NCBI GenBank assembly: GCA_001724265.1
Contig: MEDY01000098.1
Span: 1 to 64,000, forward strand
Source: Rhizaria sp. SCN 62-66
Lineage: Eukaryota
DNA: 64,000 nucleotides
Direction: 5' to 3'
Shown: piece after piece, positions 1-64,000 of the stretch
Position numbering within the stretch: the stretch's first letter is position 1
Layout: each line of letters opens with the position of its first letter
The notes under the pieces: model-generated
Seen by the model: the letters and a program-made list of their open reading frames with translations, nothing else
Told to the model about the DNA's origin: nothing
The model's database searches: none
Position numbers and translations under genes: made by a program

Positions 1-95
1 GCCGCCCCCTCTCCAAGACCGTCTCCTTCAACCTCGTCAAGATCGAGAAGGCCGGCCCTTCCCAGGACTCCCTCAAGTCCTTCGCTGGCTTCTAA
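1..95 (+). CDS. RPS11: 40S ribosomal protein S11 (uS17), C-terminal fragment (gene starts before the window)
   Basis: Frame from position 3 reads RPLSKTVSFNLVKIEKAGPSQDSLKSFAGF then TAA (93-95), matching the conserved uS17 C-terminal CRPLSKTVRFNV motif. Not in the ORF track. Confidence 0.85.
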   Translation, partial: RPLSKTVSFNLVKIEKAGPSQDSLKSFAGF

Positions 96-205
96 ATTGC
101 CTCGATGATCAATTCCAATTGAGACCCAAATAAACACCAAATTTTCAACCACCTTCCCAGGTTAACAACAAAGCGCTTCTCTCCCTCGCTCATGTACCCA
201 CACAA

Positions 206-228
206 ACACACACACACACACACACACA
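206..228. repeat. (AC)n microsatellite
   Basis: About 11 consecutive AC units downstream of RPS11. Confidence 0.9.
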
Positions 229-631
229 TTGAAACAGAAGACTGATGATTAATAAATGATCTGAATTGTATTGATTTGGTTTCTCTTGAAGAAAGATAGA
301 AATAGATATGATTATGTTAGCCGCTGTCCATGTCTGTCGACATCAGGACTCCAACTTGCTTGCACGGCCCTGCTACGATAGGACAATTACAAACGTCACG
401 TCACATAAAAAGGTTAACCGGGAAGCGTCATAACAAAACAAACAAAAATGCATAAGCGCACATATCCCATACATACACAAGATTCAACATACAAGCACAG
501 CACACCTTCATTCGTGCCGTGCTGCTCATATGAAAAGTGCAAAAGTCTGCTTCACTTCAATCAGCAACGATCGCTCACATCAGATGCTCAGACACTGTTG
601 CTTGTTGGCAGCGCATTCCCTCTGTGCCACT

Positions 632-3600
632 TCACTTGGCAGGCTTGTTGGCGTCCTCACCGTCCGCCCCCGCCGTGGCCGTCGCGGCCGCAGCAGCGGG
701 GCCCGCAGACGTGGGCGCAGCAGCCGGACCGGTCGCAGCGGTCGCGGCGGCCGCGGTAGCAGCGGCGGCGTCAAGGGCCACGGCACTGGTGGTGGCCGAC
801 ACGGGGGCCGCGCCGCCCGCGCCCTCGGGCACCGGCGATTGGCGGAAACCGGGGTCGTCCTCGGGCGCGGTGCCCTTGGACGGGTGCTCCAGCGTCGCCA
901 GCTTCTGCTTCTGCATGTTGATGAAGTTGACGTACGCGTCGGACGAGAACGGACGCGGGCCGAGCAGCGCGACGAGCCCGTCGTGGTTGATGGTCTCGCG
1001 CTCCAGCAGCGCCTCGGCGAGGGCTTCGATCTGCGCGCGCTTGTCCGTGACGAGCTTGAGAGCGCGCTCGTACTGCTTATCGATGATCGCCTTGATCTCG
1101 CTGTCGATCACCTCGGAAGTCGCCTCGGAGACAGGCTTGTAGAACGAGTCATCCTTGCGCGGGAACGAGAAGTTGTGCAGCTTATCAGACATACCGTACA
1201 CAGACACCATACCGGCGGCGACACGGTGGGCCTGCTCCAGATCGTTCGAAGCGCCAGTGGAGATCTTGTCGAAGAAGATCTTCTCAGCAGCGCGGCCACC
1301 GAGCGTCATAGTGATGTTGTCAACCAGCTGCTCCGTCTGCATCAGAGTAAGCTCGTTGGGCAGGTACTGCGCGAAACCGAGCGCGCCGCCAGTGCGGGGC
1401 ACGATAGTCACCTTGAGCAGCGGCTCGGCGAACTCGAGGAACCAGCCAACGACGGCGTGGCCGGCCTCGTGGTACGCGACAAGCTTGCGCTCGCGGGCGT
1501 TCATGATGTGGTTGGGGCGTTCCATGCCGCCGATGACGCGATCAATCGCGCGCTCGAAATCGACCAAATCGACGGCGTTCTTGTTGGTGCGCGCGGCGAC
1601 GAGCGCGCCTTCGTTGCACACGTTGGCGATATCAGCGCCGACCATGCCGGGCGTGAGCGCAGACAAACGCACCGCAAGGTCGTGGATGTCGTGGTTGAGC
1701 GCGAGCTTGGCGAGGTGGACCTTAAAGATGTCCACGCGGCCCTTGATGTCGGGCGCGTCGACGGGGATGCGACGGTCGAAGCGGCCGGGGCGCAGAAGGG
1801 CCTTATCGAGGATGTCGACACGGTTGGTACCGGCGAGCACGATAACGTTCTCCGTGGTCTTGAAGCCGTCCATCTCGACCAGGAGCTGGATCAGCGTGGC
1901 GTCGCGCTCCTCGTTGCTCGACGACTTGCCGCCACGCTGGCGGCCGATGGCGTCAATTTCGTCGATGAAGATGATCGAGGGCGCGACTTTGCGGGCCTCC
2001 TTGAAGAGATCACGTACACGGCCGCCGCCGACACCGACAAACATGTCGGAGAAATCGGAGCCAGCGATGGAGAGGAACGGCACGCCGGCCTCACCGGCGA
2101 TAGCCTTGGCGAGGAGAGTCTTACCGGTACCGGGGGGGCCGACGAGGAGAGCGCCCTTGGGGATCTTGGCGCCGAGTTTGTGGTACTTAGCGGGGTTGCG
2201 GAGAAAATCAACAAACTCCATGATCTCAGCCTTGGCTTCTTCGACACCGGCGACGTCTGTGAAGCGTGTCTTAGCGTTCTTGGGCGTGAGGAGGTAGAAG
2301 GGCGCCTTGGTACGGGAACCCATGAGTCCCATGGGTCCGCCGCCGCCCTTAAGCATCGACGGCACGGACGAAAACATCCGGAACAGGAAATAAATCATCG
2401 CGACAGAGAAAAGCGTCGAGGTGAACTCGCCGATGTTGGCGTCGGGCATGTACGACACAGGGATCCAGTCGGCCACGGCGGCGCCGGCCTCCTGGCGCGC
2501 AAGCTCGAGGTTCATCTCGAGCACTTCGGCCGAGGGCGTGGTGAAGGAGTAGTCGGAGTGAGGCTGGCCGGGACCGCGCTGGAGATCGGCGACAACGCGG
2601 GAGCCGTAGACATGGATCTGCTTGACGAGGCCCGTATCGAGGAACTGCGACTTGAACTCAACCCACGAGTGGTTACGCATCGCCATGTTCCGCGCCAGAG
2701 TCACGAGCATCGACAACACAGACGCCGCGGCGACGCCGCCAATGGCGTACTTGGCCCAGACGGGCATCGGTGCGGGCGAAGTGTCGTCCTTATCGGCCTC
2801 CTCGCCGTTGAGCTTGGGGGCCTCGTCCTTGCCGGCGGCCGCGGATCCAGAACCGGACTTGCCAGCGGCGCCGGAGCTGGAACTGGAGCTGGAGGAAGAC
2901 TTGGCCTTGAAGTTGGCGCCAACGTCGTCGAGGATCTTCTTCCACTCCATGTCGGTCAAACTTGCGCCTGTCTTCTTGGCGGGAGAGGCAGAGGGAGACT
3001 TGTCCTGGTGATCGTCCTTCTTGTCCTTCTTATCAGCGACACCACCAGCAGGGGCAGCAGCGTCAGAGCCGGAGCCAGAGGCGGCGCCGGCACCAGCGGG
3101 GTGGTCACCGGCGGGGGTCGCGGGGGGCTTACTCTCACCGCCAGTGTGTGTGAGGATGAGAGCAGGGTTGTGCCAGATCGCAGTCAAAACGCGCTCATGG
3201 CGAAGGAAAAACTCTTTCGCAGCCTCGCCAGACCAGTCAACGCGGGCCGACAGCGCGCGGCGGAAGGCGGCGAGCACGCGCGCGCCGGCCGTGGCGGCGG
3301 CGGCGGCCTTCTGCTGGGCGCCGCCGAAGCGCGCGCGGTCGGCGGCGAGGAGGGACGCGAGGGCAGCGCGGGTGGAACGCACGGCGGCGTCGGCAGTCAG
3401 AACGGCCTGGTCGGCGGGAGTAGGCGCGTAGGCAAGGTGGCAGTGGCGGTCCGTTGTAGGCGCGGGCGCAGCCTCGGCCGCAGCCTCCGAGGAAGCGATA
3501 GCAGCCTCAGGAATGGCAGCAGCGACGGTCGTAGAGAAAACGCGCGTGGGGGCAGAGAGCTTGGCAACGCGGGGGGCAGCGGCAGCAGCAACGGAAGAGA

Positions 3601-3796
3601 CAGCAGAAATCGAGGCGAAGGCGCGGACGGGACCGTTGGAAACGGCGAACGACGCGGGGGCGGCAGCGGAAGCGGCAGCAGCAGCGGCGGTGGCGCGGGC
3701 AGCAGTGCGACGAGCAGCGGGAGCAGCGGCGGAGCGCGGCACCGAGGAAAAGAGAGACCGCAGGGCGCGGGACGTCCCTTGTCGCGCAGAATGCAT
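632..3796 (-). CDS. Mitochondrial m-AAA FtsH-family metalloprotease (AFG3/paraplegin-like)
   Basis: Walker A GPPGTGKT, Walker B IIFIDEID, SRH region TNRVDILDKALLRPGRFDR, HEAGH zinc motif and two TM segments. Likely ATG at 3796 (MHSARQGTSRALRSL, presequence-like). TGA stop; no intron needed. Confidence 0.93.
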   Translation of the reverse strand: MHSARQGTSRALRSLFSSVPRSAAAPAARRTAARATAAAAAASAAAPASFAVSNGPVRAFASISAVSSVAAAAAPRVAKLSAPTRVFSTTVAAAIPEAAIASSEAAAEAAPAPTTDRHCHLAYAPTPADQAVLTADAAVRSTRAALASLLAADRARFGGAQQKAAAAATAGARVLAAFRRALSARVDWSGEAAKEFFLRHERVLTAIWHNPALILTHTGGESKPPATPAGDHPAGAGAASGSGSDAAAPAGGVADKKDKKDDHQDKSPSASPAKKTGASLTDMEWKKILDDVGANFKAKSSSSSSSSSGAAGKSGSGSAAAGKDEAPKLNGEEADKDDTSPAPMPVWAKYAIGGVAAASVLSMLVTLARNMAMRNHSWVEFKSQFLDTGLVKQIHVYGSRVVADLQRGPGQPHSDYSFTTPSAEVLEMNLELARQEAGAAVADWIPVSYMPDANIGEFTSTLFSVAMIYFLFRMFSSVPSMLKGGGGPMGLMGSRTKAPFYLLTPKNAKTRFTDVAGVEEAKAEIMEFVDFLRNPAKYHKLGAKIPKGALLVGPPGTGKTLLAKAIAGEAGVPFLSIAGSDFSDMFVGVGGGRVRDLFKEARKVAPSIIFIDEIDAIGRQRGGKSSSNEERDATLIQLLVEMDGFKTTENVIVLAGTNRVDILDKALLRPGRFDRRIPVDAPDIKGRVDIFKVHLAKLALNHDIHDLAVRLSALTPGMVGADIANVCNEGALVAARTNKNAVDLVDFERAIDRVIGGMERPNHIMNARERKLVAYHEAGHAVVGWFLEFAEPLLKVTIVPRTGGALGFAQYLPNELTLMQTEQLVDNITMTLGGRAAEKIFFDKISTGASNDLEQAHRVAAGMVSVYGMSDKLHNFSFPRKDDSFYKPVSEATSEVIDSEIKAIIDKQYERALKLVTDKRAQIEALAEALLERETINHDGLVALLGPRPFSSDAYVNFINMQKQKLATLEHPSKGTAPEDDPGFRQSPVPEGAGGAAPVSATTSAVALDAAAATAAAATAATGPAAAPTSAGPAAAAATATAGADGEDANKPAK

Positions 3797-4433
3797 CGCG
3801 AGGCGGGCTGTGGGGACGGGGGCGGAAAGACGAGAAGGGCAAAGGGGAGAGAAAAGCAGTCCAGAAAGAAGAAAAAGAAGCATGAGACTTGAGAGCATTA
3901 GGGAAGTCACGTAACGCCAGATTTTTCATGAAAACAGGGCAAAATGCAGATCGGATGTGTAGCCTGGGGCAACAGAAAAACGCTCTCAGTGACATAGTGG
4001 TGGGATACTTCGAACAGACAAGATGGAGCGTGAAATCGCGCGGCAGATGTTGTTTTGACCACGTTCGCGAATCTGTTGAGTGGCAAGCCATGTGATAGAA
4101 TGCACGCGCCGACAGCGACTAGAGCGCATATAAACAAACAAAATATTGCACTCACGGCACAAAGAAGTCATAGACGCTAAACTAGAATTACTGACGCCGT
4201 GTCTGGAGCGCGGGAGCACGTGCTCGAATCCCCGCCGAATGGGAGGGCTGTCTCACTCACAGTCGACTCGGTAGGTCAGTCAGCCACGAGTCGGTCTCGG
4301 TGGAGTCCAGTCAGGCGAAGTTAAGCCGCTCTGGGGGTTGCCTCACAAGGAACCCCGTTTTTTGGCTGATTTGTCCCCTGTGACGGCAAGCAACACTTTG
4401 TTCGCTTTCCGACTTTAAGCTCACACTAAGAAC

Positions 4434-7400
4434 ATGTCAAAGGTACGTTTCCTTTTGTGAATAACGCTTTGCTGCCGCCGCGATGAATCCCTGCTTGTCA
4501 GCTGTCGACACCCACGAAGGCACTCTGCCAAGCATATCTCTGCCCCCCGCGGTCTCCGCTCTGGCTGGAAGCGCTCTGAGAGCGTCTTGTAGGCTTAGCG
4601 ATGCATATATCGTCGGGCTTGTGCGCCCTAATCCACTCCGAGCTCTGGCCAGACACCGCTTTATCCCGCTTTTTGTGCCTTGAAGGGTGATCTTCAAAGT
4701 GACTGCACCAGGTGCCCTCCGCCTACGTCGTCCTCGTCTGCCCAACGCTCGGTCTGCTTGTGACAGCTGTCTGTCCATGCTGGACACGCGCTGCTGCATC
4801 TGCCCTGCCTGCTGCCTTCATCTCCTGCAGCTATCCTGTTGCCGTGAGAGGCTCGTAGTGTCAGCCGTCAGCAAACCTTAACACAGCCCAAGCGCTCAAC
4901 GGCGAATCGTGGGCGTCAAACCACTGCTCTAAGCAAGCACTCTATGATGCGAATATCACTCTATATCATTGGCCTAGACTCACTCTAACTCAACTTGTCT
5001 CTTCTTTCCCAACGCTCCGCTCACAGGGTTCTGACGGTCGCTTTTTCTCGACCCAAAAGAAGGGCGAGGTGCACGAGCTGCGCAACGACCTTAACTCCGG
5101 CAACAAGGACAAGGTTAAGGATGCTGTCAAGAAGGTCATTGCTTCGATGACTGTCGGCAAGGACGTTTCCGCGCTCTTTACTGACGTCATCAAGTGCATG
5201 CAGACGGACAACATCGAGCTCAAGAAGCTTGTGTATCTCTACATCATCAACTACGCCCGCTCGCAGCCCGACAAGGCGATTCTCGTCGTCAACTCGTTCC
5301 AGAAGGACTCCGAGGACCGCAACAACCCTCTGATCCGTGCGTTGGCCATCCGCACCATGGGCTGCATCCGCGTCGACCGCATCACGCAGTTCCTCTGCGA
5401 CCCCCTGGCCGCGCGTCTCCGTGACCGTGACCCCTACGTCCGCAAGACGGCTGCCGTGTGCGTCGCCAAGCTCTACGACCTGAACCCCGAGCTCGTCGTC
5501 GACCAGGGTTTCCTCAACACGCTGCGCGACCTCATCTCCGACTCGAACCACACCGTCGTGGCCAACGCCGTTGCCGCGCTCGTCGAGATCAGCGAGGCGT
5601 CCAACAAGGACGTGTTCCAGATGAACGCCGACATGCTCGCCAAGCTGCTCTCTGCGCTCGACGCCTGCACCGAGTGGGGACAGGTCTCGATCCTCGACTG
5701 CCTCGCCAAGTACTCCCCCTCTGCGCAGGAGGCCGAGGACATTGTGGAGCGCGTGGCGCCGCGTCTCAAGCACGCCAACGCCGCCGTCGCCATGTCGGCC
5801 ATCAAGGTCATCACGCGGTACCTCGCCTTCATCAAGAACCCGCAGCTGGAGGAACTGCTGCTGCTCAACAAGCTGCCCCCGCCGCTCATCACGCTGCTGT
5901 CGGACCGCCGTCCCGAGATCCAGTACGTCGCGCTGCGTAACATCCGGCTTATTGTGCAGAAGTTCCCTCAGATCCTGTCCAACCACGTCAAGCACTTCTT
6001 CTGCAAGTACAACGACCCGCTGTACGTCAAAATGGAGAAGCTCGAGGTGATGATCTCCCTCGTCTCGGCCGACAACGCTGAGAAGGTGCTCGCCGAGTTC
6101 AAGGAGTACGCCAATGAGATCGACGTCGACTTCGTCCGCAAGGCTGTGCGCGCTATCGGCCGTTGCGCGATCAAGCTGCCCGAGGCCGCGGACCGCTGCG
6201 TGACGATCCTGCTCTCGCTGATCGAGAACAAGGTCAACTACGTCGTCCAGGAAGCCATGGTTGTCATCAAGAACATCTTCCGCCGCTACCCCAACGAGTA
6301 CGAGTCGATTATCTCGACTCTGTGCGAGTCGCTCGACACGCTCGACGAGCCCGAGGCCAAGGCCGCGATCATCTGGATCGTCGGCGAGTACGGTGACCGC
6401 ATCGACAACGCCGCTGACCTGCTCGGTGCATGGGTCGAGACCTTTGAGGAGGAGCCCCAGGCCGTGCAGCTCCAGCTGCTCACCGCCGTCGTCAAGCTTT
6501 TCCTCAAAGTTCCTGCCGCCGCCAAGGACCTCGTCACGCAGGTGCTCGAGCGCGCGACCAAGAACACTGATAACCCGGATCTTCGTGACCGTGGCTTTAT
6601 CTACTGGCGCATGTTGTCAGCGAATCCCACCACGACGCAGCAGGTTGTGCTGGCCACCAAGGAGCCTGTCACCGACGATTCCGAGCAGCTCGACCCCCAG
6701 GTACGCCTTTTCGCAAGTCACCAACACCTGAAAATGAACATGAAATGCACTTAACACCCTTGTCTATCAGTTCATAACAATAATATGTCTCTATTTTTGA
6801 AGTTTCTATCGCAATTGTCTCACATGATCATCGTCGCCATCATCATGTATCTCATTTTGTTTCTGCTTAGGTTCTCGACGCCCTTATGGCGTCGCTGTCT
6901 ACGCTGGCGTCTGTGTACCACAAGCTGCCCGAGACGTTTGTCAAGGACGCCAAGGGCTCCATCGAGCTCAAGCGCTCCGGTGCAGGCCAGGACGACGACG
7001 ACGAGGACGACGGTGGCATCGGCGAGGACGATGACGACTCCACCCCTCAGCAGCAGGCTCCTGCTCAGCAGCAGACGCAGGCTGCCGGTGCGGCCCCTCA
7101 GCAGGCTGCCGCGCCCGCCCCGGCCCCCGCCGCGACTGCCGGTGCCTTTGACCTCCTCGGTCTCGGCGCCCTTGAGCCCGCCGCTGTCGCTCCCGCCGCC
7201 CCCGCGGCCGCCGCGGCCGGTGGCGATGACATCTTCGCCCTCCTTGGCCTCGGCGGCGGCGCCCCCGCGGCGGCCCCCGCCGCCGCGGCCCCCGCTGCGT
7301 CTGCGGATCCGGTCGTGCTCTCGCCCAACGAGGGCTTCGGTCTCCAGATCCGCTGCCGCGCCGGCGTGTCCAACGGCAATCCCGCGCTTTTCCTCACGCT

Positions 7401-8010
7401 TGAGAACCGCGGCACGGCCGAGCTCTCTGCTTTCCCTGTCAAGTTCAACACCAACTACTTCGGCCTTGCGCCGGCGTCGCAGTTGCGCCTCTCGCTGCCC
7501 TCTGGCTCCACGGCGCAGGCGACGCTGGAGCTCACGGTCACGGGTGCCGCTCTCGACGCCAGCGCAAAGTCCCACGACGGGACGCTCCAGGTCGCGATGA
7601 AGCTGCCCGCCGGCATCGCGTACTTCCGCGTTGTCGTGCCCCCGGAGGCGCTGTTCGGCACCCAGGGCCTCATGTCCAAGGAGGACTGGCTCAAGGCGTG
7701 GCCCACCATCGCGACCGTGGCACCCGTCACCGCGTTCCGCTCCCCGCTCGTGTCCACCGCGGCGGCGGGCGGCGAGTCCGCGGCCGTGGCGCGCTTGCAG
7801 AGCGCGGGCGTCGCGCACCTGGCCACGCGCGACGTGCCGGCTACGGGCAAGCACATGTTCTTCGCCTCGCGCTGGCGCAATGTCGACGCGCTGATTGAGG
7901 TCGTGATTGCGCATGACGGCAGCGTGTCGGCCAAGGTCAAGGCGACGGATGCGGAGATTGCGCAGTTTGCTGCCACCGCGCTCAAGAACGTCCTCTCGTC
8001 CGCCAACTGA
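4434..8010 (+). CDS. AP-1/AP-2 adaptor complex beta subunit; exons 4434-4442, 5027-6700, 6871-8010 (~940 aa)
   Basis: Spliced N-terminus [21 protein letters not shown]; motifs [47 protein letters not shown]; hinge with DLLGL, then appendage domains. GT-AG introns keep the frame. TGA stop. Confidence 0.95.
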
Positions 8011-8688
8011 GTGAATCGACGCGGCGCGACTTATGATTGATCTAACATAACATCGACAGGGCAGGGACGGACACAGCCCTGCTGTCGACGTGTCGTACAC
8101 GTGAGTGGTAGTTATTTGTTCGGAAAGGGGTTGATTGGTTCTTTGTCTTTGCTTGTTGGATAGTGTTGTTGTTTTTATTTTGTTTTTGGTTGTTTATATG
8201 CTTTACAAATGAGTGCAACCGTACGTCAGGCTCATCTCAAAAGAAGAGCGAGTCCTGCTATGGATGTGATTATACCGATACGTTTAGTAAAATAATGCTC
8301 AACAAGGCACGTAATTTGCCCTCTGCTGAAATACTATATCAATAAAAATTAAATATTACCACTACACACTCGTCTACGTCCTCGTAAAACTTGTTTTATC
8401 TCATTTTTATCTCATTTACCACAAACTGGTTCCGAAAAACTGTGACTTTTTAGGAACCACGAAATGCGACACAGCGAACGAAGTTAGTCTTTTGGTACAA
8501 ATTGAGGAGGCTTTGGAGGTGTTGCTTGCTGCTTTTAGATGTGTAATTGGCGTATATTGTTATCAAGATGCTATTCTTTCTTTTTATACTACTTTCATTC
8601 TTCAAAAACGTCTTGTTCGCTCCCTGTGACTCACGCTGAATCGCTGTTCTCTCTCCCTCCGTCTTGCCCATCGTGTAGAGACCGCACG

Positions 8689-9180
8689 ATGTCTAACTTT
8701 CGCCCGGCCATCGCTCCCTCTTCGTGGAAGCTCCCCAACATGGACTTCGTGGTCAAGCGCAAGGGTCTGACTGGCTTTCAGTCGTTCGCCTTCGTTGGCG
8801 GCATCATGGCCTACGGCACGTGGAAGTTCATCACGGCCAACCGTCAGCACAACGAGGAGATTGTCGACCTGCAGAAGGAGCGTGTGTTCCGCCTTCACAT
8901 GATCCGCCAGATGTACCCTTCGCTCTTCCTTGGCCACGCCGCGTCGCAGGTCCGCGAGGACTCTGTGGTCGCTGACACGCGCGCGAGCCGCTTCCTGGAC
9001 GCTGTCGAGGCGGACCTCAACATGAAGCAGTACGACGTCATCATGGGCATGCGCACCGACGCTTGCGCCGAGGTCGCGCCCTACAAGATCACGTCCACGC
9101 CCGCCGAGGCCAAGGCTGCTGGCGCTGGCGCTATTGCCATCGAGGACGTGCTTAAGCGCATGGAGCAGCTCCGCAAGTAA
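8689..9180 (+). CDS. Probable complex I accessory subunit NDUFA13/GRIM-19 (B16.6)-like protein, 163 aa
   Basis: KRKGLTGFQSFAFVGGIMAYGTWKFITANRQ resembles the GRIM-19 pattern (RRGLSG-TM helix-YG-W-NR). Strongly biased codon usage starts at ATG 8689. TAA stop. Confidence 0.6.
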   Translation: MSNFRPAIAPSSWKLPNMDFVVKRKGLTGFQSFAFVGGIMAYGTWKFITANRQHNEEIVDLQKERVFRLHMIRQMYPSLFLGHAASQVREDSVVADTRASRFLDAVEADLNMKQYDVIMGMRTDACAEVAPYKITSTPAEAKAAGAGAIAIEDVLKRMEQLRK

Positions 9181-10112
9181 AGTGAATGCAGCAACACTCC
9201 TCAAGCCTCTGATCGAGTACTCTCTTTCCTTTTATCTCAGTGTGAGCTGCTGTAACACCATGCTCTTGTGTCACTCTCGTTGTCGTTGCGCCTGTTGCTC
9301 TGATCCCTCAGTGGCGAGCGAGACACAACCGTCGCGAACGTGCCAACGACACTGGTTACACCCGTAGTCACAGTGACCCACAACATTATTTACCCTCGAC
9401 AACGCGCCGCTCTATCTCGCACTCGAACACGCATGTTCTACGCTTTCCGCACGATATATCTGCGTGTCGTTGCGCAACCCAATGTGGTTGAGTCCAAGGC
9501 GGTGCGTTGTCGATGACACGCCCGCTTCAGCAATCACGACACAAACACCTATCCGAGCCGAGGCGGGCGCGCGGCGGCGGCGACTGGTGCTCACAGCGTT
9601 TCTGTGCCCAGTCCGCGCTTTGCGCGCCCAACAGCTTGCGTGCTGCAAGCACCTTCAGGTTCATTTTTTCGTTTTCAATGCTGTCTTGGTCTGTGTGCTG
9701 CTGTCGCGCTGTGTCCGAAATCCTAAATCAAAAACTTACAAACACAAATATCATCGCCACCATGCGGTCTTGAGAACTGCAGTGGTCGTTCACAAAAACA
9801 TTAGCAACAAAAAATACTTCTAATACAAAGCAAATATGTATTTTAACCTCGTATCATCTCCCGTATCTGGTCTTAAATGCCCATCGAGCCAATCGCTCTC
9901 AAATCGAGCTGGTGGTAGCGTCTTTCATGTCAGAATTTCGAACCGAGATGGTCAATGCACAACTTGCCTAGACATATCTCCGTCGTCAAAAGCGTGGTTT
10001 GTTTTTGCTTAAGTAAATAATCACCTTTTTGTGCTCTTTATTTAATTTGTATCTTGTTTCTCGCCGTATTTATAGCGTTAACTCTGACTTAAAGAATCCA
10101 TCGCGAGGAAGC

Positions 10113-13100
10113 ATGTTTCCGACCGTTGGTGAGGGCGCTTTCGCCACAACAACCTTCCAACCCGCACCTGTCTTCACCAAGCCTGACCACGATGCTCCTC
10201 CGCGCAAACCTACTGTGGGTATGGGCCCCATGACTCCCGGCTTTGCGTCCCCGGTCTCCGCCCGCTCCACAGCCGGCTTCCCCGTCGCGTCCCCCTCTGC
10301 TGCATCAACCGCGCCACTATACTCTGCAGCGCACGCACAGTCATTCACATCGCCCGCTGACTCACTGTCACGCTCTGCACGCGCGGTTCCGTCGGTGTTT
10401 GCATCCCCGGCAGAGTCGTTTGCGGCTTCCCCACGACCCTACGATCCCTCAGCGTACCTCATCTCACCCACTGCCAACTCCAACAGTCACGGCCATCACA
10501 GCCACAGTCACACTGACAGCGCGCTCACTGGGTTATCGGCTGTGACGAGGCCTGCCACGGCCAGCAAGGCGACGAGTGGTTTTGCGCCCCGCGTTGTGGC
10601 GGGCCCCGCGTCCTCGGCCTCAGCTGCTCCGAGGCCCCGCTCTCCAGCGCTTCCCCGCCGGCCCGCCACTGCCTCGTCCTCTTCCTCGGTATCCGCGTCT
10701 GTCTCGGCCGCTGCGGTGACAAGCTCTGCGAGCGCTGCACCCAAACAGACTCCCGCGTTAGTTGTCCGTGTGCGCACCGCTTCATCGGCCAAGGCAGCCC
10801 CCGTCGCAGCGCGGGTAACACCTGCTTCTGCAACTAAAAAGGCTGTGAACACCGTCGACAAGCCGACCGAAGCGACTGTGACGACGGCTGAGCTTGTGTT
10901 TGGCAACAAGGCCATTGCGGCGATGTCGTCGCCGCTGCGTTCGCGGACGCCGATGAGCGCGCGGTCCCCGTTGCGCGCTCGCGCAACTCCTGCGGTAGCT
11001 CCGACCAGCAACAGCGATAGAAATAGCTCCAACAATGGCAACAGCGCTGCTAACTCAGCCTCTGGTTTCCGTACCGTGATGTCACCCTCTATCAGCACTG
11101 CGAACGTGAACAATCACATTGCATATACTGCAGGCGACTCTGCTGTCAGCAGTAACGAGAATGTGCGGTCTGTGAACAGTATTGTGACGGTGGGCTCCGG
11201 AATGACTGTGAGCAGTGCTGCGAAGTTGACAGCGGCGCGCATGGCTGCCGCTCGGCTGCGGGCCTCAGTGGCACTTCGCAGCCAGCAGCAGCAGCATCAG
11301 CATCAGCAGCAACAGCAACCACAGCAACAGCATCTCGAAGCAACAGCTCTTGACTTTGCTGTTGATACTGCTGCCGACGTGAATACTCGCGTGACCACTG
11401 GTCCGCTGCCTGTTGTTCACACTGCTACCACGGTCACTCACACGTTTGCTAACATTGCTAACACCAGCTCGAGCTTCACCAGTGCAAACTCGCACACGCT
11501 TCATGCGTATGCCACTCACACCAAGTCGCCGAGGTCCGCTGCGAACGGCGCCGATCCGCGCGCTGTTGGTGCCAACGGCGGCGCGGGCGCAGCGTGGCTC
11601 AGCCCGCTGCACGCAGTGCAGGTTCAGAAGCGGCTCACATTTGACGCCGCCGACGACGAGACGCCCGCAGCCGTTGGTGCCGGCCCTATGCCCGCTGCCA
11701 CTGGACCTGTGCAGGCGACTGTGAGTGGTGTTGACGAAGATGACGAACTGGCGATGTTCTACCACAACGAAAGCGACATTAATAGCTTCAAGGGCAACAG
11801 TTACAACACGATGTCACCCGCTGAAACCCCTCGCGTTGCGCCTGTGCCTGTTGCAGCAGCATGCGTCACGGCACAGTCATCGCCTGCTTTCCAGCCGGCC
11901 GTCGCCTCGTCACTGTCCGCTGCAACTGTTCTGCCTGCACCTGTGACTACGGCAGTGGCGCCGCTGCCCCCGTGTGCGGTGCAGCAGTTCACCACCGCGA
12001 GCGCGACGCAGCCGGCCTGTGCGACAGCGACGACAACAGCGCGTCAGCCCGTGTCTCCGCGCACTTCAGAGGCTGTGGCCGCAGCGGCGCGCACACTCGA
12101 CCGCTCAACGATCGCGACGTTGGCTCTCGCACGGGTCGCGCTCGCTGAGGCGCTGACCCCGCGGAAGGCGCTGGCTCTCAGTTACAGCCAGGATTACAGT
12201 CGCGCGGCTGCGCAGGATGAAGACGGCACGGCGGCTGGAAACACGGCGGCGATTGCTGCAGTGGCTGTGAGTCAGCATGAACAAGAAATGGCGCAGTTCA
12301 TTCTTGACTTTTTTGGTCCTCTCGAGTCTGAGACGGACGAAGTAATTGCGCTTGCGCTGAGTGAAGACCAGTCCGTGCCGCGCAGTGCAAAAGTCGTAAC
12401 AGCGAGTGAAGTGGCGCCGCTTGCAACTGGTCCCGCTACAGATGATGACGATGACGACAGTGATGCAAATGATTTCGATCAGGCACAGTCACTTTCTGAG
12501 TCAGAGTCGCCTTTTGGGTTGTCGCTGTTGTCGGCGCTGCCCAACCTGCCTGCTCCCACCACAGAACCGTCTCCCACTGCGGCAACTGCTATGTCAGCGG
12601 CGGTCACTGCCGGTTCTCTCCCTGCAGTCGCGATCACGTTCACTGCGTCGATCCCCGTAGTCACAGGTCTTCAGCTGCCGTCCGCCGCCGCCGTCACCGC
12701 TTCCGCTTCTGCGGCGAGCGGCGCTGCCGACACTGGTCTGCGCGCGCCGAGCCCGCATGTCACGCGCACTGCGCAAGCCTTTGCGGACCTCGAGGGCGCT
12801 TGGCGCAGGCAGAAGGGCGCGGCCACTGCCATTGCTGCGGCGGCCGCGGCCTCGCCAGCGCCGCTAGGCGGTGGCAGCGCGGTAAAGTCGAGAGCGCGAG
12901 CTGCCGTCAGCGACATCAGTGGTGGTGGCAACGCTCTTATGCAAGCGCTGCCGCCGCTGTCACCGTCTGCCGTTGTTGCCGATGTCACCAATGGTCTGTC
13001 TACGACCGCTTCGAGTACTGTAATGGCTACCTCGTCAGCGACGACGGCAAAGACAGCGACTGCAACAGTTGCCACGAGTGACAAGCGCGCTAAGACAAAA

Positions 13101-13790
13101 GGCTCTATCCGGTTTGCAGCACCCACGTTTGCGGCCGCCTCGCCCGCGGCGCTATCTGCGGCGGCGCGGGCAGCACGGGCTGAGGAGGCCGCTGCGCGCA
13201 CCCAGGCGCATGCGAGCCCTGTGGCGCACACACGCAAGCGGCTTGACTTTGGTGGTGACGACGACGAGGATGAGGATGCTGATGTTGATGTCGTCGACGA
13301 GAATCTTAGCCGTGATTCCGAGTGTCACATTGCTAGTGCCACTGTCAGCAGTGTTGATTGTGCGGGTTGTGATCTTAAAGACATTCAGGCTGACGACGCT
13401 AAGGCAGAAGCATATCATAAGCTGCTGATGAGTGGCGCCGTTGTTTTCCCCAGTGCATCTGTGACTGCAAACCACAACACGAACGCGCGTCTATTGATTG
13501 CAACTGTGCGTGATTGTGTTTATGGTGCTCATAGTGAATACGCTGGCGTGTTCTCGTCCCCGGCGCCGCCCCGTGTTGCGAGTGATGCTCACAACCACTC
13601 GGCTTGCAACTACACAGACATTGATAGCACGTGTATGCAGCTCAACTCTTCTTCTCAACGTCAGTCGAGCAGTGCGCACAGTCAGGCAAAGAAGGACGCT
13701 CTGCGCCGTGTGAACTCGAAACGCGCCAGCCTCCAGCACTTACAACAGCAGGTGCAGCTACAGCAACTGCTGTCGCAGAACCAACAGTAA
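10113..13790 (+). CDS. Hypothetical low-complexity Ala/Ser/Pro/Thr-rich protein (~1225 aa)
   Basis: 3.7 kb open frame with GC-rich coding character, many SP/TP sites and a twice-repeated KRL(T/D)F motif. No recognisable domain. TAA stop. Confidence 0.75.
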   Translation: MFPTVGEGAFATTTFQPAPVFTKPDHDAPPRKPTVGMGPMTPGFASPVSARSTAGFPVASPSAASTAPLYSAAHAQSFTSPADSLSRSARAVPSVFASPAESFAASPRPYDPSAYLISPTANSNSHGHHSHSHTDSALTGLSAVTRPATASKATSGFAPRVVAGPASSASAAPRPRSPALPRRPATASSSSSVSASVSAAAVTSSASAAPKQTPALVVRVRTASSAKAAPVAARVTPASATKKAVNTVDKPTEATVTTAELVFGNKAIAAMSSPLRSRTPMSARSPLRARATPAVAPTSNSDRNSSNNGNSAANSASGFRTVMSPSISTANVNNHIAYTAGDSAVSSNENVRSVNSIVTVGSGMTVSSAAKLTAARMAAARLRASVALRSQQQQHQHQQQQQPQQQHLEATALDFAVDTAADVNTRVTTGPLPVVHTATTVTHTFANIANTSSSFTSANSHTLHAYATHTKSPRSAANGADPRAVGANGGAGAAWLSPLHAVQVQKRLTFDAADDETPAAVGAGPMPAATGPVQATVSGVDEDDELAMFYHNESDINSFKGNSYNTMSPAETPRVAPVPVAAACVTAQSSPAFQPAVASSLSAATVLPAPVTTAVAPLPPCAVQQFTTASATQPACATATTTARQPVSPRTSEAVAAAARTLDRSTIATLALARVALAEALTPRKALALSYSQDYSRAAAQDEDGTAAGNTAAIAAVAVSQHEQEMAQFILDFFGPLESETDEVIALALSEDQSVPRSAKVVTASEVAPLATGPATDDDDDDSDANDFDQAQSLSESESPFGLSLLSALPNLPAPTTEPSPTAATAMSAAVTAGSLPAVAITFTASIPVVTGLQLPSAAAVTASASAASGAADTGLRAPSPHVTRTAQAFADLEGAWRRQKGAATAIAAAAAASPAPLGGGSAVKSRARAAVSDISGGGNALMQALPPLSPSAVVADVTNGLSTTASSTVMATSSATTAKTATATVATSDKRAKTKGSIRFAAPTFAAASPAALSAAARAARAEEAAARTQAHASPVAHTRKRLDFGGDDDEDEDADVDVVDENLSRDSECHIASATVSSVDCAGCDLKDIQADDAKAEAYHKLLMSGAVVFPSASVTANHNTNARLLIATVRDCVYGAHSEYAGVFSSPAPPRVASDAHNHSACNYTDIDSTCMQLNSSSQRQSSSAHSQAKKDALRRVNSKRASLQHLQQQVQLQQLLSQNQQ

Positions 13791-15390
13791 CAGTTCAACA
13801 ATGTTGTCGTTGCAATAGTGTCGCGAAAGGCATTGGGGCATGGCCATTAAGGTTGGTACTACATGGCCGGCTATGATCCCGCCTGTATCATCATGGATGA
13901 TAGTGTGGCTGGGAGCACTAGCTTTTGCTTGGCTGCTTAGCTTCTCTGTTCATGTATATTGTACCTTGTTCTCTGCCACTTAAAATGCGCCTTATTTGTG
14001 TGCTCCATTCGAACTACGAAATATAATAAAGACTAAAGGATGCCATGCTCTTTCCAAACCACTCTTGATTGTATTTTATCTCTCATTTGTTTGGCGGCAA
14101 GCTTCTCTACATGGTCGTCCACGAAAGGAATTTATTGTCAAAATATTCAGCTACAATCATATATTGTTGGGCTTTTAGCTCTGAAATACATATTAGAAAG
14201 AAATAAGAAGTCCAACTGTGATAACACCAAAAACGTTGTGTTGATGCTCTCCAGCAGCAGATGTGTCTTCATCAGCCCACTATTAGGATGTTCACATAGA
14301 CCAGCAGTGCAGCCTCAAACGGCAGCATCTTTGCAGTCGCAGCAGCCATCATCGTCGTCGTGCGTTCGCTCTTGCGTACAGCCTCAGTGTCAGCGGCCTT
14401 AGCAACATCAGCTCGCGCGTTCGCAGCAGCCGCACCCGCAAGCTGCGCTCAGCACAATAAACTGAGTCGAAAGGACAGCGGCTCAGGCGGCAGACCACCG
14501 CTCTCGACCACAGCTAGCGCTGCCGTGACGACATCAGACTCGGGCTCCACCCAGTTCCGATTGCCGTCGCCGCTCTCACATTTCTGTGCAATCGCGACGG
14601 TAATCGGCTCCTCATCCCGGGCCACCGTAAGGTCACAGCGGCAAACAAACTCAAACACCGCTTGCGACGCGATGAAAATGTCCTGTGACTGGGTGTTACC
14701 GGCCGAGAAGGGAGTGCCCAGCTGCAGGATAATGTTGAAGTCAATCGTCTGGGCAGTCGTGGTGCAAGTCGGAATCTCAACATAACGACCAGTGTTGGAT
14801 TGGGACACAGGGCCAGGGTTGTAGAAACCAGAGCCGCACACGCACTTGCCATCAAACAAGCGGAAATGGTACGAATTGCCAAAGAGGGAGACGCAACGCG
14901 GCGTCAGCAGGAAAATGTTGACATCGGTGGCAGAGTTGGCAGCGAGAGAGATAATGTTACCATTAGGTAAAGTCGGTCCGTGAATCTGACGCAGAAGCTT
15001 GAGCTAGCACCAGCAGCGCGGAGCCGCTCAGTCTCAGCATTCGCGCCTTCAGCGGCACCAACCATCGCGTCGCGCCGCGCCTGCTCCGCCTGCAGCGCAG
15101 CGCGCGTCTGCCCCAGCGCCGCCTGCGCGGTGGCGAGCTCGGCCTCGCGCTCCGCCAGCGACTGGCGCGCAGCACGCTCGCGGGTAGTGGCCGATGCCAA
15201 CCGATTCATCAGCCCGCGGCGCCCCACGGCCGCTGCGTCCAGCTTAGCCTTGGCGTTGGTGCCGGCTGCGAGCGAGATAGACTCGCGTTCCTCCATTGCC
15301 GCAGCAAGCTGCGCCTCGAACTCTACGCGTTGCACAGTGAGGCGACGAGCCGTCAAGCTGCCAGCAACAGAGAGCAAGTGACAAATGGAT

Positions 15391-16596
15391 TTACTTATCA
15401 CCGGCCAAAGCAGTCCAGTCAGCAATGAGCGCCGCCAGCTTTCCTGAGGCGCGGCTGAAAATCTCAGTGCGAGTGGCGGGCAGAAACTGGCCGAATGTAA
15501 CGGCGTTTGAGGCACCGAGGATCGTCTGCGACATACCTTTCAGCCCGTCGTTGTTCATGAGTGCTGCGAGCGTGCAGAGCAGCATGCCCCAGTCGTGTTG
15601 CGGTGTTGCAGTGGTAGTCAGCGCTGTCGTTGTGAGATGGAGACTGGGTGTCGTTGCGCGGATGGGCATGTTCTCGGGACAGGCAGCGCTGAAGTCGCCC
15701 AGCTCCCAAACACGGTTCATGCGGATGAAGATGTTGGCGGGTTTGATGTCCATGTGGATGATGTTCTTGCCGTGCAAAAAAGCAAGCGCGTCGCCGATGG
15801 GACGGATCAAGTCGGCGAGTGTGTCATCGTTGATGGGGGAGAAAGTCGCTGCAGTCCTTGGGTAGTGATGCATCACGAGGCCGGTCTTGGGAAAGTCCTT
15901 GTTGATAAGATTGCCAACGATCTTGTTTGCTGAGGGGGTCATAATCTCATTCGAGAAAAGCTTGGCATGCGAGGAGTGTTGCTCACATCGGACGAGGTGA
16001 GTGGAAGTGGACTCGAGGCGCGCGACCCTCAACTCCATGGATGCGTTATAAAGATGGTGCGCCGAGCTAGCAGTAGGATAGGGAATATCCTCGTCAGGGG
16101 TGGGGATGAACTTGATGACCCAGGGAAATCCAGTGGACTTGTCCATGCCCATCATGATGCGTGGGTCCTCTTCGTCAAGCGGGCTACTAAGAGAAATGTG
16201 CGTCTCCTTCGTGAAGAAAAAGCGGGAGGTAGTATGGGCCCTCAATACCATATTGGTATAGCGGGCCTTAAGACGTGACACGAGGGCATCTGTGACATCG
16301 AACCCATAGAACGAAAACAGAAGCTCCTCCGCATCATTCTCCGACATCTCTGGTTGATGTGTGAGTTGGCGAATGTGGCCTCGCGTTGTCACCTTAAGAA
16401 GAGGTTGGGGCTAGTGACGATGAGAGATCTGCTCACGTCGGCATTGGGTGCAGTAGACAAGACCATCTTCGAAGAGAGTGAAATTCTTGTTGAGTATACC
16501 ATTCGTGACGCTGTCATCGGTCACGCGAACAGTGTAGGAACTGGCGACGCCGCGGTGGGCAAGCTCCTCGTAAGAGTATGAGCAGTACTACGACAT
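15391..16596 (-). CDS. Atypical Ser/Thr kinase K1 (401 aa if two in-frame TAGs are read as sense)
   Basis: VIK, MELRVA, HMDIKPAN, DFS and HDW motifs. The frame upstream of the tracked ORF (VRVTDDSVTNGILNKNFT...YCTQCR) aligns with the N-terminus of paralog K2, through TAG at 16411-16413 and 16588-16590 to ATG 16596. TAA stop. Confidence 0.8.
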
Positions 16597-17001
16597 TTCG
16601 AGAACCTCTAAGTAAAATGTGGGGGAAGTAGACGACAAATCGATGAGCGACTTTGATTTCACGGAGAACACGAGTGAGGTAATCCCTCATCGCGCTCATA
16701 GATATTATTGAGCCAAACACCACGGAGATGTGGAGGTCCGAAACATCGTCTTTATGGCAGTCGCGTCGAACAGTAGTCATCAGCTTACCGAAAAAAATAT
16801 CCGTCGATCGCCGATCTGTCGTCGATCGATCGGTCGAAGAACCGCAATGAACGAAACAGAAGACGATCAAAGTCGACAAAGCCCTTTTTGCGTCTCCATA
16901 TAGCAAATGTCGCCGGTCATCATGTATATGTTTCTTGATTTGTGTGCTTTCGTTGCCTTCTCATTGAATCTGTCGCCTTTTTTTGCTTGTAGGTTCGATC
17001 G

Positions 17002-18330
17002 ATGTTTGAAGAGCCAGTTAAGTGCGTCCTCACCGTTGAGGCCCTCTTGCCAGGAGGCTCCGCCGACAATCTCGTTGTTCGTGTGACTCCAGAGAGCATC
17101 ACCAACGGTATTCTCAACAAGCCTTTTACCAAAGACCCTTACGGGCTCGCCTATTGCTCCCAATGCCGCTTCTCAGTCGGCTCCCATCGCCGCGAGAAGA
17201 CAAAGAAAGCAGTCGATGCGCCTGCGCTCCTGCCCGCACCCCCAACTATGACCATCGAACGCATTCGCAAGCTTGCTGGCGACAAAAACATGCCAGATAA
17301 CTATGCGAAGACTCTCTTGGCCATGTTCCAAGTGCCCGGTGTCAACCATGAAGGTGACATCGATATCATCATTCGCAAACACTACATGTTTCTCCGCACC
17401 GGGGCAAACACTCGCACATGCCAGTGCTTCATCGAGGAGGCTGACATCTCGCTTAGTGATCCGCTCAAGGGCGCGGGCGTTGGGCACGAGAAGGAGCGTC
17501 GCATCATGATGGGCATGCACAGGACCTCAGGAGATATCCATGTCGTCAAGTTCGTCCTCACCAGTGCGAGTCGTCCCACTCTGACTTCGAACCCGCAAGA
17601 CTACGATCGCCATTTATATGATGGCTATATGGAGTTAAAGGTTGCACGCCTCTCGCCCTCTTGCGCTGCCCTCGTCCCGTGTTCGATTGCCTCCTTCTCT
17701 CAGAATATGCCTTACTTTTACCCGACATATTCCAAGGCCGGCATCGTGATGCCTCACTACCCAAGGACTGCAGCGACATTCTCCCCGGTCAACGATGACA
17801 CGCTTGCCGACCTGATCCGTCCCATTGGCGACGCGGTTATTTTCTTGCACGGCAAGAACATCATCCACATGGACATCAAGCCCGCCAACATCTTCATCGA
17901 TGACCAAGGCAAGTGGTTTCTCGGCGACTACGGCTCCGCTTGTGATGAGGATAATACTATCGACAACTCCAGCGACAAGAACAAGGACAAGAGCGATTTG
18001 AACGTCAACAACGATGGCGACAATGATGAGGATGGCAGTATGACCGGTGCGAAAAGGTTCACTCGCATCCGCGCGACAACCAACCTTTTCCACCTCACAA
18101 CGACCAAGCTGAACACCACAGCAACTCCACAACACGACTGGGGCATGCTGCTCTGCACACTCGCTTTCCTGATGAACGTCGGCGAACCTACCACGACCTG
18201 TGATGACCCCAATGTAGGTATTTTCGCCGGCCATTTTCTGCCCGCCGCTCGCACGAAGATTTTCAGCCGCGCCACAGGAAAGCTGGCGGCGCTCATTGCT
18301 GACTGGACTGTTTTGGCTGGTGATATGTAA
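17002..18330 (+). CDS. Atypical Ser/Thr kinase K2, divergently oriented paralog of K1 (442 aa)
   Basis: VVK, MELKVA, HMDIKPAN, DYG and HDW motifs; C-terminal half nearly identical to K1. TAA stop. Confidence 0.88.
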   Translation: MFEEPVKCVLTVEALLPGGSADNLVVRVTPESITNGILNKPFTKDPYGLAYCSQCRFSVGSHRREKTKKAVDAPALLPAPPTMTIERIRKLAGDKNMPDNYAKTLLAMFQVPGVNHEGDIDIIIRKHYMFLRTGANTRTCQCFIEEADISLSDPLKGAGVGHEKERRIMMGMHRTSGDIHVVKFVLTSASRPTLTSNPQDYDRHLYDGYMELKVARLSPSCAALVPCSIASFSQNMPYFYPTYSKAGIVMPHYPRTAATFSPVNDDTLADLIRPIGDAVIFLHGKNIIHMDIKPANIFIDDQGKWFLGDYGSACDEDNTIDNSSDKNKDKSDLNVNNDGDNDEDGSMTGAKRFTRIRATTNLFHLTTTKLNTTATPQHDWGMLLCTLAFLMNVGEPTTTCDDPNVGIFAGHFLPAARTKIFSRATGKLAALIADWTVLAGDM

Positions 18331-18648
18331 ATCTACGTGTCACCCCGCTCTCAAGTTACTTTTTTGTGTGAGCACACCGATGCAAGGCACGAGAGGGCGT
18401 TTTTGCATTCTGCGCCAAAGCGTCTGGCTGGGGAACCACAGCGCTGTGTACACTCAGTAGAACGTGACTGCGAGTCTGACGCTCATCGTCACAGAATATA
18501 TTGCTTGGTACCGCAAAGCGTAGTGACTGCGATTGCCTTTTCACGCTTGTGTGTGGGTGCAGTACGCGGGATCTGTACCTCAAACCAGCCTTGGACGTCA
18601 CTGGCTTCCACTTTGCGTCCTAGTAGTGGGCCGTAGTGCTTGGTTATG

Positions 18649-18726
18649 GCCGGCGTGCCTGCAAGCAGAAAGTTAAGTTGTGAGGGCCACCTCACAACTT
18701 AGCTTCCTGCTTGCAGGCACGCTGGC
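18649..18726. repeat. 37-bp inverted repeat with 4-nt spacer (long hairpin)
   Basis: Arms 18649-18685 and 18690-18726 are reverse complements at 34 of 37 positions. Confidence 0.92.
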
Positions 18727-19206
18727 AAAGTGAGATATGAACGCTCCTGGTCTTGATCTTCGGTGTGAAGGTTGTTGTGTCAATATTAACGGTGGCTGGC
18801 GTCATTGCTGACCGACCACCAGAGAACTGGCCCAGGCCAGTTCTCCAGCGGTCCACGACCAGATGTAAATGTATCAAGGAGGGACTTGATGTGGGTGTTG
18901 CGTGCTGACTCAAGCGATGTGCAGTGCAGAAGTACGTGCTCTGCTCACGGTATCTCACGGCTCCTGCGCGCTGGGTCAATTCTGCATGATATCTCGTTTA
19001 TAACTTTGATGTTGCCATACAGTTCTTGAGATATTGAAAAAGTACAGCTAGATATAATATATATTAAATAAAAACGTATGTATACGGCAGTAACGAGTAT
19101 TTGATTTGTTATCCTTTCAATAATCAGTCGATCCGACAAGTTCTGTTACTCTGGCACGAGCGGCGTTACCACATGTCGTAATCGACACCCACTTCGCATA
19201 GGCGCT

Positions 19207-21381
19207 TTACGCGACACGGTGAAGCGCGGTAAGCGCGGGCAAGACCTCGCCCTTCAGAATTTCCAGACTGGCGCCGCCGCCCGTGGAGACGTGGGTCAGC
19301 GACACACCGGCCTCAGCGTCAGCGTCAGCGTCAGCGTCGGAGCCCTGGGCGGCGACGGCGGCCTCAGCGCGGGCCTCGGCGTCGGCCATCTCGACACCCA
19401 TGCCAGTCTCGCCACCGCCGGCGATGCTGGTGACGTTGGGCATGCGCGACAGCATGCGGGCAAGCGCGGTGGTGCCTGAAAGAGGAAGAGTAGTGAATGT
19501 CCGTCAGCAAAAATAGGACCGTCAGCAAAAATAGGAATTCGGCGGATGAACGTGAGATCCGTGTGAAAAACGGCAAAAATATATTAACAGGAGAGTATGC
19601 ATATACTCAACAGAATACTTGAAACAAAACGTGATATGCAAACGTATCATAGCAAACATTGCAATTTAGGAATTGAATTAAAATATAGTAAAACCATAAA
19701 ATATAGTAAAACCATAAATACTACAAGAAACGTACCACGCTGCAGGCCCTTCCACTCGAGCTTGCCGAGAGGGCCGTTCCAGACAACAACAGAGCAGGGT
19801 GCCAGCGCCTCAGCAAAGGCCTCCATGGTCGCGGGTCCAACGTCCATGCACGCCAGAGTCTCTGTGATGCGAATGTTCGTGATAAACAACACAACGACAA
19901 AGGATGAGAAAATAAGTGGAAATGTTTACAATGAGATAAAGATTATCAAAACTAAAAACTACCTAATTACATTAAAAATAAAATGGCATCTGTAAATAAA
20001 TAAGCAATTCCCAAATGCTAAAGCATATCACAGAGATGTGGCACGAGTTGATATTTGCAATTGTTGGGACGTACTCTTGTCGCGGACCTCCTGGGAAATC
20101 TGCTCCAGAGTCAGCGTCTCAGGCACCTCACCAGTCTCAGCGGGGTCGCGGCAGTCGCGGAGGATGACGAAATCGCGCGGCAGCACGATGTCGACGCCCG
20201 CCTCCTTACTATGCGCGATCACAGCGCGCGCCTGTTCGGTGGAAGCAGCGAGATCGACGCCGGGCGGCACAGGAACCGTGTCGGGCAGCGCGCCCGTGGC
20301 GACGAGAAACGGCAGAGCCATGGCACCGCCAACAAGCACGGTATCGACACGCTTGAGAAGGTTCTCCAGCACAGGCAGCTTGGAGTCGACCTTGACGCCG
20401 CCGACAACAGCAGCGGCCAGAGGCGCGGGGGCGGCATCGGATGGGGTCTGGGGCGTCCGCGCGGGGTGCAGGGGCAGCGCGTTGCAGAGGTACTTGACCT
20501 CGCGCGCCATCAGCAGGCCCGCGGCGCAGGGGCCGGAGACGAGCGGGGGAATGCCCACAACGGATGCGTGCTTGCGGTGAGCTATATCGACAAAAATATA
20601 TAAATTAGATATGCGGAGACCGCACATGAGATATGATACAAAAAACGAGTGATGGCATAGTAATAAACTGATTGCATGCTGTACATATGACAAATAAGTT
20701 CTCTGTAACTCTTGGCGATATGTCTGTCAACTTACCAGTGCCGAAAGCATCGTTGACGTAAGCGGCGGGCTTGACGGCATCGACAATGGCCTGTGCAAAG
20801 GCGGGGTCGTTCTTCTTCTCACCAGCGTGGAAACGCAAGTTCTCGAGCAGCAGCAGACCGCCGGAAGAAACGGCGGCGGCGGCCTCGGCAGCTACAGGGC
20901 CCTGGCAGTCTGCGGCGAACACGACGGGCTGGCCGAGGGAGGCCTCGAGGGCGGCGGCAACGGGGCGCAGGGACAACTTCTCGCGCGCAGCGGGGTCGGC
21001 GAGCTCTTCCTTGGTCGGGTCGCCCATGTGGGAAGCGACGACGACGCGGGCGCCGGCATCACAGAGGTGGCGCAGAGTCGGAAGTGACTCGGCAATGCGC
21101 TTGAACGAAGTCTTCTTGACGACATAGCCGCCCGTGGGAGCCTTGTCATACTTGACGTTGAAGTCGCAGCGGACGAAAACAACCTTGTCCTTGAGGTGGT
21201 CAAGCGAGACGTCGGGCAGAGTCAGCACGGCGTTGTCGGCGTTAGCGCGAGCAGCCGCAGCCTCGGTGTCGGCGGCAGACGACATCACGCGGCGCGCCAG
21301 CGTGGCGGGGCTAGCCAGGGACAGGTTGAGGGACGACATGCGGAAACTACGGAAAGCAAGAGAGCGGGTGCGTTGCAGCAT
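19207..21381 (-). CDS. PGK: Phosphoglycerate kinase with transit-peptide-like N-terminus; exons 21381-20736, 20581-20075, 19861-19736, 19475-19207
   Basis: VFVRCDFNV, SHMGDP, LLENLRFHAGE, NDAFGT|AHRKHAS across a splice, GGVKVDSK, MDVGP, VVWNGPLG, HVSTGGGASLE. Three GT-AG introns restore the frame. TAA stop. Confidence 0.93.
19501..19536. repeat. 18-bp tandem duplication in PGK intron 3
   Basis: CCGTCAGCAAAAATAGGA occurs twice in tandem. A second 18-bp tandem (AAAATATAGTAAAACCAT x2) lies at about 19680-19715 in the same intron. Confidence 0.85.
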
Positions 21382-21924
21382 ACCTGAAGGGGTGAAGCGG
21401 CGACGGGTCTTCGGCCAATAAAGCATGCGAGGCAAAGAAGAGTCATAAGCAAGGGAGTTTGGGGGAGCACGACAAAACGATTGGATATGATGCGCTTCCT
21501 GATCGTCAAACATGCCCATCTAAATATATAATATACAAAAGCACAATGACTATCTAGATTTCAGTCGTGCAGTTAACTTGACGCGACTAAACGATCATAA
21601 AAAGTCACGCTGCATCCGTGACTCGATGAATCCCACGTTGCTCATGTGTCGGAGAAGATGAATCATCTCAATGACAACAGGCGTTTCAACAGATACAACA
21701 CTCGCTTAAATGGAATTGGAAATGACAACAGGTAAAATATGCGCACGGATCGACGGTAAAGTGGATAATGTTTGTTTTGTGTATCGTCTAACCACAGTAA
21801 AGAAGCTTTGCGATCACATCAGCAGCACTCACCTTGCCGTGCGTGCCTCAAAGGGCGACACGGTTGTGAGTCACTAATAAAACACGTATCGTCGCGCGGT
21901 GTTGAAGTTTGACAAACAAACAAC

Positions 21925-22031
21925 TTACGCGGCGATGACGCCGGAAGCCTTAATGACGACAGGCTTGATGGGGGCATCACGGGCGTTGACGGGGTTCTTC
22001 TCGATCTTGGTGACGATGTCCATGCCCTTGA

Positions 22032-22065
<34 letters not shown>

Positions 22066-22440
22066 GTGAGGGGTGTTAACGGTGGTGATGAAGAACTGGG
22101 AGCCGTTGGTGTTGCGGCCGGCGTTAGCCATGGAGAGAAGTCCGGGCTTGTTGTGCTTGAGGGTGAAGTTCTCATCATCGAACTTGTTGCCGTAGATGGA
22201 GACGCCACCAGTGCCGTTGTGGCGGGTAAAGTCACCGCCCTGGAGCATGAACTGCTCGATGACACGGTGGAAGCCGGAGCCAGCGTAGCCGGCAGGGGCG
22301 CCGCCGATGGTGGTGCCCTTGCAGAGGGTGCGGAAGTTCGCAGCGGTCTTAGGGACAACGGAGTCGTAGAGCTTGAACTCAATACGGCCGGCGTCAACGC
22401 CGCCGATGGTGATGTCGAAGTAGCAGTTCTCAGTGGACAT
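21925..22440 (-). CDS. Cyclophilin-type peptidyl-prolyl isomerase (CypA-like), 171 aa
   Basis: [62 protein letters not shown] stop. Confidence 0.97.
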
Positions 22441-23293
22441 TGTGTGTCGCTAAGCTAAACATACGGAGAGAGACAAAAGCAGAGGGCAAGATGCAACGCA
22501 GAGTGTTGGTGGTCGCGAGAGTGACAGTTGAATTGCAGAGACGCAAGACGAATTATCGCAAAAGGTGGATACAAAATAGCGAGGGAAAAAGAAAAAAGAA
22601 AAAAGAAAATGAGATAAACGCCGAATAAGCTGGGAATTTTGTTTAATCTTCGAAGCAGAGAGATTGTGAAGCGCTAGGGCGGAAGATGTGGAAGACCGGA
22701 TCTGGACGTTGAGATCTTGCCAACGGCTGCACTTCACCTCCGCGAAACCGGGGTCTACCCGACTCCGTTCAGTGTACTGTAGATTACAAAAAGATATCAC
22801 TTCCATGACAATGCAAAAGTATTCCTAGCACAACATTTGAACGTGTGCTGGGGTCGGGATTTACCGATCAAAGATCGGCCCGCGACCATCTCACTCGCTG
22901 TAAGGGGCTGGACTGCCCTTAGCCTGACCCACAGGCTGAAGACAGACCGAGAAAAAGATATTCGAGAAGGATTCGGGAAGTGCCGATTCGTGTGTGGTTG
23001 GCGAGGTTGGGTGTCAAGGTGTGGCGGGACCGGAGATCCGATCATATCCTCCTCGTGTATCGCCACCGTGCATAGGGGTGCATTTTTCATGAATATCGGG
23101 TGCCTTATGTTTATGTATATATTTTTTAATTTTAGATCTTCGTCAAAGTGCAACGATGCCCTTGAACGCGTGCTCACTTGAACCGCCCTTCTCACTCTAA
23201 TCACGTGACTCCCTTCCCTTCCCCGTCGCAGTACTGAGACAAAGTCCCGAACCTCCAAGCGGTACTTTGCTGATTCTCACAGCTGACACAGCC

Positions 23294-26200
23294 ATGCTGT
23301 CCCGCTCTTCTGCTTCCGTCTCGAAACCCCTGCGCTCCATGCTGGCGCGCACCACCACCGCTGCCGCCGGTGCAGCTGCGAAGCTCGGTGCCGCCGCCTC
23401 TGCTGGCAGCGCCGCCGCGTCGCCGCTCGCCTCCGCGCTGCGCCCCATTGCCACGACGGCCGCGTCCCGCGCCGGCGCGCCCTCGCTTTTCTCCGCTCGC
23501 GCTCTGCCCGCCGTCTCTGCCTCGCTGTCCCGCCCCGTCTCCGTCGCCGCCCTCGCCTCCTCTGCCAGCACTGCCAGCGCTGCCGGCGCCGCGACGACGG
23601 GCGCTGCCGTGGCGACGGCCCCGTCCCGCGGCGTCGCGCTGGGCCGCATGGGCGCGAGCACGGCCGAGGAGCTCCGCGCGATGCGCAACGCGAACCTGAT
23701 GAAGTATTGCGTTGATTTGACTGCGATGGCCCGCGAGCACAAGCTTGACCCCGTGATCGGCCGCGAGGACGAGCTCCGCCGCATCATCGAGGTGCTCTCG
23801 CGCAGGCGCAAGAATTCCGTCGCGATTCTTGGCGAGCCAGGCACTGGGTACGTTTTCCTCTCATATTAATAACGCTCTCAACTGTGCTGAACTCCATCTA
23901 TGCCTTGCTGTTGTAAGCAATATCTTTTGACTCCGAACTTCGCTCTCACATTTTTTGACTGTTGCCTGCTCTTTGTGCGGTTGCTTTATTTTATTTTTTT
24001 TGTGATACGACAGTAAGACGAGTTTGCTTGAGGGCCTTGCGCAGCGCATCGTCGCCGACGAAGTCCCCGAGTCGATCAAGGGCAAGCGCGTTCTGATGCT
24101 CGACCTTCCCGGTCTCATCGCCGGCACGGGCGTGCGCGGTGAGTTCGAGTCCCGCCTCAAGTCCGTCATCAAGGAAGTCGAGGAAGCCGGTGACGTGATT
24201 CTCTTTGTCGACGAGATGCACATGCTCGTCGGCGCCGGCCGTGCGGATGGCGCCATGGACGCGGCCAACATTCTCAAGCCTTCGCTCGCTCGCGGCACGT
24301 TCCAGTTCTGCGGCGCCACCACGCTGGCCGAGTACAAGGTGATCGAGAAGGACGGCGCGATGGCCCGCCGCTTCCAGCCCGTCTACGTCTCCGAGCCCTC
24401 GGTCGAGGACACGGTGTCGATCCTGCGCGGTCTCAAGGACAAGTACGAGCTGCACCACAAGGTGACCATCACCGACGCCGCCGTCGTTGCCGCTGCCGTG
24501 TACGCGAAGCGCTACTTCACCGAACGCAAGCTGCCCGACTCTGCGATCGACCTGCTCGACGAAGCCGCGTCTCGTCTGTGCATGCAGCTGGAGAGCAAAC
24601 CTGACGTCATCGCTTCGCTCGAGCGCGTCATCCTCACCAAGAAGATCGAGATCGAGGCTCTGGCGCGCGAGGACGATCCCGCCGCGGTGGCACGGCGCAA
24701 GAACCTTGTCCGCCGGCTCCAGCGCGATGAGCGCCGGCTGGCGGACCTGATGGAGGTGTGGAGCCGCGAGAAGGGCCGCCGCGAAGAGCTGGCGCGCGCC
24801 AAGGAAGCGCTCGAGAAGGCCAAGGTCGACCTCCAGCAGGCACTCCAGAACGGCGACTTTGCCGGTGCCGGTAAGCTCAAGTATAACGTGCTGCCGGAGC
24901 TCGAGCGCTCGCTCGCGGCGGCCAAAGCGGCGGCTGAGACGCAGGCCTCCGTCGTCGACACGCACGTGCCTGAGGCCGAGGTTGTCGGCGAGGACGGACG
25001 CACGACTGTGAGCAAGAAGAAGGCGCATCTCAGCGAGGAAGTGCTTAAGCACGTGCTGCTCGCCGAGTCAGTCTCTGACGACGACATCGCACAGGTACGT
25101 TCACAACTCGACTAACACTAACTTGTTTGAATCATGTCTATCTCGTTATCTTACTACTACTTTGTATAAATCGTACAACGCAGTAGCTCACGCTTGGTCT
25201 TTGTGCTAACAAACGTTGCTTCATTTTTTTAGGTTGTCGCGCGCCACACTGGCATCCCCGTCGCGAAGCTCATGCTCAAGGAACGCGAGAAGCTTCTTCA
25301 GCTCGAGGACGTTCTCTCGCAGCGCGTCGTCGGTCAGGACGACGCCATCGCGGCCGTGGCCAACGCGATCCGTATCTCGCGCGCCGGTCTCCACCCGCAC
25401 AACCGGCCGCAGGGCGTGTTTATGCTTCTCGGGCCCTCCGGCGTGGGTAAGACTGAGCTCGCCAAGACGGTCGCCGACGCGCTGTACGAGGGCGCGCTGC
25501 TGCGCATCGATATGAGCGAGTATATGGAGCAGCACTCGGTCTCCCGTCTGCTCGGCGCCGCGCCCGGTCTAATCGGCTACGGCGAAGGTGGGCAGCTGAC
25601 TGAGGCAGTGCGGCGCCGGCCGTTCCAGGTCGTGCTGCTAGACGAGGTCGAGAAGGCCCACCGTGAGATTACCAACATCTTGCTCCAGGTCTTCGATGAG
25701 GGCCACTTGACCGACTCGATGGGGCACAAGGTCGACTTCCGCAACACCATCGTCATCCTGACCTCGAACCTCGGTGCGGCCGATCTGGCGCACGACGAGT
25801 CACTGCCGCAGGAGACGCGCGCGGACGTCATGCGTTCCGCCGCGCGTTCGCACTTCGCGCCCGAGTTCATCAACCGTTTAGATGACCTGATCGTGTTCCG
25901 CCCGCTTACCCGCGAGTCGATGCGTCCCATCGCGGACATCCAGCTCAAGGCCGTGTCTGGCATGCTCGCCGGCAAGCGCGTGCGCCTGACTGCCACGGAC
26001 GCGGCGCGCGAGTGGATTGCTGAGGCTGGGTTCGACCCGCAGTACGGCGCGCGCCCGCTCAAGCGCGTGGTGCACACAGCCGTACTCGAGCCGCTGTCGC
26101 GCGCGCTGCTGTCGGGCGCGGTGACCGAGAGCTCGCACGTGCGCGTGGGCACGCAGGCTGAGTATGACGCCGGCCAGCTGCCGGGGGCGCTGCTCAACGT

Positions 26201-26534
26201 GCAGAACACCACGCGCAGCCACAGCGTGGCGCACAGTCACCGTGAAGTAAGTGGTGAGGAGGAGGAGGCGCTGGTGTTCACGGTCGAGGCGGATGACGTG
26301 GTTCCCGACGCTGAGCTCGACGGCGATGACACAGACGCGTTCCTCGCGCAGCACGTGCACGGCGACGCTGATGGCGGTGCCAGCGAGGGCAACAACAAGC
26401 ACGGCAGTGACAGTGAGAGCGAGGTTGACTTCGGCGGCGCGACGCCGGTGCTCGGCACTGGGAGCAGCGGCGGCCACCACGGCGGCGGCGGGGCGCAGTC
26501 CGCGTCTTCGGCGGCGTCGGCGGCGCGTCGCTGA
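23294..26534 (+). CDS. clpB: ClpB/Hsp78-type disaggregase, probably mitochondrial; exons 23294-23847, 24014-25094, 25233-26534
   Basis: [18 protein letters not shown] across a splice, [19 protein letters not shown], coiled-coil middle domain, second [36 protein letters not shown]. Ala/Ser/Arg-rich presequence-like N-terminus and no Clp N-domain. TGA stop. Confidence 0.93.
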
Positions 26535-27062
26535 ATGGCTGGTTAACCTCGCGATGGTACAAATTAAGAAGACGCACGAGTAAGTCGCTCAGAAAGTGCG
26601 GATATGGGGTTTGAGAGAAATTCGTGGATTGGGGGGAAGTTTGACGTTTCTGATGATTTGGAGATAATATTGCACATTTCGTTCGGCAACAATAATTTAT
26701 TGTACGCGATGGCCAGAAATAAATCATATGAATTTTTGATGATGCAATAATATGATAGTTCAATACACTTTTCAAGTTAAAAATCAACGACGTCTCCTTT
26801 GGTGACCGTGGGCAGGGAGTCGAGAGGGGCAAAATAAATGGATTGCCTTGCGGGCCAACATTATGAAATTTCACCTAACGTCATTGGAACCCAGTAATTC
26901 GTAATTTCATCTCAGAGACTTTAATTAAAAATTTGTCTCACATTCTATCCTGCAATTTTACTTCCCTTCATTGACAGGGTAATCCCTAAACATCGCGTTT
27001 CACTTGTGGCACCGATCTGCGCCAGTGTCAACGCTGTTGCAACTCTCTCTCGCGCCTGCACG

Positions 27063-28643
27063 ATGCTCCCTGGCGTGTTCGACGTGTATATTCCCGCCAC
27101 AACACTGCCTAACAATGTGCTCGCCCTGGACCACTTTGTCGCGCATTACTTTGGCGCCTCTGAGCGGCAGCTCTACGCCAACAGCACAACATTGCAAAGC
27201 GTCTCCGTCAACATGCACTTCGATCGTCGCGCTGGTGCCGGTGCCGCACCTACAGTGATTAAATGCGTCACTGCTAACACGCAAGAACTTGCAACTTTGT
27301 GCCGCGAGTGGTCCATTGGGCGTTATCTTTCTCTTTGCTCGCACCCGTGCCTGATGCAGCCCGTCTTTGGCTCGATCGTCACCCTCCAGGAGCAGTCGCA
27401 GCCACAAGCACCAGTGCAACACTCTGGGCGCGTCGCTGAACTCACCATCTCCACTGACGCAGCGCCTACGCGAACGTTTTCCGCACCGCGCAGCCCAACT
27501 AGTCCCCGCACCCGCGCTGTCGCCGCCGCCGAGGCAGCCGCCGCAGCGGCTGCGGCCCAAGCCCTCGCCTAGTCCAGTGTCTTTGCAGCCACCGGTGAGT
27601 AGACAAACCATCGCATGGTTCTGGCGTCGCGGTATGCGGGCGCCAACTTTATGGCACGTACTGACCTGTTGCCGGCCGTGCTGCCTCAGGAGCCGCCGCC
27701 GCCGCGCACTGAACTCAACGTCGCCGACGCACGCCGCCTCGTGAAGCGTTACACCGCGCTCCTCGACGTCTATTACACGGTCGACTTTCTGCACAACGGG
27801 CTGTTCGTGACGCACAACGACATCAAGTTTGACAACGTCTCCGTTGATGCGGAGCGTGAGGACCGTGTCACGCTCATCGACTTCGGCGTCACCTCGTCCG
27901 TTTGCCCCGTGCCGCCGCCTGCGCACCCACACAGCCGGGACCATGCCCAGTATGCTGCTGCTGTGGCGGCGGCGGCCCTAAGCCAGGAGCAGATGGCGCA
28001 TGACTCTCAGGCTGTGGCTGCGTACGACCACGCGCTCGCGCTGCATATGCGTGCCCAGGCCTTCTTCAAGGTCGCCAAGGATTATGGGCCGGCCGCGAGC
28101 GACGCCCATGCCGAAGCGATCGCTCCAATGCTAGCGGAAATGACTCACTACACAGACGTTGATGGTGCCGTGCCACTGAGCGCACGCGACATCTCGCGAT
28201 CGCTGCCTGATCTTACCTCGCTCGTGACCGCGGAGAAGTCCTACAGTGTTGTCGGTACACCTAAGTACATGTCTTGGCAACTGTTGCAAACAGACGAGAA
28301 AAAGCACATAGGCGGGCACAATGCGTTTAAGTCGGATGTGTACGCGCTGGGTGTGATGCTGTTTGTGGTCGCTCTTGGTGGCGAGCCCTACTCGATGACA
28401 CGTCAGGAAGACCGTCCGTTGGCGCTGCAGTTTCTCACGGCGTACGGTGCGCGTAAGCTGTTGGAGGCGATGCAGCGCAGCTCCGTGATGCTGCCGGCGG
28501 AAATCGACGCACTGGAAGGCATGCTAAACCCGGACGAGAATCTGCGGTGGGGCATCAAGCAGGCTATCACCGCGGTCGAGACTGCCGTTGTGGAGCTCAT
28601 GAACACTCTGGCTGCGGCTGGGATTGACGTCCAGGGACAGTGA
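27063..28643 (+). CDS. Atypical non-RD Ser/Thr kinase KA (526 aa if two in-frame TAGs are read as sense)
   Basis: The N-lobe (VIK, CREWS, HPCLMQ) in ORF 27006-27572 and the C-lobe (HNDIKFDN, LIDFG, GTPKYMS, KSDVYALG) in ORF 27615-28643 share one frame, separated only by TAG 27570-27572 and TAG 27600-27602. Colinear with KB from the MLP start. TGA stop. Confidence 0.85.
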
Positions 28644-29820
28644 ATTGACTCGCGGAAGCTATGAATCTTGAAGAAGAAAATGTTGTGAGAAAAATATTGT
28701 CAGCAAAAGCCGCCCAGATGCATGTGGCGAGTAACATATGACGAGAAAGCTCGTATTTAACCTAATGTTTGGATAGTTCTAGGACAGTGTTTACCAAGTT
28801 GTTATGTACAGTGTATATGTGAAAGATGTTCTGTTCTTGTGCAGTTTGTGCGTTGCAATGCCGTGTTATGAGCATGAATGCAAGTGCGAATGAAGATTAT
28901 TGAGATTTTTGTCCGCGTTGCCATACGAATCGTCAGAAGTCACCTAGTGACATCTTTGAGCGTCGATTTGGTGACTTTGTTTAACTAGTATATATATAGA
29001 GATATATTTACGTATACCTCCCAGGGTATTTATTAAGAAATAATAATCGTAATATCGTTAATAATACATTGATGTCAACGTTGATGTCAATGTTTATCTT
29101 TGCTCCGTATCTTCATATGATACTTGAGTCACCAGTCATGAGATATCCTCAATTTGCTATCGATCCTGTTGGGTTACTCTGAACTCGTGTACTTACGAAG
29201 TCTGGGCATACTCGCATTCTGCGACTGTAGAAGACAGACTCAAGGAGGTCAGCAAAGCAGCAGATATTAATAACAATCTGCGGCATGCTGCCTCCTGAGC
29301 CGCCAGAGACTGTGAGCCGACCATAGAACCACCAATTTTAGTTCACAAACGAGAGGTAAGGGGCAATGGGCTAAGAGCAGAGAGAGTCACAAGAGTGTGA
29401 GCGAGCAGATGACATCATATACTGGTGAGTATCGATCAAAAGGACACCACTTTTGACCGCCTCAACCGTCATCAACCACCTCGCTCCTCGCCTTCACGGT
29501 CATTTCTCAATTTCAGCATCAACAAATCCAAAGAATTCAAGCCACCAACCCAACCCTCGATTTGGACCAATCGCAGCACCGAATTCAGCTGTGTACAATC
29601 ATCTAAACAGTGTTTGGAAAAAATTTAATCCTGGGTAACAATTGTATCTATTATTACTTTTCTTATAGCGCATCATCTTTAAAAAGACAACGATCCATCC
29701 CTGTTTGTCTGAGCTGAGCCTCACCACGCTGTGTCTCCTCGCTCGCGTCATTGCTATCTCCTGGCGTGCGATTTGATCTGCTGATAACGCTCTCTACATT
29801 AGCTTAGCTATCTACGTGCG

Positions 29821-31290
29821 ATGTTACCTTCCGCGCGTGTGCCTTACTCTCCTGTCTCGGAGTGGCCTCTGCATATTACAACAGTCGAGGACGAACTCGC
29901 CACGTGTTTTGGCAAGCCGTGCGCCAAACCCCTAAAGACCCAGCACGGCACGGCCGCGATTCATCTTGACTCGCGCTCTACATCCACAGATAGCGGTACG
30001 CCCCGCCTGCTTGTTGTCAAGCGCAACACCGTTTCTGCGAACCCGGGCGATGCGAAGGGCGACGACCCTCTCCAGGAGTGGGCCATGACCCGCATGCTGA
30101 GCTGTGAAGGCCACCCCTGCATCATGCAGGCGGCCAGGCTCGACGTTGTGCTTCTGCTTAAGGCAAACAAAAAGCTGGTTGTGAACACGATCGAGTTTGG
30201 TGGTCCCACTGTTCTGTCTATCTGGGACGGAACAGCGCCCGTGAACGTCTACGCTGGCTTTGACCTCCCACCGCCTGTCCTGCTCGCCGACGACAGTCGC
30301 GAGAACAAGAGGTTCAAGCGCTTGGTACTGTTTCTGGACGTGCTCTACGCGATCGACTATCTGCACAACCACCAGTTCGTTGCACACCTGGATCTGAAGC
30401 ATGAGAACGTCGTCTACTCATACTGCCCTCGTGTCAAGCGCTTCGTGCCCATGCTCATCGACTTCGGCTACGCTCGCGTCGCCGTCCCCGCTGGTCTGCG
30501 CCCCGACCACACCGTGAGTGACAATGTGGCCGAGGAGCTGCTGCAGATAGCAAACGAACGTCACACGTTCTCTTCGAACACTTTGGCGCAGCTGACCAAA
30601 ATCGCTCACGCCGGGGCAGAGGAGCGCGTGGATGAGCACCAGGCTGGACTCTTCCAAACGTGCCAGATGCTGACTGAGCGCAGTAACCCTACTGTGGGCC
30701 TCCGTCGTAGCCTGAGCCACGCTGCAAACACGACTGCTGCGGCTGTGAACGATAACACTGTGATCAACACAAACAACGCGGCTCTTGAGGTCGGCGAGAT
30801 CGATGGCACCGAGGACGAGGCAATGGCTGCCGTTGCGAGTCAAACTCCGTGCGCCATCTCCCGCTCTCTGCCTGACCTGACCGGCACTGTAACCGTTGAT
30901 CCTGTTTGCGCGCTTATCGGCACAGTTAAGTACATGTCTCCGGAGGTGCTCGGTGGCAAGTTCGATCCTTTCAAGGCGGACATTTACGCGCTCGGCGTGA
31001 TGCTCTTCACGTTCCTGACTGAGTGTGCGCCCTACGACAACACAACACACCCGGGGTACAAAGTCCTCAAGGCCAACGGCGCCACCGCGCTTGTGCATGC
31101 CTACGGGTTCAGTCTCAGCGCTAGTGAGCTCGCGGCGCTTGAGGGTATGATGGCGTGGAAGGAGGAGAAGCGCTGCAACATTAAAGACGCAATCAAGCTT
31201 GTTGAGGCTGTGGTGGAGGACGTTCGGGCTGGTATGGAGAACGCTGAACTCATGAGCGGTCTTAACGGTGGTGCTGCCATGAATGACTAA
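29821..31290 (+). CDS. Atypical non-RD Ser/Thr kinase KB, tandem paralog of KA (489 aa)
   Basis: VVK, LQEWA, HPCIMQ, HLDLKHEN, LIDFG, GTVKYMSPE, KADIYALG; uninterrupted. TAA stop. Confidence 0.9.
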   Translation: MLPSARVPYSPVSEWPLHITTVEDELATCFGKPCAKPLKTQHGTAAIHLDSRSTSTDSGTPRLLVVKRNTVSANPGDAKGDDPLQEWAMTRMLSCEGHPCIMQAARLDVVLLLKANKKLVVNTIEFGGPTVLSIWDGTAPVNVYAGFDLPPPVLLADDSRENKRFKRLVLFLDVLYAIDYLHNHQFVAHLDLKHENVVYSYCPRVKRFVPMLIDFGYARVAVPAGLRPDHTVSDNVAEELLQIANERHTFSSNTLAQLTKIAHAGAEERVDEHQAGLFQTCQMLTERSNPTVGLRRSLSHAANTTAAAVNDNTVINTNNAALEVGEIDGTEDEAMAAVASQTPCAISRSLPDLTGTVTVDPVCALIGTVKYMSPEVLGGKFDPFKADIYALGVMLFTFLTECAPYDNTTHPGYKVLKANGATALVHAYGFSLSASELAALEGMMAWKEEKRCNIKDAIKLVEAVVEDVRAGMENAELMSGLNGGAAMND

Positions 31291-31913
31291 GCACGCGAAA
31301 GTGTGAGTTCACAATGAACAACCTCCCAATCGTTACAAGGTAAAGTAAATTTATTTGGACGCACCACAGCATATTTCGGCAATGTTTGCTCTTAACCAGG
31401 TGTGTTTTACGTAAAGAAAAAACTGTCAGAAGAAAAAAAGAAAGTGAAAAGTAAGTATAGAAAGAATATACCCTACACGAACTAAAACATGCGAAAACCT
31501 GCAACTTGAAGTTGGCAAGGTAGATGGAATTGATTATTGAGTTTTTTGACAACAGTATTTTGCCAAAAGCAATATTAAAAGGTATAGCAGCATAAATACA
31601 ACGAGAAACTTGTCTAATTGAAGCCATATGCGTTGATATTGATTTTGAAAATGTCGGGAAACGGCGATCTGTTGCAGTCAAAAAGCGTTTGTGGTTCACA
31701 GGCGCCTCTACACTGACCGACCGAGAGTGATGAGTGGTCCGCAAGGACGTTTTCGTAAAGTGAAACACCGCGAATAATGACCTCTCTTATCGTCTTTGTT
31801 GGTGTGAATAGTATTTTTCGTCAGTAAACTCACGTGTCTTGAAATCTGTTTCTTCTCATGTTGTGTACAGCCAGAGTTAAGACCCTATTGCGCAAGTTCC
31901 GTCGTCGCTGAAG

Positions 31914-34900
31914 ATGGATCCTCCCGTTGCTGTCGCCAGCTCCGGGACGACTGCAGCGGCGGCTGGACCTGCCCCGGGGTCACCTGCTCAGGCAGCCGCG
32001 TTGTCGCCACCTTCACAACAGCAGGGTGGCGTCACCGTGGAGTGCGTCGACGACGAGGATGGCGTGCCCCATGCGTCGTCAGCGCCAACACCGATGACGG
32101 ACGACGCCGCGCCCGCTGCTGACGACGCCGGTGACGCTGATCCCTCGCGCCCGCTGGACCCCGCTGCCGCCGCGCAAGCCGCTCTCGAGCGCTCTGCCGC
32201 GATTACGGCCCGGTACGAGAAGAAGGGCGCTGCGCAGGCTGACGGCCGCGAGCCCGTCGGCGGGCGCCTCATTCCCGAGGAAGAGCTCGACTTCGACGAG
32301 GACGGCCACCCTGTTGTCTCGGACGCGGACTGGGAGACGACGGCGCGCGTGTTGCAGCTGTTGTACCGCTTCCCCGAGATGGCGCTGCTGTCGCGCTACA
32401 TCCGCGGCTCGCGCGGCCACGTGTTGCGCGAGAACGTGCGCGTCAACGCGATGCGGTGGCTCAAGCCAGGGCAAGTTGTCTCGACAAAGGAAGTCATCCG
32501 CGCCAAAGCCTCTGAGGAGAAGAGTCTTTTGCTTAGCACCGGCATCCGCCTGCTGCGCAACCGCAAGAAACGTCTCTTGCCGCAGCAAATGGGGCAAGTC
32601 GTCATCACCCTCGCCGACGAAGACGCCGAAGACCCGCACCTCGCCGTCGCCGACTACGATCCCACGGTCATGGACCACTCAGGCTACCCGCTCGCGCTGC
32701 CTGATCTCTCGCCCGACGGCATCGCCAACGCTAACGCCGCGGCCGCCGCTCTCGCGCGCTCTGGTGGCACCGATGCCGCGGCCATGCGCAGTCAGCTTGC
32801 ACAGGACGCTGCCGCGCCGGCCAACAGCGCCGCGGGCATCACGGTAGGCGTCAACGGCAGCGGCAGCGGGGCGGGCAAGTTCAACCCCTCTGCCAAGGCC
32901 GCGAGTGCTGCGGCTGGGTTTGTGGCTGCCAACAGGGCCGCGCTGGCCGCCGGTGGCAAGGGCCGGGTGCATCCAGCGGCGCGGTCACTGCACGCGAACG
33001 CCGCCGCCGGCACTGCGGGCGAGGGCACCGACGGCCACACTGGTAACGACAACGACGACGGCAACGAGGACGACGATGCTGAAGACGAGGACGAGGATGA
33101 GGACGACGGTGGCGACGATGCTCAGGACGACTCGACTGCTGCCGCTGCTGATGCTGCTGCATCGGCCGGCGAGGGTGAAAGTGAGATGACCCGTGCACAG
33201 CTGCGCAACATGCGCCGCGAGCAACGCCGCGCCGCCGTCGCCCCGCGCCGCCCCGAAGCCATCCAGGCCGCGCGTGCCGCCGCCGCCGCCTCGGCCGCGG
33301 CCACGGCAGCCGGCCGCAGCAAGAAGGAAGCGCTCGCTGCCGCCGAGGCCGCGCGCGCCGCTGCGTCCGCGTCGGCCGATGGCAGCAGCGCGCAGCAGCA
33401 GAAGCGCGCGCGCCACGCTACGGCGTACTCGGCCGACGTGCCGCAGCCGCGCGCGTCCGCGCTGGACGCAGACGTCGACGCCGCGGTACTCGCGGCCGCG
33501 GGCTCCCTGCCCGGCGGCGCCGCTGCGGCCGCGGCTGTGATCGCGGACGTGGCTTCTGCAGCGGGGTCATCCGCCGCCGTGGCCAAGTTCCTCGGCGACA
33601 GCGCGGTCGGCGGAGGCCGGTACGCGCGTGTGTTCAACACTGGCAGCAACGCCAGGGCCGGCGCGGCGGCTGTGCCTGGCCGTGTGACCGCGGCCGAGGT
33701 GCACTCGGACAGCGACGGGGAGGACCTTGCCAACACCAAGGAGCCCGCCACCGCCGCCGCTGCTGCTGCTCCCGCACCCGCAGTCACGAGTACTGGCTCC
33801 GGCGTCTTGAGTGCCGAGGAAGCGAGGCGCGTGGGCGTGCAGGACCCCAGCCGCGTGACCGTGAGCGCTGACGGCCGCCTGCGCAAGCGCGGGAAACAGG
33901 AGTCGGCGGCGTGGGTCGCCAAGGAAGGCATGTACGGCGGCGCGGTCGCCGTCGACAGCCACCACAGCGAGCACGAAGAACACTCTGACGGTGACGGGGA
34001 CGGCAACGGTGATGGTGAGGAGCAGGACGGCCAGCAACAGGACGACGCCAAGAACAATCTCAAGAAGAAGCAGGCCGGTGACTCTACCAGCGGCAGCAAG
34101 CCTGTGGTGAGCACCACAGCGGTCGACGCGTACCAGCAGCAAGTCATGGCTGCCGCCGCCGCCGCCACAGCCGCCGCCGCCGCCGCCGCGCGCGCCGAGG
34201 CCCTCCGCTCCGGCCGCCCGCGCTTCCTGCCCAAGTCTATCCCGTGCTACGTGTGCAAGAAGCACTTCAAACAGCTGCACCACTTCTACGACCGCATGTG
34301 CCCCGTGTGCGCCGACTTTAACTTCGCCAAGCGCTATCAGTCCGCCGACATGCGCGTTCACCGCACCGTCCGCAGCGCCAGCGCCGACGCCAGCGCTGAC
34401 GCTGCGGCTGTGAAGACTGTGACGACGCAGCGCGTGGCGCTTGTGACGGGCGCGCGCGTCAAGATCGGCTACGAAATCGCGCTCAAGCTTCTCCGTGCCG
34501 GTGCATTCGTCATCGCGACTTCGCGTTTCGCCAACGACACTGCGCTGCGGTTCACCCGCGAGCCCGACTTTGTGCAGTGGGCCGACTCGCTGCACGTGTA
34601 CGCGCTCGATCTCCGCGTGCTGTCAGCCATCGAGCTCTTTTGCGCGCACTTGTTGCGGACGTATGACCGCCTGGACTGCATCATCAACAACGCCGCGCAG
34701 ACGATCCGGCGGCCGCCGCAGTTCTACCGCCACCTGCTGCAGGGCGAGCGCGTGCCGCTCGAGATGCTGCCGCCCTCTGCTGCCGCGCTCGTGCGCAGTT
34801 TCGTGCCCGATGAGGTGCGCAAGGCCGCGTCGTCCCCCGCAGCCGTGCAGGGGCTGTTGCAAGCGATGAACGGCGCGGCGCACGGCGTGTCCAACGGCGG

Positions 34901-34980
34901 CGTTGCGCAGCTCACGTTTGCGCCCAAGACGAGCGAGGTCAAGAGCGAGAGTGGCGTCAAGAAGGAGGCCATGACCGACG

Positions 34981-35058
<78 letters not shown>

Positions 35059-35909
35059 TCAGCGCGAGCTCGGGTAGCAGCGCTAGCGCTGACACCGAGG
35101 CCGCCAAGGAGACTGTGACTGACACTGAGGCTGACTCTGCCCAGTCTAAGACCGAGGCGGAGGCCGAGGTGGAGGCTGAGCTGAAGCGTGAGGCCGAGGC
35201 CGAGCAGCAGAAGCGCGCCGACGAGACGCGCGTGGCCGAGTTTTTCGGAAATCAAGCCGCCGCGAGTACCCGCCTTGTGGCCATGCTGTCGCTGCCACAG
35301 GCCGCGGCCGTGAACCCGGCGGAGCTGAGTCAGATTGCGCTAGTGGCGGGCGACGAAGACAAGCCCGAGGACGCGGTGCTCTTCCCGGCCGGGTCTCTCG
35401 ACAAGGACGACCAGCAGGTTGACTTGCGACCGAAGCAGACGTGGGTGCTGCAGATGGGCGAGGTGTCCGCCGTGGAGATGATCGAGGTGCAGACCGTGAA
35501 TGCGATGGCGCCATTCTTGCTCAACACGCGGCTCAAGCCGCTGCTGCTGCGCGCGCGCACGCCGACGTGGATCGTCAACGTCAGCTCCATGGAAGGCAAG
35601 TTCCGTGGGTTCAAGGACACGACGCACGCGCACACCAACATGGCCAAGGCCGCGCTCAACATGCAGACGCACACGGCTGGCAAGGACTACGCGCACGACC
35701 GCATCTTCCTCAACGCCGTCGACACGGGATGGGTGACGGAGGAGCTGCCCCACGAGCTCGCAGTACACAAGGCGCAGCTGGGCTTTGCGCCGCCGCTGGA
35801 TGAGATCGACGGCGCGTCGCGCGTGCTGGACCCGGTGTTCACGTCGCTGCTTACGGGCGTGTACGAGTTCGGCAAGTTCTTCAAGGACTACGCCGAGGGA
35901 CACTGGTGA
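31914..35909 (+). CDS. Short-chain dehydrogenase/reductase-family protein with a preceding CxxC..CxxC module and long low-complexity N-terminus (1331 aa)
   Basis: CYVCKKHF..HHFYDRMCPVCA, VALVTGARVKIG, IINNAAQT, IVNVSSMEG, HTNMAKAALNM, AVDTGWV, PPLDEIDGASRVLDP. TGA stop. Confidence 0.88.
34981..35057 (+). repeat. (AACAGC)n coding hexanucleotide repeat encoding (Asn-Ser)n
   Basis: About 12 perfect units inside the SDR-family ORF. Confidence 0.92.
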
Positions 35910-36159
35910 AGAATGGAAGCAGTGCTTGTCAGTGTTGTTTTGATCGAGATGTTATCGGGATACGTATGTAATACACAAGAATGTTATTAAAATAATATGC
36001 GAACTCTTAAAACCAATGTATTTGTGATGCTTTGAATGAAATGGCATGGCATGAAAACACTATAAAACGTAACGCTGTAGGAGAACGTTGACCAATGGCG
36101 ATCTCAAGCTTCGCGGGTCGGTCTCCTGTCCTGTGCTGATGTCAGACGTTGTGTGCGCT

Positions 36160-36654
36160 TCACTTAGCAAGCTGCGCGGCAAGAGCGCGCTCGAGAGCGG
36201 CCGCGAGCGCGAGATCAGTCTCGCCCTCACCGCCGACGAGAGCAGGCAGATTCACACTGAGGAACACAGGCACGCCAGCGCGCTGCGTCAACCGGCGCGC
36301 GAGCGCGAGCGCGAAGTCGTCCGCCGACGCCAGCGCGTCCGAAACGCCGCCGCCGGACGCGCGCAAGGTAGACGCGACCGCGGGCTGCGCTGCATATGGC
36401 GTGGGCTCGGCCACGGGGCCGGGGCGAGAGAAAGCGGGGAGAGCGGTGGCAAGGTGGTCGGCGACGTTAGAGGCCTCGCCGAGCCAGATGTAGCGCGCGC
36501 GGGGCAGGGAAACTACGGTGCCGTGCACGAGCTGGTTGTCAATCAGGTGCAGTGTGAAGGAGGAGACCGCAGGAGGTTCAGGGCAGCCCTTGTGGGACTT
36601 TGAGGCGGTATTTGATGCGGCCGTGGGGGTAGAGTCAGAGGACGCGACTTGCAT
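36160..36654 (-). CDS. Probable proteasome assembly chaperone 4 (PAC4/PSMG4)-like protein, 164 aa
   Basis: YIWLG...LATALP...LARRLTQRAGVPVFLSVNLP...LERAL fits the PAC4/Poc4 pattern and size. TGA stop. Confidence 0.7.
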   Translation of the reverse strand: MQVASSDSTPTAASNTASKSHKGCPEPPAVSSFTLHLIDNQLVHGTVVSLPRARYIWLGEASNVADHLATALPAFSRPGPVAEPTPYAAQPAVASTLRASGGGVSDALASADDFALALARRLTQRAGVPVFLSVNLPALVGGEGETDLALAAALERALAAQLAK

Positions 36655-36985
36655 ACCCTGTACAGAGCAGCGAAACTGAGTTACGGTGAGGTAATAGAAA
36701 TCAAGAGAAATATAACAAGTAGTATAGCGATCGATTTCGGGTGTATAAGAGCTATTTACGAAACAATGGTAGATATCAGTATTGTCAAAATGGGCGTGGC
36801 AAAGTCAATCCAGAGAGCGGCAATCCAGAGAGCGGCAAGAGAAGAGGAGTAGGTACGAACAGAACTGTTGTATTCATGCGGAAACTACGTAGTGCGATGT
36901 CTGCTTAGAAGTCATAATCGCGGGTAATAACTTCCACATCCCGAAAGAGTCGTTATAAGATACTTGAGACAGAGTGGCAAGCAAC

Positions 36986-37694
36986 TTACGCGGTCTCCTC
37001 CTCAGCGGCCTCAGTGGAAGCAGCAGCCTTGTAGGGCTTGATGGCGTAGGAGGTCTTGCCAGTGGCGATGACGCGGCAGTGATCACGGAGGAGGTTCTTC
37101 TTAAGGAACTTCTTGGTGAGGTACTTGACGTAGCGCTTGGACATAGCAGACTTGGAGGAGAGGGTGAGGTCAGTCTCGGTGGAAGCGAGGGTGACGTTGG
37201 CACCGAGGTCGCCGGCACGGCCGCCCTTCTTGGCCTTGATGTGGGCCTGGAGGTACTGCTCGAAGGCAGGGAGGTCGAAAATCTCGGCGTTGACGACGTC
37301 AGCGCACTTGATGACGTACTCGACGCTGGAAGTAGCGGCGGCGGTCTTGGCGAGCTTGGCGGCAGCCTGAAGATGAAGAAGCGAAGTGGCCGATCGGGGC
37401 GAACGAAGAGTAAGGATAGGACAAGAGGGCACAAAGTCGGGTCAGGTGAGGAATGTGCGTTCACCAACAGGTACATAAGAGGCGGGGCAGGATGGGGCAT
37501 AAACCAAATGAACAGAAATACGGGATCCAGAGGGCGCAAAGGCCGCGCAGAGACGCATCTGGACGGAGCAAGTCGCACCCTCTATCAGCGCCGCAAACAA
37601 AGCCTCATACGCAAGCCCATCGGCCGCAGCACACAAAAGATGAATATGAAAAGCAAGAGACCGAGCGTACCTTCTTCTGGGAAACAGTGGACAT
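36986..37694 (-). CDS. RPL22: 60S ribosomal protein L22 (eL22); exons 37694-37671 and 37366-36986
   Basis: MSTVSQKK|AAAK...FEQYLQAHIK...SKRYVKYLTKKFLKKNLLRDHCRVIA. GT-AG intron in phase 0. TAA stop. Confidence 0.95.
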
Positions 37695-38043
37695 AGTTCT
37701 GTTTTGCTTAATGAGCAGCAAACCTTCCTCGCAATCCACCTCATGAGATGACCCCTCGCGCAAACCGAGCTTGTTGGCCGACGAAAAATATTTTTCATTT
37801 TTTCGGCCCCCCTGTCTCACCGCGATCACCCATTTTTCGGTCCGACGTAGTCGCGTTAATAGAATAATGAGCCTATATCTCGTCATCCTCTTATTAATAA
37901 TGCACTAATGTATCAAAAATTCATAATGAAATCACGTATATATTCTAAATGTAAAACTGAACTTCGCCCACTGTGTTTGGATCCCAGACATATCTTCTCA
38001 GAAGAAGTCTGGAGTCAAACAGCAGCTTGCTTGCGCCTCATGA

Positions 38044-41000
38044 TCAGTAGGGCTCCGCGTTGACGACTCGCAGTGCACCATTGCGCTCAACAGCCATGAA
38101 GACACGCATCTCCACTTCCCTCGCTTCACTCTCGCTCGACATCACACCGTTATCGTCATCATCGTCTGTAGCATAATCGCCGCCGTTGTTGTTACTGATG
38201 TGTGCAAGACACTGTGCCCTTGCGTCATCTGCGGAAGGGTGCAGACCGTAGAAAGTGTACTCGCGCCGCACGGGCCGCACAAACACAACCTGCGGCGGCT
38301 CAAGCACCAGCATCGTCTGCGCTTGCTGCTGTTGTGCTGACGACTGCGCGAATTGAGCTTGCTTTTGGTACCGCGTGCGAGCGAGTGCTGCTGCCGCGGT
38401 CGATTGCTCTCCAGCGATTACTGCAGCAGCGCGCGCCAACGCCCCGCGCGCAACACCTGCTCCCGCGGCCGCCACCGCCGCGCCCCTGCCCAGCCCACTG
38501 CTGCTGTCGCTGCTAGAGTCGTTACTAATGCAATTCGCACTAGCGGCCCAGGGGCAGTCGGCGACGGTGAGCGGGCGCGCGGTGGGCACGAGCGCGGCGG
38601 CGGCGTCAAAGAGACTGGCAACGCGGCGCCGCTCAAGCCACGCTGCGAGCGCGAGCGGGGTCAGCCGGCCGCCGGCCACCGCCGCAGTCACCGCGGCCAC
38701 TGCGGCCGCGGTCGAGCTCGACGACAAGCCGGCCGCGGGGGCCGCTGCGGCCGCGGGGACAGGCAGCGGGAGCGAGGGCGGGAGTGGGACCGGTGCGGTG
38801 GCCGTGGCGGAGTTGAACGAGTGTCGCGCGAGCAGGCGGGAGACGGACGCTGAGGTGACTTGCGCAGAGGCACCGATGATGACGGCGGCGGCCTCGTCGT
38901 CGTCGGTCGCATGTGCACTCGAGTTGGCGCTCGATGTGGCGCTCAAGCCAACCTTACCGCCGCCGCCACGTTGCTGTGTCGCAGAGTCATGGCTTGAAGA
39001 CGAGCTGGAGCTCGAGCTTGCGATCGTGATCGATCCCGAGCTTGGGTTTCGTGAGTGCTTGCCGACGCTGTTGGAGTTGTTTGCGGCAATCGGCACGACG
39101 GGCACCAGAGAGAGAACGGTGTCGTCAGCAGCGGCCGAGGCGCTCTCGAGCGCGAGCAGCGCTGTCGGCCGCAGCAGCCGGTCGGCCAGCGCGGGACAGT
39201 CTGGGAACAGCTGCAGCAGTGATGCCCCGCGCGCGCACATAATCTGAATGTAGAAAAACACAATTAGACAACATAATTTGTAAAAAACATCAATGAAAAA
39301 ATGTCTTTTTGTTACTTATAACGTTTTACTCATCACGCTCAATATACTTAATATTATTCTGGCAAAGACAACGTACCTCTGCCTTCGCGAGCGCGTCTAC
39401 GGCGTTCTGGATGTCGAGCTCAGCCTCCTCACCCTCCAGGAACCTTTCCTCGCCATCAATCCCCCCGCGGTGCGCGGCCGCGTGCGCGGCGGACTGTGTG
39501 GTGGGGCTTGAGAGCGCGGCGACAAGCTGCTGCGCGTGCGACGGTGAGTGGCTGTGTGCGTAGCGCGCCCACGCGCTGGCTGCCGCGGCAAGCGGCGCCA
39601 CGGCCGCGGCCACGGCGGAGCGCACTTGCGGGATACCCAGGGCAAACGCAACCATCGAGCACGGCGGAACAGCGGTACTGGTGGCCGAGGCAGTCACTGC
39701 GCAAGTGTGGGTGCGACTGTGAGCGGCGGAAGTGACCGTGGGCGCGGGGGCAACGAGGATCGGAGTGCCGATGGGCAGTGACGTCACCGCGAGCAGTCGC
39801 GCCGCCACAGCCGCAGGCGGCGCGGGCACAAGAACAGACTTGGCACCTGCAGAGGCCTCTGCAGTCGCCGTTGACTGTGACGGTAGAGTTGACGCGGCGA
39901 CAGTGATCGGCGCCATCGCGCGGGGTGGGAGATCCAGAGGCATGTAGGTCAGCAGCGGGTCTGTGCATGACAGCACGCCCAGCGCCGCGTCGCCTGCCAG
40001 CGCCAGCAGTGCGGCCAGAAGCGCGCCCAGTGGCAGCGACGTCTGTAAATTTAGAAAACATCAAAACAAGATCACAAGCATCCATTAGACATTAGAATGA
40101 GTAAAAACAAAGTGCACTTTCGCAAAAACGTCGAAGTAGTGTCGGAGATGCGTACCATGTAGTGCAAGGCCTTCTCGGCCTCCGCGACAGGCTCCCAGGC
40201 CTGCGCTCCAATAAGCGCAAGCGCACCAGATGTCGCAACTGCCGCGAGGGCTTCCGGTGCAACCGCGGTCAACGGCGGTGCAGAGGCCCACAGCAGCGGG
40301 TGCTCCGTGAGTGCGGCGGCGGGCACGGCGAGGCGCCAGAGCCGCAACCAGGGGCTGGAAGCGACACGCATGCGCGGCGACACGAAGCGCACAGACTGCG
40401 TTGCTAACTCGTGCGCCAATGACTGCAAGAAACAAAGGTGAACAAATCGGCATGAGTTAACAACAAGAAAAAAGTCGAATCGGAAAATACGAACATGCCG
40501 CAATAGATAATGTCAACCTCAAGCATAATGTGCTGACAAATGTTAATATAGCGACGTACGTCTTCCTCTGCTGCAGCGGCCGTTGCAGCGAACTGCGGCG
40601 GCATGGTGGGCGCGTTAAGCGCCGCCAGCGCCTGCCAGGGCCCCGCGCTGGGCGCGGCTGCGAGAACTGAGGCGAGCGCCCTGTCACCGCCCTCCATGCT
40701 CAGACCTTCGTCGTACACGCCCAGACACGCCGCGCACCATGCCGTAGCCCCTGCTGAGTCAGCAGGTGACTGTGAGCCTGAAACAGATGACTGCGAGCTG
40801 GGACTGGTGCTGGTGAAGGCGCCGCAGCGGCACGCCAAGGCGTCCGCCAGCGAGTGACCGTAAGCACCACTCCCAGTCGCAGCGGGGTGGCTGTGAGCAG
40901 GCGCGCTTAGCGTGGGCAGTCCGGCGGCGGGAACCAACAGATCTTGCGGTGAGCACCAGCGCAGGAAGTCGGCAAACACGCAGCCCGGATTCGCAGCCTT

Positions 41001-44000
41001 GAAAGCGCTCATATCGCGCAGCAGTTCCGCCTCATCAGCGCCAATCGGGCCCAGCGACTGCGTCAACCGCGACTGCGGCTGCTGCTGCTGCGGGGACGTC
41101 GCGGCGGCGTCTGCAGCGGCGATCGCGGTGAGCGCGGCGACGTCGCGCTCAGCGAGGGAGAACGCCGTGACTGGCCGCGGCGGGGGCAGCGCGGGTACCC
41201 ACAGCGGGCGCGACGGGAACGCGCACAGTGCCGCCACGCCGCCAGTGAGCGAAACAGCGCTACTATTAGTTCTAGCAGTGACAGAGCCGCTGTTGTTGTT
41301 GTTGGCGGGTATGGGGATGACTGGGAGCAGTGCGGCGCGGCCACGGGGCAGCGCGCGGGGGAAGCAAGGGGTGTCGGTCGCGATCAACGCGACGGTTGGC
41401 GCAGAGGACGCTGAGGCAGACGCGGAAGCAACGACGGCTGCAGCGGCAGCAGTCGACGCAGCAGCGGCAGCATTGTTCGCTGCGGTAACGGCCTCAGATG
41501 AAGCAGAAGCAGCGGCGGAGACAGAAGCTGCGGGCAAGGTAGGCAGCGGGGAGGTGGGAGACATGGGGTCAAAGAACTCTTCATCGTCTTCACTGTCAGC
41601 ATCAGTACCATTGGAATTCGCCAAACTAGCCCCGTTCTCAGCGCTCTTGCTCGCGGCCGCATTATTCGCACTCGTAGCAGCAACAGCGGCACTAAGTGCG
41701 GCATTCGCGCTCGCACTATGCTTGCGTCCACCTTCGCCGTCGCCGTCAGAGCCTGCTTCGGAGCCTGAATCGAGGTCGATGTCCGCGTCAGCATCGGCGG
41801 CAGGCCGCCGCACAAAGCGCAGCAACGCCTCGGTACTGTCGTCGTCGTAGTCGATGTCTTCATCGTTCGCGTTAGCAGCGGCGTTGGCACGGGCGCTCGT
41901 ATTGGTGTTAGATCTCCTGCTCGCACCTACCGCCATCTTAGTCACTTGCTGCGGCTATGCTGGCTGCTGTGCGCTCGGAGACAGCTTTTGCGGAGCCGCG
42001 TCAACGCCCACTGGCGCCATCATCGCTGCCGCATCACTGCCACCGCCCTCTTTCCGTTGACGCTGACCAGCGTGACCATGGCCGTGGCTGTGACCGCGCG
42101 CGCCGCTCGTGCGCGCTGCAGCCATGGCCCTGGCAGCCTTGGCCGCAGACCCGGCGGCCGCGGCACGGACAGCAGCCACACCCAACGCCGTCTCAAGCGC
42201 GCCCCCGCCGCCCGCAGTCTCTGTCTGCGCGCCGCTTCCCGCCGCCGTGCGGGCAGCCAGACGCGTGCGGCGGCGCGTCTCCGCGACGGCGTCGGCGATC
42301 GCCGACACAGCGGAGGACAGCGCAGCGGCGGGCGAGTCGGGCGCGGCGGCCGCGGTGCTGGCGGCGTAGGCGGGGCCAAACGGGGAGCAGAGCGCGGTCG
42401 CACACGCGCTTGCGGCGGTCATCCCCGAGTGATGTGTCGGTGCAGAGCTTGTGGTGTTGGGGGCCGTAAGACCGCGGAGCTGCAGAACGTCGGCAACGCC
42501 GCAAATCGCGACAACGCCAGAATCAGCTCCCGTAGCAGCGCCCGCACCAGCGATGCCAGCGGCCCTGGAAGTGTGGGTCGGAAGCATAGCTGTGGCGGCA
42601 GCAATGTCAGGCAGCATCGTTGACGGAAAAAGGGGCGCATGCGGCAGCGGGACGCCGGCGCGTGCGTAGCTTGTAAGCTCCGAAGTTAAGCCGCACCATA
42701 GCGCAGCAAGGCGCCGCAGCGAGAGCCCGCCCCCGCCAACGATCTGCTTATCAGCCGGATCATCGTCATCGTCGCTTTCATCGTCTTCAATATCACTGCC
42801 GTTAGGATTCGCGGAGTCAAGCCCAGCGTCGCCGTCGGGATTCGGCTCAGTGCTGTGTGCGCCGCTGCTGCCGTGACCAGTCACGGGCTTGGGGACGGAC
42901 TTCGCGCGGCGCGTGCGCGTCGGCGTGACTAAGTACCTGGCATCGAGCCGAAGTACTTCGAGCACCCAGCGAGTCAATACTCCTCCGTACGGCGCCACAG
43001 GCGCCCACAGCTGTCCCGTCCATCCGCGCTGCCGCGCTTGCACCGCCGTCAAGCCAGTCGCGACACCCGCCTCGCCCATAGTAGCTCCCGCAGCGGGGAC
43101 CGTGAGCGGGGGAACCTGGGCAAGGCTCGCGTGCACAGTGCCGTATCCCGCGGCAGGCGCGGCTAACAGCAGACGCGCAAGTGCGCTCTGAGATGCCGGG
43201 AGGCCAACCGCAGCAAGTAATACCGGTGACAAACCGTGCGAAGCCGCCACAGAGTCGGCGGCGTCGGTACCGTCGTCCGACTGTGATGGCGAAGACTGAG
43301 GCAGCGGCCAGTTGTCGAGAAACACAGCGGCCGTGGCGCGCGCGACTTCCTGCGGTCCCGGTGCGACACCTAGCGCCGTGTCGAGCCGCACCACGGCCAG
43401 CGCGTCGCTCACGGTCGCGCTCACGGTCGCGCCGACAGTTGCGCCCACAGTCGCGGACAGAGTCGATGCGGCGCGCGCGGTCAGCGATGACAGACGCGAA
43501 CCGACGCTGGCGGAACTCGCGCTGTGCGGCTGCTGCTGGCGCTGCTGCGGAGTGAGGCTGTCACTGTCGTCGTTGTTATAATCACCCCCGTCACTGTCCT
43601 CGCCCTCGGCTTCGCTGGAGCTCGAGCTGGCAAGAGAAGGCATGTCACCACTGTTGATGCTGAACATGAAGTTGCTGCTATCAGCCTTGCTACTGCTGCA
43701 GTCCTTGCTCCTCTTGCTCTTAGCGGTCTTCTTGGAGACGTGATCGCGGCTACTCGCGGCACTACTACTGCCGCGCGGCTCGGCTTGCTGTTGCTGCTGC
43801 TCCTGCTCCTGCAACTTCTACTGCTGGCGCTGCTGGCGCTGCGTCCAGTTGGTCTTGGCCCTCTTGGCCGCCACCAGGGCGCGCGCGCCCGCAGCCACGT
43901 CGGCGGCCGGCACCGCGAGCAGGCCCCACGCGCGCGCGGCGCGCAGCAGCGGCGGCAGCGCGCACAGTGCGGTCGCAAGCGCCGGCGGGTGCGGGGCGGC

Positions 44001-46616
44001 GCGGGGCCGCCGACCGCGCGCGCCCGCTGCGCCCGCGCTGCCGTCGCCGTCGGCATCGTCGTCGTCGCTGTTGCTGTCGCTGCCGTTGTCACTGTCGTCG
44101 TCGTCGCTGCTGCCGGTGTCGTCGGCGCTGTTACTGTTGTTGCTGCTCCCGTTGCTATTGCTGCTGCCCGTCTTGGTCCAGTGCGCTGTCAGCAGCCACA
44201 CAGGAGCCTCAGTCGCCGTCCTCGCGCCGCCGCCTGTCGCGCTCGACGTCGCACTGGCGGCGCTCATGCTCGCAGTCGACGCAGCGCCCGCCTCTGCAAA
44301 AGAGCCTGACGCGCTGTTGTAGTAATGCGGGCTGTTGTACATGCCGTGAGCTGTTCCGGGCACGAACCGCGGCGCCGCGGCGGCGTGCAGCGACACGGCA
44401 GCAAGCGGGTCCGTCAACGGGCCCCACGACGCCGAGAGCGTGAGCGCGCGGTCCGCCGCCGCCGGGTCGCGCCACAGCGACGCCGCGGGCGCGAACGGGG
44501 GCAGGCGCCGCGACGCAGCGGCCGCGGCCGCGGCGGGCCAGGCGGACTGCGCGCGCGACAGCAGCGGGGACTGCAAGAGCGCGAGCGACTGGGCGAGCGA
44601 GTGCGCGGGCTGCAGCAGCGTGGCCGCGGCGGCGTCGGCGGCGGCGCCCGCGCGCGCCTCGGTCTCGGTCGTTGCCGTAGGGAACAGGAGCGACCGCAGC
44701 AGCGGCGGCGGCAGCAGCAGTGGGCGCCGCGCGCGCAAGCGCGTCGCGACGGGGAGATACCGCGCTGCCTCGGTGTCGGTGAGAGTGCCGGACGCGCCGC
44801 GCTTGCCCGCCTTGCCGCTGCTGCTCCCGCCGTTGGTGGGCCGCTTGCGGCTCAATGCAGCAGCGGTGGCGGCAGCGGTGTGTGCGGCGACGGACGACGC
44901 AAGCGCGGCATTCGCAGCCGCACTCGTCCCGGAGCTAGCGTGGGACTGAGAGCTGTTAGTTGCAGAGTGAAATAAAGCAACGGCGGAGTCCGCAGCGGCC
45001 GCAGTAGTCATGTAGGCATTCTCAGTAAAAGAGACAGAATACACAGAGCTTTCAACAATCACGACGTCACTCGTCGTGTCTGCGGAAATAGCGTTGAGCG
45101 ACTGCGAATGCAACTGGTTTTGCTGTGTGCGACGCTGCTTTGCAAGCATTGCGGCAAAAATAGCTGTCAAATCAGCAACGTCATTGCCACTGCCTGCAAC
45201 ACTCTTGTGCTTGCTGCTGCTTGACTGGGGCGGCGGCCCGACAAGCCTGACCGTGAGCTGTGCCGGCGCCACTGCCGCGGGCGACACAATCGCACCAAAG
45301 CTAAGCCGCATCCAGGGCTGACCCAGCGGTGTGAGCAGCGCAAGCGGCACGGGCCACAGCGGCTCCGCGCCCAGGCCTCGCTTGCCGGAGCTATGCGCAC
45401 TGGCGGGGTTGGTGCCGGCGGCGGGGACGACGAGAGACCGCTCTGCCGCGAACGCGGCTGTGGTGGCCAGGGAGAGCGCAGACAGCAGCGCCAGAGCTAC
45501 GCCGCGCTCGGCCTCGGTCGGCGCGCCGCCCCGCGCAGCACCGCGCGACCGGGACCGCGAGTGTGCGCGCGAGTGCGAGTGCGCGTGCGGCTGTTGGGCG
45601 GCGAGCTGTTGTGAGGACGACAGTGCGTTTGCGAGCGACTGCGAGCGCAGCAGACGGCGCAAGCGGCGCGAAGGAGTGAGCGTGAGCGTGCAGTGCGCGC
45701 CCAGCCACCGCGCGGCGTCGGGAGCGTCTCGGGGGTGCGCCGCGCTGCCCACGCCCACGTTCACGGTCACACCGCTCGCGCCGTCGCTCCTGCCGCTGCC
45801 GTCGTCGCGGCTGCTGCTGCTGTGGCTGTGGCTCACGGTCACCACGGGGACTGCGCTGGGCAGGGCAGGGCCGTGGACAGCGCCGCCGCTCGAGCTACTG
45901 TGGCTGCTGACAGAGGCCGTCGCAGCCGCGAGCGAAGCAGAGCCCTTGTGGCTGCGGTCGGCTTGGTTGCTGCTTGCGCTGTTGTTGTCGACCACGTGCT
46001 TGAGGCCGTGAAAGACGGGGGACTCGCTGCTGGCCCACAGCGACAGCACCACGCTCGCGCCCGCGCCCCACGCGCGGCCCTTAGAGGACCCTGCCCCGCT
46101 CCGCGCAGTGATGCTGCCATTGCCGCTGATGTTCGTGATCGAGTCGGGAGCGAAAGCAGCCGCGAAGCCGGGAGGAAGCGGGATGCGTCGAGAGCGCTGA
46201 ATCGACGTCAGAAACGCGTCGCTCGACGTCGCCGTGCTTGAGCCTGACGTCTGTGACTGCGCCTTGGGGTTGGCAGCACCGAAGCCGCTGTGGGCGGAAG
46301 AGAGACGGCCGGATGGGACGAGGAAGGCTCCCCACTGCCTCAGGGCGCGCTCGACGTCGGTGGCAAGGCGTTCGAAAGGCGTTACGGAGGAAAAGTCGTG
46401 GATCTCAAAAGGCGTGGTCGCTGCAGAGGATGGCGCAGGCGCGGGGGTGAAAGCCGGCGGCGCAGAGACGGGAGCCGTCGCGGCAGGGGCAGGGGGAACA
46501 GGGTGAATCGAAGCAGCAGAGGGAGCGCTGGTGAACACGGGGGGCGCAGATGCCGCTGAGAAGGGCGGGGATAGCGGCAGCAAGGACGCTAATGCTGTTG
46601 GGGAGACGCCCTCCAT
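38044..46616 (-). CDS. RAB3GAP1: Rab3 GTPase-activating protein catalytic subunit-like (~2729 aa); exons 46616-40560, 40422-40156, 40042-39377, 39243-38044; two in-frame TAGs in exon 1
   Basis: N-terminal FEIHDFSSVTPFERLATDVE, central LAALWCGLTSEL, catalytic LLRDMSAFKAANPGCVFADFLRWCSP, SPRM..W..W, EAEKALHYM and C-terminal REYTF...MRVFM, in the expected order. Three tracked ORFs are joined in one frame by TAG 43818-43820 and TAG 41955-41957. All exon lengths are multiples of 3. TGA stop. Confidence 0.85.
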
Positions 46617-48062
46617 AGTGCTGCAAGAGGTTAAGGTTAGGAGTGAGAGAGCAACCGAGAAGAGAGGTGTGCCTCGTGTCCTGAGAAGATAAGAGAGTCT
46701 GGAAAGAGAAAACATAGGATAGCAAGAGACAGGGTCCGTCAATAGGAGTGTTAAGCAAATGCTCGGATAAAATAGCCCCAAGAAATCATGATTTCAAATT
46801 ACCCTCTCATGCAATCAACTCACGCTGCATTCAAGCTTATTTCAGCTGAATCACAGATCACTGACTCTGGATCGACCACAAACGGAAAGTGCTCCTGCAA
46901 GGAACACTCGTTTGAGGTCATTTTCAAGTCATATCGTCATGTTACTAATATCTCTTAGGGTTAAAAATGCTTATTAATGCGTCTTTTTACATTGATAAAC
47001 ATGATATCTAAGAAAATACATTTCTGGAAAAAGTCGTTTCAGTTTGGCCGATATTTTTATCGATCGTCGGAAATCACGATTGTTCAAGTTGCGGAGGAGA
47101 AAATTGAATTTGACGTAGTTATCGACGAAAAATCGTTTTATTCAAAAGTAGCACAACTATTAATTACAATAAATTGTTTCATACAACATACAGCCGGATT
47201 ATCTCTATAACTTTTAAGTTGTGCGAGATACACGCTTGATTGGGAGTTTTACAGTCAAGTGACTGGCGAAGTGACAGGCGAAGTCATAAATATAATTCTT
47301 AGTCATGTAGAAAGGTTACATTGTGTATCAGTGTATCATATGAGTCAAGTGTTTCTTGCGCGTCTGCGCGCTATATTCTAGGTTACCGCTTCAACAGCGG
47401 CTGGTTGGCTATGTAGAAAACGCTTCTAGCGACACTTGCAGCGCACACAGTGAGTTAGCGTGCTAGAGCGATCGAGTATTACATTTGAAGCACACAGCAC
47501 GCGTTGGAAAAGGGGTTACTGTGACACACCCAACAAAGAGTGGGGCGATTACGAGGAAGACGAAATGGCGATGCGATAAATAGAGCAGCAGAGCGAAGCG
47601 AAAGCAGAGAGGTAGAATAAACATATCGAAAAGAAAAAGCAATCAAACAAACGAAATGAAACTAAGAGTATTCTAAATGAATGACACAGATTAACACAAC
47701 GTGAAATATTAGACATTACTGATTACGATATATACAGTACAGTCGTGCGACACACAAAACACAGTTAAAACAAGGCAGTAGTGCTGCGGCGATGATGTAC
47801 AGTATAGGGAAGAAGGCAAACATGGTTGTGGCCACCAATGAGGCGACACACATCACAGGAAGGGTGATGAACAAGAACAGGAAAATACAGGAATAGTGGA
47901 TGGATTTCCGAAATATACAAAATAAACACACGAATATCCGCTTTCACGTTTGTCGTTGCAAAAACAACTGCGCGTGATGAACGACAAACGTAAACAAAAA
48001 ATACGGATGATACGGTATGGCGAATACGTTCGCTGTTAGAAGGAACTTAAACTTAATCGCGG

Positions 48063-48268
48063 TCACATGTCGAAATGGTACGAGTTTGCGAGCGCGGCGT
48101 CGAGCGTCACGCCTGTCAGCGACGCGCCGCGGCGGTGGTGTTTGCCCTGACTGGGCTGCCGTCGGTGGCCACCACCGGGGCTGTGGCCTCCGAAGCTGGG
48201 GCTGGAGGGGCCGCCGCTTTCGGGGTTGCCGGGGGCGCTGGAGCCGGAGCGCGGGGACCCCGGGGACA

Positions 48269-48302
<34 letters not shown>

Positions 48303-51300
48303 CTGCTGCTGCTGCGACACCGACAGAGAGAGAGACACCTGCCCGCGCGGCGCCTGCTGCTGTTGCTGCGGCTGCGGCGGCGGCTGGCGCGGGGTGGGCA
48401 GCGGCAGCGCCGTCAGCGGGCCCTGACCGAAGATGTCGCGGCTCTCGTTGCCGCTGTCGTCGCCCTGTTCGTCGCTGTCGCTGTCGACCACAAGCACGCC
48501 CACGCTGCCGCTGCTCGTATTCGCGGCGACAGTTGCCACCTTCTTGCCGTTGCCGTTGCTGTCGCCGGTGGTGTGACCGTTGCGGCTCTGGCTCTGGCTT
48601 CGGCTCTGGGAGCGGCTGTCGCTATCGCGTAGGCCATGCTGCGACTGCGCCTGCTGTGCTTGCGCCTGCGACACTGATCGCGACGGCGCCTGCGATTGTA
48701 CTCGCGACATCGGCGGCGACTGCCCCGACCCCTGCGTCAGCAACGCGGCCGTCGCTGCGTCGTACCCAAGCGCGCCGTTCACGCCGGCCAGCCCGGCGCC
48801 GAAGTTGCTACTGGCGTTGGCGAACGTCGGCGGTAACAGCTTGTCGTCGCTCACATCATCCGCGACGTAGGCGAAGACGGCCGCCACGAACGCGGCCAGC
48901 ACTGGGGACGCCGCTGCCGTCGCCGACCCTGCGGCCGAGGACGGGGACGCGGGCGTGGGCGGCTGGTAGCCATAGCCGTGCGAGTAGCCGCCGTAGCCGC
49001 TCCCCGCGTAGTTACTATAGGCGCCGGAAACGGACGTTGAGGCCGAGGCCGAGGACGCCACGCGCGCGGCCGTCGCGGCCGCAGTGACGCGCGGCTCGGC
49101 GGCGTCGAGGGACAGGTCCTGGCGCGCGGCGAGAGCGGAGAAGAAGGCGGAGAACTGAGCCGGCGACAGCGGCTGCGAGGTTGCCTGCTCGAGGGTCTCG
49201 AATGCCATCTGATATGATTATGAAAAGAACAAAAGAGAACAAAAAAAGAGTTAGAGGTGAAGTTACTATGTGCATAGAAAGAATATAAGGATGCTCATGT
49301 GATAGTCAAGATTCATATTGGCATGTTTCCATTTGCGCGATAAATATATTTAAACAAAGTAACAAAGTATGTTTTGTGAGCCTGTCGTACCTTGACGTGA
49401 GCGAGACCGGCGCGCGCGATGAGATAGCTCATGTTGCCCACACTCGCCTGATTCGGCGGCGGCGGCAAGCGCAAAAAGAACTCGAGCCCGACCTTGACGG
49501 CAAAGTCCGCAAACCCCAGCGCGGGCACGCCCGACGAGGCAGCCAATCCGCCGCCGGCGCCGCCGCCGCCGGTGGTTCCGTTGGCGGCCGCGGCGAGTGC
49601 CAGCGCGCGGTCGAGCGCGGCGCCAAAGACGGGGCGCACGCGAAGCTGCGCCGCGGGCTGACCGGCGTAGGCGAGCGACAGCAGCGCGTCGCCGAGGCGC
49701 TCGACGGGCACCACCAGCGGCGGCTGCAGCGCCAGCGACGACTGCAACTGCGACGGCCAGGCGTTATTGCCGCCGCCGTTGTTGGTGAGGTTGTTGCGCG
49801 GCGTGTTGGCGCTGCTGTTGAACGCGAACGTGAAGCCCGCCGGCTTGCCCCCGTTGGAGGGCGAGAACGTGGCCGAACGCGGCGACACGGCGGAAGTCAA
49901 GCCGCCCCATTGGTTCGAAGTAAGGCCGGCACGGGGCGACCCGGGAGTGCTGCCGCTGTTGCCGCCATCGCCGTAGCTGCTGATGTTGCTGCCGCTGCCG
50001 CCAGCGCTGCTAGTGGCAAGCGCCGCGGCGAGGAAAGTCTTGCGGATAACGCTGTACGCGTGCTTGATCGTGTCGTACTGGTCGCCGATCGCGCCCGCGG
50101 CCAGCGCAAGCGCCGAGTCCCACCGCGCGGTCACCGCGGCGGCCGCGGAGGCGGCGGCAGCGGCGGTGGCTTCGGCGGACTGGCCGCTGCCGCCGCCGCC
50201 CGCGCCCAGGCCGAGCCCGACGCCGAAGCCCGCGCCCGCGCCCGCCCCAGAGCTGGAGCCACTACTGCCCCACGACTTGCGCCCGCGGCCGCGCCCGCCG
50301 TGGCTAGACGTCGGCCGCCCGCCGCCGCTGCCGCCGTGACCGTGGCCGTGGCCGTGTGAGTTGGGCCCGTAGCCGTTGGCGGCCAGCAGCAGTGCGCTGC
50401 CGGAGCCAGCGCCAACGGCCGCGGACCGCGAGTTGCGCCTGCTGCCGCTACCCGCGCCCATGCCGCCGCCGCCACCACCGCCCATGCTGTTGTTTGTGAG
50501 GCTGCCGCGGTTCGCGCCGCCGCGCCCAGCGCCGCCGGGCGTCGCCGGTGCTGCTTGTGCTGCTTGTGCTGCGGCCGAGAGACCGAGCAGCGCGGAGGCC
50601 GAGGCGCGGGCCGCGGCGGCGGCGCTGGCCGGGGTCACGCCCAGCGCGTCCGCGAGCAAGCGACTGCGACCGCCACCGGCAGCCTGCTGCTGCTGGAGCT
50701 GCTGCTGTTGTTGCTGGAGCTGGAGCCACTGCGCGGTGGGCTCGTCGTCACCGTGGCCGCCGTGGCCGCCGCGGTTGCGGCTCGGCGCGCGACTGCCGTG
50801 CGCGGTGCTCAGCGGCGTGCTGTTTGCACTGCCGTACACGCTGTGCGCGGTGCCGTACGCACCGAGCGCGCCCATCTGCCCGTGCTGGCCGTGGCCGCCG
50901 TGGCCGCCGCCATCGGCTGCCGCGCCCCAGCGGCCGCGCTTCGCAGGACTCTGCTGCGCCTGCTGCTGGTGGGCCAGCGCGAGGTGCGCGGCCAGGATCG
51001 AGCTGGATGTCAGCGAGAGCTCGGGTGAGAAGACGTGCTCGAAGCTGTTGCTGCTGCCGCCTGGTGCAGTCCCGTTGTAAGCGTTGTTGTACGCAGGGTC
51101 GTTGTACGCGTTGTTGTTGTTATTGTTGCGACTTTGAGCAGCAGCGTTTGTGGGGCCAGAGGTGTTATTGACAATGACCGTAGCGACAGCGGCGGCGGCG
51201 CGCGCAGCGTTGGCGGCGGCGCGCGGTGGCAGCGGGGCGACTGTGGGCTGCGCGTTAGGCGCAGTATGCTTACCACGAGCACTGCTGCTTCCACTCGCAC

Positions 51301-54300
51301 CAGCAGCACCAGCAACAGCGGAGGAATTAGCGTTGCCGTTGCCGCTGCTGTTACTGTTCGCGTTCGTATTGGAGCCTCCGGCCACAGCGCCCACGGTCGG
51401 CGCGGGCCTGTGCTGACCAGCAGAGCCGTCGCTCACACTCACTCCAGAACCAGCGTTGTAATTGTGATGATTATTGTTATTATTCGCTGATCCGGTGGCA
51501 CGGCCACTGCGCTGCTGCGAGATCGCGGGCAGCGTGGGCACAGGAGCAGAGTTGCTCTGACCAGCAGCAGCTTCATTGTAAGCAGGGCCTGAGCGTTGCG
51601 GCTTTGACTGTGCCTGCGACTGTGAATGAGACGGATCTTGCTGCCACGCTCCATCTTGTTGTTGCTGTTGCTGTTGCTGTTGGTGCCACATCTGCTGCTG
51701 TTGCCACTATTGGTCTTGGCCATACTGCTGCTGCTGTTGCTGCTGCTGTTGTTGTGCTTGCTGCGATTGGGATTGTGACTGAGATTGCGCGGTGTTTCTG
51801 GCGGCGGTCTGCGTCAGCGCCCGTGACAGCGACTGCGAGCGTGATTGTGAGAGTGACTGTGAGCGCGCCTGCATGTTGCTCGCATCCATAGCATCAAGCA
51901 ATGCCCGGAGACGGCGTGCACAGGCCTTGCACTCGCCACACATGCACCCAGCGCCATTCCCGTTGCCAACGCCCGCATTGGCTCCGTCGTAGCGGTCATC
52001 GTCACCGTTATCGTCGCCGTTGCTGTTGCTGTCGTCGCCGCACTCGTCGCGCTCGAGTGCGACTGCGGAGTGACCGTGGGCAGCGGGGGTGCGCTGGTGC
52101 CCGTGGGCGCGCGCACGAGGGCCGCCGCGCGAGGGCGTGGCTAGGGACAGCAGACCCTTGGAAGGGTCGAATGTCGCGCTGGCGCCAGACCAACGGTCAG
52201 TTGCACCGGCACCAGCAGTTCCGCCAGCACTTTTATTGTAGTGCGCGTTCCCACCAGCAGGAGCATACTCGCCATCGTTGTTGTTGGTGTTGTCGCCATA
52301 GTCGTCGCCGTAGTAGTCAACGTCATAACCAGTAGCGCCCTTGTTGCTGTTGTTGCTGAAGTGACGGTGGTGATGACTCTGCGCACCAGCGCCAGCGCCA
52401 GAATTAGCGCCGCCAGCAGCGCCTGCAACGCCAGTCTTATTGGCGTTGATCGCAGTGTGACTCGGGGTGTTGGCGAGTCCTCCTGTGCGATTGCTTCCAC
52501 GGGCGCCGCCATTGCCACCGGCACTAGCAGTGGCACCGGCACCAGCACCAGAAGAAGCTGCGGCGTTGATGCGGGGACTCGCGCTAAAGCCGGCACCACC
52601 CACAGTGATCGCCGCTGCAGCGCCAGTGCCGCTGATCACCGCGCCCGGGCTGCTGTTGCTGCCCACACCACCAGTGGCGTTACTGCGCCTGCCTGAGGCC
52701 GTGCCGCCAGTGGGGAGGTTCGTGTTGGCGCCGGCTGCCACAGTTGCGGACTGCGCTGAGGCTGAAGCTGCGCCAGAGCCAGAGGCAGCGGCGACCGAGA
52801 ACGACGGTAGCGGCCGGCGGCGCGAGGGCGACTCAGCGGCCCCGTGGCTAGCAGTTCCGCCGTATGTGAACACACCGCGGACGCGGGGCGTGTGTGCGCC
52901 AGGCGCGAGGCCATGACTCGCGTTCGCGCCGGGGGTTTGCCTCTGCGGCCCACGGTCACTGCGGCCTTTGGCGCCACTGAAACCGCCACTGCCATTGCCA
53001 TTGAAGCTGTTGCTGGCGCTGCTGTTGGAATAGTCATAGTCGTTGTCGCCGTCGTCGTAACCGGCGTCATCGCCGCCGTCGTCTTGATAGTCCTCGAACT
53101 GGCCATCGTTGCCACCGGCTTTGTTACTGGCGAGCAGACTGGAGCCCGGCGCCCTGATGGTGAGGCCGTGAAGCCGCGCCGCCAGCCCCGCCGCACCGCC
53201 CGCATTGCCAGCAACACCACCGCTCGCAGTGGCGCTAGCAGAACCAGTGTTTCCGTTCACATTCGCACTCATGTTCGAGCTGCTGCTGCTGCTGTTGTTG
53301 TTGTAGTTGTTGTTGCCGTTGTTATTCGGGGTGCCAGATGCGCGCATGCGAGACGCCAGCAACGAAGTCGACTGCGCCTGCGACGGGGTCAGCGGCTGCA
53401 ACAGAGCGCCGTTCACTGTACCAGCGCCAATGTTTGTGCCAGAGACAATGTTGGCGCCAGAGTTAGCGCCAGCGGCAGAGGCGGAGAGTGGGCCAGTGAC
53501 CGGGCTCATGGCCGTGGCGGCGACTGCGTGCGCTGTGGCCGTGTGCGCGGCGACGGCGCTGGCGCTGGCGCGGGTGAGATTGCGCAGCGCCGCGATCGGG
53601 CCCAGTCCACCCGCGCCGGCCTTCGCCGCCGCGGCCGAGGACGGCGACGGGGCGGTGCCCGAGGACGCGGAGTGCGGAGATTGGGGAGGCGCGAGGTGCG
53701 GCAAACCGTGATGCTGCTGCTGTTGTTGCTGCTGTTGCTGTTGCTGTTGGTGAGCACCACCGAGCTTCCCTCTGTCGCCTTCAGCCTGGCTTTGGCTATT
53801 GCTGGAGGTGTTTTTGCCGTGCTTAGCAGCGGTGGCCACAGCGTCCGCGATGAATCTTCCGGTCAGCGCCAGAGCCGCGGCCGCAGTGCCAATGAGACAG
53901 CCGGACGTGGCGCTTGATGTCGCGCTCGCCGCGGTCGTGTCGTTCGCGGTCTTCTCATCGTCATGGCCGTTGCTGTCGCCACCGAGGAGTTCGCCACTGC
54001 CGGGCTGTTGCTGCCCAGGAGCGCGGCTCTTGCCTTGATTCACACCCACAGTGTACGCGCCACCAGAGCTGTTACTGCTGTTCTGAGCGTTATTGTTGTA
54101 GTCGAAGTCGGAGTACATCTCATACGGCACCGCGCCGCCCTCGCCCGCAGCGCCGCCACTGTGCCCGTGGCCGTTTTGGCCCGGCCCCTGCGGGTGCGAA
54201 TGCCGGTGACTGGCGCGCACCACCGGCCGGCTCCTCTGCACACCGCCGCCGTTGCCCCTCCCGTCCGCGAGCCGCAAACGGGCGACAAGCGGCACAAGCC

Positions 54301-57300
54301 GGAGAATCAAGTGCGGGTGACTGGGGTGCGCGGGGAGCATCTTTGACCGCGCCAGCATCGAGGCCACAACCGCAGGCAGAGGCAGCCCTTCGCCGACGCC
54401 GGAGCCGGGGGCGGGCGCGCCGGCGTTGAACCGGCTCTGCTGGCCCTGGCCCTGTTGGCTCTGGTTCTGGTTCTGGAACTGCAGCGGCGGCGACGACGCG
54501 GGCAGCGACTGCGGCACGAGTGCGAGCGCGAGGACTGGAAGCAGAGCGGCGGGCGGCAGCGCTTCCTGCAGTAGCAGCGCGCCCACAAGCAGCGGGTCGG
54601 CCGCGGTGGCAGCGGCCACGAGCGCGGTCGCCGCCGCGTCCGTCGCCGTGGCGGCGGCAGCGGCAGCGGTCGCCGCAGAGGCCGCCTGTTGCGTTGCAGT
54701 CGCCGCCGCGACGGGCGCTCCAAACTGCTGCGGTTGCTGTTGCTGTTGGTGCTGGTGTTGGTGCTGAATCTGTTGGTGCTGCTGGTGCTGCTGGTGCTGC
54801 TGCGTGAGGTTCCAGTTGGCGGGCGCCGCGGGCCTCACCGCGGCCGCCGCAGTCGCCACAGCCACGGCGCTGGCGTTGGTGGTGGTGGCGGAGATCTGGA
54901 AGAAAGCGCCCAGCTGCAGCGGCGTAGCGAGCGAGCGCAAGGTGAAGTGCAGCGCAAAGGCCGGGGAAATGTCGCACAGGACCAGGAACGGGCGCGACAG
55001 CAGGCGCAGCGGCGGCAGCACTGCCAGCGCGGGGGACGCGCTCAGCGGCGACACCAGCGGCGCGGCGACCGCAAGCGCAGACGGCTGCGGCGACTGCGAC
55101 TGTGACAGAGAGTGCGCGTGAGACTGGGACTGTGATTGGGCCCGGGAGGGCGGCGGAGAGTGCGAGGGCGGGGGCGGGAGCACCGCGGTGACGGTGAGCA
55201 CGCCGTCGGTGCTTTGCGCCCACAGCAATGCGCTGTCGCTTCCCAGGCTCGCAGTGACAGAGGCGCAGTTGTTGTAGATGGAGCTCAGAGTAGGGTTGTG
55301 GAGTGATTCGGGGAAAATGTAGCCGTTGAACCGGTTTCCAGCCAGTGTAAACGCCACCGACAGCGTGCGGCTCAGCGCAGCGACCATGGGCAGCGCATTT
55401 TTAGCACAATTAGCGTCAGAGTTGCTCAGATCGCTGTAGTTATTGACTGTAGGCACGACGGGGAGCCAGTATCCGTCCGTGATTTGAAGCACAAGACGGC
55501 TACACGCGTGCTCACACGGGTTCGCACTCGCGCCAGCACCAGCAGCGCTCGCGTTGTGCGAGTCGACGCCGCTGTGCATGTTCGCGTTGTCTTCGTGCGG
55601 GAACAGCGCGCGCAGCACGGACATGCCCGCGCCCGCCGCAGTGCCGACGAGCTGCTGCTGCTGCTGGAGCTGCTGCGGCGTCCGGCTCTGCGACGGCGAC
55701 GTTTGCGGCATCGCCTGCGAGAGGAACAACGCGTTGCCGTACAGCAGCGCACCGAGCGCGCCCGTAAGCCGCCCCGAGGGGTGGAAAGTGAGGCCGCAGC
55801 GGGCCTCGATGCCGGCCGCGGAGTAGGGGAGGCGCCGGGCCATCGCCGCCGTGGCCGCAGCGGAGGCCGCGGCCGCGCTGTTGTCGTGGCCGTGCGCGTT
55901 GCTGTTGCTGGAGTTGTAGAGGGCCGAGAAGGCGGACGCGGCGGGCGTAGTGGCAACTGTGAGCGTCGTCGCCAGAGGGAACATCGGCAACTGGTGCTGT
56001 TGCTGTTGTTGCTGGTGTGAGGCGTCTCTGCTCCCCGTTACGACGCTCAACGCACCGGCGTTGGCGTTGTTGCCGTGTCCGGCGTGGTTGTTGTGCGCAA
56101 ACGCAACGGGCACCGATAGGCCCGAGACACCGCGCGGCAGCGGCGCGGCAAAGAGACGCCCCACCGTCGCGCCCACGGTCACGTCGACGGCCTGCGCAAG
56201 AGAAAGCGACTGCATCTGCGACTGTGAGCCATTGTTAAAGCTGTTGCTCTGCGACGACTGTGCCCCCGCAGCAGTGCGCGCGCCAAGTGACTGTGCGCAC
56301 TGGCTGCTTGACTGGACGCACTGGTCGCCTGACTGTGAGCACGCGCACGGCAGAGCAAACACGTCCCAGTTGGGCCTGGCCAGCGGCAGCGCGTGCACCG
56401 CCGCGGCCGCAACTGCTCGCCACTGGTGCACTCCATAACCCGCTCTATTATAGTGCGCGTGTGCGCCGTTGCTGCCGGCGTTCGCGGTGAAGTCGTCTGC
56501 CGTCTGCGAGAGCGCGGCCGCGAGCGCGAGCCGCGATGCGCGCGCGAGCCCAGGCGCCGCGAGCGCGAGCGCACGCGCAGCAAGGCTCTCCTGCTGGGCG
56601 CCCCCAGCTGCCGCGCCCCCAGTCGCCGCGCCCCCAGTCGCCGCGGCCGCGGAGCCACCGCTGCCCACGGTCGCCGGGTCCGTGTAGGGCAGCAGCTGCG
56701 CGAGGTGGCCCATGGCGGCGCCCACGGTCACGACGCTCGCGCGCACAGTCATCGCCGCGTTGGCGCTGCCACTGGCGGCCACGCTGGCGCTGGCAAGCGC
56801 GACGGCGACGGCGACCGCGGCCGCCGCGGTGGCTGTGGCGGAGGTTTTAGCGGCCGTGAGCGCGCGCAAGAGCGTTTCAGACTCGCTAAGGCGCGCGAGT
56901 AGGACGTCGAGGTGCGCGCGCGCGGCCGTGAGCGACCGCGGGGGCCGCCAGTCGGACTGCGGCAGCGGCGCGGGCAGCGGCAGGGGTCCGCCGGTGTGCG
57001 CCGCGGCGCTGTTGCTGTTGATAAGGCTGGCGTTGTTGGCGTTGGTTTCCGAGTCGGCGAACGCGGAGTAGGTCCACACGGGCACGAACGGCGGCATAGC
57101 CGACAGCAAGGCAGACGCACTCTCACTCACAGACCCGGAGTTGCCATTCACGCCAGTGCTGCTCTTGCTGCTATTCATGGTGTTGTTGTTGTTGCTGTTG
57201 TTGTTGTTGGTGAGTGCGAGGACCGTGGCGCCGACGACGCCGGCCTCCGCGCCGGCCCCCGGTCCTGCGCCAGCCGCGCACGCCGCCGCCGCGCCCGCCG

Positions 57301-59152
57301 CGACCACGACGGCCGCTCTGGTCCGCGCCAGCAGCGCCGCGTCGGCGACGAGCTCCAGCCCCTCCTGCACGATTCCGGCGGCCTCGGCTTCGCCCAGCAG
57401 CGCCGCCGCGAGCGGGGCTGCTAGCGCGGCGGGCAGCAGCGGCAGCAGCGCCTTTGCGGCCGCGGCGCGGTCTACCGTCGCGCACGCGGCCGCGGCGCGG
57501 GACAGCGCAAAGGCAGAGCCAGTGTTGTTACTAGCGCTGAACTGGGCGTTGTTGTGGGCGTTGTTCTGGGGGCGCGGGCGCGGGCGCTGCGCGGCGAGCG
57601 CGGCCGCGGCAGTGTGGAGCGTGAGCAGCGACACGAGCAGCGAGAACGACGGCACCGCAGCCGCGGCGGCTGCGGCGCTCCCGGCCGCCAGCGCCGTGCT
57701 TGCGACAGAGCTCAGGTCCACAGGCGCGTGAGTGTTGTTGCTGTTATTGCTGTTGTTAGCATTTGCGTCGGCGTGGGCGTGGGTGAGCGCGTTCGCGTAG
57801 GGGTCTGAGGGTGCGTGGGCGGACGAGTGCGCGGGGGAGTTATGCAGCTGCAGATGCGGCGGGTACATCTGCGCAGTGAACGATGGCGGGAGACAATACG
57901 CTGCGATGAGATCGAGACTGTCTTCCTCTTCTTCTTCGTCCTCGTCCTCGCCCTCACCTTCACTGATCGCGCCGGTTTCCATGCCGCCGCCCAACTCGTG
58001 CTCGTGGCCGTGGGCGGCGGCGGAACCCTTGCCCAGGAGTCCGTGCACGTGCCCGTGGGGGTGACCGCGGGCGGAGTGACCGTGACCGTGGGCGCCGGAC
58101 TTGCCGCCCCAGTCCCACTCGCGGCGCACGAGTGAGCGCACGCCTGCGGGCACGGGGTCGCCTTGCTGCAGAAACGGCTGCTGCTGCTCGAGGTACAGCT
58201 GCTGCTGCAGACCGATGTTCACACTGTTGACAGTGGTGTTGTTGTTGTTCACGTTGTTGTTGCTGTTGTTATTGCTGTTGTTATTGGTGAGAGTGTGGAT
58301 CGTGTTGACGAGGTTATCCACGGCGGCGTCGGCGACGTTCGCCGCGATCACCGCGGACGCCGACGAGTACCCGTGGGTAACACCACCGCCATCGCCGTCA
58401 CCCTGACTGTGGACGCTAGCAGACGGCGCACTCTGTAGTAGGTGCGACTGCGCCTGGAGCGGCGAGAGCGACTTGTGGTTCTGTGGCTTGCTGCTGTTGC
58501 TGCTCTGCCCGGGGACCCTGTTTTGCCCTGGCAGCATCAGCGGCAGCAGCTCTGGCGGCACGTGCGTCGCCGCCTGTCGGCACAGCGATAGCCACGCAGC
58601 GCGCGGCAGCGGCGCGTCCATGCGCAGCGACTGCAGTGCGGCAGAGTCGAGCAGCGCGCGGAAAAACGGCGCGAACGCGGGGACCGTGCCCAACCCGCTG
58701 CCGGCCATCGCGCCCATCAGCGCAGACGTGGACACCGACGCAGAGGATGATGGCGCGGTCACGGTGGCTGCAGCGGTCGCCGCAGCGGTTGTGAGTTGAG
58801 GGGCCAGCGGAAGCGGCGCAGGCAGCGGCAGCAGCGCGCGTGGGCGCGGGGGCAGCGGGCCACAGACGGCAGAGCCAGGGGGCCCGGCTGCGGCGAAGCT
58901 GAGCGACTGCTGGTGTTGCTGGTGTTGCTGTGCGAGAAGTGGGGGCAGCGAGAGCGCGGCAGGATAGAAGCTGCCTGAGGCAAGCAGCCGCAAGCCGTCG
59001 CCAGCAAAGGGACTCTCACTGCACACATAACCCGGCGGGAAAGCAGGCGCGGCAACGGGAGCTGCAGCGGCGGCAGTGCCAGCGGGGTTTGAAGGAGACA
59101 ACCTGAAGGGGCTGCCTGGAACAGCGCCGGCCGGCGCGGTGGGGGCCGACAT
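48063..59152 (-). CDS. Giant low-complexity hypothetical protein (~3635 aa); exons 59152-49391 and 49208-48063; one in-frame TAG
   Basis: ORFs 51707-59425 and 49313-51691 are in one frame, joined by TAG 51707-51709 inside a poly-Gln tract. A GTACGA...CAG intron joins the last exon in phase 0. TGA stop. No confident domain. Confidence 0.75.
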
Positions 59153-59798
59153 GCGCGGCGGAAAGCGCGGGGAGCCGGGAGAAGAGAGCGACGAAGCTGA
59201 GATGGGGCAGGTCGAGTTCTGGCTGAAGATGTGAAGAAGTGGGCGAAGGGCGAGCGGGGCGCGTGGGGATCGGGTGAGTTGAACGGCGATGAAGGGTGTG
59301 CCGATGAAGTGTACTAAAGTGCAATTCTCTACAGGAAAATGTCCGTCTATAGAAAAATAAACTCGCTCAACAAATGGAGCAATTAAAGAATGGTGTTCTG
59401 CAGTAATAAACAGAGCACTGGGCATCAGAGCGTTGAGCTAACCAGGTTTTAGCCGTGCCGTAAAAATAACGTTCGCGAGCTGAGTGACCGTGAGCCAGTG
59501 ACCGTGAGCAACCGCGGCCGCCAAAAGTAGGTCGCACTCGCTGGGAGTGCTCGTCTTGCAGAGCTTCCAGCGGGGCTTATGAGGCACTGGAGAAATTGTG
59601 GATATTATACGTATTTGTATTAGGTTGTGTTCTATTTCGGAATTTGCAATTTTTCTTGTACTACAGTCTCTAGACGTCATACGGCTCCGCTCTTTGACCG
59701 TCCCGATGGCCTCACCGACTACCGTGCTCATTTTCTCTTTTTGTCTTCGCGTCATGCCTTCCTTGTTCTCCTGCCGCTTTTATTCTTCGCACAGACAG

Positions 59799-60884
59799 AT
59801 GTTGAAGCGTGGTCTCTCCGTTGCTCTTCGCGCCGCCCCTTCCGTGAGCCGTATGGCTCCCGTCGCGGCTGCTCCCCTCGCCTTCAGCTCGGCTCTCTCC
59901 CAGGTACGTTGGGTTCTACCCCACCTTGCCGCCGCCTCTCTAGCCAGCGCTCTCTCACTGCTGTCTTAGCAGAGCTAGCAACATTGCAACCGACTAAGGG
60001 CGTTAGTGTCTCTGGTTGCATTCCCCTTATCCATGCTGTCTCTGGTCTATCCCACCAAGTCTCGCTCGAACCCAACCTAGCAACACAACTCGGCGCCGCT
60101 CACATGAACTCCACTCGTTTCTGTCTCTATCTGTTTCTTTCTTTTCTTCGCACTGCCCTTCTTGCATTTCACCCCGCAGCACGTTGACCGCCCGTACAAC
60201 AACAAGAAGACCGCGTTCGACTTCACTGCCGAGAACTACGCCCGCATCGACAAGCTTCTCAAGAAGTTCCCCGCCAACTACAAGCAGTCCGCCATGATGC
60301 CCATGCTCTTCCTCGCCCAGGAGCAGAACAACAACTGGCTCCCGCTTTCGGCCATGGACAAGATTGCCGAGATCCTGGACCTTCCCCCGATCCGCGTGTA
60401 CGAGGTCGCGACCTTCTACACGATGTACAACCGTGAGCCCGTGGGCCGGTTCCACATCCTCGTCTGCGGCACCACCTCGTGCATGGTCATGGGCGCCGAG
60501 GCCGTCAAGGCGGCCGCGAAGCAGTTTGCTGGCGTCGCGCACGACGGCGACATCTCGGCCGATGGCAACTTCTGCATCACCGAGGGTGAGTGCCTCGGCG
60601 CGTGCACCAACGCGCCCATGGTGCAGGTCAACAACCACTGGTTCTACGAGAACCTCACCCCCGACTCGATGCAGCAGGTGATGAAGGACCTCGTCGCCGG
60701 CAAGGCCAAGCCTGGACCGCAGAACGGTCAGCGCGTCGCTGAGGGCCCCGCGGGCAACAAGACGCTGCTGGGCGACGCCGCGTTCCCCAAGTTCCGCGAC
60801 ATTGACGCGCTCATCAAGGAGGTTGATGCCAACAAGAAGAAGCAGGCTGAGGAGGCCGCCGCTGCTGCCGCTGCCAAGAAGTAA
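59799..60884 (+). CDS. NDUFV2: NADH:ubiquinone oxidoreductase 24-kDa subunit (NuoE); exons 59799-59903 and 60180-60884
   Basis: Presequence exon, then HVDRPYNN..FDFT, RVYEVATFYTMY, and 2Fe-2S ligands CGTTSC and ECLGACTNAPM. TAA stop. Confidence 0.96.
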
Positions 60885-62002
60885 GCGACAGGAAGGACGC
60901 GACACACCAAATACCTAGGCTCTTTCTTCGTTTACTTGAGTGACAAGCCAGATGATATGCTCGTTCCGTTATTGTGATCAAAGCGGGCATCGTTTCTACT
61001 TGGTTGTTCATTGGAGTGTCTATGTATATGTGTGCACAGTAGCGAACACGCAGTTGTTTTATTGAGACGCTGCACTCTGCTATGTTTTGCTGTGCTGTAT
61101 TGTGCTTTTCGTGGAGTGAAGCTTGCTTGTTCGCTCGCTTCCTCATGATGCCACAACTACACAGCGTTACGATGCGTTCACGTTACTGTTTATCCATACG
61201 CTCACACACTCACCGTATTTACATGCCTCTCAGTCGTATGCACGCGACAGCTCTCTTCCAGACTATCTAGTGCAGTTTCAATGAGCTGCTGCACGCACTG
61301 CATTGGCTGAGAGACACCACACACAAAGTGGCTGTGGTTATTACTGTTATGACGCAGAGCATTGCTCTGCGACGTCAACAACAGAACCACTGACATCACA
61401 ATCAACACGACACCACACAACTTTATAATCTCTGACATTTTCTTTGAAGCTTAACGAGTGTGTGCTGTATGTGCAACAATCACAGAGCGCGCCGCTCCCG
61501 CCCGCCCGCCCCGCCCCGCTGCCCCGGCGCCGCGCCGTTTGCCGGCCCCGGGCTCCAGCCGAGCGTGGTGCGCTGTGCTGGGCTATATCGCGGCGAGCGC
61601 GCTCTGACTGACGACCACAGCAACAACAACCGCATCAACAAACGGTCCGCGTCCTAACTTATAAAACACGTGCTTGGACTAAGATGCGCTGTTGTCGTCA
61701 GATGCTTTTATTTTTACGATATGATTTTGGTTTTATGTTATTTTCATTATATTTCAAGTTATTTCATACATAATAACATTATTACAACTTGCCAACTCTT
61801 TTGCATTCGTGTCAAGTTTGCCTAATTAGCAACGAACACAATTGATTTAAAACCATCTGTGTCAGACGTTAAAACGTCGGAGTTCTTTATTTAACAAAGT
61901 CACTATATAGCATTCTTCTTATCTTGATGTTCTTTGATGAGCAAAAATAATTCATCTGACATCTGACGAAGCAGAGACAATACTTGTCACAACATTTCTG
62001 TT

Positions 62003-64000
62003 TCACTTGCCAAGGCGTTGGTGCGAGTGCGCAAAAGCGTCTAGAGCAGCTGCAAGTGCCATATCCACGCGCACGGTCACTTGCAACCCATGAAGGAGCT
62101 TGGTGCTGGAGTTGGCAGCCATAGTAGCGTTAGGTCCGGGGCAGCTGTCAGCAGTGTTGATAGAGCGTGCCACCGTCACTGCAGTATCATACTGCGACTG
62201 CGGCCACTGGCCCTGCTGCTTTTGCTTCAGCGCAAGTGCCCGCGCACTGCTCACCGTCATTTGCTCGCTGCTCATAGTCAGCTGGCCGCTGCCCACAGTC
62301 ACTTGGTGGACCTCAGCAACGCGCAGCAGCCACGGGGGGAAGCCGCAGAGCACACGCGCACGCGTCAGTCCGCCGCTGGCGCTGTCATAAGCGGCAATCG
62401 AGCTGCTGTCTGAGGTACTGATACAAGAGCCGTTGAGCTGGAGAATAAGTTGCGGCTCTGTCGCGGGCATCGCGATTGACGTCGCCGTTGCGGCCAACAC
62501 GCGAGCACAGTCCTCAAGACGCGCATTTGCACTCAGATCCACCTTGTTTGCATCATTGGCAACGTGAGCCGCTGCCGCTGCCGCTGCCGCCGCCGCTGCT
62601 GCTGCTGCTATGACCGTGACGACTGCGAAGTGCGCACGCGCACTATCAAGTCTATCGGTGCCCATGCGCTGGAGCGAGTCGAGCGCGCGGCGTGCGCACT
62701 CGAACTCAAGAGTGCCACGTGTTCTCGCTGTCGACTCACTTTCTGCAGTAGTTGGGCTCTTAACATCAGCGGAGATCTCCGGCTCTGAGTTAGTCTCAGC
62801 GTTAGTGTCAGCGTCAGCGTCCGGCGTATCTGCAGTGGCCGTGTTTGCTTGACTGGAGGAGATCGCCTTCGCTTCAGCCGCCGCTGCGGCGCTGTTGCAT
62901 TGTTGCTGCAGCAGCGTGGCCGCCGCTAGCGCAAGCGCGGGCTTGCCATGCGCCGCGCTTACAGCTGTCACCCACACCACGCCCGCGCGCGGCAGTGCGG
63001 TAAGCTGGGACCGTGGCAGTAACGGCGGCAGCGACCGCGGCCACTCACGGTCACTCTCGTCACTGGGCGGCTCACGGTCACCAACGTTGTTGTCATCACT
63101 TGGGGGTGTGTAGAAATAAAGCCGCCTCGGGGCAGTGCAGCGGGAGCCGTCGCAACACAGCGCTGTCCCGGCATTGGCTCCAATGTCGCAGTCATTAGAC
63201 GCTGCGCCACCGTCTGCTGCGTCAGGTGGTTTGCTGTCAGTGGCAGTATTTGCGGTCACGCTGCTTAGACAGTCGCACATTGCCCTGACGACAAGAGCAC
63301 GGCGGCGCTTGCCTGCAGTCACGACATCTGCCACAGCACCCGCCACAATGCGCACTTGGTCCTGCGTGGACTGAGCCGCAGGCGACTGCGAGCTCTCAGG
63401 GGGTTGGTGCGAGCTCTCAGCGAGTGCGCAGTGTTGAGACTGAGTGGCAGTCGCGGGTGCGGGAGCGCAGGTACTTACAGCGCGTGAGTGGGTACTTAGA
63501 GGTGTAAGGGCCACCGACAGAGGCTCCACACACAACACGAACATAGGCTCAGGAGGCGTTGCCACTGACGACGCCACAGGCACCAGTGACGCCGTACTCG
63601 CAGTTTCAGCATTAACAGATGCAGATGCAGATGCAGATGTGGATGCGGGCGTAGATGCGGATGAGGATGACGTTGCGGCGAGAGCAGAGACAGCTGTGTT
63701 CGCAGCAGCTGCCGACATGGGCTGGGGACCGACCGTGACAGCGGGGTGACTGTGAGCAACAGGAGATGCCTGCAACACAGCCAACTGACTGTGGGCAGAG
63801 GCCCGGCGCAGTTCAGCCACAAACAACGGCCACAGACGCCCAATATCATCCTCATTGTGACTCTGCGGCTCATGCGACTGCGCCTCTGACTGCGATGGGG
63901 GTGTCAGTGAGCCGGTGACGTCGTACAGCGTGCAGTCAACCACGCCCACCAGCGCGACTCTAAGCAGAGCGCGCGCCACAAAAGCCGCGACCGCGCGCCT
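62003..64000 (-). CDS. NUS1: NUS1/Nogo-B receptor-like cis-prenyltransferase subunit, 5'-truncated by the window and expanded by low-complexity inserts
   Basis: EPQLILQLNG...LCGFPPWLLRVAEV...ALDAFAHSHQRLGK then TGA matches the NgBR C-terminus (PDLVLKFG..GFLPWHIRLTEI..EQRLGK, terminal RxG motif). Confidence 0.78.
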   Translation of the reverse strand, partial: RRAVAAFVARALLRVALVGVVDCTLYDVTGSLTPPSQSEAQSHEPQSHNEDDIGRLWPLFVAELRRASAHSQLAVLQASPVAHSHPAVTVGPQPMSAAAANTAVSALAATSSSSASTPASTSASASASVNAETASTASLVPVASSVATPPEPMFVLCVEPLSVALTPLSTHSRAVSTCAPAPATATQSQHCALAESSHQPPESSQSPAAQSTQDQVRIVAGAVADVVTAGKRRRALVVRAMCDCLSSVTANTATDSKPPDAADGGAASNDCDIGANAGTALCCDGSRCTAPRRLYFYTPPSDDNNVGDREPPSDESDREWPRSLPPLLPRSQLTALPRAGVVWVTAVSAAHGKPALALAAATLLQQQCNSAAAAAEAKAISSSQANTATADTPDADADTNAETNSEPEISADVKSPTTAESESTARTRGTLEFECARRALDSLQRMGTDRLDSARAHFAVVTVIAAAAAAAAAAAAAAHVANDANKVDLSANARLEDCARVLAATATSIAMPATEPQLILQLNGSCISTSDSSSIAAYDSASGGLTRARVLCGFPPWLLRVAEVHQVTVGSGQLTMSSEQMTVSSARALALKQKQQGQWPQSQYDTAVTVARSINTADSCPGPNATMAANSSTKLLHGLQVTVRVDMALAAALDAFAHSHQRLGK

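Follow-up and report, generated by a model that had tools for sequence, protein, structure and literature searches.

To understand whether UAG is read as an amino acid in the organism from which this DNA comes, we analysed a stretch of 64,000 nucleotides (positions 1 to 64,000 of contig MEDY01000098.1, GenBank assembly GCA_001724265.1; hereafter named the window). A first-pass annotation had claimed seven in-frame TAG triplets in four of its genes, read as an amino acid, probably Gln, with UAA and UGA kept as stops. All seven were found on the coding strand where they had been placed (Table 1), and the flanking translations agreed with our recomputed strings. Seven in-frame TAGs in 14,585 codons (19 coding segments) all fall within K1, KA, a Rab3GAP1-like gene (hereafter Rab3GAP1) and a giant ORF, and a further 14 ORFs with 7,638 codons contained none. 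No in-frame TAA or TGA was present in the 14,585 codons, and the four TAG genes could be read over ~6,300 codons without a frameshift, as had been claimed. Our main reading, to which we give a probability of about 80%, takes UAG as a rare sense codon, with UAA and UGA remaining as stops. It is based on homology flanking the TAGs, frame continuity, the absence of an intron signature at the sites and the absence of TAG from 21 gene ends. The proposal of a recoded UAG was supported by these four lines of evidence, and its choice of Gln rests on context.

Table 1. Genes, exons, introns and in-frame TAG codons of the window
Feature	Position	Strand	Remarks
K1, orphan protein kinase, 401 codons, stop TAA, two in-frame TAGs	15394..16596	-	Pfam Pkinase
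K2, TAG-free K1 paralog, stop TAA	17002..18327	+	Divergent from K1
KA, protein kinase, 526 codons, stop TGA, two in-frame TAGs	27063..28640	+	Pfam Pkinase, C-terminal half
KB, TAG-free KA paralog, stop TAA	29821..31287	+	
Rab3GAP1-like gene, three exons, stop TAA at 39328-39326	39329..46715	-	
Rab3GAP1 exons	46715-40560, 40422-40156, 40042-39329	-	
Rab3GAP1 introns	40559-40423 (137 nt), 40155-40043	-	
Giant low-complexity orphan ORF, ~3,370 codons, stop TGA	49316..59425	-	Codon score 488.7
TAG, codon 3 of K1 (M-S-TAG)	16588..16590	-	Start set by analogy with the K2 start
TAG separating the conserved N-terminal block of K1 from the kinase part	16411..16413	-	
TAG within a KA-specific insertion, kinase N-lobe	27570..27572	+	KA/KB alignment
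TAG of KA overlapping a GTGAGT string	27600..27602	+	
TAG, Rab3GAP1 codon 1587, upstream of the catalytic motif	41955..41957	-	
TAG, Rab3GAP1 codon 966, Gln/Glu-rich stretch	43818..43820	-	
TAG, poly-Gln stretch of the giant ORF, followed by 797 more open codons	51707..51709	-	

The coding character around the TAGs had been described as intact, and codon log-likelihood analysis bore this out: the gene frame beat both other same-strand frames throughout, the sole exception being one 300-nt window at 51859, in a CAA/CAG run just upstream of the TAG at 51707. The score did not decay downstream of the TAGs, and the GC content of their surroundings (0.50–0.70) was that of GC-rich coding sequence. 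The base after the TAG is C, T, T, A, C, A and T in coordinate order, varying as reported; because it differs among the sites, there is no common read-through context. For K1/K2, KA/KB and Rab3GAP1, homology flanked the TAGs and continued past them without a change of frame, and the giant ORF contributed frame continuity alone.

In Rab3GAP1, the N-terminal FEIxDF...W motif (residues ~103–129) and the catalytic motif (residues 1895–1927) both aligned to the human Rab3GAP1 chain 8vyb_A and lie on opposite sides of the TAGs at 43818 and 41955. Pfam Rab3-GTPase_cat matched the third TAG-delimited segment; it was the single Pfam match when the TAG-flanked segments of this gene and of the giant ORF were searched. 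The catalytic motif, two introns and the last exon are all intact behind both TAGs, and the gene frame had the best codon score on either side of the TAG at 43818. We rejected a reading of the ORFs at 41958–43817 and 40407–41954 as separate genes, because the Rab3GAP1 motifs occupy the outer segments and the GC content shows no drop where the segments join. Another TAG of the read-through frame, at 40404, not listed by the first-pass annotation, is out of frame after excision of the 137-nt intron.

The two kinase pairs allowed TAG-bearing and TAG-free paralogs to be compared. K1 and K2 are 53% identical over their full length, and the N-terminal CxxC block of K1, which sits between the TAGs at 16588 and 16411, aligned with K2 over 47 codons without a gap (26 of 47 identical, 55%). 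The single ATG upstream of this block is at 16596 and there is none inside it; without an ATG of its own, the block is therefore untranslatable under the standard code. The alignment spans the TAG at 16411 on both sides, and this TAG faces a GAG (Glu) of K2 at a gap edge. The TAG at 16588 is the weakest site among the seven. A protein search with K1 returned just K1 and K2 of this window, and a metagenome scan with the K1/K2 alignment gave one weak relative and a 2.5 kb JGI metagenome contig (L001), which carries K2 at 100% identity and stops short of the K1 TAGs. KA and KB showed 33% identity from a common MLP start through the C-terminus, covering both kinase halves, and the KA gene frame had the top codon score along the whole gene.

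For the giant ORF, the frame runs on through the TAG at 51707. Its last 330 residues had no match among representative proteins, and an ESM Atlas search with both ends gave no usable match, so that the ends were not tied to one known family. Among the strain differences listed in two large ORFs (n = 27, from 40 of 105 listed), 13 were synonymous and 14 were at codon position 3, suggesting that these two low-complexity ORFs are under some purifying selection.

Next, we considered where genes end. Where 19 ends (10 TAA and 9 TGA) had been counted before, we tallied 21 (10 TAA, 11 TGA and no TAG), of which six belong to ORFs known from codon score alone, with unproven true 3′ ends; the accompanying statement that genes never end in TAG stood. 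Ends consistent with homology are those of adaptin (Pfam profile end), PGK, cyclophilin and the K1/K2 and KA/KB pairs. TAG is reported to make up ~20% of stops in bacteria, with a share that rises with GC3 across eukaryotes (PMC9348620), and for an expected share of 20% the finding of none in 21 has a p of ~0.009. This result suggests that UAG no longer serves as a terminator, as judged from 21 ends in a 64-kb window. The codon was also confirmed to be rare and missing from conserved genes, as none was present in adaptin, ClpB, PGK, cyclophilin, NDUFV2, RPL22e or FtsH; all of the TAG-bearing genes are fast-evolving or low-complexity.

We then weighed other explanations of the TAGs. Under the standard code they would be true premature stops in decaying or dispensable genes, or fixed nonsense alleles, with the open frame left over. 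K1 and KA could indeed be dispensable copies, because an intact paralog adjoins each of them, and long open frames are easily maintained in GC-rich sequence: antisense to KA, 526 codons run without a TAA or TGA, and the giant ORF has off-frames reaching 489 codons. Moreover, given their own codon make-up, 59–63% of random single-base nonsense changes in the four TAG genes, which are GC3-rich and CAG-rich, would yield TAG. That all seven are TAG is correct, yet it is less striking than had been implied, since random nonsense of this kind makes it weak evidence by itself (p ~0.03, not 0.0005). However, four of ~21 genes would have to be broken, three of them twice, without a frameshift, TAA or TGA over ~6,300 codons. 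The preservation of the Rab3GAP1 catalytic motif, downstream introns and last exon behind both TAGs, the conservation of the untranslatable K1 block at the level of the rest of K1 (55% compared with 53% overall) and the coding score that holds after the TAGs all argue against this explanation, which also leaves the absence of TAG terminators unexplained, and we consider it highly unlikely. A dual or leaky UAG, still recognized by eRF1 and passed by some ribosomes through a suppressor tRNA or near-cognate reading, would be an ambiguous intermediate tolerated in weakly constrained genes. It is hard to reconcile with the 21 gene ends, which suggest that the terminator role was abandoned, with the two read-throughs that both Rab3GAP1 and K1 would need (costly if decoding is inefficient) and with the lack of a common context 3′ of the TAGs. 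The low frequency of the codon (7 of 14,585, none in conserved genes) and the nature of its carriers, which are paralogs or low-complexity proteins, would fit such leakiness, which we regard as unlikely.

The TAGs might instead be absent from the mRNA, either spliced out with in-frame introns of an atypical, GC-rich type or changed by U-to-C editing. A textbook GTGAGT overlaps the TAG at 27600 and is followed by TACTGAC and a CAG 95 nt downstream, and no RNA contig over any TAG was seen among the longest pieces listed. We rejected this intron-like stretch of KA (27595–27689, 95 nt) as an intron: its length is not a multiple of three, so that excision breaks the frame joining the two KB-homologous halves; RYAGANF, which aligned to VYAGFDL of KB, would be deleted; and it has neither the GTACG start nor the AT-rich make-up of the four introns defined by homology (113–170 nt, GC 0.36–0.38, start GTACG followed by C or T). 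The surroundings of the other TAGs are likewise unlike these introns and without GTACG-type signals, no GT..AG joint near a TAG was present among the 15 listed of 318, and we know of no nuclear U-to-C editing of such a kind. PolyA-RNA contigs (run X5) flank the TAG at 51707 (49719–50027, 51089–51387, 54316–54700 and 58628–59248) and also fall inside Rab3GAP1. The region at 46.7–48.0 kb has no RNA cover, consistent with an intergenic spacer. Removal from the mRNA is very improbable in our judgement, although the listing behind it (the longest contig pieces and 40 of 105 differences) leaves some room for splicing, editing or a C/T polymorphism at the sites. Lastly, consensus or assembly errors, such as a C read as T, could have made the TAGs, given that contig depths in the runs were low (~5–8) and that three TAGs are in CAG-rich runs, one transition from CAG. 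Positions 40368–45483, including both Rab3GAP1 TAGs, are reproduced with 0 differences by a Logan contig of run X3, and an X3 contig over 50496–51719 also has 0 differences, the TAG at 51707 being ~10 nt from its end. This agreement is not independent, because X3 carries a flag as a run from which the window may have come. No contig of the second-strain run X4 bridged a TAG among the longest pieces listed. Since four TAGs are outside CAG runs, and since errors would neither spare every conserved gene nor explain the missing TAG terminators, we find this origin scarcely credible.

If UAG is a sense codon, which amino acid does it specify? As was noted before, Gln is found within four codons at five of the seven sites. 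A naive-Bayes model of the neighbouring residues gave 19.0 nats for Gln, followed by His (6.6), with Leu at 0.7 and Ser at −3.0. The earlier ‘probably Gln’ is thus favoured by context. No TAG stands at a conserved column in the K1/K2, KA/KB and conserved-gene comparisons, as had been stated. CAG-rich surroundings could reflect the mutational origin of the TAGs rather than their meaning. Our best guess, from sequence context, is that UAG means Gln, in which case it would make up ~1% of the Gln codons. The code would be table-15-like if UAG is Gln and table-16-like if it is Leu, and UAG recoding is a rare form of code change for which there are known precedents.

That the organism fits neither fornicates nor ciliates, as had been argued, was supported by trees of β-adaptin and of the complex I subunit NDUFV2, both encoded in the window, which grouped it with cercozoan Rhizaria; both were quick, single-gene trees with a thin sampling of named taxa. 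In the β-adaptin tree, the window fell in a 17-row environmental clade whose sister group (SH-aLRT 99) comprised Lapot gusevi and one environmental row. In the NDUFV2 tree, Mataza, Amorphochlora and Paulinella shared a 23-row clade (95) with the window, and the stramenopiles, one ciliate, one amoebozoan, one fish and one red alga fell elsewhere; Nonionella and Cercozoa sp. M6MM were outside this clade, on long branches. A scan of prokaryote genome contigs with β-adaptin gave two unrelated eukaryotic contaminants alone (54% and 35% identity). The host is therefore probably an uncultured cercozoan rhizarian of wastewater.

Taken together, these results fit a scheme in which a GC-rich, intron-bearing eukaryote of wastewater bioreactors would decode UAG as an amino acid, with UAA and UGA as its sole terminators. 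By analogy with other UAG-recoding eukaryotes, UAG would be read by a tRNA with the anticodon CUA, one base from that of tRNA-Gln(CUG) or tRNA-Leu(CAA), and eRF1 would have a weakened recognition of the third-position G. Neither tRNA genes (ARAGORN) nor Rfam families were found in the window, which does not encode eRF1 either. UAG may have reappeared as a codon after its loss as a terminator and may be young or inefficiently decoded, which fits because it is very rare and confined to fast-evolving or low-complexity genes. We tentatively suggest, as a possibility short of even odds, a second and independent rhizarian UAG reassignment, to Gln rather than to Leu as in exLh. Codon capture would be at an early stage, in a GC-rich and free-living cercozoan of wastewater plants, with UAG gone as a terminator and so far back in weakly constrained genes alone.

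Codes that split UAG from UAA bear on the reason why both codons mostly change jointly, and a GC-rich cercozoan in which UAG is very sparse would be an independent data point that might show an early stage. In practice, a gene caller set to the standard or bacterial code cuts such genes at TAG, as seen in the database record of K1, a 318-aa piece beginning at an internal ATG; eukaryotic bins from wastewater therefore need a code check. In the open-access literature searched, we found no report of a UAG-recoded code in Cercozoa or wastewater protists. Supplementary tables may list further UAG-only taxa.

The nuclear codes known from these texts to split UAG from UAA are few: those of exLh, Iotanema, Scotinosphaera, Protocruzia, some phyllopharyngean ciliates and one oligohymenophorean. 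In phyllopharyngean ciliates and Protocruzia tuzeti, UAG is reported as Gln or Leu with UAA still a stop (PMC11687900). UAG is thus uncoupled from UAA as in the window, and the tests were alike (C-terminal alignments and no UAG terminators; PMC11687900); the window, however, is GC-rich, has conventional introns of 113–170 nt and stands apart from the one ciliate in the NDUFV2 tree. The green alga Scotinosphaera, with UAG as Ser and UAA as a stop (cited in PMC11687900), is another UAG-only reassignment outside ciliates, but is of a different lineage, and Ser scored negatively in the window context. In the fornicate Iotanema spirale, UAG is Gln, and UAA and UGA are stops (PMC5304391). UAG alone is recoded there, as we read the window, and its transcripts contain few UAG codons (PMC5304391); Gln is the meaning favoured here by context. 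Iotanema is an anaerobic metamonad, whereas the window organism encodes NDUFV2 and groups with Cercozoa; furthermore, hyperconserved columns gave the meaning in Iotanema, where eRF1 also showed a T32G change (PMC5304391), whereas our reading comes from context. A further comparison is with exLh, a rhizarian of the Sainouroidea from the bug Lygus hesperus with UAG as Leu, the one rhizarian case known (PMC5304391). It belongs to the same supergroup as the window organism, and probably to the same phylum, and on our reading UAG alone is recoded in both. Its terminators are UAA (56) and UGA (15), never UAG (PMC5304391), as in the window. In contrast, exLh lives in an insect rather than wastewater, its UAG is abundant, with 384 in 71 genes, and occurs at conserved Leu columns (PMC5304391), compared with 7 in 14,585 codons in the window, and its meaning of Leu differs from the Gln favoured by the window context.

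The seven in-frame TAG triplets lie on the coding strand at 16411 and 16588 (kinase gene K1), 27570 and 27600 (kinase gene KA), 41955 and 43818 (a Rab3GAP1-like gene) and 51707 (a giant ORF), where the first-pass annotation had placed them, and its translations around them matched the window sequence. Within 60 nt on either side of the TAGs the GC content was 0.50-0.70 and intron features were absent. Using a codon log-likelihood score trained on ORFs without TAG, we compared the gene frame with the two other frames of the same strand. Across all seven TAGs the gene frame scored top in every scoring window but one, the sole exception being a single window in a CAA/CAG run directly upstream of 51707. 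In the 14,585 codons of 19 coding segments the in-frame stops were seven TAG, no TAA and no TGA, in agreement with the earlier claim that in-frame TAA and TGA were lacking. As that annotation had also observed, none of the in-frame TAGs was in a conserved gene or at a conserved column.

Next, we considered the genes spanning the TAGs (see the Table). The kinase genes include two pairs of paralogous neighbours, K1/K2 (divergent, 15394-18327) and KA/KB (tandem, 27063-31287). Between the two TAGs of K1 is a 47-codon ungapped block with a CxxC pair, in which 26 of 47 residues are identical to K2. The only ATG upstream of this block is at 16596, two codons ahead of the first TAG, and the conserved block is therefore untranslatable under the standard code. 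This N-terminal CxxC block is present in both K1 and K2. A K1 query against 5.8 billion proteins matched only the window's own K1 and K2, and the family therefore looks lineage-specific by sequence search. For KA, alignment with KB placed both TAGs inside a KA-specific insertion. A candidate intron there, with GTGAGT at TAG 27600 and TACTGAC...CAG 95 nt downstream, was rejected because its 95 nt are not divisible by three and some of the residues it encodes align with KB.

In the Rab3GAP1-like gene, two motifs align with human Rab3GAP1 (chain 8vyb_A), an N-terminal FEIxDF...W motif at residues ~103-129 and the catalytic motif at residues 1895-1927, and the third segment of the gene matches Pfam Rab3-GTPase_cat. 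TAG 43818 (codon 966) and TAG 41955 (codon 1587) lie between the two motifs; past the catalytic motif come two normal introns and then the last exon with a TAA stop. The frame of the giant ORF is continuous at TAG 51707, with 797 more open codons beyond, and polyA-RNA contigs flank this TAG on either side. The ORF matched no Pfam family, and its last 330 residues had no relative among 1.84 billion representatives; the codon score together with synonymous-biased strain differences suggests that it is a real gene.

Table. Coordinates of features in the window
Feature	Position	Strand	Remarks
Beta-adaptin, ClpB/Hsp78-type chaperone, phosphoglycerate kinase, four divergent protein kinases	window
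Cyclophilin, FtsH-like protease, ribosomal protein L22e, proteasome chaperone PAC4	window
FtsH-like AAA/peptidase M41 protease	635-3925	-	
Homology-fixed intron	6701-6870	+	
K1	15394-16596	-	53% identical to K2, full length; K2 adjoins, divergently transcribed
Homology-fixed intron	25095-25232	+	
KA	27063-28640		start MLP and both kinase halves common to KA and KB
Homology-fixed intron	40155-40043	-	Rab3GAP1-like gene
Homology-fixed intron	40559-40423	-	Rab3GAP1-like gene
Giant ORF	49316-59425	-	~3,370 codons, low-complexity Ala/Ser/Gly/Gln/Asn, orphan
Complex I subunit NDUFV2	60108-60881		

The stops at 21 gene or ORF ends were TAA (10) and TGA (11), six of these ends belonging to ORFs backed by codon score alone. 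The statement that no gene ends in TAG thus held at 0/21, and all TAG-ending ORFs in the window were antisense or off-frame to the tallied genes. According to PMC9348620, TAG makes up ~20% of stops in bacteria and its share increases with GC3 across eukaryotes. At a share of 20%, 0/21 TAG ends has p ~0.009.

Homology and frame across the TAGs, together with these gene ends, support the proposal of the first-pass annotation that UAG is sense and that UAA and UGA are stops; we give UAG as a sense codon a probability of roughly 0.8. Several observations weigh against it. Given the codon make-up of the four TAG genes, TAG would be the outcome of 59-63% of random nonsense changes at a single base, so that seven TAGs out of seven, taken alone, gives only p ~0.025-0.04. 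Every TAG-carrying gene evolves fast or is of low complexity, and for two of them an intact paralogue exists; the lack of TAGs in conserved genes and at conserved columns counts on the same side. In addition, GC-rich DNA leaves frames open by chance: opposite KA, the antisense frame runs for 526 codons free of TAA and TGA, and the off-frames of the giant ORF stay open for up to 489 codons. These points would suit TAGs that are true breaks in decaying genes, but such decay requires that four of ~21 genes are broken, three of them twice, with zero frameshifts and zero other stops in ~6,300 codons, and with the coding signal undiminished and exons intact downstream of the breaks; it also leaves the absent TAG terminators unaccounted for. 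That UAG is leaky or in a dual state we consider improbable.

The contigs aligned to the window bear on the same question; this comparison covers 40 differences out of a total of 105, and 15 joints out of 318. The DNA contigs matching the TAGs without any difference came from run X3, possibly a source of the window. Among the contigs listed for X4, the run of a second strain, and for the RNA runs X5 and X6, none bridged a TAG. The X4 strain (2025) is ~99% identical to the window, with differences densest in non-coding sequence: at least four inside the 137-nt intron 40423-40559, and at least eight substitutions plus two insertions in the 1.2-kb spacer 46800-48000. The two large ORFs hold 27 of the listed strain differences, only two of them behind a TAG; 13 are synonymous and 14 fall at codon position 3, which points to some purifying selection on these ORFs.

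As to which residue UAG may specify, TAG 16411 of K1 lies opposite GAG (Glu) of K2, at the edge of an alignment gap. A naive-Bayes model on eight neighbouring residues, for which the proteins of the window served as both training and test data, scored Gln at 19.0 nats, His at 6.6, Trp at 5.0 and Leu at 0.7. Upon resampling of the same data, true non-Gln position sets were seldom called Gln, and for no other residue did Gln rank among the top three calls. The CAG-rich context may reflect the site of origin (CAG to TAG) and not the meaning. If UAG is Gln, TAG accounts for seven of 641 Gln codons.

We analysed the host lineage using beta-adaptin and NDUFV2. For beta-adaptin, the closest non-self protein was 79% identical and named matches were 66-68% identical; a quick maximum-likelihood tree placed the window within a 17-sequence environmental clade sister (SH-aLRT 99) to the rhizarian Lapot gusevi plus one environmental sequence, separate from stramenopiles, plants and animals. 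The top named NDUFV2 matches were Mataza, Paulinella, Amorphochlora, Cercozoa sp. M6MM and Nonionella, and the window fell within a 23-sequence clade (support 95) with Mataza, Amorphochlora and Paulinella. Both are quick single-gene trees with thin sampling, in which two long-branch rhizarian sequences were placed elsewhere; on these sequences the organism is likely to have a cercozoan affinity. Its closest relatives, represented by proteins, are P0009 (adaptin, 79% identical), P0129 (NDUFV2, 78%), P0017 and P0249. P0133, an NDUFV2-related protein 68% identical to that of the window and held in EukProt as the dinoflagellate Yihiella yeosuensis, branches within the window's environmental clade. 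It probably stems from a related cercozoan present as contaminant or prey; dinoflagellates are not known to have complex I. Beta-adaptin genes were also matched at L003:4264-5911 (54% identical) and L004:5893-6891 (35%), on contigs assigned to MAGs with the titles Ferrimicrobium sp. and Dehalococcoidia bacterium, and are eukaryotic contamination in prokaryote bins. The public runs containing the stretch are bioreactor, wastewater and activated-sludge metagenomes, and the organism is therefore uncultured.

The window has an overall GC content of ~60%, with AT-richer spacers. Long antisense ORFs are frequent in it, and one of them, 434-3889 (+), was rejected as a gene, being antisense to the FtsH-like protease gene. 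All four homology-fixed introns begin with GTACG[C/T] and end with YAG, with lengths of 113-170 nt and a GC content of 0.36-0.38, compared with about 0.6-0.7 for exons. Together these features form a sharp signature that is usable for gene modelling and for binning of the organism.

By analogy with the systems in PMC5304391 and PMC11687900, UAG would be read by a CUA-anticodon tRNA that arose from tRNA-Gln(CUG) or tRNA-Leu(CAA), together with an eRF1 whose reading of third-position G is weakened. In Iotanema and exLh, eRF1 is reported to be altered in the GTS, TASNIKS and YxCxxxF motifs and at position 69 (human numbering). No report of such codes in Cercozoa beyond exLh, a sainouroid rhizarian from the bug Lygus hesperus, or in wastewater protists was found in the open-access literature searched. 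In PMC5304391, UAG is Leu and abundant in exLh, with UAA (56) and UGA (15) as terminators, and Gln and scarce in Iotanema spirale; PMC11687900 gives UAG as Ser in Scotinosphaera, Gln in Protocruzia, and Leu or Gln in phyllopharyngean ciliates. The conserved-column test excepted, the window shows the sequence-level features by which these papers recognize UAG-only codes. UAG-only reassignment is thus already known in nuclear codes, and the window would be a further case.
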